64,000 nt of DNA from Marsupella aquatica. Its lineage: Eukaryota > Plantae > Marchantiophyta. A model generated the notes under the pieces. It saw nothing but the letters and a program-made list of their open reading frames with translations, had not been told where the DNA came from and searched no databases. The translations under genes and the position numbers were made by a program. Where the stretch lies: NCBI GenBank assembly GCA_973895155.1, contig OZ316897.1, positions 21,613,455 through 21,677,454 on the forward strand. The letters are read 5' to 3'. Numbering within the stretch: position 1 is the first letter of the stretch; each line of letters starts with the position of its first letter. Of the stretch, positions 1 to 64,000 are shown piece by piece.

Positions 1-759
1 CCAAGAGTTGCTAAGGCAAAACTTGTGTCGAATATCTTGGCTATTTGTGTTTGCAGGGAATCTGAACTCAAAGTAAAGCCATTCTAAAGAGGAGGTATGA
101 AGCAGGGGGCTGCAAGATGATGTCTTCCTTACCTTCCTATTCTTACAACTCACCCTATTCCGCCCAAAAGAGCTCTATAGCTTTCTCACCAGAAGAGGGG
201 GTCCCTACTGGGCCTGTCAAACTGCGTTGCATGGATGGAGGTGCTTCCCATCGCCATTCTTCAGGCTGGAAATTTCCGAAGGTGTTTGTCAGAGGCCACA
301 ACAAGGAGCAGAAGGTCCGTAAGACCTGGTCGGGCAGTACTCTGGTCCATACGAACATCAATAACCGAAGGGCCAAATAAGGCACGAGAGGAACCTGTAC
401 TTCAGATTCAAGGTAAGTCAAGAAGGGAAGCTGCGAAAAAATGACGGATCAACCTCTGATTGAAAGTTTTTGACCAATGGGGGTTTCCGTATTGTTCAGG
501 GTTCATCAATTCTTCTCGAGTCTAAAATTGAGCCGCATGAGGTTGTGTATGCTATTCTTTGGTCCAAACGTAGAACTCATCGTTGTTCTCGATTCAATTG
601 CGTTGCTATCAATTTTTATTCATAACCAGAACACTGTCTCAGAATGAGCGGCGGCATTGATGTAATTGTGGTTTATAGTTTTGGTTATGATTGAGTCATC
701 ACGAATTCCTCCATGCAGTATTGGGTAAAGAAGTGGTGGCCCCAGACTACCAGTGACGC

Positions 760-1085
760 AATTGTCAACTTCTCTGGAAAAACATCTAAACTTTCCTGGC
801 AGCACGATAATAATGCCACTAGAATTTGCCAAAGTAAGTCTTGATGAAAGGAATCAGACAGAAGTGATAATGTTTGCGAAGGAGGCTCAGCGAGGCCAAT
901 CTCATGAATGCAGAGTCTGCCTTTGTGCAGGAGAACAGAACACCAAATACTATCGTAATGGTTCTTAGTTATCTAGGGAATGGTGTCCCTTAGTTTCGGA
1001 CAAGGGCCGTTGGCTGTCTGCGACACAACAATGTTGGACGTTGCGGCGATTAGCCATTTTCCTATCTTTAAGAGGTTACCTCGCC
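760..1085. repeat. Dispersed ~330-bp repeat, copy 1 (other copies at ~1400-1750 and ~10885-11250)
   Basis: Shared blocks caact(t)(t/c)tctggaa...tttgccaaagtaagtcttgatgaaagg...gaacaccaaa...tatctagggaatgg occur in all three copies. Confidence 0.8.
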
Positions 1086-1399
1086 TACGGGGTTTTGGTT
1101 GTTAACGTTCTCGTGCGATTTTCAAAAACAAAAAAGAAGAAGAATTCCCCTCTTAAGGGCTTCGTATGTGGCATCCCTGGACGTGTAGGGGTAAAATCGG
1201 ATTTCTGTTGTGGTTCCCTTGCAGCCTCGTGTCGTTATTTTATCCATAACCGTGTCTTTATGGCATGAACAAGGTTGCACATTGAGAGGCGGAATTGATG
1301 TATATCGTGGTTTACAGTTTTGGCCACTATTGAGCCATCAGGAATCCCTCCCCCATGAAGGTTTGGATAAGAGAAGCTGTTGCCCCAGACTGGCAGTTT

Positions 1400-1750
1400 A
1401 GCAAGCTTCAACTTTTCTGGAAATCATCTAATATCTTGCGTTGAAGCTCGCTAACAATAACACAGAAATTTGCCAAATCATACAATATCTTGCCTGGCAG
1501 CGCCAAAATAATGACACTAATTTTTGTCAAAGCAAATGTTGATGAAAGGGATTAGACAGAAAGGGACAGTCTGTGAAGGATGCCTCAGCCGATGAAGGTC
1601 AACCGTTGAGAGTAGCGCACCTAGAGGCCAAATTATGAATGCAGACGTGAGTCTGCCTTGTGGGGAGAAAAGAACACCAAATTACGATTGGAATGCATAA
1701 CAATTATCTAGGGAATTGGTCTCCCTTGGTTTCAGACAAGGTCCATAGAC
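1400..1750. repeat. Dispersed repeat, copy 2
   Basis: Aligns by eye with 760-1030 and 10885-11170. Confidence 0.75.
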
Positions 1751-2019
1751 TAAGAACTCAGAGGCACGACACTAAACCTTTCAGGCTCGAAATCGTGGCT
1801 TGTGATAAGCTTTATTCGAGTGAATTTTACTCGTCCCCTGACATTCTACATTCTATTGGAGATACCCTGGGAGAGTAATTTCCAGAACTTCATACAAGCA
1901 AGGAATGTACACAAAGTATAGAAAAAGGACTCTATTGACTGCTTTATTTAGATTTGCATTTTTCTTCGCTAATGAAGACACAGTAAAAGTTCTCCATCTA
2001 TCTACATAACCTCTTGCAG

Positions 2020-3426
2020 CTAGCAATAAAACCCTACACAGGGAAATCCTCCCCTCACATGAAACCTACCTATGTTCCTGCTGAATCCATAATTTATCGA
2101 GCCTAAAGAAACCAAAGAGGAAACTTTCCGTGCAACCGGCGACCACCAAAGCGGATGGAAAATCTTCCTGATGGTACGGACGGCAACCTGCACTAACGAT
2201 GCTAACTTTTTCTCTAGCTGTGCATCATTCATTTGAGCAAAGTCGGGAGTAGAGAATTTGTTCCCTCTCTGCTCAAAGACTCTGCCGAGATCTTCTTCGA
2301 GTTTCGTTATGGCTTTCTCCCTGGTCTCCTTCTGCCTTTTCTCAGTAACTCTTCGAATGCTTATGGGGGGTATGTCAACGGCCAGGGCCTTGACACCGTC
2401 CATAAAGCTTGGAAGCGTGTCTATGTTTTCTTCGAGCCACTTTCCGTCTGCTGAGGTGAAGAGAATAAGGAAAGCCTCTTCTGCACCCTTGAACAATTGA
2501 GAGAACAGCAACCAATTTATCCGGTCCACTACAGTCCATCTGGTTGCCTTCTGGACAAATATAATGTGGGAGTACTCATCCTTGACATTCTTACAAAAAG
2601 ATGTCAAATTCGATTGGCCAGTCGAAATGATTCCTGTTGTGCCTGCTTCTCGAAGTCCTGGTGTGTCAACAACTGTCCAACCCCTGCCAGACTCTTTTTT
2701 GATCTCAGACGTACAACCTCCAGGAGCATCGCTGGAAGGAAAAACAACCTGTACAATGCCTCCAGTTACAAGCGCATTGGCAACAGTGGATTTTCCGGCG
2801 CCGGCTCCCCCAAACAACAGCACTCTCTTCCCCGGGTGCATCCCCGAAGCCCAAAGTCTGTCCGATTTTGAAATGGTTCTCGTGTCCGCTTCCATGGTGG
2901 ATGACTGAAGTTGTGCGGGAGGGGCAAGTCTTCTGTTATCACCCTGAACTAGTTTAACGATTACCCTATCCATTTGGAGACCACGTCGCAAATTTTGTGG
3001 CACTCGTGCGCCCTCCATGAATTGGAGCCAGTCAACAGTAAGCATTCCCACAGTGAGCATCTCAACCAGACAAGACACGCATGTTTCTTTGTAACCTACC
3101 AGAAGAACGGACTGCTCACTGCAGGACTGTACTGCTACTGTCTCTACTGAACGCGGGTCGCATCGTGCTGAACGGACAGTAGCAAGCAGCGTTCCTTCTC
3201 CGAGAGTCTCGATTGTTATGGTCTTTCTAGCATCGGCTCTCCCGAACAGTTCCACTTTCTTCTCCAGGTCCGATTGCGAAATGGGTCCCGTGTCCAATTT
3301 CGAAATGGTTTTTGTGTGCGATTTCAGCCTTCCGGTGAGCAACTTCAGGTGACGTGCTAGCGAGCCCATCCTCTCAAGAACCAACCGTCGTAGTTGCCAA
3401 CGTTCCACGTCCAATGCCGGAGACAT
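2020..3426 (-). CDS. Intronless P-loop GTPase (AIG1/IAN-like G domain) with an uncharacterised N-terminal region
   Basis: 468-aa ORF; G1 GGAGAGKS, G2 GGCT, G3 VVDTPG, G4-like LILFTSAD. Confidence 0.8.
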   Translation of the reverse strand: MSPALDVERWQLRRLVLERMGSLARHLKLLTGRLKSHTKTISKLDTGPISQSDLEKKVELFGRADARKTITIETLGEGTLLATVRSARCDPRSVETVAVQSCSEQSVLLVGYKETCVSCLVEMLTVGMLTVDWLQFMEGARVPQNLRRGLQMDRVIVKLVQGDNRRLAPPAQLQSSTMEADTRTISKSDRLWASGMHPGKRVLLFGGAGAGKSTVANALVTGGIVQVVFPSSDAPGGCTSEIKKESGRGWTVVDTPGLREAGTTGIISTGQSNLTSFCKNVKDEYSHIIFVQKATRWTVVDRINWLLFSQLFKGAEEAFLILFTSADGKWLEENIDTLPSFMDGVKALAVDIPPISIRRVTEKRQKETREKAITKLEEDLGRVFEQRGNKFSTPDFAQMNDAQLEKKLASLVQVAVRTIRKIFHPLWWSPVARKVSSLVSLGSINYGFSRNIGRFHVRGGFPCVGFYC

Positions 3427-3904
3427 CCTGGAATCTCAAAGTCTGTCCGCCCTCTAGCGAATTTCCTACAAGTATGGCTGTGACAGAATGAACTCGACCT
3501 CCCTCCGGTTTCTCTGACTGAAGCTCTTCCCCTGGTCCCAAGTTGAACTCGAGAAACTCCGACCTCACTCACTACTGAACGAATGAGAGACTGCAAACGA
3601 ATTGATGCTAGTCCCAATTTCTGACTTGTGTTATCGCCCAGTTCCAACTTGAAGAATGAATTCTCTCGTGATACACAAGGGAGGACTGACCGGCAAAAGT
3701 AGCATCCGTCGGTCCCATCCGTCGGTGTAACAAATCACACCACACTAACTCCTCTTTCTCACAAAGATTTCAGAAACATGTTGTAGCGTCTCACCCCACT
3801 CTCACTTCCTCTTTCTGTACAATCAGTGTGCCTGTTCGACAGTCCGCTCGCTTCCAATTGCGCCCTCCCAGTCCTGACAGTGAAATCTTCCGTGACAGAG
3901 TGAG

Positions 3905-4446
3905 TCCGTCTGAACCAGTCGAACACGTTTTAATTTCTCTGCTTTTCCCGAAAAATCGTCGCCACGAGATTTTCTGGCTGCACCGAGATTTTCTGGCTAC
4001 ACCGGCAGTACGAGCCTGCCGCATGTAATTGGCACATCCCGTCGTGGTATTCGGCCATTTGCCGGACCTTAGGCCCAAGACACGTTTCGGGGCCGCACTT
4101 TCACGGTCTAGATTTGCGGCCACGCAGAACATTTGGCGTACTTCCCACCTCTCCTTCGGTCTGCTCGTCTCCATAAATTCACGTTCTCGTCCTGAGTTCG
4201 GTATGAATCCACTCTCGACTCCATTCTCTCTACGTATCTCGAATTGCATTAATTGCAATCAGTCAAAGTTCATCAAGTGATCCCCCTCTGTCCTGTTCGA
4301 CTCTCAATTCCTCCTCAATTTCGTTGGGCATATTTTCTGTAAGTTTCGCTGTCTGTCTGTGTACACCAAATGGTATCAACTGTGGCTGCAGCGATGTCGT
4401 CAAGCTCAGCAATGCTGGGAGGACTGGCTAGGCTACCTGCACAGGA
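3905..4446 (+). pseudogene. Inverted duplicate of the ELIP promoter, 5'UTR and first ~25 codons, truncated by LINE-derived sequence
   Basis: Reverse complement of ~13630-14125; ATG at 4370 gives MVSTVAAAMSSSSAMLGGLARLP versus MASSVVVAMSSSSVMLGGLARLP in the intact gene. Confidence 0.85.
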
Positions 4447-4509
4447 AAACTTTTCTCATTTGCACCAAAGAACTTTAAGAAAAGCCTTGGCGCCAATCTG
4501 ACAGGGCTT

Positions 4510-4680
4510 TTCTTAAACTTCATTGGTGCTACAACGTTCTTAAAGTTCATTGGTGCTACAACTCTTTATCACTCCACAGCAATTCTTAAAGTTCATTGGT
4601 GCTACAACGCTTTATCACTCCACAGCAATTCTTAAAGTTCATTGGTGCCACAACGCTTTATCACTCCACAGCAATTTGCA
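4510..4680. repeat. Tandem ~46-bp repeat (ttcttaaagttcattggtgctacaacgctttatcactccacagcaa) x3 plus a partial copy
   Basis: Directly visible; overlaps the start of the LINE RT remnant. Confidence 0.85.
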
Positions 4681-5420
4681 TTCCTGCCTGGGCACATCCA
4701 CCACTCACTCATGTTGCTCAATGAGATGTTACACCATGCTGACCAGTGTAAACTTGACATCATTCTCATGAAGCTGGATGTTACTAAAGTTTTTGACATG
4801 TTGGAATTTTCTCTTGGGCATAATGGAAAGAGTTGGAATTAATGGCCTTATTCTGCAATTCCTGGGTGCGACCCATGCTTCCTCCTCTTGGGCTGTGCTT
4901 TTGAATGGCAGAATGGCTAATGGCTTCAACCTGGCCCACTCTGTTCGACAGGGATGCCCCTTGTCCCCATTGCTGTTCATCATTGCCATTGATGCATTGA
5001 GTAGAATGATTCACAAGGAGGTTGGCCAGGGAACCATTCTGGGGTCCAGATCCAGTCAGTTGGGGTACATACTGTCCACAACATGTTTGCTGATGATGCG
5101 TCTCTTCTCATTAGGGCTGTCATGGCAGTGGTTATGAAGTGCATGGAGATGTTTGATCTGTTTGATCTGTTTGGCCTTGCTTCGGGTCTTTTTTGCAATT
5201 GGGAAAAGACAAAAGCCACTTACATCTCACCTCATCCGATTACACTGGATTTTCAATTGTTACCCTAGAAATGGGAGACTGATCAAAGTGCTAGTAAACT
5301 GCTTGGCATCCTATTACGCAGCACTTCTGAGAGGAGTTGATGGTCTCAACCTTATCTCTGAAGCTGGAGAACCGGCCGGATAGGATGAGCAAGGGCACTG
5401 CATCGTTGGCTGCAATAGTT
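4650..5420 (+). mobile_element. Degenerate LINE (L1-type) reverse transcriptase fragment
   Basis: Motifs QFAFLPG, MKLDVTKVFD, VRQGCPLSPLLF, MFADDA, FGLASGL..NWEKT; frameshifted. Confidence 0.9.
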
Positions 5421-5550
5421 ACTATTAGGGCATCTTTTTTTTATTAATCTTTCGGGACGCCTACAAGGCACTCAGGTCACCCGCAACACGCTACTACCAG
5501 GAAAATATCTTGAAGGGTCAGTGAAATATGTGTCACACCATTCTAGGTAG

Positions 5551-6113
5551 TGTTAGAGTGTATCATACTATCTAGATCCGTATGTTTGGTATGTGTGCTA
5601 TATGAGCCAATAAAGTTCCGTTAGGTTTGTGTGAGAGGGTAGTTCTCTCTTGTGAGGCATTGCAAGGTTACCTTTCAATGTTGAGCCTTGGAGAGGGGAG
5701 CTTGTGTGGTGGCTGTGGTGGCTGAGAGCTTTCTCTATGTAGCATGGATTCATTGAGTGCAAGGTGCGTTGGCTCGACATATGTGTGTGATCGGATCGGA
5801 TGAGATTGAGTGCGTATTGTTGGCGTCGATTGTTGTTCCAATTGTCGTGAAGATTATTGTGGGTTTGGACATGTGTGGACATGAGTTCCACTAGCTTGTT
5901 TTCCATTCTCTTATGTTTGTGATGTGGTAGTGTGACTATGTCTGGATGTATGTGACAAGCGATGTATGTTGTGTAGCGATGTGTATGCGCACGACATATG
6001 AGACGGGTCGCGGGTGAATATGCAACTGGGTTGCCCCTATAACTGCGTCGTGGGTGCTCATGCAAATTGGTTTCCGCCTAACTGCAGTTAACCGTACGTA
6101 GACAATGTTGACA
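5551..6113. mobile_element. Possible LTR-like remnant
   Basis: Starts TGTTAG, is GT-rich and ends near TGTTGACA; no matching TSD found. Confidence 0.3.
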
Positions 6114-6269
6114 CCTCACTCTGCTTCCCCCCTCAAATTTTGAACCCGCCAACAACAATTACATGCTCCATGAATGCTTTGGACAAATGCACCGACATTT
6201 CAAATTGGCATTCCCTCGCTCAATTTTGAGGCTGAGCTCGAATTGCGCAGGATTGACATTACAACAACA

Positions 6270-7940
6270 AAAATGGCAAGGACAAATGGGCATTTTGAGA
6301 GCGTCATTCCTAACTCCTAGCCTCCTGAATTGCTCCTCAACATGGTGCCACCAGCTTCTGCCATGGCTCCAAGTGGAGACAATCTAAGCTATTGCCAGTG
6401 CACCTTGCTCACATCGTGGATTGGTTGGAAGTGCCAGAGAACTTTGCTATTAATGCTCAATGGGACCATTAGCTGCCCTTATGTTACTGGTAAACATCCG
6501 CCAAAGAAGACTGTGTTCAAAAAGACGCTTATCGACCTCCATGACGTTGGTTTTCCTAAATTTGTCGCCATAGGATATAACCTTGGGAAGCAGTTTCAAC
6601 GTTTCATAAAAAAGTACAAGGAGGCCCTAGCGATGAAGTGAGACTTTGGTGCGGGATTGACAAATGTTGAATTGAGGCAAGGTCTTACACTAGCAGATAA
6701 GTACGAGAAGGTGTGTCCCCATTTCGAGCGCATGCATGCAATCTATGGGGAGAGAGTGTCACCTCCCAGCACAGCCGCATGTGGGTTCCAAAGCATCAAG
6801 AACTATACGTTGATGAGGGTTTGGATGACGATGAGCTTCCTGAATCATCATTTCCAATCCATGATGACCTGGACTACCACGATTTAGGTAAGTTCATCTC
6901 TTTCTCATTTGCCTTCAGATCATCATGCACGTCATGATCATTTTTCCCATCATTGTTGCTGGATGTTTGCCAAAATTGGATTGTACACAAAATGGACATT
7001 CTACAATTACATAGTTGGGTTTCATTTAATTTGTACTCTCTGCAATCGACCCCCCCGCCGACCCCAATTTCTAGTTTGCTCAAACCATCTTCGAGGATGA
7101 GGTAGAAGGCACTCGACCTCCTACTGGAGCCAACACACCATGGGCCCTTAGTCTTAACTAATACGTGGAGGACGTACAAATGCTCAAAGGGTAGTTTTTA
7201 TTAATTTTGAACTAATAATTTGCCGATAATAAGGGAACTTTTAATAGTAAAATGGAAATAACAACGGGTAAACAGGAAAAGGTCCCGATCGCAGGGGGGT
7301 CCACTTCTTTTACACGGAGTGAGGGCCCAGGGCAACACATCAGTTGATGAGTCGCTGCCCAATACTCCAACTGAGACCCAACCGCAGCCTACATCGAATT
7401 CTCCTAGTGTGGAAGAACCAATCCCAACTCCAACTTCCACCCCGGCATCTGCACCCACACAACCACAAGGTAGGAGTAGAGGCACAACATCTGCTTATCC
7501 AACCATCACACAAGAGCGAGGTAGTCAACTACCTTGGCAAGGCAAGAGGCCATCACCCACACAGGCCAGCTCTAGGCCGAATCTAGCTGAGGTGTATGCT
7601 GAGAAATTGCAGGAGAAGAATGCTTTCAGAATTTAGATGATTGATGCAAGGGACAGATGGAAAGCTCAAGAAACTACTGACAGGAAAGAGGCCAGAGAAA
7701 CAGAAGCACTCAGGGATTGAAAAGGCAGAGTTGGCTAAAAGGGATCGAATTCAACATAGACAAGAAGAAAAACGAGCAAGAATTGACCTTCATCATCAAC
7801 TGGCTATCATCAAAGCCGAGCAAGCGACAGTGTTTCTAACAAAGGTTATCAAGCAAGATAAGGGGCCTGATCACTTTAAGACAATGATGGGTATTATACA
7901 TGCTGGAACTTTGATTGCCCTAGATGGGTCGTGCCCATAG
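6270..7940 (+). mobile_element. Degenerate PIF/Harbinger Myb/SANT-like accessory ORF
   Basis: LLTSWIG/W...KKYKEAL...YEKVCPHFERMHAIYGER, a Pro/Ser/Thr-rich linker and a coiled-coil C-terminus; convergent with the Harbinger nuclease remnant. Confidence 0.55.
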
Positions 7941-9111
7941 TTGTATTTAGTTCAATGTAGTAGTAACTTATTGCTGCTATTATTGCCAACAGCTGGTACC
8001 AAAATGCAATGACATCCAAGACCTCAATTTTTGCTCCATCGCCGGATGGATGTCATTGGCAATAAATGGGCCCACACAAATTTCCATATCAATTCAATTG
8101 ATCCCTATGTGTTATGGTTTACGACCTTTGTCAGAATTGTTGCTTTTACTGAAGAATTCTATGACTGAGGCAAAAGCTAGTGACAGATGCAAAATCGTGC
8201 AGAGATGAAACCTAATTGTAGGCCGGAGCGTTGTCTATACACAAAAATCAATGTGAATGTCCATTTCAAACACATCATGAACTCGTAGGGCAATGAGCCA
8301 AACTTTCCCAAAAACTGACGAACAACTTCGACTCATTCCATTCATGAAATCAAAATGTTACATGTTCAAAATCTACCGGATTGGATAATTATGCTGCGAT
8401 GTGCCATTGCAATCTCCAACAAATGAGGAGTAAAAACCCAGAACTGGGGTAGGAGCAGAGGCCCTTCTAAAATGGATAACTACGTAATACACAAGGAAAC
8501 GTGGCCTATTATCTAATTCAGGCAGTGGACGGCCCACTTTCGGGTACTCAACCACTCTGATCCTTACTTCCTCCTTGCTGTTCACGCTCCATGGAAGACA
8601 CATCACTCAAAGTGGACTCTCCAGTAACTGACACTGTTGTTATTGTGCTTGAAGCCTCCATGTCAAAATCGTCAACGGTTATGACTGGTAGATCAGGCAT
8701 TAGGGATCTCCCAGTAAGGGCGTGCTTCCTCTCTCCCAAAAAGAACCGCCTCTGAATAGAGTAGGGCTCGCATGGCCTTGACTTTGAGGACTTGTACACC
8801 ACGAAAGGTAGCGTCAAAATTGTGCACCCCTAAATGTAGTCGTTGGAAGGCAAGCCGAGGTGCTTTGGGCCATGATGGAAAGCCATGTATAGCAATCCAC
8901 ATGGTGGCATCAATTTGTCCCCTTCCTACAAGCCAAAGCTAAGATGTGCTCTCCATTTTTGTTGCTTCTTGATCATGAACAAAACTGGACTTCCTTCTTG
9001 CTGCATTTGACCGAATGAGAACTCAAATGTAAACTCTGAAGCTTTTGGTCCAACAAAAACTGAGGCTGGAGGGCTCGAATGTTGGTCACATGAAAATGCA
9101 GTTGGGAAACT

Positions 9112-9458
9112 TGTTGAGCATAGACTACATTCGCAACGGCAAGCCCATGAACCATCCAACGCACAATAGTGGACACAGAGAGACACGTGGTTCACCTCCA
9201 CATGAGGCTACGTCCACGGGAACACACAAGAGCTTTACTACACTCTAGGCCGAACGGCCATACCAAGTATCCACAACACAAGTTCTCCCTATCTCTCAAC
9301 TAGCTCCGTAACAATGAGCCTAAGTTCCACTCAGGGTCTGGCATCAGCCCTGGCTATATGCACAATAGCACTACCGCTAACATTAGCTAAGTCCTAACCC
9401 GAGTTAGACTAACTGTAGTTAGCTCATGAGTCAACAAGACTAAGAGCAATATCTAACA
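9112..9458. mobile_element. Solo LTR (family A, copy 1)
   Basis: TGTTGAGCA...CTAACA ends; 5-bp flanks aaact/caact (TSD with one mismatch); homologous to 51758-52100. Confidence 0.8.
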
Positions 9459-9749
9459 CAACTCACATGAAAACGCATTGTCCATTGACAGTACATAATG
9501 TTATCGGAGGTACTTTTAGTGGTCTATTTCTCAAAAACAAAATGTGACACAAGCCAGGAGCACATGCCTAAACCTGCCAAGTGTGCAGAGTTACTCCCCC
9601 ACGCTACATAGAAATCTTCCAGGGGCCCTATTAAATTGCATGGCAAAATCCATGACCTGCACTAGCAAGGCATTTCTTGCCTGTGATGTTGCTCGCCTTG
9701 ATGCCCTGGGACGTCCTTCATAGTCGGATGGGTTAGCACCATCCACCTC

Positions 9750-10370
9750 AACCTGGTCATCCTCTGTCCACTCATCGTTTTCACTAATGACATAATTGTG
9801 CAGTTACAAAGAGTAATCCATCTCACCATCCAAACTGAATCCTTTTTTTTGATTCAGCTGCACTCTTATCTCTTTTAGTGAATGCCAACGTGACTTGAGA
9901 ACTCCAATACAGTGTTCATTTGTAACTTGACATTTTGCCACACAAGTGTTGAAGTCCTCTCTGTTGTTTGATATAATTATCAGCCCGTTTGAAGGAACAT
10001 ACTAAATGGGGACAGGCCTGGTAGCCAGAGTGGCCCAATAAATATTGCCCTTCCTGGAACAATATGTTGGACCCACCTGGTTGCAGTAGTCCCAAAAGGG
10101 CCGGGGGACCTCCTAAGGCTAGTCAAGTCACCACATGATCCTGGCATTCCTGAATCATTCCAAACTTGAAGTTCAGTGGCCGGAAGGAATTCAAACACAT
10201 AATTACAAGAGAAAATTAAAAAATTAAGCTATGCAAGAAGGGATCAAAGTACCTGTGAACATGAAAGTAATTCTTCGGTTGTGGTCACACACAACTTGTG
10301 TGTTAATGGAGTACCGGCTCTTCCTATCATGCCCACAATGATAACTCCCAAGACATACCCCTGAGGGACA
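9750..10370 (-). mobile_element. Degenerate PIF/Harbinger DDE nuclease (HARBI1/DDE_Tnp_4-like)
   Basis: Minus-strand translations DRKSRYSINTQVVCDHNRRITFMFTG and EDFNTCVAKCQVTNEHCIGVLKSRWHSL. Confidence 0.75.
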
Positions 10371-10399
10371 ACGCCAATGGGAAGAAGTAGAGGAACATG

Positions 10400-10845
10400 C
10401 CCGAACACCTATCTATGAGGGTGCTCGTTTGAGTCATCTTTTAGCCACCTTATGTTACCCACTTAGAATGTGTTGCCTCCCGGTGTTGCCAGCAACTTGG
10501 AAGGAGGCAAAGAGTGTTCTCTCATCTATTGGCATGGAATATGATATTGTTCATGCATGTGTGAATGCCTACATGTTATTTCACGGGGTCAATGCAAACA
10601 AGACACAATGTACAACATGTGATGAGCCTCGCTATGACCCCAACTTGTTCACAAAGAAGGTGCCAAGGAAGGCTGCTCGTTGGTTTCCTATCATTCCTCG
10701 GTTGTTGCACATTGTCAATGTTTTGACTTGGCAGAGTTGATGGTATGGCATAAAACTCATCAGTCAGAGTCTGGTGTCATGCGGTTGCCAGTTGATTCCC
10801 TTGCTCACAAATATATTGAGGCAACATCGTCAGACTTTGTTGTGG
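10400..10845 (+). mobile_element. CACTA Tnp2 transposase fragment
   Basis: LPATWKEAK..IGMEYDIVHACVN..C..CDEPRY..WFPIIPRL..MVWH..DS. Confidence 0.85.
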
Positions 10846-10884
10846 TTTACACTTTTCGCCACTGTTGAGGCATCACTAATTCCA

Positions 10885-11250
10885 ATAGTCAACTTTCTGG
10901 AATTTATCAAATAACTTGCTTAGCAGCACGTTACAATGTCACTGAAATTTACCAAAGTAAATCTTGATGAAAGGATTTAGACAAAAAGGGAGTGAAGGAT
11001 GTTTCAACTGAGGAAGGCCAGTTGTTGAGATTAGCACACTGCAGGTTATCTCATGAATGCACGCATAAGTCGGCCTTTGTGGAGTAGAAGAGAACACCAA
11101 ATTACTGTTGGAAAGCTTCTTCGTTATCTTGGGAATGGTGTCCCTTTGTTTAGAAAAGGACCGCTTTGCTGTCTGAGACACAACAAGGTTGGAGACTCAG
11201 AGGTAGCGGTGAATAGTCACTCTCCTATCTTTAAGAGGTGACCTAGCTCA
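10885..11250. repeat. Dispersed repeat, copy 3
   Basis: Matches 760-1085 including ctatctttaagagg(t/g)(t/g)acct. Confidence 0.75.
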
Positions 11251-12993
11251 ATGGATTTGTCTGTTAACCTTCTCGTCCATTTTAGAAAACAAAGAAGGAC
11301 AGAAGAAATCTGTGTAGGCTTTGAGTGCCAAATGCCCTCGAAGGGTTTCAATTGTATGTGGCACATGCCAAAACAGGTAGGAGTAAATTCTCTGTTGTGG
11401 TTCACTTGCAGCCTTATGTCCATTAGCAAAAATCCATTCCAAATAACGGCAAGCCAGCAATCCAGGATACACATGTCAACCATGGCAAGCTATGGTGCAG
11501 ACAAGGTCCAGGCAACCTCCGGTGGGCGGTGGCAAACAAGTGAACAGTTGCAAACTATGGGGGACGATGCAAATACCATGGCAGTATCAACTAAATGAAC
11601 TTGGACCTCATGCATACAATAGTTGCCCTGGAAGGAGAAGTATGTTTGAGAAGTTGCTCTGTTGGCACTTCCCTAGCTACTGGAGCATTTCTATTCTGAT
11701 TTTTGTGATGAAGCTGCACAGAAAAGGAAAGGTGGTTTTCCGTTATAACAGGTTTGAGATCTGCTTAATCTCTCCGCATTTAGGCTCCAAACGCTGCAAT
11801 ACAGAGCATACCTCTCGGACTGACTCCGCGACCCCGTGTTCAATAGCACTCTAAATAATAAATCTGCTGGTTCCGTTCAATTTTCAGGTTTCTTCAATCA
11901 TCTTAGATCTTACATGTTTTAACTTTCCCCAACACTTACAGTATCGTTTTCTGATCCCGGAAGTATTATCTTCAGGAGACTTTAACACAGGCCCAACCCA
12001 CACTTAGGACTGAGGGACATATAAGTCACGGTCAAATACAAAACTTACTCAACATGAAAGGACAGTGTAGTTTTTGGCAGACTGAATTCTCAATTAAACT
12101 TATCAAAGATATTCGGGTAGATAATCTTTTGCTAAAGAGAAGAAGTGGCTCTTCAGCTTGGGACAGAACTTGAAAATTGCATCCAAGTTTTTTCGTGAGG
12201 TTCAAATTGGACAAGCTCAAGTTTCGTCCAATTACCAGTCCCTACGTGCATAGCACAGGGTTAATTCTTACAGGGTAAGATTGTACGTAACAAGAAGTAT
12301 GGTCAGGAACTTACTCTTCAAATTTCTAGCGCCACAAAGTATATGTGATTTCGGATATCCGAAATATATGTGATTTCGTATTCTACTCTTGCTCATAAAT
12401 TCCTGGTAGCGTTGTTGGGATGTTAGAGTGCAAACCTTCCAGATAGTCAAATGTAAATACAGATACGAAGAAAATTGAATTTTTTTTTTTCGATTTTTGA
12501 TTTTATTCTTAGAATGTCAGAGCAAGAATGGATAGTTAAGATTAGATTTTGTTCATCATTTCGGTATCATTGTCGGAAGCCGAAGCAGTCATAAAGACTG
12601 TAGATTGCACACAAGAGAATAGTTAAAAGCTTTTACATTATAAAATTAGATTACATAAGTTTTCCAACTAGTCGAGTAGCTCAAGATAATAATGTACGAA
12701 TGCTGCGTGAACGCAGTCGAGTTTCCATTTGGAAACTTCTAGAGTTACCAAGAATTTCAGTCTTAAAGTCTTATCTGTACACTTGTCAATTACAATTCGT
12801 AACTGATGTAACGATTACCCCTCTTGTAGATTCTAAGACTCTACAATAAATTACAATACTCATCTTAAGAAAATCTTATCTTCCTGAATCGAACCAAATC
12901 AAATAGGAGGTCAATTCAGGGACAGTAGATTGCGCATGTACGTTACAACAATATGCACTAGCATATAGCTTGGCTTCCCACGTCTCCACAGAT

Positions 12994-13710
12994 TTAAAAC
13001 CAGCCGAACCCGGGAGTGTGAGTGTACTGCTCAATGAGCACCAAAGACAGGAATGCAAGCATGGCAAGACGCCCATTCCACCTCTCGGCCTTAGCTGTGA
13101 ACGGCCCAAAGCTCCTTGCGTCCGTGGACTCGCCGTTGAAGAATGGAATCAGCGACACGAAGGTGATGATCTGGACAATGGCGATATAGTACACGAGCCC
13201 GGTCCCCTCCTTGTAGAGCTGGTCGAACACCGTCAACCCGCTCATCCTCTCAGCGATGAAGGACCACACCATGCCAACCATTGCCAGACGTCCGTTCACA
13301 GTCTCTGGCAGAGCACCATCGAATGCGAAGATGCTAGCCAAATCTCGGTCGCCCGTCTCGGGCCTTCTTTCGATTTCGGGGCGGGGGTAGAGGGTGCTGC
13401 TCGTGTCAGGCTTGACTCCGAACACAGACTTCTTCTCGGACTCGTTCGTCTCCTGATTACGAAGGATCTCGTCCTTCGTGATCTCCTTCTTCGTCGCCTT
13501 GTCAACACCCTTCCTCACTTCCGCCACCTTCTCCCCAACATCAGCAGCTCGAACCTGCAGACCTCGGCGGTCACGAACACTCAAACTTGGGACCGCGTAG
13601 CCATACCCCAAACCCTTGCTCGAGACTCGAGCTCCTGGACCCGGTAGCCTCGCCAGACCTCCCAGCATTACTGAGCTCGACGACATTGCTACAACCACAG
13701 ATGATGCCAT
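12994..13710 (-). CDS. ELIP: Early light-induced protein (ELIP, LHC superfamily), chloroplast-targeted
   Basis: 238 aa, intronless; Ser/Ala-rich transit peptide; two LHC motifs, PETVNGRLAMVG and AERWNGRLAMLAF. Confidence 0.92.
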   Translation of the reverse strand: MASSVVVAMSSSSVMLGGLARLPGPGARVSSKGLGYGYAVPSLSVRDRRGLQVRAADVGEKVAEVRKGVDKATKKEITKDEILRNQETNESEKKSVFGVKPDTSSTLYPRPEIERRPETGDRDLASIFAFDGALPETVNGRLAMVGMVWSFIAERMSGLTVFDQLYKEGTGLVYYIAIVQIITFVSLIPFFNGESTDARSFGPFTAKAERWNGRLAMLAFLSLVLIEQYTHTPGFGWF

Positions 13711-16700
13711 TTTCTTTCTCTACACAGACAGACAGCGAAACTTACAGAAATTCGTTCTAGAGCCCAACGAGATTGAGAACGAATTGAGAGTTGATCAGGG
13801 GAGAGGAAGATCGCGCAAATAATTGGAATTCTAGATACGTAGAGAGAAAGGGTTCGAGAGTGGATTCGTATCGAGCTCAGGGCGAGGACGTGAATTTATG
13901 GAGACGGAGCAGACCGAACGAGAGGTGGGAAGAACGCCATTTTGCATGGCAGCAAATCTAGACGGTGAAAGTGCGTCTCCCCGAAACGTGTCTTGGGCCT
14001 AAGGTCCGGCAAATTGCCGAATTCCACGACAGGACGTGCAATTACATGCGGCAGGTAAAAATCCTTTGACGTTCTTTCGGGAAAAAGCAGGAAAATGAAA
14101 ATACGTTTGACTGGTTCTGACGGAATGGCTTGACCGTTCATCGCAGAGATGGGCGGTTCAGATGGAGCGTGGGCAGTTGCCCTCTAGTTTCTGGTCAAGC
14201 CTTTTCTTGTCCATCGGGACCATGATAGGCCAGATGAACGGCCCAGATGTTGATTTTGGAAATGATTTGTGATAGGTGAAAATACTTTTACGTGATAGGT
14301 GAAAATACTTCGGAGGTGGGGGAGAGCATGTTACTTTGCAGGTGTCGAAGTTCTTTCCGGTTCACGTGGAAGCAAGGTTATATGACACTTACCCCAATAA
14401 GGCACCAAAGATCTCTTGAAATCAAAATTCAAGCCTCACGTGGTGACAAGTAGACTATTGTACATGGTATTCAAACGTTGAATTTTGGTGGGACCATCCT
14501 TCTTTGGATGCAGAACCCATTGGTTGAGGATATGTTGTTATGGTTCCATGCTTGAGATTGTTGCCTCCCCCCTTCCCATGTGGGGTGCCCCTCACTTGGA
14601 ATGGTTGTATTCTTGCAATAAATATCTTGGGCTCGAGTTCTGGGAAAAGGGCTCTAAGGTCTTCATTCTATATATGACAATGGAAAAAAAAAGGTGTCCA
14701 CAGGGAAGACAAGATCCCAAAGACATGAGACCCAATACAGGGGAGAAAACATGGGAAAAACCCCACAAAGGCCAAAGAGCCAAAGGCCCAATAGTCCAGC
14801 AAGACACAGCTGACAACTAAAATCTAAATCTAAAATGTATCATTGCAATGAATACCTGGATGAATACAAGTCAGTTATTCAAGGGGGGAACCTATGACAT
14901 TGTGGATTGATGGCACTGTGGAGTGAGCAGTCCCATGACTTAGTTGTAACATATTTGTACATCCTTGCCCTAATTTTGGTGTCAAACTCCATAAGTTCAT
15001 TTTTGACTCTACTTAGAAAGACATGCACTTATCAGTAAATGCAAATTGATGGGCACTTACTGATTAGGGCATGCAATTTCTTTAGACCAACATGCATGAA
15101 ATTGGTCTAATAAACTATTTTGCACTGATAAAGTTGTTTAGAAAAATGATTAATTCCAGCAGTTAGAAAGGTTGAAAACAACACAAAATTAGTGTAAAAT
15201 AAAAGGGAATAACATGATGCCTTGTCGTGCCCCAAAAAAACATTTTTAGTCAGTCGCAGGCCCTTTGGGCACTCTCACCCCCGGTCTCGCCTTCTTTCTA
15301 GTAAGCCATTTTTAGAACTTGACTTATCCAGATTTTGCAATGATGGAGTTTCACTTAGAGAGAGCCAAATGTACTATAAGGAATGTTCTTCACAATCCAC
15401 CACGTACGAGCAATAGTTCATACCCGCACCATCAGTAGTTCACACCCTCTATCACAAAAGAACATTAGATTGCAGATCACCTTAAACAATGTGCTGATTC
15501 AATCTATGCTTACGATCTGGACAATGAATATATAGAGGTGCTGTAGAAAAATCCATGATACAGTGATATCCCTCACCCTGTCCGAGAATAATACTACGGT
15601 AGAATGTTTCAGAGCGTTGTTAGCTAGAATACCACTCAAAATGAAGGCATTATCTCAAGTTTTCAATTGAGCCCAGACTAATTAGGGACCCCCATGGGAA
15701 GTTCCTTCCAAATTCTTGGATGCACGTGCAACCACATGGCATGATTTGCCACAAAGTAACAAAAACTGTTAGTTATGCAAGAAGAACTAAATCTGACTAT
15801 TCATGTTTGAGGCAAGGCAAACAAAAAACTGTTAGACCTGTAACTGTAAAAACAATGGAAAACTGAAAAGTGACATTTCAAGTAAACAAAGAAAAGGGTA
15901 AAATAGGGGTAAATTTCTTTGTTTAATGACTTGTGATTGATATATCAGTGTTTTCTGCTAATAAATCTGTCTCAGTTTTCTATTTAATTGCACATTTTTA
16001 GACATGCTTTTAAGAAATGACAAGTAGAAAGAAACTCTTCAACTACTCTAAAATTTATCAAGGTACATAAGAAACAGAAGAAACTTTTCAATTTCTCTAA
16101 CATTTACCAAGGTAACTTAAGAAACACTTTGGCTACTATGGATAGAGGAGTTACAAGCAAAGGTAAGAAACACCATAACTACTATGGGTAGAGAAATACC
16201 AAGGGACTATAAGACCTTTCAAGGACTATCATGGACAAAGTCTATAATATTTTGCATGAACTATATATATGGAATGCTACATGTATTGTATAGACATAGA
16301 GGTACTAAGTGAAACATTTTGCACGAAGAATTACCTTATGCATTACCATGAATGTACTCAGAATTGTCTTTAATGAAATTGTTCTAACAACCTTTAAAAT
16401 TCACTTTATATAGTATCCTCCATCTTTGTCTTTTCATCTATCTAAATATTCCAATGTGCAACTCTTTATGGCTCCTCGGGATTTTGATATATGGAGGCCT
16501 CCCCATCACATGCAATGTTTTTAGCCCAGTTTTTAGGCATTGAACCCCTAAAATATAAGATTAAAAAAAATATTTTAACCCCTATATAGTTGAAATATTC
16601 CCAAAATTGGATTAAAATGACCTTAATGTTCTTATAAGTCTCAAAAGTGGATGTAAAGGGCTCTATTTTTCTTCTAAAAAAATTCTAAAGTATTCCTTTA

Positions 16701-17474
16701 GAACCAATAAAACAACCTATCTTTTGTCGCACGTGACGTGCAATTTTTGCCGAAGTGAAACTCGGGGAGCATGGCTCCATATAGTTCAATAAAACAAACT
16801 TACATAACCAAGGGGTACTTGAACTAATTTTTCACATAACAGAATTTTAGTAGTGGCTGTGAAGAAAAAGACCCTCGTTGTGGACTATTTATGGTAAATA
16901 ATTGATTTATAGATTGAAGTGAAATAGACATAATAATTGAATTAAATGATTAATGTGTTATTTGTTTATAAATTTAATAAACGGTCATGTGTTTTGAATA
17001 AGCTTTTCCATCTAGCCAATCACAAAAAGAATAAAGGTCATTTGATTGACCAAAAGTGAATTTTTGGAATGGACAATCCTCGCTGCTCTCGGGAATGCAC
17101 CATTAGTAACAAGAAGTTAATAATAGTAGCACTTTAATCTCAAGATTTAACCTTATCTAAGTTCTTCCTTTTAAATTAATCCATGGACCTCGGTCCTTGT
17201 TTCTTTGCATAATTAGGGTGTTTTAAGTCATAAGCTTAGTTGGAGTTTAATTCAATGAAGCCACACTCAATGTCAACTCCAAAACTATAATAACGTAACA
17301 TACAATGATCAATGGTTGATGATTCATTGTACAACCACTAGATATCACTTTCAATTAACAATACTGATAATACAATAAAAATGGAATGAAAATCATTGCT
17401 GATTGTACAATGAGTCCTTGCTTAAGCATTGTCAAATTTTTTTGGTGTATGAAAAGTGATGCCCATCTGCATGA

Positions 17475-17852
<378 letters not shown>

Positions 17853-20800
17853 TGAATATTTGTCAATCCCAGCCAGATGCAAATTACAGGCTGCTTTCCT
17901 TACGCAGATGCAGAGATCTCTTCACCAATAAGGTCAGGAAATCACCTAGCTAACAATAATATCCACTCACCAACACAAAACTTCAGTGCCAACAAGGAGC
18001 CAAAAAGGATGGGTAATAAGCCCAAACTAAAAGAACTTTTGCTCCAAAAGCGCAAAAAGCTCAAAAATGCCCAAAAATGAACCTAAAAAATATCCCTTTC
18101 TCTGCAAAATCTTCATGGATGGAACAAATGCCCAAAATATGTTATCATTTTGAGCCATTCAAAACATAAAATGGACCATAATAAATTATTAATCTTCGTA
18201 TGATCTATTTTCAATCTTAACAATTTGCACTTGCACATGTTCAAGAGATCATTTGTCTAGTTTATCCTTAAATATCATCTTAAAGTTGATTGGAATCAAA
18301 AATATCTAAAACACTTTCAAATATATACTAAAAATTTCGAATGAGTCTTGTAATGAATTGTTTGTCTTTAATCTATCTCACACAAACCAATTACACTATT
18401 ATTATTTTCAAAGTGTAACCCTCCCTTAGAAATTATTCATGAATTCAAGAGTTAGTCATTTTAATATTTTTGAATCTCAACAAATTTAAGTAGCAATAGT
18501 TACTCCAACTCTCTCATTCCCAAATCTCTAATGTTCACATAAGTTTTAGTGGATTGGAATACTTATTTGCATTCACTTAGAAAAAAACTTCATTCTTAAT
18601 TTTTAATTAGAACCTTGCATAGTAAAATACCAAAGTTTTCCTAGCATTTATAATACTCTTTGTCTTTATTGGAGTTGATGTTTTCTTGTACTTTATTCCA
18701 AAGTAATCATTCATTACTCTCTTTGTCTTTACTTGAGTTTGTGTTCTTTGTCAAATTCTTCATTCATAACTCTTTTTGTCTTATATAATTGAATCATTTT
18801 TTGTTCCTTTTTTTGTCATTTTCTTTGTCTTGAGTAACCTTTCTTTTAATTATTTTCTTTATGTTTGTATGCAATTTTTCTCTCTTTTTAAGATTCCCAT
18901 ACTTGATGCCAGATTCACTTCATGAATTCATGAAAAAGAATCTTGGATCAAGATTAAAGAATCTTGAAAACAGGGTTCATGAATTCATGAAGCTTTTGGA
19001 TGCACAAGCTTCATGAATACACTAAGCTTAGGTTTTTAAAAGGTGAAGGGAAAAGTTGGTTAACAACAATCCATGATGGAAGATGAGTGAGCTATGATAG
19101 GCACATTGCAATGGGCGAGTTGCGACCAGCTGCAATGGACAAAATGACAACATATAACCCGTAAAGGGTACAAGATAGGCAATTAGCGATTAAACATAGG
19201 TTGCCAAGGGCAATTGAGTGTTGATGTGTGATGGGTAAAGGCTTCTGATCTCTGATGTTGTTAGTGACTTTGTTCATAAAGAGTATATTTTCTTGTAACA
19301 TTTAATTTGTTGGTGATCTTTGAGCCCAAACTCCAATGTTGAGACTTATATTGAGGAGTTAAATTTGGAAATATTAATTATGAAAAAACTTGTGTCTAAA
19401 GCATTGTGTTAATTATGGGGTGAAAATCCAAGGTCAGGAAATATTAAATATATGATGATTTTTTGTGTTGTTTTTTATGACATTTTGGAAAATCAGAAAA
19501 TTTTGAAAAATAGAATTAAGGCCTTGGACCCATCCTTTAAGGCTTCTTGTTTGCCTTGAACATGATCAATAAGCTGGAATAAACATTCCTAGAGAAATTT
19601 AACTGAAGAAGAAATCCTTGAGCAAGTTTGTCTTATCATTCAATAGATATTAATGCTTGGCATAGCAATGTAAGAGAGCGATAACTTGCCAGTTATATGT
19701 ACCCAGCTCTATGCAGCCACTTAAGGGTATCACATACTTTGGCATTAATGTCAATTCAACGTGCCTTCGATCCTGAAGAAATCTACTTTACTTTGGTCCC
19801 ATTTGTTTTCTACTATGAGTTTATTGCAATTTTGGTCGACAACAAAAAGAAGGCACTCGTATTTGGTAAGAGGTTTCCCAGTTTTTTTTGGCTGGTTCAT
19901 TGTTGATCTTTGCTTTGAAAGTGTAGAGATATTAATACCTCATTTTGCTTTCCACTCTAATATTTGGTAATGTCTCAAAGCCTTGACTTCTTGATTGAGC
20001 CATTCGCGATGACATTAGACTAGACTGTCAACTAAAGTCCGGCCGCGCCGGGGTTTCCTGCGGATCATTTCTCTAGAGATGTAGGTTAAAGAATCAAGAA
20101 TTCAAATTCAGAGTCACAGAATTTATGATGTATTATTTGTCTTCAATTGGATAGAACGCCAAATAGGGCACCAATCAGGAGCACTCAATTCATAGACCGT
20201 TCCTATCTTCAATTTTGTTTTCCAGATCTCGCTGGCCATGGCCTGTGTCGATGCAGGGATGATTGTTGACAGAACTAAGACCGATTAATTACGCAGCTTG
20301 TGTGGTGCTCACAGATGCTTTGGCACAGGATCATGGGGCCTCTCAAGTTGACATTTCCGATGCAGTAGTTACGGACTATGCAGTGGCAGATCCACTGGTG
20401 CAGAGCACAACATCAGCCTCAATACTTCCATCCGGTTTGAGGGGTGACTCTCATGCATCTTATCAACTAAGCTAACATAGACCTACCAAACATAAAAAAC
20501 CTGCTTGGTAACAGTTTCAAGTGCAAAGACATTTCTATTGTTTATTATTTACTTTAATATTTTGAGAATGATTATATATTTTATGTTTTTTGGTATGTTT
20601 TCAATAACTACAAAAGACAAATGAAACGGTTACTGGGAGCAGTTTTACCTCAATCAATGCGTCGGGCATTGGGATTTGCATCTGAGTTTTTTTTACTTTC
20701 TTTTTCTTGCCATGGTGTCCTGATTTTTACTAAAACATTGCTCCAAACAAGAACACTGTAGTTAGTTTCGGGGGTTTGTATGGTGCGAGGAAACAAGAGA

Positions 20801-21099
20801 TATTGACAACGAGGTTAATGGTTGCTAGCGAGGTAAAACTAATGGTCAGAGTGGCAAATTGGGAGTATAGTGAGACTTCTACAACAGAAATGAACCTTTT
20901 TCCAGAATGGGATCATGCAATTTTATGTCCAGCGAGGTCGCTAGCCTTCAATCATTGACAAACCATATGAATAAACACAAGCTAGTAAAACACCAGGCGG
21001 ATATGAAAAGGCATAGTCAATGAATCAACTCAGATTTCAAACCCGTTTCAAAGTCATATTTCCAAAAAGTGTATTGCCTCCAATACTTTGTCAAAACTG

Positions 21100-24000
21100 A
21101 CAGTAAGTGAGTAAACTGTCCAGGGACATCGTTCTATTCCCTCAGAAAATCATAAGTCACTTGAATGACTTTCATCCGACTCTATATCATTCCTACTACT
21201 AGTATTGCTCTGGTCACTACTGAAATCCCGATCAGTTGACTCAGCAGACTCATCAACATATTGCTTAACAAGGCATGCCTCATCGTCAACAAAAGGCAAG
21301 CAATATAAATTTTTTCTGGCGCCATGATGTGACCTACGACCTTTGCCTTCCCAGGAGATTACAAAAGCATCATCCGACTGAATTGCCGAGTTCTCTGCAT
21401 AGCAAGGCAGAGTAAACGTCTTCTGAGGAGAAACAATGCAAGATTCTTCAATCTTCCTTTGAAGCCAAAATCTCTCTTCAAAAAACCAGTCGACACGAGA
21501 ATCTCTGAAATCATGAAAACAATAAGAGCACTATCAATGAAATATCCAATCGAAAGACAATAGCAAGCTTCACCAGCCAATTGATTAAAGCAAAGGGATC
21601 TGGTATAAGCGAGAGGACCAGTACATTACTCCAGGTCAAATTCATATCATCCCCATCTTTTGCATCAGGAACATTAGGAGCCCCATCTTTGTTTTTTCCA
21701 CTCTTTGATCCTGCAAGAGAAAATTCATCCTCTGAATCGAAGTCCTCCAATGTTTCAGTGAGGTCTTCAATTTTCTTGTGTCTCTCAAGAACACTCTTCA
21801 ATGCCTTCTCTGCAGCACCATGGAGAACATCCCTATCCTCGACCCCAACAATGAACCTCCCGGAGAGTTCTCCAGCTGAAAATGAACTGCTGTCTCCAAT
21901 ATTCCAATCAAGCACAATGTCTCTAGGCTTTGTGAGAAGCTCCATCACAGCCTGCATGAATCCAACAGACAACCGAGAGGAACCAGAAAAAGCTAACTTT
22001 GCCTTGGTATCCCTTTTTGGATAACAAAGACTCAACATCGTCTTATGTGATGCATCTTCAGACGTTGCCAAAGGGACATACTTCGGGTCTTTTGGGATCT
22101 TCCCATTGACTTCCACTCGACAAAAGACATCCAGGCTTAAGTTGCAAACTTGGAAAAGTACAAAAAAACGTCAATTAATGAATCCAGGAAGGCCAGCGAG
22201 ATCGCTGTCACAAAAAACATACTAAACCATGCATATTTTACACAAATCTCACCTCAATGTTCATGTCTGGCATCCACATTGGGGACCCCAATAAAACATG
22301 GTACTTCCGAAGGTGTTTAAATTTGTTCCTCTGTTCAACAGCTCAGCAAAAATTTGCTTTGTGTGGTTAAATTCTCCACTATGGAGAACGGCCACATACC
22401 CATCATCGGCCAACATGGGCCTCATCACTCCACACAAATAGTAAGGGAGCTTCTCAACCCAGACATTCCATGGGGGAACGTCCACAATCATCGGTAACAC
22501 GAGGCCTCAGCCCAGTCGGAAGAGCTATGAACCCCAGATGGGCACCGGTCCCAGTGTAAGGCTTCCCGTTGATTTTTAAGGGATTCGGGTGTTCGGAAGA
22601 ACTTGAAATCTCCGAAAGCCATTGATCCCCCTCCCCCATCCAAGAAGGTCGAACCTTCTTCATACTTATCGAGTCAGCCGTCAAGCGCAAATTACTCTTT
22701 GCAAGGAAATGTCGCCTTCCATCCAACTGGAGTCCATAGAGTCCCGTGACACCCTCTCGGATTGAAATTTCTTCCTCATCAGAATCTGACAACACTTGAA
22801 CCTTTCGCTTCTTCTTCAACTTGTGGGACCCTGACTTATCACCTCCCGGCTTAGTCACAATTTCAAAATCGGGAGACTCAGGCTCAACAAGATCCTCCTG
22901 GCAACCATTAGTCACAGTCTGAACACTCTCGGAACCCAAAGACTTCCTCCTTTCTAGATACAAAAAAGCAACCTAAGAGCCTCAGGATATGTCATAAACT
23001 TAATCAGGATAGCAGCTTGGGAGAGGTAATAGAAGTAAGCTTCGGAGAGATAAGAATATACTTACTTTTCTTTCTAGAAATCATAGAGCCATCTTTTGAT
23101 ACCTCCTTGGCAACATCCCTCTTCAATTTCCGAGGGCAGCTCCTATCAACAGTTGGTGCCACCCCGAGGCATGCCTGCTCCATCGACACACGACCAGCAA
23201 TTTCTACTTCCGGGTTGCACAATTTAGATTCACTAGTAAAGAATTCTGGGACCAAGCCCTGATTGATCTTTTGAAGCGCAGCTTTCTCTGTCACATCAAA
23301 TGTCAGTGACCAATTCTCCGAATCTAAATACCAGGGACAATGCAGCACCTCCCATTCACTTATCTTCCGCAAGGGTTCAATGTCCTCAATAGGGTACATC
23401 AAGTACTCCCTAAACTTCTCACAACCGGAATCATCTCTTGCATATTGCGCCCATTGAGAGAAACATGTCGGATAACACCACCAAAAAGATCTATTTGCTA
23501 CCTCCCGATCAACAAAAAACCTGTAAACATATCTTTTTGCCCTCCGTAAAAAAGCAGCAATGTCAATCTTCTCCCCAACTTTCGGGTTCCACATGCTCTT
23601 AAAGAACCTTACCTTAACCCACTGCAGGAAATCCTCAAACTCATCATCAATTTCAACAAGGAGGGATGCCTGACTATTCTCTGGGGAAGAAAGAATTCTA
23701 GATTCAGGGATAGTGAGAATAATCTCATAGATTGCTTCACTTAATAAGCACCTCGCAATGGACTCTACCTGTTCCCAGGTTGCCCATCGATGCAACCAGA
23801 GCTTGGTCTCACTATCCAAAAATTGAGATGGGTGGAAATATTGTTTACGCAACTCTGATCTGCACTGTGCTTTGAGAAGAGCGCAACGGAGTTGTGGACT
23901 CAGAGAAGTTACCCCGGTGAAAAGCCTTGCACGATCAAGGCCACACGAAACATTCCCTCTCCCCTTATCATCCGTCCGCTGAGCTTCCTTCCTTTCTTTC

Positions 24001-25076
24001 GCACAATAATTGTGCATCTCAACACATTTCTTGAAGAAATCCCCAAAGTTTGGATTTAGAAGCGGGGCAAACTTTGGAACGTTGACATTCCAGTCAGAGA
24101 GTTGCTCCTTCATCATATCTCGAATTGCAATGTCCTTTGCAACTTTCGACAGAGGTTCACCAAGTTCCTCCTTTAGTGCAAACTTCTTGAGTAAGTCAGC
24201 AGTTTGCGAAGCTATGTTTGCCGCTGAAAGAATATAAATACATGCCTCTAAGGTCATCTGCTTTGAATACCACGACGGCTTCTTCACATTTTGCATCTTC
24301 TGCTAATTAAAATAACTTGAAATTCTCTGGATCAATTGAATCTTTGTAAAGTGAGAGGTCTGTGTGCAAAATCTTCTGGACCCGATCAGCTTCCAGCACC
24401 CACGAATTTTTGACGTGGCATTGTGTCAACCTGACAATGAGGACAAAATTCAGAAAACAACAAGAACAAATCATGCACAAAAAATGGAGGAAAAAGATCA
24501 AATGTGTCAAAGATCTTCTCACCGGTTGAGAGCATGCATTGCATATTCAATATGCACGAAAGTATCCTTCTCTCCTTTGAATATCTTTGAGACAACTCGA
24601 GGATGATATTTGACATTGTGAGGATTCTCAGCAGCAAGCAGGTTCCACGAATGGAGATGGTGATTGCCATCAAAAACACAAAACATTTTATCCTTGGGCA
24701 CAGCAAAATCAGGATGCGAATCACACTCCCTCTCAAAAACTTCACTCTACGCCAACCACATTGGATCCCAGCCCTGTCTGATTGTGTCGTTGAGAAACTG
24801 CACGTTGCCATTCTCATTTGTCATTTGCACATAAAAATGAGGCGCGTCCTCAATGTACCCTTGAGCCCGGAACTCATTCTTCAAAGTCTCAATTGCATTT
24901 GAATCTGTCTGAAGAGACCTCACAAGCTGTATGTTCCGCATTCGACACAATGGAATTTGAGGGGGAACCAGAGGATACCCAAATTCGTCCGGCCCAAACT
25001 AGTAAAGATGGCGGTTAATGACAACTGAGAAAGGCTCGGACTTGGCAGAATCCATCGAAGGTGGCACAATATCCAT
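21100..25076 (-). pseudogene. Multi-exon gene: ParB/Sulfiredoxin-like N-terminal domain, helical middle region, N6/N4 DNA-methyltransferase-like C-terminal domain; disrupted
   Basis: N-term QLVRSL...FCVFDGNHHL; C-term HLGFIALPTG...MLADDGYVAV...MELLTKPRDIVLDWNIGDSSSFSAGELSGRFIVGVED; in-frame stops (~24998, ~24747) and frameshifts; introns ~24431-24522 and ~22135-22252. Confidence 0.6.
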
Positions 25077-28000
25077 AGGATCAACAAGCTTTCGCCTCCT
25101 TGGAGTCTTCAACCCCGAAGCAAGTGCTTTGTGGCTCGTAGAACTCCTGGTCTCTCGACGTTGAGAGGCAGCTGATTTGAGGCAACGGACGAAATAGACT
25201 CAGGGGATGCAAAAGTTGCCATCGACTGATAAGGAGAGGAGAACCACGTAAACGGAATACAAGGAATTGGTACGGTGATTTGCAAAGGAATCCAAAGTCA
25301 CATGTGTTAGGAATCCTAAGCAAGATATTGGGGGAATCCAAATATCTACAGTGTATCTGACATTGACAGGGAATATCAGTATTTAACACCTTCATGCCAA
25401 AGATCCCGCTGGTGCTAACTAACGTTAACAAAGCATCAGTTAACGTTAAGAATGAGTCTAATTACTGCTTAACAACAACTCGTTCGGATGAAATGTACAT
25501 TTGACTCCAACGGTTCGAGTCAATTACTCTATAGTTGACCAACTTGGGTTGGGTGTCCGTTGAAAATAACTTGGGTTGGGTGTCATACAAAATATGCCGA
25601 TGGATGTAGAAAAGGAAGTTTTTATGAAATTTACTCTTCAAAATGAAGTAAACCCTTCCAACGGTAATATAATTTTGTCGTTAGATGACTGATTAGATGA
25701 CTGATTAGATTATTGATAAGGAAAAATAGGCGTAAACCCTAAACTCCATACTTTGTTTAAGACATGTATTTAGATAGTTTTTTGCCAGCAACATTGCTGG
25801 CCAAATTAGTGTTAATGGGGTAGGTTAAAAGTGATGTCTTGTTTTTTAAATGAGCCCTTAATTCTTTCCTAAATTCTAAAATACTTGACAGAAGTCAAAC
25901 AAACTTAACAATGTTTAATGTGTAAACATAACGTTTTGGAAATATATTTGTTTCGATATCCCTCATTTTAATCCCAAACTCAAATAAAAGTCTACCCTAA
26001 ATTTTGGGTGCATTAGGCTAGCAATATCGCTGGCCTGATTCAGGGTTTCTAAAAGGTTTAATTTATGGGACATCTCCAAATCCTCTCCTCTGTTAATGTC
26101 AATTTGTGAGTGAAAATCATATTATAGAATCACTAAAAATAGAGTTGGTTTAATAATAAAGTCCATTTTAAACACAGAAAACTTTCCTTTAGAAATTATG
26201 TCTAGCGAGGTCACTAGCAAAATCCGTTGTTTAACATGAAGCTCCAAGTTCAATAATCCTCCTAATGTACTCCAAGTTCAGTAAACATTTAGGAACAACC
26301 CAAGATATCCTTGTTGTCAACAAAAAACAGTCAATGTTTTAGACGATTACAAGATATAACTTTGGATTATTATGGAGCCCTTTATGATAGCAAATTTAGG
26401 CCAGCGATATTGCTAGCAATAATTCATTTCTTGAAGGTATTAGAGCCGTTGAAGTTTTGTCGTATATGCAACGTTAAAGTGATGTTCCATTTTATTCTAA
26501 ACTTTAATGTCTTCGTATTATTCTATATATTCATCCACTAGAAGAAACCGAGCTATTCTGAGACCTTCCCTTACATGACTTGTGCGAGACCTTCAGAAAT
26601 AAGTGACTCCAAGGTTTAGGGTGTCATGTTCGTCACACCTTGTTGACTGATTTTTGGTGAAGTTTAGGGGAGTCATGTTTTCAACTATTTGGAAAGTTGC
26701 AAGTACAACTCAATTGAGGCAATTACGTTGAAGTTCAACAAGTGACTCTACAATATAGCATTATGGTTTATAGCACAATATTTGAACCTACCAACCTAAA
26801 CCCTGAGCTATGGGATCCGACCCAATACATTGTTAGTGTAGATATACCTATATAATTAGATTACTCTATTTAAACATGGTTAAGTCATGCATTTTAACCA
26901 TTAGTGAGTTTTCCTTGATTATTCCAGGCCAAGAAAATTGCTCATAAGCACCCATTAATTTAGACACCATGCCATCATGCCCCCATTCAACCGCAAAAAG
27001 GCTTCACTATTGGCCGTGGTTACATATGCAAGGGACGTTAATGTGTATTACCGTGGTTACATATGCAAGGGCAGGTTATTTTTACTTATTGCCATGCCCT
27101 ACAAATTGACCAACATGTACCCCCCTCCACACATCGTTCCATGAACCGGGAATAGTCACAATTTACCTTCATATACTCCCCTCCATGCATGTTACATACC
27201 CAATAACGGCACCCCACACACTATGCTGATGGAATGAGCATAAGAACTTGTGACAACTCGTGTGACAGTGCTTACCTTAATCAAGCAAGGATCTGACGGT
27301 TGTAAACTTAATGAAAGGATGATCTGACGGTTGAAAACAAATATGCGCACATTAAAGCAGCTTTAGGCTTTAATGTGTTCCTTCACGGCATTGCCATTCT
27401 GCCTTGGATTCCTTTGGTTTCGCGGACGAGGAGCCAATGCTGCATTCTTTGCAAGGGAAAAGAGGGGGCACTTTGTCACTAAGGCAAAAGCTGCATCGAC
27501 AAATTGCAATCCCGACTGCAAAGTGAGTAGTAGGACGCGAGAAGAGCGAGTTTAGGGTGCTGCATCGACGAAACAGAATGTATTGGAAGGGGACAAGAGC
27601 AATTCTGTGACGCATCGACGATAGGCACTACGGAAGGCACTGTGAAGAGTTTGCACTACGGGAGGCACTCATTCCGACAGAAACTGCCCATCGAATGTGC
27701 TTGCTTGGGCTGAGGTTTAGGCTGCACTAGTAGGAAGAGAATCAGCAAAGCGACGAGGCTTTGGTGTGTCGCCAAGAACAACATTCGGAGCAGAGCAGAG
27801 CAGGGCAGCATTTGCGACATTTGCTGAGTTCTCATTTCGTTGCAGCTGCTATTTGTTGTTGTTGAAGATGGCCGCGGTTTCAGCTACGATTTGCGGTGCT
27901 CCTCTCACTTCAAAGCAGACAGATTCCGGGACCTAGGAAGTGGCCATCGCGAGCGCTCTCACAGAGGTCGAGGACTATCTGGTGCCGTTCCCCCCTTTTT

Positions 28001-30186
28001 TCCATTTCAGCTGGGTTTTCGGTGTTCATATCTCCCGTAGTAGAAGTGGTCATTGAAGAGAAGCTTTTATGAATTACAAAAGTCACTGAGGCATCGGTCA
28101 CTGAGGCATCGGCCTTTGAGTTGCAGTCACTGATGAGCTGTTTGAGTTGCGATGTCTAAAAATGATAGTGGCCCTGACTCCTGCTTATTGACTCCTGCAA
28201 GTTATTTAAGCTGAACTGATCTCAACGATAGAGATCAAGCGTGCTTACTTGAGCTGAACTGTCGTTGAACAGCGACGGGGCGCTGCTAGCAAGAGCTTGG
28301 GTTGCGACTTGCAACCAGGAGCCAAGACAAGTTGCTGCTTTACAACTGGACCGAGAGCTGGTCCTGCAACCTAGGAGGGAGCTACGATCATGCAAAGCTG
28401 AGTCAATGCATGCATGAGGTAATCACGTGTTGCGCCCACATTCTTGCTCCAATCATGTGTCTATTCACTAAAGTCTTCAGAATAAAGTCGGGGCTTATAC
28501 TAGTGCCACATGATTGTAGCGTAACCCCTCTCTCACTCTCACAACATATCACGGCAGAAGTGGGCTTTCACAAAATTTGCAAGAATTGACTATATTAAGT
28601 GGAAGGAAGAGACCCTTTGTCCATGCTGCAGTTGCATCCACATAGACTCTAACTGTGTCAGGATTGGATCCATAATTTGTTTGGCTATCTAGGCTGTGCA
28701 TCCACTGCTCTTTGCTGGATTTGGTGAGGCGGGAGGTTCAGAACGTGCTATGGACAAGGGGCTGAGTGACTTTTGTCCAACTGCGCTGAGCTGACTCGGT
28801 ATGCTAAAGGTTTGATACATCCAGAAGAGGTCAGTATGATCCCTAACCAATGTGAATTGAATATACGGAATGGGATATTTCCTCTAACTTTCAATGTTGC
28901 ATTGTATGACAACCACCATGGGCCATTCTGAAGTATTCAGTGTCTGAGTAATTCCTGGCTTCTAGCTGTGATGTCCGCATGAGCTAGCCCAAGTGAGGTC
29001 CAACTTGGAGCCTTATTAACATTGTTGTTGTGGGGCCGATATAGGAGGTTCCGTCTAGGACTTGCTGTACTGAAGCGAGCTCCTGCTCTGAGGTGCAACG
29101 TGAAGCTGCGCAATTTACATCTAGCTCAGCTCATGTATTGAAGTGAGCTCCTGCTTGGAGGTTCAGAGACAAGGTTTTGTGGAGGTAGGTGACTTCTGTC
29201 CAGCTGCGCTCAACTGAGTGAGTATCCTGAACCTGGAATCCTGAGTGAAGATAGGCCAGCAATGTTGCTAACTTTTTTTTTGCATACTATTATGGTTCCC
29301 AAAGAGGTCTGCTAATGAATGACACATTTGAATTGGCTCAACAAGGAATAGAAGAAGCCATTGCCTTGACATAATAGGTAATAATGGCTCCGATGGAATC
29401 TGTGTTGACAACTTGTGTTTGTTCTAATTGTTTATATCTCAAGAGGGTCGTCAATGAAGCTGACAGTCAGAGAGTCAAAGCTAACTACAAGCTAGCAAAT
29501 AGGTTGAATGCTCCCAAGTTGAGTCAGACAAAAGTTACTAAAACTAGGCCTCTCTCAAATCTGGAAAGTGAAATTCAGCCTGAGACACGCAGCTGAAGGC
29601 CACAAGGATAACTATTTGGCCAGGCTGTCCCTCATTGAAGTCCAAAGTCCTCTTCAGATTGTCTGAACTCCTGTCTGAACTCTTGAACTGGATGAACTCC
29701 TGTCTGAACTCCTGAATTGGATGAAGTCCTGCCTGAATCTGAAGTTCAGATTGTCAATCTCAAATGGCAAGTTCTGAACTCCTGTCTATTGAGCCTAATT
29801 ATTTGTTTATTGTTGTAGTAACATGCATGGCCAATTGGTTTGAATTGAAATGGTGGTTTGAATTTTGTTAAGTGTTTTGAAATTTGCATTCACACTGTCT
29901 AACTAATTTTCTTGTGTGATGCAGATATCTTTGCTATTGACAATCTTGAAAAATCATTTGATCACAGAAGTTTTCAGAACAAACACGGCAGAATTCAGGC
30001 TGAGGATTGGACATTGAGGCTCAAGACATTGAGGTAATAAACTGGTTGTGGTCCGGGTGACAATGTTATCAAATGATGCTTCTTCAGGGGAACTGCCCAT
30101 GTGTAGTTTGTTTTGCCATTTGAAGGGGGTCGTTCACTATATGCAATAGTAATAACTTTGTACATTTGTCTGTTTAATGTTCAGTC

Positions 30187-30867
30187 TTGGTAATGACTAG
30201 GGAGAAGAGGAAAGCCGTAAAAAATGCCACTGAAACAAAAAAGCGGAAACATAATGAGGCAATTGAGCCACATAGCTTGAAGATTGAACGCTGGTCAGAC
30301 ATTGAGAAGCGTCAGTGTAGTCCCCAGCTGTGTGCGATATGTGATTTTCATGGAGATCTGGTCGTGTGTGATGGGTCTTGCCATCATCATTTTCACTATG
30401 TCTGTAGAATTGGTGACACTGTAGGCAGGTGTCCTGCAGTGGTTATTGCACCAGGCAAGGATGGTGAACCCTGGTTTTGTGTAGATTGCAAGAATAAGAT
30501 ACACAAGTGTTTCAAGTGTGGCGTGGTCTCTCCAGCGGTCAGACAGTGCCCTCAGCCATATTGTGTTCGTTTTTATTGTCATGAGTGCTTGCCGCTTGAT
30601 GTGGAGTCTTGCCCCATGCATGCATGTACAGCATGCAAGCAAGATCACAAAGACCCTCATATGGCAAAGGCAATTCAATGCTTGAGATGTCCCACCACCT
30701 GGCATGAGGGTTGCTTAAGAGAGAGTCAACGTCATGGTTTTGCACCAGACAGAGAACCCTGGCTGCACACTGCGCACGGACAGCAGCGGTGGATGATTTA
30801 CTGCCCGAGGCATCCCATTGACCCTGTACTTGGCACACCTACCCATGATCATATCTCCTGGCTTTGA
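30187..30867 (+). CDS. Cys/His-rich PHD-finger cluster protein (NSD/EDM2-like triple PHD), CACTA cargo; probably has upstream exons
   Basis: CAICDFHGDLVVCDGSCHHHFHYVC..WFCVDC..HKCFKC..CPQPYCVRFYCHEC..CPMHACTAC..QCLRCPTTWHEGC..IYCPRH; basic NLS-like KKRKH; cag acceptor just upstream. Confidence 0.8.
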   Translation: MVMTREKRKAVKNATETKKRKHNEAIEPHSLKIERWSDIEKRQCSPQLCAICDFHGDLVVCDGSCHHHFHYVCRIGDTVGRCPAVVIAPGKDGEPWFCVDCKNKIHKCFKCGVVSPAVRQCPQPYCVRFYCHECLPLDVESCPMHACTACKQDHKDPHMAKAIQCLRCPTTWHEGCLRESQRHGFAPDREPWLHTAHGQQRWMIYCPRHPIDPVLGTPTHDHISWL

Positions 30868-31181
30868 TGTGGTGGAGTTTATATTTACCATGCGTTCACT
30901 TTAGGGGTTAGCCAAGTTTTGTCTTAGGCAGGATACCTGCACATTTTAAACTAGTCAAGACTCCAAACTTGCCTATTGTATTATGGTTATTCCCACTGTG
31001 TACACGAATATCATGCATGTTTATGGATGTCATGGTGAATGTGAATGTGGCGATACCCAAGTTTGTTCTGTTGTTGTTGCAATCCTTGTATGAATTGCAT
31101 ATTTAGGCATTCTCATGGATCTGCAGGTGATATCAGGGGTGTCCACTTTTTCCTTCACACTGTCAAAAGGCTGCACTGCAC

Positions 31182-32096
31182 ATGGCTACCTCCAGTAGGA
31201 CACTGAAGAGGCTTGCCTCAGACCTTCCTCCTACACTGTTTGCTGGAGTTAGAGCAATTTTTGTCACTCATACTAGGGGGGAGGACACGAATAGATGGGA
31301 GTTCATGAAAAGACAATTGGTTGAGAATGGAGGGATAGTGTTGAAACAAATCAGTAGAGACACCACACACGTCATCGCTGATGATTGGTGTGATGTGATG
31401 CAGAAGTGGTTTTGGAGCACCATCAACTTTTACAGAGAGTCCTATGGTCTTAAGGTTGTTGATGTCTCTTGGATGTATGACTGTCTAGAATATAGCACCC
31501 TTCACGACCCAACAGAGTATGATATATGGTTGAACAAACGGGCCACCAAAGACATTTTGCAGTTCAAAGCACAATATGATGATGCTTCACAGGGAACTAG
31601 GCAAGAGCTCTTAGAGCATCCTATGCCTGTCATAAACCCCCATGTGCGGGTCATGTTTAGGGGGGTTAAGGTCATGTTTGTGGGTGTTGGGATTCCACCG
31701 GGAAGGTTGAGACGTTTCAAGCACAAAATTCTGCACAGGCAGGGTGAGGTGCATGAACGCCTCATAGATTCTACCACTCATGTGGTCACCCTATCCTATT
31801 CCAGACTTTGTCGTATGGTTGGAAAGACTTTAGTTCGGATGATGGTTAGTAGGGGCCTGCAAGTGGTTTCACCTGCTTGGATGAAAGAGTCACTAGATAG
31901 AGGCATTGTACTTGATGAAGCAGCCTTTGATCTGAATGAGGTGTGGCCTCAAAAGCCTAAGTACAAAAGATGTAAGAGCTGGGATGGAGGTGATGAACCA
32001 TTAGTTAATGATGTACTCAGGGACACAACCACAGAGTGGGAAACCACGAGTGATGAGGACGAATACTCTTCTGACACTGGCGAATACAATGATTAG
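31182..32096 (+). CDS. Tandem BRCT-domain protein with acidic tail, CACTA cargo
   Basis: Two repeats, LFAGV..GG.V...DTTHVI..VVDVSWMYDCL and MFRGV..GEVHERL..TTHVV..VVSPAWMKESL; open 304-aa ORF. Confidence 0.85.
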   Translation: MATSSRTLKRLASDLPPTLFAGVRAIFVTHTRGEDTNRWEFMKRQLVENGGIVLKQISRDTTHVIADDWCDVMQKWFWSTINFYRESYGLKVVDVSWMYDCLEYSTLHDPTEYDIWLNKRATKDILQFKAQYDDASQGTRQELLEHPMPVINPHVRVMFRGVKVMFVGVGIPPGRLRRFKHKILHRQGEVHERLIDSTTHVVTLSYSRLCRMVGKTLVRMMVSRGLQVVSPAWMKESLDRGIVLDEAAFDLNEVWPQKPKYKRCKSWDGGDEPLVNDVLRDTTTEWETTSDEDEYSSDTGEYND

Positions 32097-32140
32097 TTTA
32101 TCTGATGAAGAGCCATGACAGTGTCAGTCATTTAGACAAT

Positions 32141-34121
32141 CACTAGTACATATTTAGCTGATTTCCGATGCTCAATTTTTGCAAACAATCGGCATCCGAT
32201 TCTTTTAGAATCGGAAATTCCCATTATCACAAAATGGCAATATGCCATACTCTCGGCTTCAGATATCTTCATTTTCCGATGTAATTAACAACGGAACCTT
32301 TCCGATGCAGTAAAAAACGGATCATATCCGTTACAAACTACATCGGATCCCCTAACAAAAAATTTGATTGATATGTCCGATGTTTTTTGTAACGGAAATG
32401 ATGTGCGTTTCAATATTGATCGGAAAAGTTCCGTAGTTGATAAGAACGGATATTATATCCGATTGTGGTAAAATGGCAAAGTCCGATGTTGAGAGAATGG
32501 GAAAGTCCGATGCTGAGAGAATGGGAAAGTCCGATGCTGGGAGAATGGGAAAGTCCGATGCTAGTAGAATGGGAAAGTCCGATGCTGGGAGAATGAGAAA
32601 TTTTCATTTTGGCAAAACGACAAATTCCTATTGTGTTAGATGGGGCATGTAGTTGCACCGACATACTCTTCCTAGAAAAGAGGATACAATCATTCTTGCA
32701 TGTTTGAATGACTTCATACTTGAGGCAAATGGACTTAATTGAATGTTGTTCTTGCCTCCTTCCAAGACCCCAAAATATTGTTCCCTTTTGGCAATATTTG
32801 CTCAACATGCAAAATCAAAAATTTATCATCTTAAAGGAGATTGCTTGTCCCATGTAGTCTTTGTTGCAAGTCCAACAACAACATAGTTGATGAAAGATGA
32901 GACAATCGGGAGCTGCCCTTGACACCAAGGCTTTGGAAGGACCAAAATATTAATCTTCCATAACTAATAAACTATAATGATCTCATGTCAAGTCGGATGG
33001 AGGAGGGCTTTACTATTCACGAATGATCCCAAATTTCTATTGATTGCTCCAAGGGAATGTAAGAGGGTAATCGTAATTATAGATCACTCGATGCAAACAT
33101 GCAATATCATGATAGAGCAAAACTAGGATTTATTAGTCTAATGCCACACTTTTGTGGCATAATCACTACATTGCCACTCTTTTTCTTGTATTTATCAGTC
33201 TACCACTTGTTTGAGTCATCGGTTAAGAAAAGTAACTCAAGTTAACTACCTAAGATCCGACGTTTGAGATTTCTTTTGGTCTTCCCATTGGACGGTCGTC
33301 GCTTCCCCCACGGTTACATTTTGAACCCTCAGTATAGTTTGCGGAGGGGTGGGTTGGCTAATCCATTTCTCCTCCCCTCCATTTCTCTGTCACCATAGTT
33401 GAGGCGCACTGGCTGCGTCTTTGCTCCACCCTTGCCACTATCGTTGCGTCCTCATTTCCCCGGCCCGGGCTGTGTTGTCGTTGACCCTAGCTGGCTGCCT
33501 CTAGCTTGGCCAGGGCTGCATTGTTGCATGTTGCCTGTCGGCCTCTCCCGACTCTGCCCAGCTTAGGTCCAAATTATGGGTCTTAATAAATTTAGAAGTG
33601 TATAAAATCCCTAAACACTCCAAGTCAAACAATAAAAGTGTTAAGCTTGCATGTACATTGTGAGGGATAAGAACTAGAAAGTTAAGCTCATGTTGGAGGA
33701 ATAGCAATTGGGATGGGTGACCACTTAGTTGAGGAATGAAGAGTTGAAATGTCAAAGGAGGTGGGCACCTCGCTCGTGGTTGCAAAATGAAAGTAAATAT
33801 ACAAAGGAAGAGATGGGTGACCTGAGCACCCCGCGTCCGCTCCAATGTGTATCCCATTTTCATTGTTTTAAACTTTCCCATTCTCCCAGCATCGGACTTT
33901 CCCATTCTCCCAACATCGGACTTTCCCATTCTCTTAGCATCGGACTTTCTCATTCTTTCAGCATCGGACTTTCCGATATAAGTCCGATTGTCGATATCCG
34001 ATACTTTTATCATGGCATGTTACGATGCCGGCGGAATCGGATGTATGGTTTTTTCATATTTTGTTTTACAAAGACGTCCGATGTGGAGAGAATCAGAAAA
34101 AGGAGGTAAAATGTACTAGTG
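32141..34121. mobile_element. Nested non-autonomous CACTA element (1981 bp)
   Basis: TIR CACTAGTACAT / ATGTACTAGTG; TSD AAT on both sides; 24-bp subterminal tandem arrays in inverted orientation. Confidence 0.95.
32468..32597. repeat. 24-bp tandem array (gaatgggaaagtccgatgctggga) x~5; inverted counterpart at ~33873-33976
   Basis: Directly visible; these are subterminal repeats of the nested CACTA. Confidence 0.9.
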
Positions 34122-34599
34122 AATGAATACTTGTTAGTGGTGAACTTGTTTCCTTAAAATTCCATCTGTAATAAAAACATTCATTGTCCTCTCATCATGT
34201 CATTCCACAATCAAATCATCTCTTTGCTTTGGATGCTGTTCAAATTTTGTTCAAATTTTGTTCTGTGTTGTGTGTCGTGTTGGCTTTTCCTTAACCAGGG
34301 ATGTGGCTTTGTCCTCATGTCTACATACAATGTTGCAAGGCCCCTACGGAGACAGTACGTACTGAACGGGTTGTTTACAGAGTTGGGGAGACAGTACCTA
34401 CTGAACGGGGTGTTTACAGAGTTGGGCAAACGTCCTTTGCTATTTGTATTGTTGACAACTTCAACTCAGGTACATGACCAATTCACATGACAACAATGCA
34501 CTTCTTCTTTTGACCATTAGTAGGCTACTTTGTTACCCTTTTCACCCATTGTTCATCACTACAGAGTTTGCAGTCTATTACAATGCACCCTCGTCACCA

Positions 34600-37500
34600 C
34601 CCTCCCCAGACCCAACGCAATGCACAGCCATTGCCTTTACATCATCCCATAAGAGTTGCACGCCATGACAATAAGCTTTGGCAGCGTGAAACATTAAGAA
34701 ATAGACTTGCAGGAGCCAGTAGGATGAGATGTCCTTGTGCAATCTGCCAAGGGACTCGTAGCAGGGTCCTCAGTGAGGTTTGGCGGCATATTGTGGTGAA
34801 TGGGCGAGATCCACGACATCGAGTTTGGAATGATCCAGCGGAGGAAGATACTTCTGATGAGGAGTGGAGGGCAGATTTTGAGGCTGCCAATGTTGTGCGA
34901 CGGTCGGAGGTGGATCTGCCAGGTGATTTGGACAATGCTGTTGCTGGTCTATGTGGGATCACTGACCACCAATAGGACATTCGTCGGGCAGAGCCACGTG
35001 ACGAAGGCATTCATGTGGAACAGATGGTGCGAGACATCTTTCAGAACTTGGATGCATTTCATGATGGGTTGGACAATGAAGACAACACTGATGCTGATGC
35101 AAGTGTGCCCCCAGTTGACAATCCTCTAGATGAGTTTGAGATAGGGCAAGAAACCCCTGGGCATGATTGGATGTTTGGCTCTCCTGTGCAAATTCAGGAA
35201 TGCAGGCACCCCCTTTATCCCGGTAGCAAGTGTTCCAAACTAGCATTTGTCATCATTTTCCTGAACATTTGCGGCAACCACAATGTCCCTAACATTTTTG
35301 TTTCTGAGTTGTTGGCCTTCCTACGATTGACTGTGCTACCGCCTGATAATCTTTTGCCAAAAAGCATGTATGAGGCTAAAAGATGCATATCTAATCTTGG
35401 ATTGAACTATGATTCCATCCATGCTTGTCCTGATGGGCATATTCTCTTCAGAAATCAGTATAAGGATCTCTTGAGATGCACTGTGTGTGGGAAGCACAGG
35501 TATCGAAACGTAGGGAAGTCTTTAGTTCCAGCAACGGTACTTTGTCATTTTCCACTCATTCCTAGGCTTCAACGGATGTTTAGAAGCCCTGCTATCTCAA
35601 AGATGATGACTTGGGCAGCTTAAAAAAAAATCTCGGATGGGTTGCAACGACATGCTGCCGATTCAAGACAGTGGAAACTCATAGATGAGATGTTTCCAGA
35701 ATTTGCAACAGAGCCAAGGAATGTGAGGCTTGGGTTGTCATTGGATGGGGTAAACCCATTTGGAGACAAGAACAATAAGTTCTCATGCTGGCCTGTAACT
35801 ATTTTGAATTACAACCTTCCTCCTTGGATGACTACAAAGAGATTTTTTGTTCTCCTAGTTCTGTTGCTACCAGGGCCAGACTCTACTGTGTCTGCCAACA
35901 TAGACATGTACCTGGCTCCCCTTGTGGACGAATTGAAGAAGCTATGGGATGAAGGAGTTCTCACATATGATGTGCTGCAGAGGCTTGGGAGGCTGAACCC
36001 TTTCATACTTAGAGCAATCATCATTTTGACTATAGCTGACTACCCAGCCCATGGTATGATATCAGGACAAGTAACAAAAGGGTATCGGGGATGTACTATT
36101 TGTGGGCCCAATGTCACCAGTGAGCACTCTAGAGCTTTGGGGAAAGTGATATACATGGGCCATCATCGTTTTTTGAGGCCAAATCACCCTTACAGACGAA
36201 CGCGGGCACTCATTGCACACTTTGACCACACCATTGAGGATCGCGGACCCCCAGAACGGGTGACCAAAGAAGAGATCAAGCAGTGGGGAGCACTCAGGGA
36301 TGACTACATCAAACGAGGAGGCAGGCCAGATGCAGTGGATGATCCAGGAAAACGATATGGTGTGAAAAGACAGAGCATATTGGACTTGGAACTGGAGTAT
36401 TGGAGGGTAAGCCTCTGAGGCTCTCTGCTCCTTGAAAATGATTGCTGCTTTGGAATGCTTCATATGATGTGCATGAATTTTGACTAGACTCAACTAAATG
36501 CATTTGCATACTCACTTTATATATATTGCAATTGTGCAGAAGTTTGAGCCAAGCAAACATAACATTGATGTGATGCACATTGAGAAGAATGTTTGCGAGA
36601 GTCTTCTGCAATTTTTGTGTGGAGAGAAAGACACTGGTGCTGTAAGATTGGATCTTGAACGGAGGGGTATCAAACCCCATCTGTGGTTGAGGCCACATGC
36701 TACCAAAGCTGATGTATTGTTAAAGTACCAAGCGCCTTATGTTCTGACAGATGATGAGTGGAACCTATTTGTCCAAAGGTTGGGTTCTTTGAAAGTTCCT
36801 TCAAACTATGGGAGTGCTTTCAAGAAGCACATTATGAGTAGGAAGCTTGGCAGTATGAAAAGCCATGATTATCACCTATTGATGCAACAGGTGTTGCCTT
36901 TATGCTTGAGGGGTCTTTTGCAAAAGCCTGTTCGTAATGTCATCATGCGATTGAGTGATGTGTTTCGCCGTATTTGTGTGAAGGTTTGGGATGAAGCCCA
37001 GTTCCCACAGCTCACAGAGGATGTTGCTCAGGTGCTGTGTGACTTGGAGATTTATTTCCCCCCAACTTTTTTTGATGTTATGACTCACCTACTTGTCCAT
37101 GTTGTGGAAGAGCTACACCAGTTTGGGCCTATTAGTGCTCGTTGGCTGTACCCTTTGGAGCGGTACATGAAGTTACTGAAAGGTCACGTTATAACATATT
37201 ACAAGCCAGAAGCAAGCATGGCTAAAGGTTACATCAAGGATGAAACCCTAGGATTTCTGACCGAATACATAGCACAGTATGAGCATGTGAATACCAGGGT
37301 CTGGAATTCTGATGAGGAGAAAGGGGTCATAGGGGAAGTATTGGAAGGGGCTGCAACAACAAAGAATTTGACAACAGCTATGAGAGACTTGGCACATGTC
37401 TTTGTATTGCACAACACTGTGCTCATGGAACCTTGGATACAGTGAGTACCATCATGTCCTACTAACAACCTCCTTCATAACATATCATTGTCTGCATGTG

Positions 37501-38324
37501 ATTAACTCCCAACATTTCAATGGATTGCCAAGCTAATGTTGTGAGATTGTTTCTTCAGGGAGTACGAGTCATTGAAGGCTGCCCATCCCACTGTTGGTCC
37601 AGCCTTTCCAAGTTTGGCAGAGTGGATCCGGCTAGCGATTAGGGAGCATCATACAACCCATCCAGACATGGATGCAGACCTTTACCTCCTATCCAATGCC
37701 CCTAGTCTGAGAGTGAAGAGTTACAAACGGATGAGAGCATATGGGAATCACTTTCGAGTGAAGGATGATGAGAGTGCGTACAGGGTGACAAATGACTGCG
37801 GGCTCATTACTGTATTTCAACAGCAGAGCCATGACCATGATAGGGCCTGGATGGAGATGGGATATGTGGGTGAACTAATTGACATATGGGCTCTAGATTA
37901 TGGGGCCATGTCCAGCCCTGTCATTGTTATGAAAGGTTCATGGGTTCGACAGGATTGGGACAGTAATAGGGCTACCATGAAGAGAGACAATGATGGATTC
38001 TTGCTTGCCAATTTTAGAGGGAAATTGCCTGAATGGTCTGAGCCATTTGTCTTTCCCAGTCAGGTGGAGCAAGCTTTCTTCCTGGATGTGGAAGACTCCC
38101 CAGGTTGGCGTGTAGTCTGTCATAAACAGGCTAGGCAACGTCGGATGGAAGGATCTAAACTTGAGTTCCATTTACATTCTCATAGTGCCTTTGATCGTCG
38201 ACGTGCACACCAAGTGTCTGTTCTTCATTATAGCAGGGAGTTCATTCCTGTGACAAGGGTAGAGGCATTTGCTGAAGGGGATCAACTTAATGATCCAGAT
38301 GCCGATAGTGAACCTGTGCCTTGA
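34600..38324 (+). pseudogene. CACTA TnpD/Tnp2 transposase (transposase-associated N-terminus, Transposase_21, DUF4218-like, DUF4216-like), mildly disrupted
   Basis: RMRCPCAIC; YDSIHACPDG; RLGLSLDGVNPF; IADYPAHG; IDVMHIEKN; MKSHDYH; WLYPLERYM; EPFVFPSQVEQAFF; in-frame TAA at 35621-35623, frameshift near 34970; introns ~36407-36539 and ~37443-37558. Confidence 0.92.
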
Positions 38325-38682
38325 GTAACCTGCATTGTTTGCATGGACACAAATAGATTTTGTAATAAATTAATTGTCAAGGAGCAGATGCATGGTCAAG
38401 TAATTGGATTGTGTTTCAGGGTGACCATAGATGACATGTGCTTGTGATCCAATAGGATGGAACAGAGTGACACACATATGTGTGAGTATGAAAGGCAAGC
38501 CATGGAACGTCGAGCATACGTGAATGCCAGAATAGTCGAACTGGAAGCCTCCTTGAAAATGGATGTGGCTGAATTGTAAGGGAACAATTTTCTGCCAAAA
38601 CTTGATGTTAAGTTGGGTGTGACCTGAACATTTGATTGTGGCACTAAAATTGTGATTTGATTCTTGTATTGGTGTATTGCAG

Positions 38683-41600
38683 ATGCACAGACCTTTCAAA
38701 GCAACAAAAGGAGCGTCAAAGGAGGGTGACTAGCAGTACCACTGGACCTGTGCGTCGAAGTGAAAGGTTGAGCAACAAGGTAATACCTACAATGGCAGAA
38801 TGTGCAGATGAGATAGATCCTGCACAAGTGGGTGACCAGGGGAGACAAAACGATCCAGACAATGAGTATTTTCCAGAGGAAATGGATGAGGATGGTGGAT
38901 ATGAAGATGAATACATTGCGGAGCCACCAAAGAAGAAGCAAGTATGTAGTTTTCTAATGATGGTATTGGGTTCAAGTGCTGAGTACAACTTAGGTCTCAT
39001 GCGTTCACTAGCTATGACCATAATGTTTTCTCAAATTATATTTGGTGATGTATGTCATGCAGGGTCTCGTGAGTTCTGCTTTGCTTACTCAACCTATGCC
39101 TCCACGTTCGGTGCCTTCTACTTTGCCTACTCAACCTGTCCCTCCATGTCCCATGCCTTCTGTTTTGCCTACTCAACCTGTCCCTCCACGTCCCGTGCCT
39201 TCTGCTTTGCCTACTCAACTTGTGCATCCACCATACCAAGGTGGGATGAACCCTGGCCGTGGTTGGCAAGGTGGTAATAGAGGTAGATCCCAGATTGGTG
39301 CCCAATACTACGGGAGGGGACAAAGTTCAGGTTTTGGCCACAGCAGAGGTAGATCAGGTCAAAACTCACAGTCTCGTGGGTATGGCTGTCCACCTCAAGC
39401 ATGGGGATGTGAGTATTTCAATTAATTTATATGCCAATCCTTTGCTAATTAGTAGTGTGGAAAATTTGTGAAGGACTGTGAGGTCTAGCAATGAATGCAA
39501 TTTATGTTACGGTTGGATTGAGAGAAGATTACATTGTGTCCTCGCTTGAATTGCATGTAGATTCTGCTCAACCTGATTGGGCAAATGCTCCTAATGAGGA
39601 GTACCAATGTCCGCCAGGACAAACTTGGGTGGAACCAGGTTGGGAGGATGCTGATGGGACTTGGAATGAACAAGGCTGGGAAGGTGGTGCTGGTAATTGG
39701 CAGGGGTATCAAAATATGTCAGCCCCTATGAATGCAGGAAGAGGAACAGGTAAAGTCTCCACTTGTTTGCATTGGAGGGTAAGTCACTTTTTTATAGTCC
39801 ATTCAAATGGGCTTTTCAAGGTTCATGTTTAAGGAATGATGGCAAATGTGTGTGCAGGTTGGGCGGGTGAAGGATCAAAAGTATTCATTAACGCCCCTAC
39901 GCAGATGCAGCATGGAAGGGGGTCAGGTAAATTTGAAAGTGGATAGCAGGTTTACCAATTTACTAAGTCATGAAGAATGTTGATGTTGTCAATCCATGCT
40001 ATACAGTGGGTACATAATGACTAGAAAAGAAGCATGTACTGGGTTGGGCAGGTGGCGAACAGTCACAACAATATCAGAATTTTGTCCCTGCACAGATGCC
40101 TATAGGTGGAGGTGCAGGTATATGTATGTTTTATCTTTTGTGGTCCCCTGGAATTAAAGACTTGTTTGTGCAGATTGCATGTAACTATGTTTTGAGATGA
40201 ATGATTGCCACCTAGGTACAAGCTTGTAATTGCATCTGTTTGATACATGAATGTTTGGCAATGGGAATGGCTTTGTGAAGGTGACTTCAGAACTCCAAGT
40301 AGGGTGAATCGAGGGGTGCCCATTACACCCCCCAGTACTACAGAGAGCAGTGCACAGGGGGAAGTAACAAAGAAAGGGACAGTAAAATTGAATGACAGAC
40401 AATGGGTGGATGCTGAGTGTCCTCGCAAGAATCGATGGCATGCTGATTTGAAAGCTGAAGTTCTACGTTGGTTGGATGTGAGTATTATTAATTTTAAAAA
40501 ACAACATGCCCAAGATTGGAAGACGGTTTGTCAAATATTGCTGCTCGATGGAATTATGTGGGCAGTGATGATGGAGTGGAAATTGCATGCTTGGAAAGTA
40601 CAGCAAGCAAGATTATTAAACAGGAGAGATGGAGGATGCACAAGGCATGGAAAGAAGGTGGGAAGAAGCCAGATATGCCACCACTAGCAAGCTGTGATGA
40701 TAAAGTGTGGAAAAGATTGGTAGACTATTTTGTGACCGATGCTTCCAAAAAGAAGAGTGCACAGATGATTGATGCACGATTGAGTGTTCAGAACCCTAAC
40801 CTGACAGGAAGAACCGGCATAGCCCCCACAGCAAAATGCTTGGTAAGAACCGGGAATGATAGTATATTCATTTACTGATGATTATAAGTACTATTGAGTT
40901 TGTTGTTGAAGTAATTCTAAATTGCAAGGGATCTGATGTTAAGAGTTCTTGATGTGCAGAAAGCCCAGTTGGGGCAAAGCCCTTCAAAAGAAGAGTTGAG
41001 GGCTGAGATATTGAATAACAAGTGTGAGGCATCTGAGTCGTCAAAGGCTGTAAGTACATATTTTAGGGTTCCAAGTTGAATGACCTTCAAGGGAAGAGTA
41101 TAGGCCACACATACATGGAATTGTATCCTTACCCAACTGTGGATTGTGAGTGACTCATTGTTTTTCTGTTATTATGTAGGGAGGTGGATCTTCATTGACA
41201 CAGATCAATGAGCGTTTGAAGTTTGTGGAGACATGTCTGCCAGAGGTGAATGATTGATTGAGTCAGCTGACTGAGTTGTTCCATGGTAAGCTTGCATCAT
41301 TAATGGAAGCCATAGTGTCGGTGAGAAGTAAGATTGAAAGCAGCTTTGGAGGAGTTCCACCATCACCGCTTGAGGTGGCAAAGTCTATGCACTCTTCTGG
41401 CATTCCAGTGGTATCTGCAGTTCAAGGTAAGACTTTATATATATTTGTTGGATATGATGCTAGAAATCTAGGTTATGACTCATTAGAATGGTTATGATGA
41501 CTTGGTATTTGACATTGTTAATGTGACATATATTGTTGTGGTGTCCCATAGAGAGAGAAGCAGATGTTGAGCAAAGCAAATTTGCTCACTTGAAGAAGAG

Positions 41601-42369
41601 TCGATGCAACTTAGAGGCAACCAAGTTGTAGCCTATTGATAACCGGGATTTGGCAGAGGGCAATGATGAACCATCTTTGCTCAAGGTTGACATTGTTGAA
41701 GGTGATATGAATTCAAATGTTGGGGTAGAGGAACAATATACTTTCCCTGACAATGATAATGTTGAGCCAGATACATCCTATATGGAAGAATGTTTATGGA
41801 ATGTGGACCCTGATCTTGGTCCCATTCCAAAATTACCTGAATTGACAACAACAGGTGGGTTTGCTAGTGTGCCCATGCCAACAGAGATGTCTGCTCCTAT
41901 GGCCATCCCTAGGAAGGAGTCTACTTCTGTGGCCATCCCATGTGAAGTGCCCCTGGAGACAGACTTGACTATTGTGAATTCAAAGAAGGGGAGCATGCGC
42001 ACCAGAAGCAAGTCTACTGGAAGCAAAGTCACAACAAGGGCAACCTACAAACCTCCAAGGTCAGTGGTGAAGGAGAAATCTAAGGTGGAAACAGTGAAGG
42101 CACCAAATGCAGAGGGGCATTCTAAGTTGTTGGCTATTGATGATAGTGGGACATGTGTAGGATTTGGCAAGGTGCAAGCAGGTTCCACAACTTTCCATGG
42201 GAGAAAAGTTCCACCTGGTTATTCTGTAGTGTTAATAGACTTACTTGTGGTTCCAAAGGCTGCTCTCCCTTTTCCCAACACCAATGATGATCCTCCTCAA
42301 AGAGTTCTTCTTGATGCAATAGGTTCTACAATACTGTGGCCAATCAAGTTTATAGAGGATGAACAGTAA
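38683..42369 (+). CDS. CACTA TnpA-like multi-exon protein (Pro/Gly-rich N-terminus, Transposase_24-like middle, C-terminal FHG-containing domain); probably disrupted
   Basis: W..W..LVDYF....KKKSAQMIDAR..NPNLTGRTG; C-terminal TTFHGRKVPPGYSVV..LPFP..DAIGSTILWP; several GT-AG introns; frameshift near 40535. Confidence 0.7.
39075..39225 (+). repeat. 42-bp coding tandem repeat (PTQPVPPRPVPSAL) x~3.5
   Basis: Directly visible inside a TnpA-like exon. Confidence 0.8.
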
Positions 42370-43339
42370 AGTCATGCATACAGCCATGTGTTTGTAGTTT
42401 TAGTTTCATGCTTTCTGTATGTAGAAAGCATAAGAACCCTTACCTTTGACATGATATTAGTTAATATGAATATTTTGGTTTGAGTTCTCCCAAATGACTA
42501 GGTATGTAGGTTAGAAGCAGCTGTCTGTCTAGAGCTCTTGTCTGTCTAGAGCTCCTGTATTGGTGTATTGCAGATGCACAGACATTTTGCAAGATCATGA
42601 ATTGATCGCATTAGTCTTGTATCATTGTGAACTATAATTTGGATAAATTCTGTTGCAATGAATGCTTCATTTTGAAAATGTGTTCAACTCATTCCGTATC
42701 ATGCCTTTGAATGTGTTGAATGCACCTTATGTTTCATTATACTCGTGCAATTGTCATGAATGCACGATACTTTGAAAACTATGACTAGAATAAAATAGTC
42801 ATAGACAAGAGTGCATCTCACAATTAATACCACAAATACTAACACAAGACCCATAAGTCCTCAACAATCGCCTTATAAGTCATGTTCATTACTAGGCCAT
42901 GTAGTTTCCTTCAACGATCTTAGTTATAAACACTACTAACACCAGATCCAAAGGATGTGTTGACAACTTGGAGATGTTAAAACTGATACTTCTAAAATGA
43001 CTACACATAGTCACAACTTAGTCGCAAACACCAGTAATCTCAGTTCGTCGGAGGTCATGGTAGTAAGAGAGGCATGACTGATGGTAGTCACAGTGTAGTC
43101 ACATTAGATGTGTGGTTTTATGCTCTATTTTAGTCAGCACCTAGTCACAGTTTGGGTATCATCCATGTCACGATGTACAGTAGTATTAGTGACTTTCCAT
43201 ATTTTAGTCACATATGCATTTAGATAACTTGTGCGGTCTCAACCAGGGTCACGGTTGAGGAAGTCACATTGGTGTCACAAGGACTAAAAATAGTCACAAT
43301 TCCGGTCTCAACAAGGCTTGGTTTCTTCTAGTGATCCAT

Positions 43340-46300
43340 GATGTTTGTGACATTTGGGTTCTTGTCTTGGTCCTCATTTGATGGCTCCGAGCGTCATCTT
43401 CTGGCGTCGGAGCACTGGAGACATTGCTACTCTTTCATCTGTGAGAAAGATCATGTGACCGAGGCCTTTCTTTTGACAAGATTTGGGCTCAATAAGTGTG
43501 ATTTCATTTTGAGATTGTTCTTTCTTGTTTCACTTCATGGATCAAGGAAGGACGAATTAATTTCAGGAACTCTACTTGGTGAAAGAGTTTGGGAGGTTGC
43601 TTCCGGAGATGTGGTGGAGGTTATATCAGGCAAAGATGATTTTCCAGAGCCTTTCCAGAACCCTCAAGGAAAAGTGCTTGTAGACCTGGACTCTCCCCCG
43701 GGGAGAGAAACGAATGTCCAGGCCTCTAGTTTTGAGTTTACAACTCTTGAGGGTACTAATTCTGTTTTTGGAAGTTGTTCTACAAAATTGGAAGTAGATA
43801 CTACTCTTCCAAGTGCTCCGGGATGTCATCTTTTGCAGAAAGTCTACAAAATTGGTGCGCGTGAAGCGTTTTTGAGCATTACTGGGGCAAGTGAGCTAAC
43901 AAGATTTAGAAGAGATGTCTCGTGGGTTGATGTCCAAGTTGATCGTCTTCCAACAAGTTACAATGGAGTCAAGATTTGGTCGCGGTCAAGGGCTTCTTGA
44001 CATGGACCGCGACAATGATGGCTACCCTTGGACCCGCTTGGTCACTACTTTGGCTAACCTAAAGCCACGTAATCACTGGTCTGTTTTCAAGGTCCGTTGT
44101 AGTGGTGTTGTGCAATGCCAAAATTTGAACTGTTCAAGGTTCAAGGAGACAGGAATGAGGAATGAAGCGGCATTTTGTGGAAGATCACTAATGACCGATG
44201 TCTTCCAGCCGGGAAATCTGGTTCCGAAAGGAGGTTTGGTTTGTGGCTTTTGTGATGAGAGACCTTATTGTGTCAGGCCTTGTCCAACAATAATGTTTTA
44301 TGTTTATGAAAAGCCAACTTTGGACTCTCATGTCTCAAAACACATGTCTAGACTTGCAGTGCATATGGGAGTTCATGATCATCCGATTCGAACAGGGAAG
44401 TGTCGAGTTGCTAAAAAAAGGCGGAAGATGTTATTCAAGAAGTTCAGTCAGCTCATCCCTTGGCAACCCCTTCCCGTGTGAAGAATATTTCAATAGGTAC
44501 ATTGATATCTCTTCTCCACCCTGAGGCATGTCACGATCTTTCAAAAGAAGAGGAGGTGGAATTGTGGAACTCGATGAAAGTTGTGTCCTCACCGGAAAAA
44601 TTCCATGCAATTTTCCGGAGCATTAAAATTGGGAATCCCAAGAAAGGTGAGTTCGGATTCGCTTTGTGACATGCAAATGCGCGTGAGATTTCCATTTGTA
44701 CAGCATTTCTTGTTCCCTGGCCAGGCTAGCAAGTCCATTCAAGCGCATGTATTCAAGATGAGTACCAAAGGTCCCGGTTCTGGAGTTGACATTCTCAATC
44801 GGATGCAAAAAGGTGGAACTTTAGAGGGAGCTTGGGTGAGTTTTGACATGATGCACAGAATAACTACTGGTTGGCTAACTTTTAGTGCTCACGTATACGA
44901 TCACACTTATCGCGCTCTTTGTACTATCTTCACTTGTGAATTGAAAGCCGAGGATGTTGATTCACTGGAAACTGCATGGCGTTTAATGTTGGAAGTTGCT
45001 ATTGAGAATGGTATTTCCAATGTAAACATAGCTGGTTTTATGGCTGACAATGCTGAAGCTGGATGGATCGCTGTGAGAAATGTTTTCTTTGATGGTGTTT
45101 GTCTCCCTGAGAAAGAACATAGTGATGCATTCCATTTCTTGCAGTCACTAAGACGTCATACCGTGGAGGGAATTCATGAAGGGAAACACTCCGAACACTA
45201 CCAAATGTGGGAGAAATTTAGGAATGCACCCTCATATGTTCAAGCTTACAAGGTGGCTAACGATATTCAAGAGTGGTGGAAGTGTGGGAATTGTCACCCT
45301 GGGAAATTGAGATCTTTGCAAGGCTGGATTGCTTGGTGGGTTGTCCGATGGTGACAGCGGGGAAACTTCTTCAGACTGGTAAGTAAACTCGTTGTTTTTG
45401 GCTAGCAATGTTGCTAGCATTCCTTTGTGTATGAATGTTATCTTCAAATCAAGTATGTGCCTCCCAATGATTGTGTTTGTTTATGTCTGGACTTCAGACT
45501 CAAACAACCAAGGAGTCAGCGTTGATGCCAAATTGTACTAGAGCCGAATCTGTACATGGTTCAATGAGAGCTTGCCAAATGAAGAAGAAGATTGGACTGA
45601 TTGAAGCTTGTGAGCTTGATCAAAATCGTGATGGTGGGCAGATTGCTGCCTTTGCTGCGTACATTGAAGGATGCCACAGGGGACATGGCCGGACCTACCA
45701 TATTGAACTTGCATATAGGAATGCAAATACTCTAGGATCCCTTGATGCTTTTGAGAAAGCAACCAATCTTCTGCTTGAATCATCTCCAAAATATGAGTTC
45801 CATCGCACTCAACCACTTCATGGAGATCTTTGCACAAAGTCCAAAAAACAAAAAGGCCAAGCTTTGGCTAGAGTTGGTGCTGAAGACTCTCATCGACATG
45901 ATAAGGTGATGCGCACGGAGGCGGTGACAAGAGGCGTACATCCAAGAAATTTATATTCTGATTTCCGGAGTGTCAATGTCGTGGAAGAGAGCGACAAGTT
46001 GAAGGAGAGTTTGGGCATACTCCATCCTTCAACATTCTCTAGTTGTCCAGATCCATCCATCGTGATTCTTCTTTCCGATAATGAAGGGAATGACACTGAG
46101 AGCTCAGGACATGACACTTTTGAAATTCCTAAGCCATTGTCACAACAACATGTATCTCCTGTCCGTCCAGAGGAACCAGTTAATGTTTCACCAAGGAGAA
46201 TACCTGCGGTAAATGAAGTTGATGTCCCATTTGGTACTTGGCACTTAAGGCAGTGCGGGAAAGGAAATGGTCTGGAAGAGATGAGTGTCGAAACTTAATC

Positions 46301-47061
46301 AAGGAAGTAGGTTTCATACTCGTCTTGCGGTGTGGTTGGGGTTGCAATCCATGGTTTGAGGATGACTTCACCACATCCTCAACTCTTATACTTCTGCCCA
46401 AACAATGTCTGCCACAAGACCAGGGGGCGCAAGTCAATTGCCCAACTTCCCTTAGTACCCCCGTCTCTAAAAGTTCTTCGAGGCAACAGACTTAACTCCT
46501 CCTGAAATCAGCTTCTTGATTGGCTTGGGTTTTCAGATTGATGGTCTCTTTTACATGGATTGCGAACCAGATGGCAGTGTTGCTCCTCCAGGTCGCGTGG
46601 AACTTTGAATTGACGTGAACTCTTTTCCAGAAAAGGTTGATGTAAACTATTTGAATAGACGACTGAGGATGCGGAATGGGAAGGGTGCTCGTCAACGTTT
46701 CAACTTCACTGCAGAACTTGTTAAAAGGATTCAGTCTGCAAATGAAGAGCAAATGAGGATTGTGGCTTGTGAAAAGATCATCCAAGGTAACGGATGGGGA
46801 AGACAGTTTTTGATTGCGACGCATGAAAACAACCCTAGTAAATCTAGTAAATATTGGATTCAGTTGTGTGTCTTCCCATGTTGCTCCTGTGAGGATTTCT
46901 ATAAGCGGCATTCGCATGGAAAGCCTTACATGTCTTGCAAACATATCCTTTGGGTTTACAAGAATGTTTACCATTTGAACCTAGAGACCTCGGATGTAGT
47001 CAAGCAGCCTATTTTAACTGTTGCTGAAGTTTCCGATCTGATCCAAAGGGGCCGGAGTTGA
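43340..47061 (+). pseudogene. Mutator-like (MULE) transposase with GCM-like Zn DNA-binding domain, DDE core and C-terminal SWIM finger; frameshifted
   Basis: DGYPW..KVRCSGVVQC..C..CGFC..C..PC..GVHDHP (GCM/WRKY-like); VSFDMMH...FMADNAEAGW..FH...AESVH (D-D-E); CSCEDF..CKHILW (SWIM); frameshifts at ~44000, 44420, 44660, 46260; TGA at 45352; intron from 45379. Confidence 0.8.
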
Positions 47062-48826
47062 GGTTTGATGTTATCCACTTTAGAGTGAGGTTTGGTTTTA
47101 ATAAGGTTTTCATTGGTTTTTAATATATATGTAAGTACCGTTGGGAGTAGACTTTTTTGTGTGTTGGTAGGGAGAGATCATATTTACACTCCATATGAAG
47201 TTCCCTTTAATTTATTTATAAAACACCAGATATTGGTTCATCAGGTTTGCTAGCGAGGTCGCTAGCTATATTTTTGAAAAGTTTTGTAGGTTCATGATTT
47301 GGACCCTGGTTTGTTACTCATTGAGAAAACTATCAGTGACACAATCACATACCCTGATAAGGTCGGATATCATGTCTTTACAGACTTGGCTTTTTTTACA
47401 GTTGGCAACTCTCCCTGAAATCACTGCCAACCTTTTATGTTGGTTATGGTGCCAATTTTGTGTGTTTATCTGAGATACTGATGACTCCCAATCTCCAGGC
47501 CCATCATTTAAATTGCAAGTAAAACTCCTTGCCAAGTGCTTTGGTGATGATCTTTATATCTATTTTGGATTGTCCAATTTGTTAAAAAAATAAAATTACA
47601 TTGACATACTTCACTCGAAAGGTTTCTTAAACAAACATTAGTCATTCAAATATGAACAGACTGTTGGATGGGTTTATGCTAGTGAGGCTTGCTGTTACTA
47701 GCGGCCAACAAGTCCAAACTTTGGTTTGAGCAAAAAATCACCCATTTCAAGGAATTTTTTTACTCGTAACAGCAAAAAATTTACTGTTACGAGCAAATTT
47801 TTTCCTGTTTCCTCGCATGGTAGTCATACCCGTTAGTTTCATTTGGAACAAAGTCGTTGTGTTTGGAGTGTGCTGTGGAGCCATGAATTTTGGAAAGTAC
47901 TCTAATGGGGTCCGTAACCACCTCTTTCCACATTCTAATAGTCTAGCTTTTCTCCCCTATCCTTCCAGTTTCCTCCACAATTTCAGGAAAAAGCTACTTT
48001 TAAAGGGGCAGGTGAGATTTAAGACAAATTCAAATTTCATGGCAGTCAAGTTGAACTTTCTTTACCAAGAGACATAGAAAGCAAATATCAAAATGTACTT
48101 GCATTGCGTGTGATGGGCATTAGCTTGGACCATAAGTTCAGGAAAAGCAAAATAAGAGAAAAGTCTTTCAAGACTTTAAGTATAATTATAGTAAAGTCCT
48201 GTTGTTCATAGGCTGGGTGGGGGATTGTGCCAGAATGGCCCTCAATAGGTGTGAAGTAGTCGCCACGAGAAAAAAACGTATGAGGTAGTAACCAAGAGAG
48301 GCTTCAAACGAAAGTCGCAAGAAACCTGTGGCAGAGTGGCTTCAGACGATAGTCCTCAGAAAGTCGTGGCAGTGTGGTTTATTTTGTCAAAGTATGGTCT
48401 TCACGATTAATATGTATAGATTCCTTGCTACTTCCGTAGGTCCGGCCCTAGGTGCGTCCAGAGGTCTTCCATGCTGGACTAGTGGAGGTGCAACAGGGCT
48501 TTAATTCGCGTTCAGGCATGGCCCACTCTCTCCTGCATGGGTTTACACGGTAACAGGGCCGCGTCCACGCATGGCCCACTCTCACCTGCATGGGTTAGGT
48601 TATGTAGTAGTTAGCAAGAACTTCATCTGGAAATCGGGGATGGGGATGGGGATGAGGTCTGGACCCACATTTCTTTCAAATCTTTATCTGGAGTAACCTT
48701 CCGCTGACAACGAGCGATTCAAAGTCACGCGCTGCGTGGTCAAAGTATTTCTTCGCACTCAACTGATATATATAGTCGTGGGCATATTTTAGAGAATCTT
48801 CATCTTTAGCTCCTTCTAGTGGCTAC

Positions 48827-48833
48827 TATAAAT
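48827..48833 (+). promoter_or_regulatory. TATA box of the PR-1 gene
   Basis: TATAAAT ~260 bp upstream of the ATG; W-box-like GGTCAA at ~48738. Confidence 0.55.
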
Positions 48834-49085
48834 GCGAGGAGAAAGATCGAGAACAATTCACTCACCTGCAAACAGATGACAGCTAGCTTGGAAAAGCTCG
48901 AGACCTCGCAGTCTAGCACCAGGAGCGAACCAGTTCAGTACTTGGTGGCAATCTACGAATGTGACTTGCAGCAGAACTGAGCACCAGGAGCTAACCAGTT
49001 CAGTACTTGGTGGCAATTATCGAACGTGACTTGAAGCAGGGGCCAGGCCGAAGTTACTGCAGGTCCTGGAGGGCCAAACACAAGT

Positions 49086-50013
49086 ATGGTGTCTTGTCAA
49101 TTGACGAAGCGGTTTCTTCTTGCTGTAGTCGCAATGCTCTGGTTCATTGCCGCTGCAAGCGCGCAAACAGCCAGTGACTGGGTCGATCCACACAATCTGG
49201 CACGGCAGGGCGTGGGTGCTGGCATTCCAGATCTGACGTGGGACGCTACTCTCGCCACTTACGCCACCAACTGGGCTCAATCTCAAGCGACCAATCACAA
49301 TTGTGCCTTGCAACACTCCGGTGGACCTTATGGAGAAAACATTTACTGGGCGAGCTGGAGCAGTTTACCCAGCGATGCAGTTTCCGCATGGGTTAGTGAA
49401 AACCAATATTACGACTATGCAACCAACTCATGTGCATCCGGCCAACAGTGTGGACATTATACTCAGGTAAGTAACCTTCGTCCACTCTCTACGTCCGATT
49501 GGTTCAGTCTCTGTGTTGCAGTCTAACGTGTTTTCCGGGATGATCACTAACGCTGCTTCAATGCCGGTCCATTCAGCTTCAACAGTCTTAATACCGCATA
49601 TATGTGAACGGAACTCAATTTTCAACCTTTGACCAAAAATAGAGATTCACCATGGTCGAAGATTAGTTATGCAGATTTAATGACAGATTCATTTGCTTCC
49701 GAAGACTACTTAAGAGAGCTCAACGATGAAATATTTGCTATAAGAATTGTGCTCTGTTTCGTGTACTTCCTGCTTAAGTCCGTAACCGATCGAAATTGTT
49801 TACGCAGACGATCAAAGTTGAATAACTAGGGTAGACTTCGCATATAAGTAACTTAGCTAAGTACTTAAGCTTGTGTTGTTCATATTACTACAGGTCGTCT
49901 GGAGGAATACACTTCGTGTGGGTTGTGGCCAAGTCTCTTGTCCCCAAGGCGGAACTTTTGCGGTCTGCAGCTATGATCCTCCTGGCAACGTCGTGGGCGA
50001 GCTGCCTTATTAA
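49086..50013 (+). CDS. PR1: Pathogenesis-related protein 1 (CAP/SCP), secreted; exons 49086-49466 and 49894-50013, 166 aa
   Basis: Signal peptide; HNLAR, LTWD, HSGGPYGENI, CGHYTQ|VVWRNTLRVGCG..CSYDPPGN..PY*; GT-AG intron keeps the frame. Confidence 0.95.
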
Positions 50014-51284
50014 TTAGATATCCATGTCGCAATGTCTTTGAGCGATGTGTGTAGACATTAACACCTGAACCTTGAAAGACTCGCAGTCCCGAGCACATAC
50101 ATTCGACTGGAATGAATAAAGCTGCCTGTTGAATGAGCCAATTGAGCCCATTCCATTGTGCGTCTTCCTTGATGATAATCAAAAATTCAGTTTGGGCGTC
50201 CATGCATTGGAAAAGAAGCGGAAGCCTCATGGACCGGGATCGAGATACAATCATTTGCAAATATGCAAAGTCACGAAAAGAAACTCACCTGGCTGGTTGG
50301 ATCGTCAGATTGCTTGACAAAACCTCAAGGCATTCACTTAATTATGATTATTTTTCTCGTCTTTTCTTGCCTTAGGTGGAAAGACTAAAACTATGCGTGC
50401 ATAAAACCTCCCAGAGGTACAGTACGCTCTGTCGTGCAAAAGGATTTGTAATTCATGGCAGAGCCAATTCTATACCAAATTGAGAGAGGTGGTGCCTAAC
50501 CGAACACTTGGGGTCACCGGAAAGTATGGATTAATTTGTTCGGATCACTAATTGTGAGAAAGGCATTAACAACTTCGTGAAAACCAAAAAAATGTTTTAA
50601 ATTGAAAAATGCCAGAGGGTGTCATATAACTGGAGTGTCGTATAACTGTATTTAAAATTAGTTTGAATCATGAATAATTCAAATCACACAAGTTGACATA
50701 TGACTCTTTGCATAGTGACCCCCAATATCAAAAAACTGCTTAAAGAATTCTAAAACCAGTTCTAAAACCTGCTCCAAATTGAAATTAGAGGGGAAATCAC
50801 TCTCAATCTCCAATAATGCCTATTTTAATAAGTTCTTAAATCCAATAAGAATAAAATTTCAAGTAGGTTTACGCACACAGATTGCCAATTATGGGCAAGG
50901 GAATGCAGATTACTTGCAATTATAGTACATTAGCACACTGCCCCCGGACCTGGTGCAGAAATGTCAAGGTGAGACAAAAAATGTGCAAGCCAAGAATCAA
51001 AGTGTTTTCAGGTTTGTGAGTGTCATCTCTGCAATTTGTGTTGTGTTTGCAAAGGTATACTTGTTGTAGGTCGGTAGTTGTCTATCTGGAAAATGTCATC
51101 ATTTGAGTTGATGTTGTTGAAAAAAGAAAGAAAGAAAGTGATGTTGTTGGGAGAGTGTGCAGGAGGGTGGGAGGGAGACCTGACAGGCTATACCTGCTGG
51201 GGCATCACGGGATCAGGGCGGGATCAGGACGCGGTTGACACACAATGACATATGAATCGAGAACGTCACGCAATTATATGTGGA

Positions 51285-52345
51285 GGGAGAACGCCTTTAT
51301 CTTTTCCCTCCTCCTGTTTTGTTTTTCTTCCCTCCCTTCGCTAAAGCCCCTTATGTCTCAAAAGCCTCTCATGCCATATATATATTGTACTAACTTCCCC
51401 TTCACTCACTCTATTCGGGCCCAAAACAATTTATGCGCCCGGCCATAACATAACCAGTGTATGTATCTTGTATTCTAAGTAGTACATATGTCTTTGGGTA
51501 CGTACTCCCTGTGTATGTACAAAACCCTTGGAAAGTATGTGACGGTCTTATTCCCTAAATTTCTAAGTTTGTAGTTCCCTCTTGTTCTAAGTTTGTAAAA
51601 AGACTCTTGAGGAATTTTGGGTGGATCCCTGGATCCCTTATTATAGTGGTTGCTTGAGAGAATGGACAAAATTAATTATTTTACACAAGGGGGGCACTCT
51701 AGCTCCTTAATTGGCTGCCCAGTTGATCGTCTTAATCTGGTTCTTTGTGCTATTCCTTGTTGAGCATAGACGACACTCGTAACGGTAATCACATGACACA
51801 TCCAACGCGCAAATAGTCGACACAAGAGATACGTGATTCACCTCCTCGAGGCTACGTCCACGGAAACACACAAGAGAGCTTTACTAAACTCTAAACCCGT
51901 CGGCTATTCCAAGTCTCCACAGTGTAAGCTCTCCTCATCTCTCAAGTGGCTCCATAACAATGAGCCTAAGTTCCACTTATCCAAGCAAACACCGTTTGGC
52001 ATATAGTGTGCATCCTAGTTAACCTAACCACGTCTCCGACTACGGTTAGTCTAACTACGGTTATATGCCGTAACCCTAGACCTTGAGTAAATACCTAACA
52101 CTCCTCCCCACAGCCCATTAAAAACTGGAGCATTTTATCTTACATTGGAAAACTTACTTCAAAATAGTATCCCTGACTCCCGCCCTGACTTGCAGGTATC
52201 AATTGTTTCTGAATCAAAACAAGGATGAGTCAGACCATACTTTTGGTTTTTGTGCTTAGAAGTCAGAAGGCTTTGCTTGTTTGATGAAAATTAAACTTTG
52301 GTTACTTAGCCATTTTATTTCTTGAATCTTCTCCTAGATTTTCTT
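51285..52345. repeat. Dispersed ~650-bp repeat, copy 1 (contains a solo LTR); copy 2 at ~59960-60600
   Basis: Long near-identical blocks, e.g. ctggatcccttattatagtggttgcttgag and aacaaggatgagtcagaccatacttttt. Confidence 0.9.
51758..52100. mobile_element. Solo LTR (family A, copy 2)
   Basis: TGTTGAGCA...CTAACA; TSD ttcct/ctcct; the empty site is visible in the paralogous repeat at ~60385. Confidence 0.88.
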
Positions 52346-53908
52346 TCTTCAATCCACTTAGATTAGACCCACATATCTAGCTTGGGCCCCTTTGGGGAGT
52401 ATATTCTTCACATGTACTTTCTCATGAGCTATGGATCCTTCATAAGTTTTTCCATTGTGGTGTCTTATTGGTGTAACTGTGTGAGATATATGGACAGAGT
52501 GTTCTCATGTTCCGCATTGTTGTCTAGTCCCAAGCTGACAGTTTCTTACACCAAGTCCATAAGTGCGTTTTTACCTTGCTAAGAAAGGGCATGCAATATC
52601 AGTAAAATAATGTGATTTGATGGGATTGTGCGCTTACTAATTATTACAATATGATGCACTTTCTTAGTAGAGTAGAAATGCAATAATAAAGGGTTAGATT
52701 GCACTTATAGATTTGTTGTTTCTAGTGAAAAGATTCAGAGTCAGGGTTAGATCTACAGAGAAATCATTATTTACATCACCTTCAAAGTTGAAAGCCTTGA
52801 TGGTTAATTGGAGGGACTTGGATTTCACAAGACCAACCAGTGATCATATCTTCAACCCCATCCTAGAACCCATGGGTGCATGAGCTAATTGTGCATTGCT
52901 GAGTCGATCTGTTGGACAGTTATACATAAATATGATGTCATTCTCGTTTTGCTATTTGACTGCACCACAGATCAATACTACGTGGGTACTACAGGTCCTA
53001 TTTGTGGGTGGTTGTTTGCATTTTTCTTGGCAATACTTGCAAAGGTGTGTCACTTGTTTGTGCCTTTTTTGAAAGTATATGACGGGGATTTTGGGAGGCC
53101 AATGTCTAATTATTACTTAATTTCAAACCTCTGTTGTGAACTGAAAAAACTCCATTCATATCCCCTCTTCCATTGGATAGCAGTTTTTAGTCAATTGTGA
53201 TGGCACTTTGCCACTATCACTACCTAGCAGTGTCCCACCTATCATTTCCCTAAGTGGCATATCTCCACTTTGTCACCATACAACCATGAAATCACTTGCA
53301 CAACTACTGAAGGAGTTATGGTTCCATATAGTAGACAGGTATAGTGCCCCTCAAGTGCAGCCATCCAATTGAAAGTAAAACTCAATTCCCCTTCAGATGC
53401 AATATAATTCTTTAAATTTAATTAAAATTTATTATGAGTGAACCCCACAGAGGGGGGGGGGGGACATACCAGCAGGCCCAAGAAACAAGTCAGCACAACA
53501 AGGCCAGAGAAATGAAACATATACACTTTGGGTGAGGTGAATTAGGTGCCAAGCAGCACCTGAGATGCAATATAATTATTCACATTGGCTTGTGATACAA
53601 AGATCAAGCACTGTACCATCTTTGTCATGCAATGGCGGATGAGCTGCCCAGGTCTCTTGTTTTCCGCTGAACATGTCACTAACCAACACAACCCATTTTG
53701 CAGACATGCAATGGGGCAAAGTTTCTATTTATCTCTTAACATACTTCAGACAGGCAGTTGAGGAGACAAACACACTACAGTGAAAATTAACAAATCCATT
53801 ACAGAGAATCACCAAAGGCACATTGGGATCCCTGGTTGGGACCACCAGAATTTGAAGCATACATCTCAGAAAGACAGTTGGCACTTCTTGTGCCAATCGC
53901 TTCTTAGT

Positions 53909-54018
53909 TTTCCAGAACTTCATACAAGAAAAGAATCAATACAAAGTATACACAAAGGACTCTATTGACTGCGTTATTTAAATTTGCATTTTACTTTGCT
54001 AATGAAGACACAGTAAAG
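53909..54018. repeat. ~110-bp direct repeat of 1879-1989
   Basis: tttccagaacttcatacaag...acaaagtata..aaaggactctattgactgc.ttattta.atttgcattt...gctaatgaagacacagtaaa. Confidence 0.85.
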
Positions 54019-57000
54019 GCTTTGGGCCGTTCACTACCAAGGCCGAGAGCTTGGGGCCGGGGTTTAATAAATATATATTTTGGGGTATCATGTGATATCC
54101 TAGCCTAATATAAATAGACCTATTTTATAAAGAAATATTCCAAGAATATTCTTTGTTTTCAATATTTAACCTATTTTACTTTATAAAAAGTTTATATTAG
54201 AGAATATTCTATAAACATGCGTTTATAATAGTTACCTTCTGTTGCCTCCTACGCTTTTTGAAAATTTAGTTAATTTTTATCAAAAATACCTATTTTGGAT
54301 CGCACTTGGTTCCTAAGATTTTTTACAGTTAATCCCCGAAGGCTGAGGTGGAATGGGTGTGTTGCAGTGCTTGCGTTCTTGTCTCTAGTGCTCATTGAGT
54401 AGTACACTCAGACACACTCTCGTGTTTGGCTGGTTCTAAATCTATTGGACCCTGTGAAGCCAAGCTATATGCTATTGCATATTGTTGTAACATATATGCG
54501 CAATTTATCTTCCTTAAAATGACCTCCTATTTGGTCTGATTCAGGTAGATAAAATTCTGTTGAACAGGTAGTGTACAGATAGAACTTAGACTGTGAAACC
54601 AACTTCAAACTTTGATGAAAACCAGAAGACAACTCACCATTATTATTTTGAACTGCTTGATTAGCCAAAAACCTATGTAACCAACTTTTATAATGCAAAA
54701 ACTTCTTAACTTTTTTCTTCTCTTATTTGCACTCGATCTACAGTTTTTTTTATGTGCTTTGCCTTCCCAAGATTGGAATCAAAAATGTTAACATGCAAAC
54801 TACCAAATCTTACCTATAAATTACAAATAAAATAAAAGCCTGTTGTATAGTCCATCAAATCTCACCTCCAACTTAACATAACACTCAATGCTTGCACAAA
54901 GGTTACAAATACAAATATACCAAATAATGGTTGTTATGACCAAAATGACAAGCCAAGGCTTGCCATAATAATCTCTGTTGACCTCTAGAATGCATGTTTG
55001 CCCCCCTGGGCCCCCAGCATTATTAATAATGGGTTGGACGTGCGAACGGATGAAGGGTGCAAAAAATCTGATTTGAGATTAATTTTTATAATTGGCTTAG
55101 AAATATCAAGGGATGGTTTTATTCAAAGAACCCTTTCTAACTAATATAGGCTTATATAAATGTCACCCAAGTTAATATGCTTCAAGAGGTGATGTAATAT
55201 GGATGTGACACGCGTCACAATAGGATTGGTCCTTGTGGTCACCCTTTATTGGAACATGTGTATATGACATATAATTATGCTTGCAACATCTATGATTCAG
55301 AGTAGTTTAGGACTTTGGAGCTTTTGAACCCTGACTACCCTGCCATGTGGTTCAAAAATGCCCCAAAGTTGAAGTTTGGGGTTAAAGGGTCACGAACACA
55401 AAAATGTATGTACCCAAAACCCTTCCAAAACACTCCCATCAGTTTTAGAACCGTTTGCACATGATGAATTTATAACTTTTCAAGGCTTTCATAAATGGTG
55501 TAAAATGTGAAATTATAATATCTCAAAGGGGCAGATTTATTCTCCAAAATTAAGTTTTTAAGAATAACAAGAGAAATTTTTATAGGCTTCCAAAAATAAC
55601 AAGGGGTACTAGGGAGGGGGGTGTACGCACGTATACCTCTTTAGTTTACAAAGGCTGGGGGCCCAGGGGTTTGCCCTAGTTTGTTCTCACAATAATGGCT
55701 GATTTCATCTACAAAAAGTAACCATCTTTCATATATACTCAGCAAATGGATGCCATATTAAACTACAGAAAATTTCTGCCAAACCCTCTCGACTAGAAGT
55801 GAAACCCTAGATGACATGTGTTTTGTCTTCAAGAGTAGCATCTCCATCACAAAAATAGAAAAGTTAGCATTATTGCTTGAGTTTATTCAAGCCCCAATTC
55901 AAGCTTGTGAGGTACCATGAATAACTTGGTGACTAAAAAAATTGATACATGAGAAGTCTCTACTTGTATGTATATTTTTTAAAATATACATATGATCAAA
56001 TGAATAAAGAAGACATGATTTGGTGAGCAACGTGATTGAGAAAAGAATGATATAGAAAACTCACATTATCTTTGTTGTTTACCAAGCAATACATCAAGTT
56101 CAAATAAGCATGCAGCTGGGATTCTTGATGATGATCATCGTGGTTGGTGCTTCTTTTGTGATTACTAGATTGAAGATTTCTTTTACATTTATATGCCACA
56201 ACGTTTATTCACAATGTCCAGGTAACAGTTGGAAGAATATGTAGTTTAGGAACGTACAGTGTACTCCTCAACCAACCTTGTTGAAGTCTGGGTAATAGGT
56301 CATGGCCATTGCTTCCTACAGCATGCAAGGTTCAATACTGTTTATTAGAAATAATATTTTTAGCTCTAATGCCCAACAAACAACTTCCTTTGTAAATAAT
56401 ATTAAGAACTACAAAAAAAATACTGAGGTGTTTGAGACAACAATTATGTGACTTGCCTTGTTTCTTTATAAAGGTAATAGCTCACTAGATGTATTCCGAG
56501 AAACCACAGTTTTGTGGTCTCTTGGAAATGGCAACTTACTTTTTGGTAGATAAAATATGTACAATTTTGAGTATGATTTCTATTGAAGTAAAATAATAAG
56601 TACTGTCCCCAGAATTACATTCAGGATTAGAAACCAAAATTATAACAAGATTCAACTAGTGTTTCGGTTCTACTTCTCGCCTTGTAGAGCAAGGGGTTCA
56701 GACTAAGATAGGTCATAAGAGGTAGAAGGGACCAAGAATTCAAAAGGGTCTTTCAAGGAAGAAAATGAACCTTGGGCCAATAATGAAAAGTAGATAGTTA
56801 CCACTGGGGAAATCACTTGTTGGATTCTTCAAACCGCCTGCGAGTAAAGGAAGGCTATTTTAAATCGTGTTCAACTAATCATTACAAACACGTACATACT
56901 TTGCATGCAAGCCATAATAAAAGGATGAGTTTTTTATTATAATATGACAAAAGGTATATAGTTTCCAATGCTGGTTATTATTTCCTATTTTATGCATGGG

Positions 57001-57989
57001 TATATATCATTGCACACTTATGTGCCACATGTCATGCACCAATTGATTGGGCCATGTGTCACGGTTTAATTTTTCACAAATAAAACCTGTAGTGTAAACT
57101 ATGGGATTTAGATGGGGAGGATGGGGGTTTTGTATTGGAAAGGGGATATGAAAGTAAACTCTAATCCCCAGTCAAGAATGAGCACAGGACAGGAAATTAC
57201 TGGGATGAGATAGGGGCAACATCCATATGAAGTTAGAATGAAACTGCACCCGATATTAATGCGAGTTGTCTCAAATTCTTATATATTCAATATATTTTTT
57301 GTGAATGTATAAGCTCATCTCTAATAAATTGTCCTATTTTTTTGCATGTGTGCAATAGCACAATATCTGGTATAATAGCTGAACATGATTGACAACTGAT
57401 TGGTTTTGTAGGGATTGTCACTAGTCTATAAAACAGGTGCATTAGCATCACATATTTATGCACTAACTTGATTCATTGTCTTTGTAACGTAGACTTAGTT
57501 AGAAACTCCCATGATTAGTCCATTAAACTTATGCAACATATCACTTGTGCACCTGATAATTATCTCTATAGTGTAGTGTAGGGCATAATACTAACTGTCC
57601 ATACATTGAATAGGTGCAATAGTAGTTGTACGTAGGGCTTGGCTAGTAGAGAGGCTTGGCTAGTAGAGACACCCGGCGCACTTGATCATGAATGTCAGTA
57701 GTGCAATGTGTCTGGGGTACATCCCATGGATACTCCATAGCCACAAGTGCAATAACTATATATGTGCACTTGATCATCCTCAGTATTTTATACGGTGCGA
57801 TATTATAAAGAAACAAGGGGTTTTATAACAAGTTTCAAATTAAAGTACTTATAAATGACTCAAGAATTTGTTTAATGTAAGGAAATTATTTATTATACTT
57901 TTCAAGGGTCTTTTAAATTTGTAATCTGATCAAAAACTAATAAGGGGTACATATGTAACATGTAAATGTTCACAGGGGTATTAGGCTTT

Positions 57990-59093
57990 TTAGCCTAAGT
58001 GATTCCCCAGGTATAGATACATAGGGAGCAAAAGCATTTGCAAAAGGCCTAGACAACAAAAGAACTTGCTAAGGAAGTGCGGTATGACATGAGCTATACA
58101 GCCCAAGAGATGGTCACACTTCACAAAGTCCTTGTCCAGTTTCAATTGTTCAATTAAAAGATCATCATTGGAAGGATCATAACCTGGAAGATAGCATGCA
58201 AAACTGTGTTGCATAGGCGCCATTCAGAATCTTTTCTGGCTCTTCTCTGTTAAACATAACTTCAAACACATTTTCAAGCAAAAAAAGAGGGATTTTTTTT
58301 TCTAGTTTTATGTAGTCCTCCATTAGCACCGCCCCATTTTGCCGATGCACACACTCTCTGAGCAACAGGAGAGGGGACCTTCACATGCTATTGTTATTAG
58401 ACTAACAAAAGGTAGCACCAAATTGGCATCCCACAACAATAATTGCATCTAGCGTGAGTGCCCGCTGTAGGTCTTCCTCTTGCTCATTTTGCTCTAAGTC
58501 ATTGTCTTCTTGGAAGTCATAGCAACTATTACTTTCAGCCAATGTTTTCCCACCAGGATTGACAGAGGCCTTTCCAAGCATCTTCAATCTTGTTCTCACT
58601 AGGTACTGATCGATTGTTTAATACTCTCAAACGTTCTTAAATCTACACCAGGCCGGTTCTCTGGTCGTGTCCTAGATTCGCAAACATCGCCAATCTGTCC
58701 TGGTCCTCTTTGAGACAGTCACCTGAGCACAGTTTGCTTGTGCACTGGCATAAGCACAACTTTGTTGATATGTGGAGAACTCAGGAGCTGAGAAAAGCAG
58801 CAGCCATCTGAAGTTTGAAGTCCTGGCCCCTCTAGAGTGCAACATACCGTCCAGGTCTGTGGAACAAACCAAGGGATATGGATTCAGGACGATGTGAAGT
58901 ATGTAACGTTCCGGTGGCTGTGAAGACTCCCCTTCGTGCCTTTGCGGACTCGAAAGATAGTGTGAGGGTTCATCGGTGCAGATTCGTCATACTCTACATA
59001 CTATTTCCTTATGGCCCGCCTTATGGAGTCTTTCCATGATTGAAATTGCCCACAGGCTGCCAGCTAGCTGTAGCAGCTTAAATCTTCAGCCAT
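57990..59093 (-). pseudogene. DUF247 family pseudogene
   Basis: HTIFRV, SISLGLFH, ALTLDAIIVV, DYIKLEKKIPLFLLE and CDHLLGC appear in the expected order; multiple stops and frameshifts. Confidence 0.75.
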
Positions 59094-59959
59094 TGAACAA
59101 GGGTTACACGACATCTTGTGACCCACCTTTGACATAAGATCAGATTGAGGATGACTCCTTGATCAGCTCTTGTAGCTCAATATCATATGGGTCTATCTAT
59201 TGGATCAAGCCAGAACCAGCCGCGGTGCCAGCTGAGTATTTAAGTAACATCCAACAATCCGCTCCCCACTTTGAAGCCAAATCATCTCAGGGTTTGTGAG
59301 TTTCTCAAAGTTGTGGTACCGCCTGCATGGGACAGACACAGTGTACTTGCAAGGCTCAGTATGTACAAGGAATCACTATCCCCACTATGTACAATCAAAT
59401 GTTTTTCAGGATCAGTTATATGGCCGGGGCCTATGACTGCAAAGTGTCTCAACTTTCAAACATTTTCACGCCAGATTTGATCTAAACAACTCACCGTCAC
59501 ATGAGAATGATCCAACCAGAAGACCACCATTCGTTGTTAATGCAGCCTGAAACCCGGGCTTATAAATGACTGCATCTGCCCGAACCTGCCCGCAACTCCC
59601 CGCGCAACTCAACAAATATGAAATTTGAAAAATGCTCCCAAGCAATGAGATTTCATGGATTGTTTTTTACTTTTTTCTTATAGAATATTCATCATTTTTT
59701 GATCTCCCTTTTTTCCCAGTTGGAGATCCCTTCAATATATATATTTTGAGCGTCTCATCTAATGACTGAGTGTAGGCATAGCTATCAATGGATGCAGATC
59801 ACATAGTCCTAGGGAGGCAAAGGAGCAAGCTGGTTGACACTGTCCCTTGTGAGGACTCTGTGGTATGTGGAGCCCAGTATACATGGAGCCATGGTTTTAG
59901 GGAGTCATAAATAACTCAAGTCACACTTGATATGTGACCCAAATTTCTACTAGTGTGTG

Positions 59960-60600
59960 AAGGGAGAACCCCTTTATCTTTTCCCTCCCCTGTTTTCTAC
60001 TTCTTCCCTCCCTTGCCAAAAGCTTCTCATGCCCCAAAAGCCTCTCATGCCAGATATTGTACTAACTTCCCCTCCTCACTCACTCTATCCCCAAAAACAC
60101 TAAGTATATGCCCCTAAACATAACTAGTACATGTATCTTGTATACTAAGTATATCTCTGGGTACTCCCTCTGTACAAAAAACCCTGGAATTATATTCCCT
60201 CCTCTTCTAAGTTTGTAGTTCCTCCTATTCTAAGTTTGTAAACATATTCTTGAAGGATTTTGGGTAGATCTCTGGATCCCTTATTATAGTGGTTGCTTGA
60301 GAAAATGGACAAATTATTTTACACATAGGGGGCACTCCAGCTCCTTGGCTGCCCAGTTGATTGTCTTAATCCGGTTCTTTGTGCTACTCCATACCACAGT
60401 CCGTTAAAAACTCGAGCATTTTATCCTATATAGGACAACTTACTTCAAATAGTATCCCTGACTTGCAGGGGTATCAATTGTTTCTGAATCAGAACAAGGA
60501 TGAGTCAGACCATACTTTTTGTTCTTGTGTTTAGAAGTCAGAAGGCTTTGCTTGTCTGATGCAAACTTTGGTTAGCCATTTTCTTTCTTCATTAATCTTC
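59960..60600. repeat. Dispersed repeat, copy 2 (no LTR insertion)
   Basis: Homologous to 51285-52345. Confidence 0.9.
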
Positions 60601-61020
60601 TCCTATGTTATTGATCAAACAATGTGTATGATAGGATAACAGACAATAGATTTCAGAAGTACGAGCCTGAAGCACATTCGCAATAATGTGTGCCGGATGA
60701 TCGATCATGCTTTTGTCAAATTCATCACTTGTCCAGTTTACTCCAACACGGTAGATTGCAGACATTGCTCGAATCCTAGGAAGAACCGCATCAAGAAGAC
60801 TGAGAACAGAATTTTGACGATGAATGTAAGTCCAGTGAGATCCATCCAGATTTGCGAGTCTCAGGATCTTACTCTGCCATACTGCCGACTGCCGGTAGTT
60901 AATTTCTCGCGTGTTTGAGTGAATTTGACTGTAGAGATTTTCTAACTTGAAGCAAATATAAGGGTGCAACGTTGTCGTGACGAACCATTTTGGTGCCGAG
61001 ACCAGGGATGAGGAAGTCGG

Positions 61021-61210
61021 TTGGTGTTCTGTATTCGGTGAGCTGCGAATGCTTTGGAGTCGAATTGTTTCGACTTCAAGCTCGACTCTGAGAGTCGATT
61101 GGTGTTCCGTTTTCCGTGAGTTGCGAGTGCTGAGGAGTCGAATCGTTTCGACTTCAAGCTCAACTCTGAATGACGATTGGTGTTTCGTTTCTGATGAGCT
61201 TTGGGCATGC
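61021..61210. repeat. 78-bp tandem repeat x~2.4
   Basis: ttggtgttc...gagtcgaat.gtttcgacttcaagctc.actctga starts at 61021 and 61099, with a partial copy at 61177. Confidence 0.8.
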
Positions 61211-63056
61211 GGAAGCTAAGGAGTTGGGAGTTGGCTGTGATTGGAATGCAAAGGGCTGTTGGTTCGTCTTCTGGCGACCAAGAGACTGGCTTTTGAGTTC
61301 TGAACCCGCCTGGCGGTGACTCGTTGGGCGGGGATGCTGCTTCTGAGGCGTATTTGAGGCCTGGGCTTCGGCTCAGTCCAGGGGAGTCAATCGTTTATGG
61401 AGATTTGGATTGAGGTTTGAGGTGCTACCGATTGTGAACCAGCAAACCTGAGTGTTGGATCATTGGCGATGCGAGCTAGAGATTCTGAGTTCTGAGCTTG
61501 AGCACTTGAGGAATTTGATTTCGTGGATTTTTCAACTTGATAGCCTTTGAGAGGACGATAGCTCAATGGAAGATAGATAGTAACCTGCTGAAGGGTTAGA
61601 GATCAGACTTTCACGAGTGACCGGCCCCAGGGCACCCATTGTATTGATCACGAGATTTTCATAAAGTAAAATGTTTGAGTTTGGGCCCCGAATCGTGTTT
61701 GTCACTCATCTGGATTGCAGCCAGAAACAGTCCGTTTTCCCGAGGTGACCCTTGCATTCAGTCCACGCGACAACGTCCTGAAGCCCTTGTGAAGGAAGCC
61801 TTTGTGAAGGAAACACGGGCTCGATATGCCACTTTACATGAGTCGGCTTCCGTGCCATAATTGAGTCAGCACAAAGCGCGAGTTGAAAATGGTGTCCACA
61901 TCTGCGTGCACAACGTTAATGCGTTACGATCTATGGCAATTTGTTCTTTGATTGAAAAGGACTCTGTACAATAAATTGTGCATAATACTGCTGTACCCTC
62001 CCTCTTAAAGATTTCAAAGTGGGCATACTAAGAACAAACCAACGTTGTATTGCTTTTGGAGATTGTGGCGAAAGGTACTGCCAATTTCCTCGTTGCTACT
62101 GTGAAAGTAGAGCTTCTTCATAGCACGTTACATTCTGTCGTAGTTTCTCGTCGCTATCTTCCTTACTGCTGCAATTACTGCTGGCCTGCATGATCGAGAC
62201 ATGTACAGGCATAAATGGCTGTAGTACTTCTTCTACCCGGGGATAGAACAATCGTTGTGGATGCAGCCAGAACGATATTCTCTTAAGCTGGAGACGCTCG
62301 ACGGCTAGAAAGCAACTTTCAGTAGGTTCTGGTTTAGTCGATCAGCTAGCTAGAGTGGCAGGCCCAGAAACTTCCAGCATTGCACTTCAATGCAATTGGA
62401 ACGCACATATACACCAGGAGTGATAGCTAGACAGCCGTGGCGTGCTACCTTGCTCACGTGCATGTCAATCTGGGTAGTTGGCCACAAGCAAGGGATGTTG
62501 ATGAAAGGTAGTTTGACTCAGATATCATTCGTCTTGAATTGGCAGGAATCTCATACTTTAAATAGATGACATCTCAGTCGAGCGGAATATATCCGCAAAC
62601 GTAGCACGTTGCAGAGTAGTTCAAGCATTATGTGTGGATACAGAAGATCAAATGGAAGCAAGCTGGCATTAATTGAGGTATACCTGCCTTGCCTGCAAAG
62701 ATTTCTGGACGAGTGCTATATGATCCTCCCTCCGATGAATTATCCAGGGTGCCTTCTCTGTCTTCTATCGGTCAGTCAAGACTTGTGTTCCCTCCTGCCA
62801 TCGCATTCCTTCCTGGAGTTGATTGAAAAATGTGCGACCAACAACTTATTGAAAAGGGAGCTCTCAGCATGACATTTCTGCTGATCTGAGAATCTGCAGT
62901 CACTGACCTACTTAGATAAGAAAAGATCGAATTGCCGCTGGCTCATATACCTTTTGTTTGGTCTTCTCAGGCACTCTGGAATTTAGTAAATCTAGAGCTC
63001 AGGAGTCCGGCAGTGAAGTCAGCTGAGCTAAAGCGATCGTGGCAAAGATTGAATTG

Positions 63057-63419
63057 ATGGAACTGCTCAGACTTTGGGAGGAGGCGATGGCAGGACTCGT
63101 GCACCGGTTCAAGCCGATAATAATGCAGGGACTCTTCAGCGTGCCGGCACTGGGACTAGCGGTGGGATTGTTCGTATCGTGGGTGTGGCTGCATCGGTAT
63201 CGGCAGCGACACTACCTTGGACCCAAGACTTGGCCGATACTGGGATGCTTGGTTGAGCAAGCCCGGAACTTCGATGTGCTTCATGACTGGCTTCTTCAGT
63301 ACTTCCGGAGAGGGGTACTCACATTCCCCGTTCCCATGGTGAATATCAACAACACATTCACAGCCGACCCCAACAACGTGGAGCACATATTGAAATCCAA
63401 TTTCGTCAACTATCCAAAG
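63057..63419 (+). CDS. Cytochrome P450 of the CYP86 clan (CYP704B-like), exon 1; the gene continues beyond the window
   Basis: TM anchor then GPKTWPILG..EQ..NFD.LHDWL..Y..ADPNNVEHILKSNFVNYPK followed by a GT donor. Confidence 0.88.
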
Positions 63420-64000
63420 GTAAATGGACAGTAATTGAGCTAGCCATAGCCGAGCTAGCTGAAGTTTCTTGCGTTCAAGGCAGTTCATGCACAGACTTTC
63501 GTCAATTTGAGGTCACTTATTCCTAGAAAGAAAAAGACTGTCGGAGGAGAAAACAGGCAGGTCTACGTACTTACAGGCGATTGTTCTTGCAATCTGGTCG
63601 TTGGAATTGAGCTCACTTAAACGAAAAAATGGAATGTATGCTCCACATTCATAAGCACTTTATGAGCGTTGACAATCTACATCTGGAGCAATTGCTGTCC
63701 AAAACTATCCTTCACTCTCTTCGCCAAGGACTTCGAAGTTTCATCATGGTCGTTGACTGGCTACAGTAGCTAAGGTGCAAGGTCTATGCATGCGGACACG
63801 TACAGCTGAGCGCTCGTCAAGAGACAACAATTTAGTAGTCATTTCTAATTGAATTCAATTGTTCCAAGTCCTCTTTAACAATTATGGGCAAGAGCCGAGT
63901 GAGTTTCATTTGTTTTATGGGTGTCTGGTGTCATCTCGTGAATGGCCTTAGTTAGCCATATATTGCAGGAATGATTCATTGTAGCAAGCAGCTAGCGCTC

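Follow-up and report, generated by a model that had tools for sequence, protein, structure and literature searches.

The stretch of Marsupella aquatica DNA that we analysed (64 kb, hereafter the window) contains a Mutator-like (MULE) element at 20770..47831, which amounts to 10,261 bp once a nested CACTA element is subtracted. Its ends abut an identical 9-bp target-site duplication, GTTAGTTTC, at 20761..20769 on the left and 47832..47840 on the right, a length within the 8–11-bp range of Mutator-like elements (PMC6446971). Among 190 exact 9-mer pairs this one had the highest terminal similarity (20/30, against 14/30 for the runner-up), the MULE ends carry GGG and an in-register 12-mer, i.e. 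a degenerate terminal inverted repeat, and the depth of aligned contigs goes up in the bin containing 20770. The nested CACTA/EnSpm element, with CACTAGAAGAAACC ends, occupies 26536..43333 on the plus strand (16.8 kb), has a 3-bp duplication, ATC, and lies immediately upstream of the transposase ATG; in other copies of the MULE this site is empty. The MULE carries a transposase gene on the plus strand (43338..47061) and a spliced accessory gene on the minus strand (21150..25076), the latter with in-frame stops and frameshifts, and from its sequence we judge this copy to be broken, with both genes degraded.

The non-coding parts of the element contain a dispersed 18-bp palindrome, for which we scanned the window with the consensus GCYAGCRA-NN-TYGCTRGC. 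Nine matches with 0–2 mismatches each were found, at exactly the positions given in the original prediction, against an average of 0.10 in 100 dinucleotide shuffles, none of which gave more than 2. Eight of these belong to the MULE: one in each subterminal region (20928..20945 on the left and 47249..47266 on the right, both found by mismatch scan and weight matrix), one in an intron of each gene (22192..22209 in the accessory gene and 45401..45418 in the transposase intron at 45380-45498), and four in the shared divergent promoter region (25784..25801, 26017..26034, 26201..26218 and 26400..26417). The gaps between successive intergenic sites are 233, 184 and 199 bp, in keeping with the predicted spacing of roughly 180–230 bp, and the last site lies ~120 bp upstream of the transposase start when the CACTA is subtracted. 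All eight fall in non-coding DNA (p about 7e-5, with approximate exon spans), and the predicted intronic placement of 22192 and 45401 was upheld because homologues continue across both points. The acceptor of the intron holding 22192 is not clean in the M. aquatica copy. The ninth site, 29255..29272, is inside the mapped CACTA, as had been proposed; its flanks have no homology with the MULE, and 0.0008 such sites would be expected by chance in 16.8 kb.

In a position weight matrix the nine sites scored 21.3–28.7 bits, the next-best position in the window (9679) reaching 13.3 bits, and when each site was left out of the matrix in turn it stayed among the top nine in the window. A scan with the arms only (GCYAGC/GCTRGC, ≤1 mismatch) gave eight matches at a spacer of 6 and 0 or 1 at each other spacer from 0 to 15. 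By mismatch scan and weight matrix the palindrome was absent from the remaining ~37 kb of the window, beyond the MULE and CACTA, and it was likewise absent from ~99 kb of other loci scanned. None of 13 tandem-repeat rows over 20000–48500 covers a site, and no flanking homology linking the sites to one another was found. Three weaker sites of the original prediction fared less well: the half site at 20824..20835 on the plus strand, 55 bp inward of the left MULE end, the degenerate site with a 1-nt insertion at 47678..47696, and the half site at ~20228 do not reach significance as 18-mers (132, 720 and 18 equal-or-better scores expected per 64 kb respectively), and the last lies outside the element, which begins at 20770.

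The palindrome is also conserved beyond this copy. In a relative, L001, whose transposase has 63% amino acid and 69% nucleotide identity and whose locus is 2 kb long, three GCTAG[C/T]-N6-GCTAGC sites (one with a mismatch) occupy the equivalent transposase intron, the two best having a matrix p of about 6e-4 per 2-kb locus. Their spacers, GCCGGC/GCTGGC, are unlike those of the window sites, whereas the arms and the 6-bp spacing are kept. Diverged contigs (X1, depth ~85) align with the intergenic region at a piece that runs up to 25806, just beyond site 25784, at 26194-26222 (29 bp), which contains site 26201, and at 26427-26537, with the DNA between skipped, so that two of the four intergenic sites stand as aligned islands. 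Together with the excess at spacer 6, these data indicate that the palindrome is, as predicted, a conserved, element-associated, non-coding feature. Across copies, none of the 40 differences listed (of 95) breaks a six-base arm, and one, at 26213, restores an arm, but the arm-versus-flank count (0 breaking against ~2.1 expected) is not significant. In most other copies position 7 is G and position 12 is C at site 25784, position 7 is G at site 26017, and the right arm of site 26201 is intact. CpG-type changes at inner versus arm positions stand at 8:1 (p=0.02; 0.055 with 47678 included), and the R/Y ambiguity of positions 7 and 12 is largely as expected from CpG decay of GCYAGC-GA-NN-TC-GCTRGC. 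The palindrome is missing at 12 of 13 transposase-bearing loci, mostly distant ones. Among these relatives, those with long flanks (L004/L009 and L006-L008) have neither accessory gene nor palindrome, a co-absence that is weak because they share ~30% identity, are decayed and amount to some two independent loci.

The accessory gene comprises a ParB/Srx-fold head, a helical middle, a beta-class MTase (methyltransferase)-like domain and a short conserved last exon, and P0163 from Riccia sorocarpa is a full-length homologue of its product; all named homologues returned were from R. sorocarpa (10 of the 150 matches listed in one search were looked up). The head, encoded by the exon at 24522..25076 on the minus strand, was modelled with an AF2 pLDDT of 92. 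Compared with solved structures by VIA, the top 12 of 14 rows were of ParB/Srx type, four of them presumably so, and the scores were all modest, with Z under 8 (KorB 7.4, with an rmsd of 2.5 over 92 aligned residues, PadC 7.1 and Srx 6.2). The top Foldseek rows were all ParB/Noc/Srx, with E values of at least 0.047. In the family alignment R53 is present in 36 of 38 members, GNHR in 34/38 and N184 in 35/38, which by position we take to be the Box I arginine, Box II GxxR and Box III asparagine of the nucleotide-binding site; the M. aquatica copy reads GNHH, the Box II arginine being replaced by H. The modelled fold and the conserved boxes agree with the predicted ParB-like head. The helical middle domain (23007..24300, minus strand) gave a confident model in the homologue with no clear solved relative: the 456-aa model had no Foldseek match, the one VIA row of relevance, an alignment with KorB residues 151-252 (Z 4.0, rmsd 4.0, 101 aligned), is within noise for helical models, and neither program revealed an HTH of the parS-reading type.

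The MTase-like domain (21640..22560, minus strand) is split by the intron with site 22192 and reads A-L-P-T in the motif IV region and D-W-N-I-G-D-S at motif I. Of 21 aligned members, 16 gave a PF01555 match at E ≤ 0.1, the lowest value being 1.9e-7; the window piece alone gave an E value of 0.069, and the motif order, IV-TRD-I, is that of beta-class N4C/N6A DNA methyltransferases. Motif IV is D-[LM]-[PS]-[ST] in the family and S/A-L-P-T in the window's clade; the catalytic consensus of the beta class we take to be (D/N/S)PP(Y/F/W), and its aromatic residue was found in none of the 14 rows aligned at the motif. Motif I is eroded in the window's clade, whereas Riccia copies retain a DFAGGWG SAM motif. 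The prediction of an MTase-like domain thus stands, and of the proposal that it is delivered along the transposon the tail itself is present; as the catalytic aromatic residue is lacking, such delivery would probably not amount to 4mC/6mA writing. The label ‘GCM domain’, also applied originally, had no database support in profile and structure-sequence searches.

The transposase gene, also broken and MULE-like, shows a Cys/His zinc finger, D-D-(C/D)xxH-E motifs and a C-terminal SWIM-like motif. The DDE, (C/D)xxH and SWIM-like motifs were read in the alignment, a SWIM profile in P0006 reaching an E value of only 0.17, and we take the (C/D)xxH and SWIM pattern to be a signature of MULE-type transposases. 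No Pfam family passed, those of MULE type included, and no match was obtained among PDB sequences.

A dimeric protein would be a natural binder of a symmetric site whose spacing is fixed. On balance we consider it probable that the palindrome is a self-recognition site, predicted to be bound by the transposon's own ParB-like/MTase-like accessory protein. A dimer would grip both GC(C/T)AGC arms, probably via the helical middle domain, the ParB head may serve as the nucleotide switch of the bound dimer, and protein on the spaced sites would maintain regulation of both element genes and likely protect them from being silenced by the host, in the manner of VANC on VANDAL, with the tail more likely a DNA- or SAM-binding module than a 4mC/6mA writer. 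Counting for self-recognition, the algal precedents, as far as their available accounts go, combine a ParB-like accessory gene with inverted repeats; counting against it are the true site in the unrelated CACTA and the GCGAGG that the degenerate MULE termini share with sites 20824, 20928, 26201 and 47249. KorB/ParB-style sliding away from the sites is possible but doubtful, and is the weakest step. The complete picture, in which a land-plant transposon has a ParB-fold clamp of its own, gated by nucleotide, that is loaded at a private 18-bp palindrome and then slides over the element with a catalytically repurposed MTase fold in tow, keeping the element from being silenced by the host, while the nested CACTA, bearing the same site, freeloads on the protein, is speculative and rather unlikely in its entirety. 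In one survey, in the part available, ParB-fold fusions to MTases are ATP binders, many ParB-fold proteins are not clamps, and nucleotide specificity is not predictable from sequence (PMC12704722).

That GCGAGG is held in common could reflect binding by the transposase through its zinc finger, the sites being internal operators for auto-regulation, trans-activation or synapsis and the accessory protein a bystander. The AtMu1c transposase alone is described as binding DNA and as hypomethylating and activating cognate copies, although its reported binding peaks are at terminal repeats and not in introns (bioRxiv 10.64898/2026.08.24.746577, as far as available). Conservation of the motif in L001 was likewise observed beside a transposase, over a 2-kb locus, but L001 keeps the arm and G/C rather than GCGAGG, the MULE termini contain no GCYAGC arm, and the motif is lacking at most transposase-bearing loci, as noted above; we regard this explanation as unlikely, though a serious competitor. 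A site for a host transcription or chromatin factor, accumulated by several transposon families in their non-coding DNA, would account for the strong site in the unrelated CACTA without flanking homology and for the cluster of four in the divergent promoter region. It seems improbable given the absence of sites from the ~37 kb of window beyond both elements and the ~99 kb of other loci. VANC6 motifs are known in the unrelated element AT9TSD1 (PMC5735166, in the part available), and therefore one borrowed site also fits binding by the accessory protein.

An accessory protein with 4mC/6mA methyltransferase activity that loads at the palindromes and lays a protective mark along the element would fit the PF01555 matches, the SAM motif of the Riccia copies and the presence of 4mC enzymes in liverworts (MpDN4MT1, with a TSPPY motif), and methyltransferase activity is the published guess for an Ectocarpus protein (PMC12477816, as available); the missing aromatic residue and the eroded motif I of the window clade make it quite improbable. 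Least probable of all, we consider, are hairpins of RNA or single-strand DNA that serve as signals in splicing or replication, or an origin of the palindromes as neutral remnants of small fold-back insertions. The L001 sites are embedded in inverted repeats that extend further, to as much as ~42 bp, and fold strongly (z −6.4), but the two window introns fold like shuffles (z 0.17 and −1.05), four sites are intergenic, neither tandem repeats nor flanking homology connects the sites, and the arm sequence itself, beyond complementarity, is kept between families.

Self-recognition by a ParB-like protein is already a published hypothesis for algal transposons, at least in the texts available on Ectocarpus Sola1-1 and Bostrychia PAG3; what is new here is the variant, found in a land plant, whose sites are dispersed and for which one defined sequence is available. 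The accessory protein of Sola1-1_Ec32, with ParB-like and N4C/N6A MTase domains, was suggested to act on its own transposon by binding and modifying it (PMC12477816), and it resembles ours, by description, as a protein of ~1,100–1,200 aa with ParB-like and PF01555-type domains encoded opposite the transposase. It differs in element type and host (Sola superfamily and brown alga, as against Mutator-like and land plant), in having no binding site described in the available portion of that source, where we have a defined palindrome, and in its catalytic motif, which is eroded in our family. PAG3/PAG2 occur on Bostrychia Plavaka (EnSpm) elements and have homologues on Mutator elements of Chondrus, and the authors propose parS-like self-binding for PAG3 and compare it with VANDAL (bioRxiv 10.1101/2025.02.11.637652). 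As far as described there, a ParB-like accessory gene and inverted repeats are again found on one element, but PAG3 joins ParB to a 2OG oxygenase, with the N6-MTase on a separate SET-fused gene, where in ours ParB and the MTase-like domain make up a single protein, and the repeats form tandem arrays beside the gene, where our single sites are scattered over the termini, the promoter region and an intron of each gene.

VANDAL/VANC of Arabidopsis, in the available part of PMC5735166, shares the Mutator-like type, the 9-bp duplication, an accessory gene and a motif in intronic, intergenic and terminal non-coding DNA that also occurs within an unrelated element. VANC motifs, however, are 8–9-bp non-palindromic words multiplied by tandem repeats, as opposed to our 18-bp palindrome without tandem repeats, and the accessory protein here has the ParB/Srx fold. 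KorB/OB of plasmid RK2 (PMC11790492) and ParB/parS (PMC12704722), from the available texts, likewise combine a ParB-fold head with a ~16–18-bp palindrome on the same mobile element, and KorB, the best structural match of the head, is a precedent for a regulatory rather than a partition role. Here, by difference, no HTH or C-terminal dimerization domain was recognized, the ParA-binding motif was present in 0 of 43 family sequences, the element lacks a parA gene (no P-loop family among its scanned ORFs), and the context is eukaryotic chromatin. DUF3723 auxiliary proteins of fungal Starship elements (PMC11162782, as available) are also mobile-element cargo of function not known; Pfam DUF3723 gave no match in 46 aligned members, and the Riccia homologue scored 0.82 against DUF3723 clusters in language-model features, under 0.9 and a lead only.

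The brown and red algal ParB-like accessory genes have been flagged as candidates and, in the sources as available, are described without a defined site or test. If the self-recognition reading is true, a bacterial-type DNA clamp would be at work in eukaryotic chromatin, and plant epigenomes would gain a new sequence-specific handle. The present locus supplies a conserved 18-bp sequence with its positions, a land-plant family and the full-length P0163, and therefore makes binding, nucleotide use and sliding directly testable.

The GCYAGCRANNTYGCTRGC pattern matched nine times in the 64-kb window with up to two mismatches, compared with a mean of 0.10 and a maximum of two matches in dinucleotide-shuffled controls (n=100 shuffles). 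These are exactly the nine palindromes of the original prediction, starting at 20928, 22192, 25784, 26017, 26201, 26400, 29255, 45401 and 47249. Scored by weight matrix, they reached 21.3–28.7 bits, against 13.3 bits for the next site in the window, and each was recovered by a matrix built without it. An arms-only search with the six-base arms gave eight matches at a spacer of 6 and zero or one at any other spacer length between 0 and 15. The half or degenerate sites also proposed at 20228, 20824 and 47678 are present in the sequence, but none reaches significance as an 18-mer, and the first lies outside the element, which begins at 20770. Specificity was assessed on the 64 kb of the window plus 101.6 kb of other loci. 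The 20228 half site falls in a low-copy stretch left of the element (20218–20600), which holds a 70-aa open frame at 20263–20472 (+) and has a related copy elsewhere in sequencing run X4.

The element is bordered at 20770–47831 by an exact 9-bp duplication, GTTAGTTTC, the standout among 190 exact 9-mer pairs around both genes. Its ends carry GGG and an in-register 12-mer, with a terminal identity of 20/30 compared with 14/30 for the next-best pair, and the alternative ends 20041/47706 (GGCCGC) were dropped in favour of this pair. The transposase gene (43338–47061, + strand) is broken. Its product combines a Cys/His finger with D-D-(C/D)xxH-E motifs, ends in a SWIM-like motif and has no passing match in Pfam or PDB. 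As PMC6446971 gives 8–11 bp for MULE target duplications, the 9-bp duplication and the transposase motifs together mean that the element is best called Mutator-like on its sequence. A Zisupton/KDZ identity was rejected, since those elements have duplications of 7–8 bp according to PMC12730594 and the transposase has no KDZ Pfam match. The ‘GCM’ domain label used in the original prediction found no support in Pfam or PDB searches. Slightly inward of the MULE's right end lies an imperfect inverted repeat of ~50 bp (47759–47809), which has no counterpart at the left end.

A CACTA transposon (26536–43333, duplication ATC, Pfam Transposase_21 and DUF4218) lies immediately upstream of the transposase start codon. 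Contigs of three out of four runs continue from 26537 directly into the start of the transposase, which shows that the CACTA is absent from other copies and that both genes belong to a single element of 10,261 bp. Thousands of variant contigs, from runs of two studies (one possibly of the window's own sample), align to the element, which indicates that it is multi-copy, depth not being equivalent to copy number. All eight full sites within the element are non-coding (p about 7e-5, exon spans being approximate): a site lies close to either end, an intron of the accessory gene (22192) and an intron of the transposase gene (45401) hold one apiece, both placed as predicted, and the other four occupy the 1.46-kb region separating the divergent start codons. 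The ninth site, 29255, is indeed inside the CACTA, where 0.0008 such sites would be expected by chance; because it has no flanking homology, a captured MULE fragment was ruled out as its source. It lies just upstream of an accessory gene in the same CACTA arm (30178–32096, +) encoding NSD-like PHD fingers together with two BRCT domains, which would be an unusual chromatin/DNA-damage cargo. Nested within the large CACTA is a 2-kb non-autonomous CACTA (32141–34121) that has CACTAGTACAT ends, a duplication of AAT and a 24-bp subterminal repeat arranged in inverted arrays.

To examine conservation of the sites, we considered 13 metagenome loci with transposase relatives. L001, the closest of them (63% aa, 69% nt), carries GCTAG[C/T]-N6-GCTAGC three times within the intron that corresponds to that of site 45401, and its spacers read GCCGGC or GCTGGC where 45401 has AATGTT; the three are probably duplicates and were counted as one event. 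All three (1103–1306 of that locus) are embedded in longer palindromes of about 26–42 bp that share ATTGCTAG...CTAGCAAT, as if the site had been extended or duplicated locally. The palindrome was not found in the remaining 12 loci, and among these the long-flank loci L004/L009 and L006–L008 (~30% identity, decayed, about two independent loci) yielded no accessory gene either, a joint absence that carries little weight. Host copies of 25740–26575 showed five differences at inner site positions, with one arm restored and none broken; the absence of arm-breaking differences, against about 2.1 expected, is not significant, the count covering 40 of the 95 differences. Contigs of run X1 (depth ~85) align as a piece ending at 25806 and at 26194–26222 and 26427–26537 with the DNA between skipped, so that two of the four intergenic sites look like conserved islands. 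As for the compensatory arm changes that the original prediction proposed to check, most other copies of site 25784 have G at position 7 together with C at position 12, and the 25790/25795 pair was not accepted as a sign of selection, because independent CpG decay of both positions in the window copy explains it equally. CpG-type decay across the nine sites affected inner versus arm positions at 8:1 (p 0.02; 0.055 with 47678 included), which may be a better hint of arm constraint than the 7/12 pair.

The accessory gene (21150–25076, − strand) is broken by stops and frameshifts. A representative search with its read-through containing X returned 271 relatives; an earlier homologue search with the middle domain (‘longer’ mode) matched 0 of 5,570 candidates. 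Every named homologue returned was from Riccia sorocarpa, which has a full-length form of 1,207 aa (P0163) and many dispersed copies. The chlorophyll a/b-binding and CAP-family frames mark the host as a plant, and this restriction of the named homologues to Riccia makes a bryophyte likely. Many MTase-like Riccia copies (among P0161–P0192) are auto-named ‘Trimethylguanosine synthase’ in UniRef and are likely mis-annotated transposon cargo. The head was modelled confidently (pLDDT 92) and resembles ParB/Srx-fold proteins, which make up the top 12 of 14 rows in VIA (KorB Z 7.4, PadC 7.1, sulfiredoxin 6.2); its fold scores are modest, with Foldseek E values of at least 0.047. The Atu1540, SspE, BrxU and DndI rows are counted here as ParB/Srx-type. 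GNHR is retained in 34 of 38 sequences, the window copy reading GNHH. The 450-aa middle domain is a confidently modelled helical fold for which fold searches named no clear solved relative, a result that does not amount to proof of a new fold; the DNA-binding part of KorB aligns to it at only Z 4.0. The aromatic residue of motif IV, which has a role in methyl transfer, is missing from all 14 rows aligned at the motif, which makes methyl transfer by the MTase-like tail doubtful. Similarity of the tail to PF01555 was seen in 16 of 21 members. A ParA-binding motif was found in none of 43 sequences. ESM Atlas gave no usable match to the window piece of the protein, PDB sequence searches with accessory protein and transposase gave nothing significant, PHROGs showed no consistent family, and phage tblastn gave weak matches alone (E at least 0.03), which fell on the part of DNA methylases that binds SAM; neither the transposase nor the ParB part had a relative in the viral contigs and prokaryote genomes searched. 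Residues 150–700 of P0163 have language-model features (score 0.82) like those of fungal DUF3723, a Starship auxiliary family, which raises the possibility that DUF3723 is a related cargo of ParB-like type.

The site is symmetric, fixed in spacing, non-coding and keeps its arm sequence across families, and the element's only gene besides the transposase encodes a ParB-fold protein. We lean slightly towards a reading in which this accessory protein would grip the palindrome arms as a dimer, with binding gated by nucleotide, and, once bound, would regulate or shield the element. Sliding from the sites seems rather doubtful, since numerous ParB-fold proteins do not act as clamps, and ATP was the nucleotide bound by those ParB-MTase fusions of bacteria that one survey names (PMC12704722).

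Binding by the transposase rather than the accessory protein has a precedent in AtMu1c (bioRxiv 10.64898/2026.08.24.746577), and GCGAGG is common to the element termini and four of the sites; we judge it unlikely. A host factor appears a poorer candidate; the site within the CACTA would favour it, although AT9TSD1, an unrelated element, likewise contains VANC6 motifs (PMC5735166). It is improbable that the accessory protein is an active 4mC/6mA writer, a proposal with the binding step in common with our preferred reading, and very improbable that the palindromes are hairpins or relics; the two site-bearing introns of the window gave unremarkable RNA folds. Liverworts do possess 4mC enzymes, such as MpDN4MT1 with its TSPPY motif (10.1101/2021.02.12.428880).

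Related systems have been described elsewhere. Sola1-1_Ec32 of Ectocarpus carries, opposite its transposase, a gene for a 1,104-aa ParB-like and N4/N6 MTase protein whose proposed role is to bind the element that encodes it and to modify it (PMC12477816), and in Plavaka elements of Bostrychia the ParB-like PAG3 adjoins tandem inverted-repeat arrays that the authors explicitly compare with parS (10.1101/2025.02.11.637652), the supplements of which may hold Mutator cases closer to the window element. A ParB/parS-like model of self-recognition is thus already in print as a hypothesis; the feature is real, and the kind of system has so far been a proposal. Our literature search, in sources that exclude most subscription journals as well as Repbase and Iyer et al. 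2011, turned up no paper describing a comparable land-plant element that has a defined dispersed palindrome. The accessible text of PMC4738411 does not mention a land-plant transposon ParB-MTase, and regards DIRS1 MTase domains as likely inactive. In layout the window element resembles VANDAL/VANC and in mechanism perhaps KorB/OB, without belonging to either. With a single conserved site now defined and a full-length homologue available, the binding idea can be tested directly.

The repeat block is flanked by an AIG1/dynamin-like GTPase frame (2023–3435, −) and a CAP/PR-1-like gene (49035–49990, +). Long inverted homologies of 80–90% link 3900–4440 with 13640–14130 and 12891–13112 with 54019–54542; together with a chlorophyll a/b-binding-like frame at 12997–13719 (−), they suggest inverted paralogous gene copies.

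Follow-up and report, generated by a model that had tools for sequence, protein, structure and literature searches.

The 64,000-nucleotide stretch of Marsupella aquatica DNA analyzed here (the window) raises the question of what a protein resembling both ParB and a DNA methyltransferase does in a plant transposon. The initial annotation had proposed such a fusion gene at 21100–25076 from the peptides QLVR, VFDGNHHL, HLGFIALPTG, MLADDGYVAV, and MELLTKPRDIVLDWNIGDSSSFSAGELSGRFIVGVED, every one of which was found there on the minus strand. Introns and frameshifts link the several frames in which these peptides lie. Reconstruction of the spliced protein, with an X at each break, yielded ~1,211 aa colinear with the intact 1,207-aa Riccia sorocarpa protein KAL3677308.1 (E 3e-66 and 3e-16). 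The gene is real, although its start probably lies near 25222 instead of 25076, and the window copy is a pseudogene with two TAG stops in exon 1 (25001–24999 and 24749–24747) and at least four frameshifts (near 25140, 24305, 22500, and 22318). Many diverged sister contigs cover the gene, a qualitative reading given that summed depth does not equal copy number. Exon borders were inferred from GT-AG sites and homology, those of introns 3 and 4 being approximate. The features are:

21150..25222, minus strand: accessory gene (pseudogene), ~1,200 aa, five inferred exons (homology and GT-AG sites)
24523..24970, minus strand: ParB/Srx-like domain, DGNHH (DGNHR in the family) (relatives and model of P0158)
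23066..24430, minus strand: exon 2, conserved all-helical middle region, candidate DNA-recognition part (39–42% identity to P0001–P0003)
21790..22560, minus strand: beta-class amino-methyltransferase-like domain (motif alignment; fold from relative P0157)
21150..21497, minus strand: last exon, encoding a tail in which LPxYA ... F[VI]DDxA is conserved (likewise in seven Riccia proteins)

From its N-terminus, the protein comprises a disordered start, the ParB-like domain, the helical middle, a linker, the methyltransferase-like domain, and an acidic tail. On the minus strand, DGNHH of the window copy lies at 24671–24657, and the motifs of the methyltransferase-like domain are ALPTG (22525–22511), PPWN (22476–22465), and DWNIGD (21909–21892).

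The gene is more than a chance resemblance, because 193 relatives of exon 1 reach E ≤ 0.001 among 1.84 billion cluster representatives, exon 4 matches the NCBIfam DNA methyltransferase PRK13699 (E = 9e-4, with a score falling far short of the family cut-off), and the Riccia protein is colinear. All 26 matches to the methyltransferase domain were Riccia sorocarpa paralogues, on scaffolds of eight different lengths; several Riccia gene models are fragments. Among the matches listed, named ones came only from Riccia and the fern Adiantum, with no single-copy host source of the gene among them. An initial, weak search for longer proteins containing the middle exon returned none, and the Riccia relatives surfaced in later searches. 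Between the window plant and Riccia, the full-length domain order is retained at about 26–29% identity, and fern relatives exist; the folds and motif counts reported here derive from these Riccia and fern proteins, ~26–29% identical to the window copy, and the Mutator setting is known from the window copy. A metagenome scan gave four loci of 1.2–1.8 kb, without the palindrome described below and too short to show linkage. In phage tblastn searches the ParB domain had no match, and the methyltransferase domain had matches only at E ≥ 0.01 (19 of the 20 listed being annotated DNA methyltransferases); the viral contigs searched gave no match. The fern model P0107 resembled a fusion to a CACTA TnpA; none of the proteins compared matched the CACTA or MULE genes of the window.

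Membership of the accessory gene in a Mutator-like element, as initially proposed, is shown by termini, a target-site duplication, and an empty site:

20761..20769, plus strand: left 9-bp target-site duplication, GTTAGTTTC (identical 9-mer at 47832–47840)
20770..20799, plus strand: left terminus, degenerate inverted repeat starting GGG, core TGCGAGGAAACA (20/30 against the right end)
26536..43333, plus strand: nested CACTA of 16,798 bp with ATC as target duplication, distinct from the Mutator element (inverted ends, ATC on both sides, Pfam, empty site)
43338..47061, plus strand: Mutator-like transposase (pseudogene), start uncertain, frames broken
47802..47831, minus strand: right terminus of the Mutator-like element (reverse complement matches the left end 20/30)
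47832..47840, plus strand: right 9-bp target-site duplication, GTTAGTTTC (identical to the left copy)

The element spans 20770–47831, or 10.3 kb without the nested CACTA, and carries two divergent genes. A target-site duplication of 8–11 bp belongs to the definition of MULEs given in PMC6446971; here it measures 9 bp, and the ends are short degenerate repeats of the non-TIR type, such as in VANDAL. The 30-bp ends match at 20 positions, against 17 in the best of 200 shuffles and 19 in the best of 293 other region pairs; a search of the element for long inverted ends found none. The CACTA, which carries PHD, BRCT, Tnp2, and TnpA-like genes, inserted into the Mutator-like element later. Sister contigs ending at 26537 continue with 8–13 letters resembling the window from 43339 onward, an overlap under the 31-letter bar for bridging, in three of four runs (X1, X2, and X4; none listed for X3), and the CACTA is also seen with other flanks. 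The accessory gene as CACTA cargo is excluded, since it lies outside the CACTA ends.

The transposase consists of an N-terminal Cys/His domain, a DDE domain (44578–45351), and a SWIM-like CxC...CxH end. It falls near ESM Atlas clusters (0.93) with PF10551 MULE on part of their members, and its ten best family-bearing matches there all belong to one clan. Because Pfam gave no direct match alongside these MULE-bearing clusters, we consider it a MULE-type DDE transposase of a divergent clade; PDB sequence and profile searches returned nothing significant for it. The N-terminal Cys/His pattern, ending in HDHP, may resemble GCM, after which the initial annotation named the transposase; the zinc domain had no Pfam or PDB match. 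That the transposase has a candidate DNA-binding domain of its own is an observation against a regulatory accessory protein. CpG observed/expected ratios are 0.55–0.56 in both element genes vs 0.71–0.93 in three host genes, the depletion that host 5mC would be expected to leave in its targets.

An 8-2-8 palindrome, GCYAGCRA-nn-TYGCTRGC, matched nine times in the window against 0.10 expected. One match, at 29255, falls inside the CACTA, and eight lie in the non-coding DNA of the Mutator element:

20928..20945, unstranded: copy 1, 3' of the accessory gene
22192..22209, unstranded: copy 2, intron 3 of the accessory gene
25784..26417, unstranded: copies 3–6 (25784, 26017, 26201, 26400), upstream region common to both divergent genes
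45401..45418, unstranded: copy 7, inferred intron of the transposase
47249..47266, unstranded: copy 8, 3' of the transposase

None occurs within 150 bp of either element end. When a matrix was built on the six left-arm sites alone, both sites on the transposase side scored among the best of the 64 kb, at ranks 3 and 7, and a palindrome variant in the shared upstream region of a sister contig retains the consensus. As in VANC systems, the copies form a family motif in non-coding DNA; being eight single dispersed inverted repeats, they differ from the dense same-direction arrays on which VANC depends.

The ParB-like N-terminus proposed by the initial annotation was evaluated with a model of the Riccia relative P0158 (pLDDT mostly >80 over residues 11–170). 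Comparison with 48,161 chains disclosed five with Z ≥ 5, all of ParB/Srx type (KorB, PadC, pNOB8 ParB, Srx, and SerK), KorB (PDB: 8qa8) being the best (Z 7.7, rmsd 2.6, 95 aligned, 10% identity). Foldseek also placed ParB on top (probability 0.75, E 0.35; all ParB matches at E ≥ 0.35), and an ESM Atlas ParB_N cluster lay at 0.92. The domain is predicted to have a ParB/Srx fold, with modest scores (Z < 8). Pfam gave no ParB match in the window or in 42 other proteins, with DUF1015 (4 of 75 aligned proteins) and DndB (2 of 75) appearing below threshold only; PDB sequence and profile searches found nothing significant for the ParB-like or the methyltransferase-like domain. The ParB/Srx phosphate motif (Box II) is defined as GxxR (10.1101/2025.10.10.680097, in the parts covered) and is present in the family as GNHR, with GNHH in the window copy lacking the Arg. 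The motif was found in 115 of 150 relatives (not found in 35), as [DE]GNHR in 98, and conservation covers G-N-H-R as well as an Asn further downstream (R 81%, N 86%). That the window His arose from Arg by a CGT-to-CAT change agrees with the Arg following GNH in 98 of these 115, but the position is absent among the 40 variant rows listed for sister copies. Which nucleotide a ParB-type protein binds is not predictable from sequence, according to the same source (10.1101/2025.10.10.680097). KorB depends on an Arg and an Asn to bind CTP and close its clamp (10.1101/2024.02.16.579611, in the parts covered), and we infer that they correspond to the family's GNHR Arg and downstream Asn. Structure matches to the middle region were weak and helical (best Z < 5), giving no confident fold, and no helix-turn-helix was identified there in the structure comparison.

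Foldseek with the P0157 model, which is of low confidence (mean pLDDT 45), returned M1.HpyAVI and CcrM in its best ten rows (E 1e-4 to 6e-4), and a second structure comparison (VIA) ranked CcrM best (Z 6.7, rmsd 5.2, 164 aligned). Alignment with phage enzymes placed motif IV first, the target region next, and motif I last, as in beta-class N6A/N4C methyltransferases. Together these lines support the fold and motif order suggested at the outset, and the C-terminal domain is predicted to have a beta-class amino-methyltransferase fold. PF01555 matched the window at E = 0.069 only; its matches cover only the SAM-binding half, at 24–26 bits vs a cut-off of 26.7. Homologue and phage-enzyme alignments place ALPT at motif IV, as the initial annotation had it; VPPW (22479–22468), tried as motif IV, was rejected, the homologues putting it at a conserved PxWN. 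Motif IV reads D-[LMF]-[PS]-[STI] in all 24 relatives that have it (32 examined): the Asp is conserved and the aromatic replaced by S, T, or I, in departure from (D/N/S)PP(Y/F/W). Motif I is DFAGGWGA in 13 of 21 Riccia proteins and a close variant in the remainder, in keeping with the SAM-binding FxGxG, and its Asp and Gly-Gly are conserved in 21/21; catalysis would call for these residues and the motif IV Asp as well, a point against a dead enzyme. Phage methyltransferases aligned to the family have DLPY and DIPY and share a Lys, a Gly-Asp, an Asp, a Gly, and an Arg in the SAM-binding half. In HP0593, Y-to-G at the aromatic position inactivates, and loss of this aromatic kills or weakens the enzymes assayed (both PMC3036652, in the parts covered). 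Because motif IV lacks its catalytic aromatic in 24/24 relatives, a pseudo-methyltransferase appears likelier than a 6mA/4mC writer. The alternatives of a dead reader or plain decay, raised earlier, can thus be refined: the aromatic loss is family-wide and not mere decay, while Ala for Asp in ALPT and the degenerate DWNIGD are extra changes of this copy or lineage.

M1.HpyAVI, CcrM, M.MboIIA, M.RsrI, N4CMT, and MpDN4MT1 share the fold and have motif IV before motif I; beta-class enzymes keep (D/N/S)PP(Y/F/W), whereas the window family does not. The parallel to DN4MT1 and N4CMT drawn by the initial annotation holds for fold and motif order but is loose, as both belong to the host, are active, and carry (T)SPPY; N4CMT, which is not transposon-borne, marks transposons for silencing (PMC8885841; 10.1101/2021.02.12.428880; in the parts covered). 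Novelty had been overstated, a transposon gene combining ParB-like and N6/N4-methyltransferase domains being already in print for algae: the Sola1-1_Ec32 accessory protein of Ectocarpus, with both, has been suggested to act on the element that encodes it by binding and modifying its DNA (PMC12477816). It resembles the present case in size (~1,100–1,200 aa), domains, and the placement of its gene within a large DNA transposon, on the strand opposing the transposase, and differs in that the window element is Mutator-like and in a land plant, a comparison by description and not by sequence; that description contains neither palindromes nor a catalytic motif in the parts covered. The same paper cites transposon proteins of green and red algae (Iyer et al. 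2011; Petroll et al. 2025, Curr Biol), reportedly likewise with a ParB-like accessory gene in DNA transposons of algal hosts. No title or abstract start describing such a gene in land plants was found in the literature, on which subscription journals and the supplements of bioRxiv papers and PMC12477816 may bear. The window case is a land-plant, Mutator-borne variant of these algal accessory genes.

To our knowledge, the mechanism by which transposons escape host methylation has been worked out in few cases, chiefly VANC. VANC21 of VANDAL21 (Hiun) in Arabidopsis is likewise the accessory gene of a Mutator-like element with degenerate ends (PMC5735166; PMC6446971; in the parts covered). Its motifs are located in introns as well as non-coding parts of VANDAL21 (PMC5735166). 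They are 9-bp, non-palindromic, and in tandem arrays, unlike the dispersed window palindromes, and anti-silencing is shown for VANC and would be by inference only for the window protein (PMC5735166; PMC6446971). No search matched VANC to the ParB or methyltransferase parts. KorB, a ParB-family protein, regulates the mobile element that encodes it, plasmid RK2, and loads at palindromic OB sites. It differs as a bacterial repressor with CTPase activity, an established HTH, a KorA partner, and no methyltransferase domain, the window family having GNHR (10.1101/2024.02.16.579611).

We favor, at a probability of about 0.5, an element-specific DNA-binding regulator of VANC/KorB type with putative palindrome binding. 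An intact accessory protein would bind, as a dimer, the palindromes spread through the element's non-coding DNA, where the helical region that follows the ParB-like domain would recognize each one as a site for the dimer. Nucleotide binding at GNHR would close a clamp that could spread from the palindromes, as in KorB, and the methyltransferase-like domain would keep a SAM pocket and grip DNA or partners, writing no mark. The outcome may favor element expression under host silencing, as for VANC, and not repression; this direction is a guess by analogy. Such a helper is a proposal in algal transposons (PMC12477816). The present data extend the helper type into land plants, with an intact gene in the liverwort Riccia sorocarpa, and provide a fully delimited element and a candidate site; the enzyme half is predicted to be dead, contrary to the printed self-methylation proposal.

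Alternatively, intact relatives might be amino-methyltransferases that remain active through an atypical motif IV, D-L/M-P-S/T-G, with the role of the lost aromatic perhaps falling to the Trp of the PxWN that comes after it. Loaded at the palindromes by their ParB part, they would mark the element that carries them with 6mA or 4mC. The invariant motif IV Asp, the D-F-x-G-G-W-G of most of the 21 relatives, and the self-modification role proposed for the Ectocarpus protein (PMC12477816) agree with this, as do the shared SAM-half residues and the phage DLPY/DIPY, from which the second position of motif IV need not be Pro. We regard it as unlikely given the family-wide loss of an aromatic that assayed enzymes require in whole or part (PMC3036652), the Ala and DWNIGD of the window copy, and the sub-cut-off PF01555 matches to the SAM-binding half only.

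It is also doubtful that the palindromes serve the transposase zinc domain, with the accessory protein aiding transposition by some other route, such as a DNA-bridging or DNA-coating activity, in the manner of MURB, which is required for MuDR integration. The palindromes are two-fold symmetric, extend over introns and the intergenic region, and keep clear of the element ends. This layout is that of ParB-family operators such as KorB's palindromic OB (10.1101/2024.02.16.579611). On the other side, MULE transposases have WRKY-GCM1-type DNA-binding domains (PMC1702500), a Mutator transposase is able to activate its own copies (10.64898/2026.08.24.746577), self-regulation through internal sites may occur (both sources, in the parts covered), and the structure comparison identified no DNA-recognition fold in the accessory protein. 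It is very improbable that the gene does nothing for the element, whether as neutral captured cargo (Pack-MULE type) or as the remains of a host gene: in favor, the window copy is dead and several Riccia models are fragmentary, but the domain order persists across the divergence from Riccia with relatives in ferns, an intron of the gene holds the element's palindrome, and named matches include no single-copy host source.

A far broader possibility, which we hold to be speculative and rather unlikely, is that a ParB/parS-like self-recognition system of phage origin operates in the Mutator elements of liverworts, ferns, and their kin. In it, a nucleotide-gated clamp would load at private palindromes, slide, and shield the element from 5mC or write 6mA/4mC via the D-L-P-S/T site, and the same ParB-like module would underlie DUF3723 of Starships as a pan-eukaryotic counter-silencing device. 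DUF3723 (PF12520) is a conserved cargo of these fungal elements (10.1101/2021.12.13.472469, in the parts covered), and its likeness to the window gene consists of transposon cargo and Atlas feature similarity only. PF12520 is absent among the 25 families listed for the 75 aligned proteins, and no paper with both DUF3723 and ParB was found, where subscription journals and supplements may bear. If true, the tie would give that Starship family its first fold hypothesis. In the ESM Atlas, DUF3723 clusters are the nearest named ones to the ParB-like domain (0.96 and 0.95), with PF12520 on 31% and 47% of their members.

Six-frame reading of the window recovered, on the minus strand, every peptide quoted in the initial annotation, whose observation is confirmed; its interpretation, a transposon-linked ParB/methyltransferase fusion gene that might be catalytically dead, was partly supported overall. 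The accessory gene comprises five inferred exons with GT-AG borders, from ~25222 to ~21150, and its product is ~1,211 aa when read through, with X at the breaks. The copy in the window is dead: its reading frame is interrupted by TAG at 25001 and 24749 and shifts near 25140, 24305, 22500, and 22318. The stop at 24749 is private or rare, since most depth in all four DNA runs compared with the window (X1 to X4) has G on the plus strand there (equivalent to CAG). A methyltransferase-domain profile from R. sorocarpa proteins matched the C-terminal third in a one-sequence search (E = 1e-21).

21150–21497, minus strand: conserved tail pattern LPxYA ... F[VI]DDxA that follows the methyltransferase-like domain, also in Riccia P0032, P0163, P0166, P0167, P0177, P0182, and P0183
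47766–47803: hairpin-forming inverted repeat directly inside the right terminus of the Mutator-like element, without a left-end counterpart

The tail motif is short and acidic and, as a guess, could recruit a host chromatin factor.

Searching 1.84 billion representatives with exon 1 returned 193 proteins at E ≤ 0.001, the best 150 of which were examined further. Species names were present on 16 of 30 relatives looked up (11 Riccia sorocarpa, 5 Adiantum). The full-length relative P0156 (KAL3677308.1, 1,207 aa) aligned to 25136–21790 with 27–29% identity, and its methyltransferase domain as query matched 26 proteins, all from R. sorocarpa, on scaffolds of eight lengths. For P0156 residues 165–345, the closest ESM Atlas clusters were DUF3723 proteins from fungi, where they are Starship cargo, and unnamed proteins from cnidarians; our literature search found no paper naming DUF3723 and ParB together. 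The Adiantum capillus-veneris model P0107 (KAI5065344.1) combines a ParB-like domain with a NIF/FCP1 phosphatase domain at its C-terminus (E 2e-12); this may be a fused gene model or another cargo pairing.

The structure model of the Riccia relative P0158 was confident across residues 1–170. Foldseek gave it no match at E ≤ 0.001, with ParB, Noc, and sulfiredoxin chains at the top of the list. Against 48,161 representatives, only five chains reached Z ≥ 5, all on residues 5–183: KorB (7.7), PadC (7.0), pNOB8 ParB-N (6.0), sulfiredoxin (5.8), and SerK (5.1), values that are modest by themselves, as the tool warns that Z < 8 is common. The assignment to the ParB/Srx fold is based on the agreement of all five chains together with the GxxR motif. 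[DE]GNHR occurred in 98 of 150 relatives and other variants in 17, while 35 had no match. The helical middle region of the P0158 model had no confident fold match in the structure comparison.

For the methyltransferase-like domain, the model of relative P0157 was poor (pLDDT 45); its top ten Foldseek rows were the beta-class enzymes M1.HpyAVI and CcrM (E 1e-4 to 6e-4), and CcrM was first in the VIA list. PF01555 matched the SAM-binding half in relatives (E 9e-6 to 5e-5), and three phage methyltransferases were alignable across both motifs IV and I. Motif IV, visible in 24 of 32 methyltransferase-bearing proteins, began with Asp in 24/24 and had S, T, or I as fourth residue, aromatic in 0/24, and motif I was DFAGGWGA or a near variant in all 21 proteins showing it; these counts are non-independent, the motif-bearing proteins being Riccia paralogues save one. 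Because the motif IV aromatic is absent and a Tyr-to-Gly change in motif IV of HP0593 is described as abolishing activity (PMC3036652), a family-wide pseudo-enzyme appears the likelier reading. The Riccia proteins probably keep SAM binding, and we regard an atypical active methyltransferase as unlikely.

Element ends were sought as a 9–11-bp duplication adjoining inverted ends. The 9-bp duplication GTTAGTTTC occurs at 20761 and 47832, and the inverted ends match at 20/30 bases, against 17/30 for the best of 200 shuffles and 19/30 for the best of 293 other region pairs. One control pair, 12300–16400 with 57414–60148, has a 9-bp duplication and 19/30 inverted matches, either by chance or as another element. 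In X1, unique contigs span 19692–20839, where a many-contig zone starts. A repeat search placed the ends of the nested CACTA at 26536 and 43333, with ATC flanking each side. Its left junction was compared with contigs of the four runs (at most four samples, two studies); one run may be the window's own source. Among the matches listed, contigs ending at 26537 run on with TGATGTTT in X1 (two contigs), TGATGTTTGTGTT in X2 (two), and TGATGTTTGTG in X4 (one), with none in X3; the window reads TGATGTTTGTGAC at 43339. The empty-site overlap is short, yet exactly at the predicted place. Further contigs join the CACTA end to different flanks, indicating numerous additional insertion sites in these runs. 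The Mutator-like element without the CACTA is 10,261 bp, and the accessory gene and transposase then lie ~1.3 kb apart in divergent orientation. The transposase, also broken, is MULE-like in the ESM Atlas and had no Pfam match. The element's CpG depletion points to past host methylation.

The palindrome GCYAGCRA-nn-TYGCTRGC gave nine matches at ≤2 mismatches against 0.10 expected, an excess inflated by derivation of the pattern from the same sites. This circularity is lessened by a matrix from six left-arm sites, which puts both transposase-side sites in the top seven, and by a sister contig (a diverged element copy), compared later, whose palindrome copy has three changes, 3/3 at degenerate positions. 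The best matrix site outside 20770–47831 scored 14.4 bits, against 20.6–28.2. Eight sites lie in the element's non-coding DNA, two of these in introns, and a copy at 29255–29272 lies within the CACTA, with no Mutator sequence around it. The degenerate positions may be those that cytosine deamination would alter.

The two-fold sites and the ParB fold suggest that a dimer would load at the palindromes, in the manner of KorB on its own palindromic operator. The distribution of sites, in introns and in the promoter region that the two genes share, is reminiscent of VANC21. These likenesses, with the CpG depletion, favor, at a probability of about 0.5, the reading that the accessory protein is a regulator specific to its element, with predicted binding, and that its methyltransferase domain is dead. 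The palindromes might instead be bound by the transposase, which we consider improbable, and neutral cargo status for the accessory gene seems very improbable.

Related systems are described for the Ectocarpus element Sola1-1_Ec32, with a 1,104-aa ParB-like and N4C/N6A-methyltransferase gene opposite the transposase, and PMC12477816, its source, also cites similar proteins from green and red algae. Iyer et al. 2016 (PMC4738411) trace a haptophyte clade to ParB-terminase loci of phages and describe N6A methyltransferases as few in land plants; ParB-N6N4 fusions are reported as common in bacteria and phages (10.1101/2025.10.10.680097). As far as our literature search reached, the following are new: a land-plant family that includes named intact proteins, a Mutator element with defined ends that carries the accessory gene, the change in motif IV throughout the family, and the closeness to Starship DUF3723 (at feature level only).

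The CACTA (16.8 kb, ATC duplication) has two cargo ORFs ahead of its Tnp2 and TnpA-like genes, and a separate study of a CACTA with chromatin-reader cargo may be worthwhile. ELIP- and PR-1-like genes are also present in the window and place its host among the land plants.

30178–30867: NSD-type PHD-finger ORF, within the CACTA
31131–32096: tandem BRCT ORF, within the CACTA
32434–32650 and 33848–33991: 24-bp repeat arrays in opposite orientation, within the CACTA, in the deepest bins; probably another nested non-autonomous element
3928–4437 and 13643–14100: 5' part of the ELIP-like gene (12997–13719) present as an inverted copy upstream of an AIG1-type GTPase ORF (2023–3435)
17475–17855: MCM helicase P-loop domain fragment (E 4e-13), in a repeated region

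What the first reader, a model, noticed from the sequence alone, without database searches (positions are those of the whole stretch)
31182..32096. CACTA element carries an intact tandem BRCT protein resembling the DNA polymerase lambda BRCT
Seen in sequence: two BRCT repeats in an open ORF, while the element's own transposase has a stop codon. Established knowledge: the pattern MFxGxxVxxVxxGI/VxxxRLxxxKxKIxxxG...THV...WxxxSL recalls the Pol X (Pol lambda) BRCT, which docks on Ku/XRCC4-Lig4 during NHEJ. Inference: the transposon may recruit or titrate end-joining machinery at excision or insertion breaks. BRCT proteins are not standard CACTA components.
Basis: partly seen in the sequence, partly recalled or inferred. 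Interest (0 to 1): 0.72.

Follow-up and report, generated by a model that had tools for sequence, protein, structure and literature searches.

The report
Transposon-borne twin-BRCT accessory gene
A cut-and-paste (CACTA) transposon in a plant genome carries a gene for a small protein made of two BRCT docking domains from an old, widely diverged family, which likely serves the transposon as an adaptor for host DNA-repair proteins, although the residues that polymerase lambda uses to grip the end-binding protein Ku are not conserved in this family.

Summary
The ORF is real: 304 codons, two BRCT domains (Pfam, AlphaFold2), inside a 16.8-kb CACTA element (26536-43333, 30-nt inverted ends, ATC target duplication) that also holds an NSD-type PHD-finger ORF, TnpD and a TnpA-like gene. 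A second, non-coding CACTA sits between BRCT and TnpD in this copy. The protein belongs to a stand-alone, intronless twin-BRCT family (7 full-length relatives, about 27-35% identity). BRCT2 does score best against polymerase lambda among solved structures, but narrowly; BRCT1 does not, and the R57/L60 Ku-contact pair is kept in 1 of 16 family domains. 'Intact while the transposase is broken' carries no weight: other copies read the first TnpD stop as Gln, and a 304-codon ORF would stay open about 60-80% of the time at this level of decay. Whether the distant relatives also ride in transposons could not be tested; nor could expression. Best reading: an old captured and duplicated BRCT kept as a CACTA accessory gene, likely a repair-protein adaptor. 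The scan has not noted this on other DNA, and my paper searches found no description.

The parts
26536..43333 (+). Outer CACTA element, 16,798 nt; all four coding regions on the + strand
   Evidence: 30-nt inverted ends, 83% complementary (I22); ATC on both sides; AGTCAC seven times in the last 934 nt against 28 in the whole window
26536..26565 (+). Left terminal inverted repeat (starts CACTA)
30178..30867 (+). NSD-type multi-PHD-finger ORF (likely last exon or whole gene; own stop)
   Evidence: Pfam PHDvar_NSD E 1.5e-5, below cutoff; NSD3 E 1.8e-9, NSD2 9.5e-9; 3 relatives at 63-82%
31182..32096 (+). Twin-BRCT ORF, 304 aa
31230..31529 (+). BRCT1 (residues 17-116) with a conserved Trp-rich alpha-2 region
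31650..31943 (+). BRCT2 (residues 157-254), the more Pol-lambda-like repeat
32037..32063 (+). Short aromatic-x-Thr-Thr-Ser motif in the acidic, disordered tail (residues 286-294); possible CK2 site
   Evidence: pattern in 5 of 11 sequences examined, shuffle frequency 0-0.047 each; pattern was written after seeing the alignment
32141..34121 (.). Nested non-coding CACTA element, 1981 nt, 24-nt subterminal arrays at both ends
   Evidence: inverted ends and AAT duplication; arrays; absent from the common form in run X3 (inferred from unitig overlap)
34583..38324 (+). TnpD transposase, three coding blocks, in-frame stops at 34973 and 35621
   Evidence: Transpos_assoc, Transposase_21 E 6e-70, DUF4218 E 9e-27, DUF4216; stops
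38648..42369 (+). TnpA-like multi-exon gene, frameshift near 40532
   Evidence: Transposase_24 E 7e-4, below cutoff; one-base difference at 40532 in X2 and X3, not X1 or X4
43304..43333 (-). Right terminal inverted repeat

Best explanation
The ORF is a twin-BRCT gene carried inside a CACTA element in several near-identical copies, likely derived long ago from a captured Pol-lambda-like BRCT that duplicated, and likely kept as an accessory adaptor that gathers or occupies host DNA-break proteins at transposition ends. Shown: the gene, its two folds, its place in the element, its diverged family and the kinship of the two repeats. Inferred: origin from Pol lambda, maintenance by selection on the transposon, and the adaptor role. 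Because neither the phosphopeptide pocket nor the Ku-contact pair is conserved, binding would go through BRCT-BRCT or helix contacts, the conserved linker helix and an acidic tail that would be phosphorylated by CK2. It would be made from the same-strand primary transcript as PHD, TnpD and TnpA by alternative splicing (inferred from the En/Spm pattern, recalled).
For: Element anatomy. phmmer over 1.84 billion representatives: 19 hits at E<=1e-3; 14 of 19 are family members or single-repeat fragments of them by my reading, best 33% identity, E 4.5e-33; none of these 14 carries another Pfam domain. Eight full-length sequences share length 264-321 aa and the two-repeat layout. Against relative L001, codon positions 1, 2, 3 are 52, 58, 40% identical over 291 codons, as expected of protein-level constraint. 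BRCT1 and BRCT2 profiles match each other at probability 99.3, E 4e-20. BRCT2 ranks Pol lambda first in the PDB, and two Pol-lambda-like proteins are among the 5 hits outside the family. Several copies: two distinct 3'-end variants in X3 and a decayed copy in X6. Relatives look like decaying repeats: L001 has a premature stop where cluster mate P0022 is open, and several hits are single-repeat pieces. Precedent for captured domains kept by plant DNA transposons: ULP1 in five grapevine CACTA families (PMC2528002, passages), VANC/KIU (PMC13317346, passages). Tail motif resembles the YxxSTDE CK2/FHA motif of XRCC1 and XRCC4 (PMC4655838, passages).
Against: No genomic context for any distant relative: the one locus fetched (L001, 1404 nt) has too little flank, so CACTA linkage is shown for this family of copies only. 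No dN/dS: the copies differ by 1 base in 805, and the two differences mapped inside the ORF are both nonsynonymous (H108/Q, N303/S). No binding partner was tested. The Pol lambda origin is weak: BRCT2 identity to Pol-lambda-like rows is 23%, the same as BRCT1-BRCT2 identity; tree support for the group of 7 BRCT2 rows plus Pol lambda is 52/91; the full-family profile ties Rad4, REV1 and Pol lambda. The tail motif is absent from 6 of 11 sequences, and only P0003 has Thr at the FHA-binding position.
Confidence: 0.42

Rival explanations
1. Pol lambda mimic: one BRCT docks on the Ku70/80 bridge and recruits or titrates end joining.
For: BRCT2 profile ranks Pol lambda first (34.6 bits against 31.0 for BRCA1 and 28.6 for REV1); 22% identity to the Pol lambda BRCT is the highest among single-domain BRCT2 rows; Arg at the R57 position in both repeats of this protein, with Phe at the L60 position in BRCT1.
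Against: R57 plus hydrophobic 60 in 1 of 16 family domains; Arg at 57 in 5 of 16; BRCT2 carries the L60R equivalent, and R57 and L60 changes were the most damaging in PMC12056208 (passages). The register in BRCT1 is less sure because of gaps, and plant Ku may differ from human.
Confidence: 0.13
2. Chromatin or anti-silencing partner: BRCT and the neighbouring PHD protein act together as a reader-adaptor pair that protects or targets the element, like VANC/KIU.
For: NSD-type PHD ORF 315 nt upstream on the same strand, conserved at 63-82% in relatives; VANC precedent (PMC13317346, passages).
Against: Contigs laid at 80% or more pile up on the PHD region but a single contig covers the BRCT ORF, so many PHD-bearing relatives either lack BRCT or carry a far more diverged one; no DNA-binding or enzymatic domain in the BRCT protein; no interaction tested.
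Confidence: 0.2
3. Passenger: a host (or other repeat) gene of an unsampled lineage-specific twin-BRCT family was picked up recently and rides along without use.
For: Host genome not available; copies nearly identical, so no time for decay; both mapped changes nonsynonymous; X6 copy has 21-nt and 2-nt deletions.
Against: No second version at 80% or more over 31160-31830 in X2 or X3 (contigs drop rare variants); best protein relative only 33% identical; full-length intronless ORF with both ends rather than a gene fragment; relatives also show repeat-like decay.
Confidence: 0.25

Closest known systems
ULP1-carrying CACTA and MULE elements; VANC/KIU of VANDAL elements (PMC2528002, PMC13317346; passages read)
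   Same: A plant DNA transposon keeps a host-derived protein domain as an extra gene beside its transposase.
   Different: The cargo is a twin BRCT with no catalytic domain, next to an NSD-type PHD ORF; function and spread across families are untested here. The review passages searched hold no mention of BRCT or PHD.
DNA polymerase lambda BRCT (PDB 2jw5, 9g9l)
   Same: BRCT fold (Z 11.9, rmsd 2.1, 94 aligned, 22% identity); top PDB hit for BRCT2; similar beta1-alpha1 loop.
   Different: Two repeats, no polymerase; L60 equivalent is Arg in BRCT2; contact pair kept in 1 of 16 family domains.
DNA ligase IV tandem BRCT and XRCC1-type scaffolds
   Same: Two BRCTs with a long linker (Foldseek top hit is an NHEJ-complex chain of 255 residues, E 1.4e-11); acidic Ser/Thr tail like the XRCC1/XRCC4 CK2 motif.
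   Different: rmsd 22.6 and TM 0.27, so only spacing is alike; 14% identity; no ligase or N-terminal domain; the tail motif is not an exact YxxSTDE.
Pack-CACTA transduplications
   Same: Host-like sequence between CACTA ends.
   Different: Whole open ORF in an element with its own transposase; no close donor seen.

Membership tests
CACTA (En/Spm) transposon, outer element | Terminal inverted repeats starting CACTA | tested here: met
   26536-26565 and 43304-43333
CACTA (En/Spm) transposon, outer element | 3-nt target-site duplication | tested here: met
   ATC/ATC
CACTA (En/Spm) transposon, outer element | TnpD (Transposase_21, DUF4218, DUF4216) and TnpA-like gene | tested here: met
   the TnpA match (Transposase_24, 20.2 bits) is below the curated cutoff
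CACTA (En/Spm) transposon, outer element | Subterminal short repeats | tested here: met
   AGTCAC seven times in 42400-43333; related words at the left end
BRCT domain superfamily | Profile match above cutoff and BRCT fold | tested here: met
Pol X (Pol lambda) Ku-docking BRCT | Closest BRCT class by sequence | tested here: inconclusive
   first for BRCT2 by 3.6 bits, not for BRCT1, tied with Rad4 and REV1 for the full profile; no plant Pol lambda was available
Pol X (Pol lambda) Ku-docking BRCT | R57 and hydrophobic L60 on helix alpha1 | tested here: not met
   1 of 16 family domains; BRCT2 of this protein has R175/R178
Pol X (Pol lambda) Ku-docking BRCT | Single BRCT ahead of a polymerase domain | tested here: not met
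   two BRCTs, own stop, no other Pfam domain
Pol X (Pol lambda) Ku-docking BRCT | Binding to Ku70/80 | not testable with these tools
Phosphopeptide-binding tandem BRCT (BRCA1/MDC1 type) | Ser/Thr-Gly after beta1 (PMC10386641) | tested here: not met
   read by eye from the alignment: 0 of 16 or 1 of 16 domains, depending on register
Phosphopeptide-binding tandem BRCT (BRCA1/MDC1 type) | Head-to-tail packing of the two repeats | tested here: inconclusive
   pTM 0.50, linker 146-153 disordered; rmsd 12-15 against BRCA1/MDC1
Recent Pack-CACTA capture | Close host donor gene | tested here: inconclusive
   none at 80% or more in X2, X3 contigs or among 1.84 billion representatives; host genome not held
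Selected transposon accessory gene (ULP1/VANC kind) | Present in diverged transposon families | not testable with these tools
   no flanks obtained for relatives
Selected transposon accessory gene (ULP1/VANC kind) | Purifying selection between copies | tested here: inconclusive
   copies too alike; deep-time codon pattern 52/58/40% does not say where selection acted
Selected transposon accessory gene (ULP1/VANC kind) | Expression | not testable with these tools
   no RNA run was available to lay

The most novel reading that the evidence does not exclude
A clade of plant CACTA elements has long carried its own two-gene cassette, a chromatin-reading PHD protein and a twin-BRCT scaffold derived from polymerase lambda, with which the element steers host double-strand-break repair at its excision and insertion sites: a transposon-encoded repair adaptor.
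Probability: 0.22. Interest if true: 0.82.

Novelty: new variant of a known kind. Interest (0 to 1): 0.5.

Why it matters
Cut-and-paste transposons leave breaks that the host must mend, and are generally taken to rely on host repair passively (own knowledge). Known extra genes of plant DNA transposons act on silencing or SUMO (VANC, ULP1). A BRCT-only cargo protein would be a candidate handle on repair choice, footprint shape and transposition rate, and is easy to test. As it stands, the finding adds a twin-BRCT family for which I found no description and a CACTA layout (PHD, BRCT, TnpD, TnpA); the function is open.

Tried and rejected
No whole genome held. Word-based homolog search with the ORF: 0 of 763 candidates; with the alignment: 2 of 2640; only the exhaustive search found the family. 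Context searches: metagenome scan with P0022 gave 1 locus of 1404 nt; genome contigs with P0004 and viral contigs with P0001, P0026 and the ORF gave none. No RNA holder listed; this says nothing about expression. ESM Atlas: all hits under 0.9, generic BRCT clusters. P0012 is a low-complexity repeat and was dropped; P0016 is a three-BRCT protein of another kind. Pfam on 12 short frames upstream of the PHD ORF: no match. Tree of 21 single domains: BRCT1 forms one group (94/93), BRCT2 is unresolved; one partial P0016 domain was left out. The second TnpD stop (35621) was not among the 40 rows shown of 168, so its state in other copies is unknown. Depth ratios suggest roughly 3-7 copies (X3: 564 against 109-146; X4: 144-320 against 42-45), but the tool warns that depth is no copy number. 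No complex prediction was run: no host Ku was at hand and the report claims no specific pair. Paper searches: CACTA+BRCT gave 7 unrelated listings; searches gave 0; one search gave 6 papers, 5 listed, none on a transposon-encoded BRCT by title and abstract start. One search aligned two unrelated flank ORFs and is of no use.

Full report
Setting. The window holds a chlorophyll a/b-binding-family gene, a CAP-domain gene, an AIG1-type GTPase ORF and much decayed repeat DNA, so it is plant DNA; a bryophyte is my guess from recalled likeness and was not tested. No whole genome is held.

The element. Inverted ends of 30 nt starting CACTA lie at 26536 and 43333, with ATC on both sides. Inside, all on the + strand: an NSD-type PHD ORF (30178-30867), the BRCT ORF (31182-32096), TnpD (34583-38324; Transposase_21 E 6e-70, DUF4218 E 9e-27) and a TnpA-like gene (38648-42369; Transposase_24 below cutoff). 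A second CACTA terminus starts 45 nt behind the BRCT stop; it belongs to a nested 1981-nt non-coding element (32141-34121, AAT on both sides). So the BRCT gene is cargo of the outer element. In run X3 two contigs end 7 letters past 32140 with letters that do not follow the nested element (pieces 13, 14) and one begins 20 letters before 34122 (piece 17); 20+3+7 is the 30-letter overlap of neighbouring 31-mer unitigs. I infer that the common form lacks the nested element and has BRCT about 500 nt upstream of TnpD.

The protein. Pfam BRCT matches twice (E 3.8e-13). AlphaFold2 on a 14-row alignment gives two confident BRCT folds, a helix at 119-143, a loose stretch at 146-153 and a disordered acidic tail; pTM 0.50 leaves their relative position open. 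An exhaustive search of 1.84 billion representatives gave 19 hits. By my reading 14 of 19 are family members or fragments; the other five are two Pol-lambda-like proteins (P0017 with Pol lambda fingers, P0018), a single-BRCT protein of unclear standing (P0019), a three-BRCT protein (P0016) and a low-complexity artefact (P0012). With cluster mates there are seven full-length relatives of 264-321 aa at about 27-35% identity, all with two BRCTs, a Trp-rich alpha-2 region in BRCT1 and no other Pfam domain among those scanned. They come from contigs of 0.6-13 kb and carry no informative names. The BRCT1 and BRCT2 profiles match each other over 108 columns (probability 99.3), which fits an internal duplication, though mean identity between repeats (23%) is no higher than between BRCT2 and the Pol-lambda-like rows (23%).

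Is intactness meaningful? No. TnpD has two stops in 3489 coding nt; at that density a 912-nt ORF is free of stops with probability 0.59, and a neutral simulation gives 0.91-0.50 for 0.2-1.5% divergence. All 4 of 4 runs read C at 34973, so the first stop is particular to this copy; differences across the stretch are dominated by A>G and T>C, that is G-to-A and C-to-T changes in the window copy, as expected of a methylated repeat (inference). In the BRCT ORF one 805-nt contig of X3 differs by one base; the two differences that I mapped are both nonsynonymous, and at residue 108 the other copies have Gln, the residue that most relatives hold. The gene is not unique to this copy: X3 has two 3'-end variants (2 and 8 differences in 147 nt), and X6 holds a copy with 21-nt and 2-nt deletions. 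The best holders come from two studies, one of which may be the window's source. Evidence for selection is deep-time only: an open 304-codon frame with no relative closer than about 33%, and codon-position identities of 52, 58 and 40% against L001. That shows protein-level constraint somewhere in its history, not that it acted inside a transposon. L001 has a premature stop where its cluster mate P0022 is open, a hint that relatives also sit in decaying repeats, but its flank is too short to tell.

Pol lambda. With the single protein, TopBP1 (2.5e-5) ranks above Pol lambda (0.009). The full family profile ties Rad4, REV1 and Pol lambda (1.8e-7 to 5.7e-7). A BRCT2-only profile of 4 rows ranks Pol lambda first of 58 (34.6 bits; BRCA1 31.0, REV1 28.6); a BRCT1-only profile of 6 rows ranks TopBP1 first and Pol lambda at 0.041. 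By fold, PARP4 (Z 15.6, rmsd 1.6, 93 aligned) and XRCC1 (14.4) precede Pol lambda (11.9, rmsd 2.1, 94 aligned). A tree of 21 domains places the two Pol-lambda-like rows with 7 of 8 BRCT2 rows at weak support, 52/91; those two rows were found with this query, so the test is biased. Pol lambda is a reasonable, unproven donor. No plant Pol lambda was available. For function, PMC12056208 (passages) shows R57 and L60 to be the key Ku contacts and tested L60R. BRCT2 here has R175 and R178 at those places; BRCT1 has R38 and F41; across 8 proteins the pair is kept in 1 of 16 domains. Ku docking in the Pol lambda manner is therefore not the family's conserved job. The Ser/Thr-Gly phosphate pocket described in PMC10386641 (passages) is also missing (0 or 1 of 16, by eye).

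What is conserved instead: the Trp-rich alpha-2 of BRCT1, a linker helix, and in 5 of 11 sequences an aromatic-x-Thr/Tyr-Thr/Ser-Ser/Thr/Cys word in the acidic tail (shuffle frequency 0-0.047 per sequence; pattern chosen after seeing the data). It resembles the YxxSTDE CK2 motif through which XRCC1 and XRCC4 bind FHA-domain end-processing enzymes (PMC4655838, passages), but only P0003 has Thr at the position that FHA domains need. This is a lead only.

Neighbour. The PHD ORF matches NSD3 and NSD2 (E 1.8e-9, 9.5e-9) and has relatives at 63-82%. A likeness to the PHD module of plant EDM2 is recalled, not tested. Many contigs pile on PHD and TnpD, one on BRCT, so related families either lack BRCT or carry a far more diverged one.

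Comparison. Captured domains kept by plant DNA transposons are known: ULP1 in five grapevine CACTA families (PMC2528002, passages) and VANC/KIU (PMC13317346, passages, with no occurrence of BRCT or PHD in its main text). Searches found no report of a BRCT gene in a CACTA element; the library lacks most subscription papers and Repbase, and supplements were not read. The scan's own notes hold no look-alike; one note mentions an accessory cassette in red-algal Plavaka elements, which I could not look up.

Verdict. Real gene, real CACTA cargo, family without a description that I could find; Pol lambda likeness modest and confined to BRCT2; strict Ku-docking unlikely; repair-adaptor role plausible and untested. 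New variant of a known kind; interest 0.5.

Noticed in passing
window 30178-30867 (+): NSD-type multi-PHD ORF inside the same CACTA; conserved at 63-82% in relatives and apparently shared by many related elements in runs X2, X3, X6; may be the more widespread accessory gene.
   Followed up: partly
window 32141-34121: Nested non-coding CACTA with 24-nt subterminal arrays; six different flanks at its left end in run X6, so a mobile multi-copy family.
   Followed up: partly
window 43335-47061 (+): Decayed ORFs right of the outer element; the last ends in a Cys-x-Cys...Cys-x-His word that looks like a SWIM finger (recalled), so possibly a MULE-like transposase gene; no Pfam match.
   Followed up: no
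window 21150-24820 (-): Cluster of long minus-strand ORFs (up to 432 aa) without Pfam match except a weak DNA-methylase hit (N6_N4_Mtase E 0.069 at 21514-22170); possibly cargo of another element.
   Followed up: no
window 10345-10773 (+); repeats at 791-1731 and 10914-11258: Remnant of another TnpD (30% identity, E 2e-11) and related repeats.
   Followed up: no
window 2020-3435 (-) and 12994-13719 (-); inverted repeats 3928-4437 / 13643-14100: AIG1-type GTPase ORF and an ELIP-like chlorophyll-binding ORF whose upstream regions are inverted copies of each other (81-100% in pieces), suggesting a promoter-side duplication.
   Followed up: no
window 17475-17855 (+): Isolated MCM P-loop fragment (E 4e-13) in AT-rich DNA, probably a pseudogene piece.
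   Followed up: no
window 49035-49526 (+): CAP (PR-1-like) domain exon (E 4e-11).
   Followed up: no
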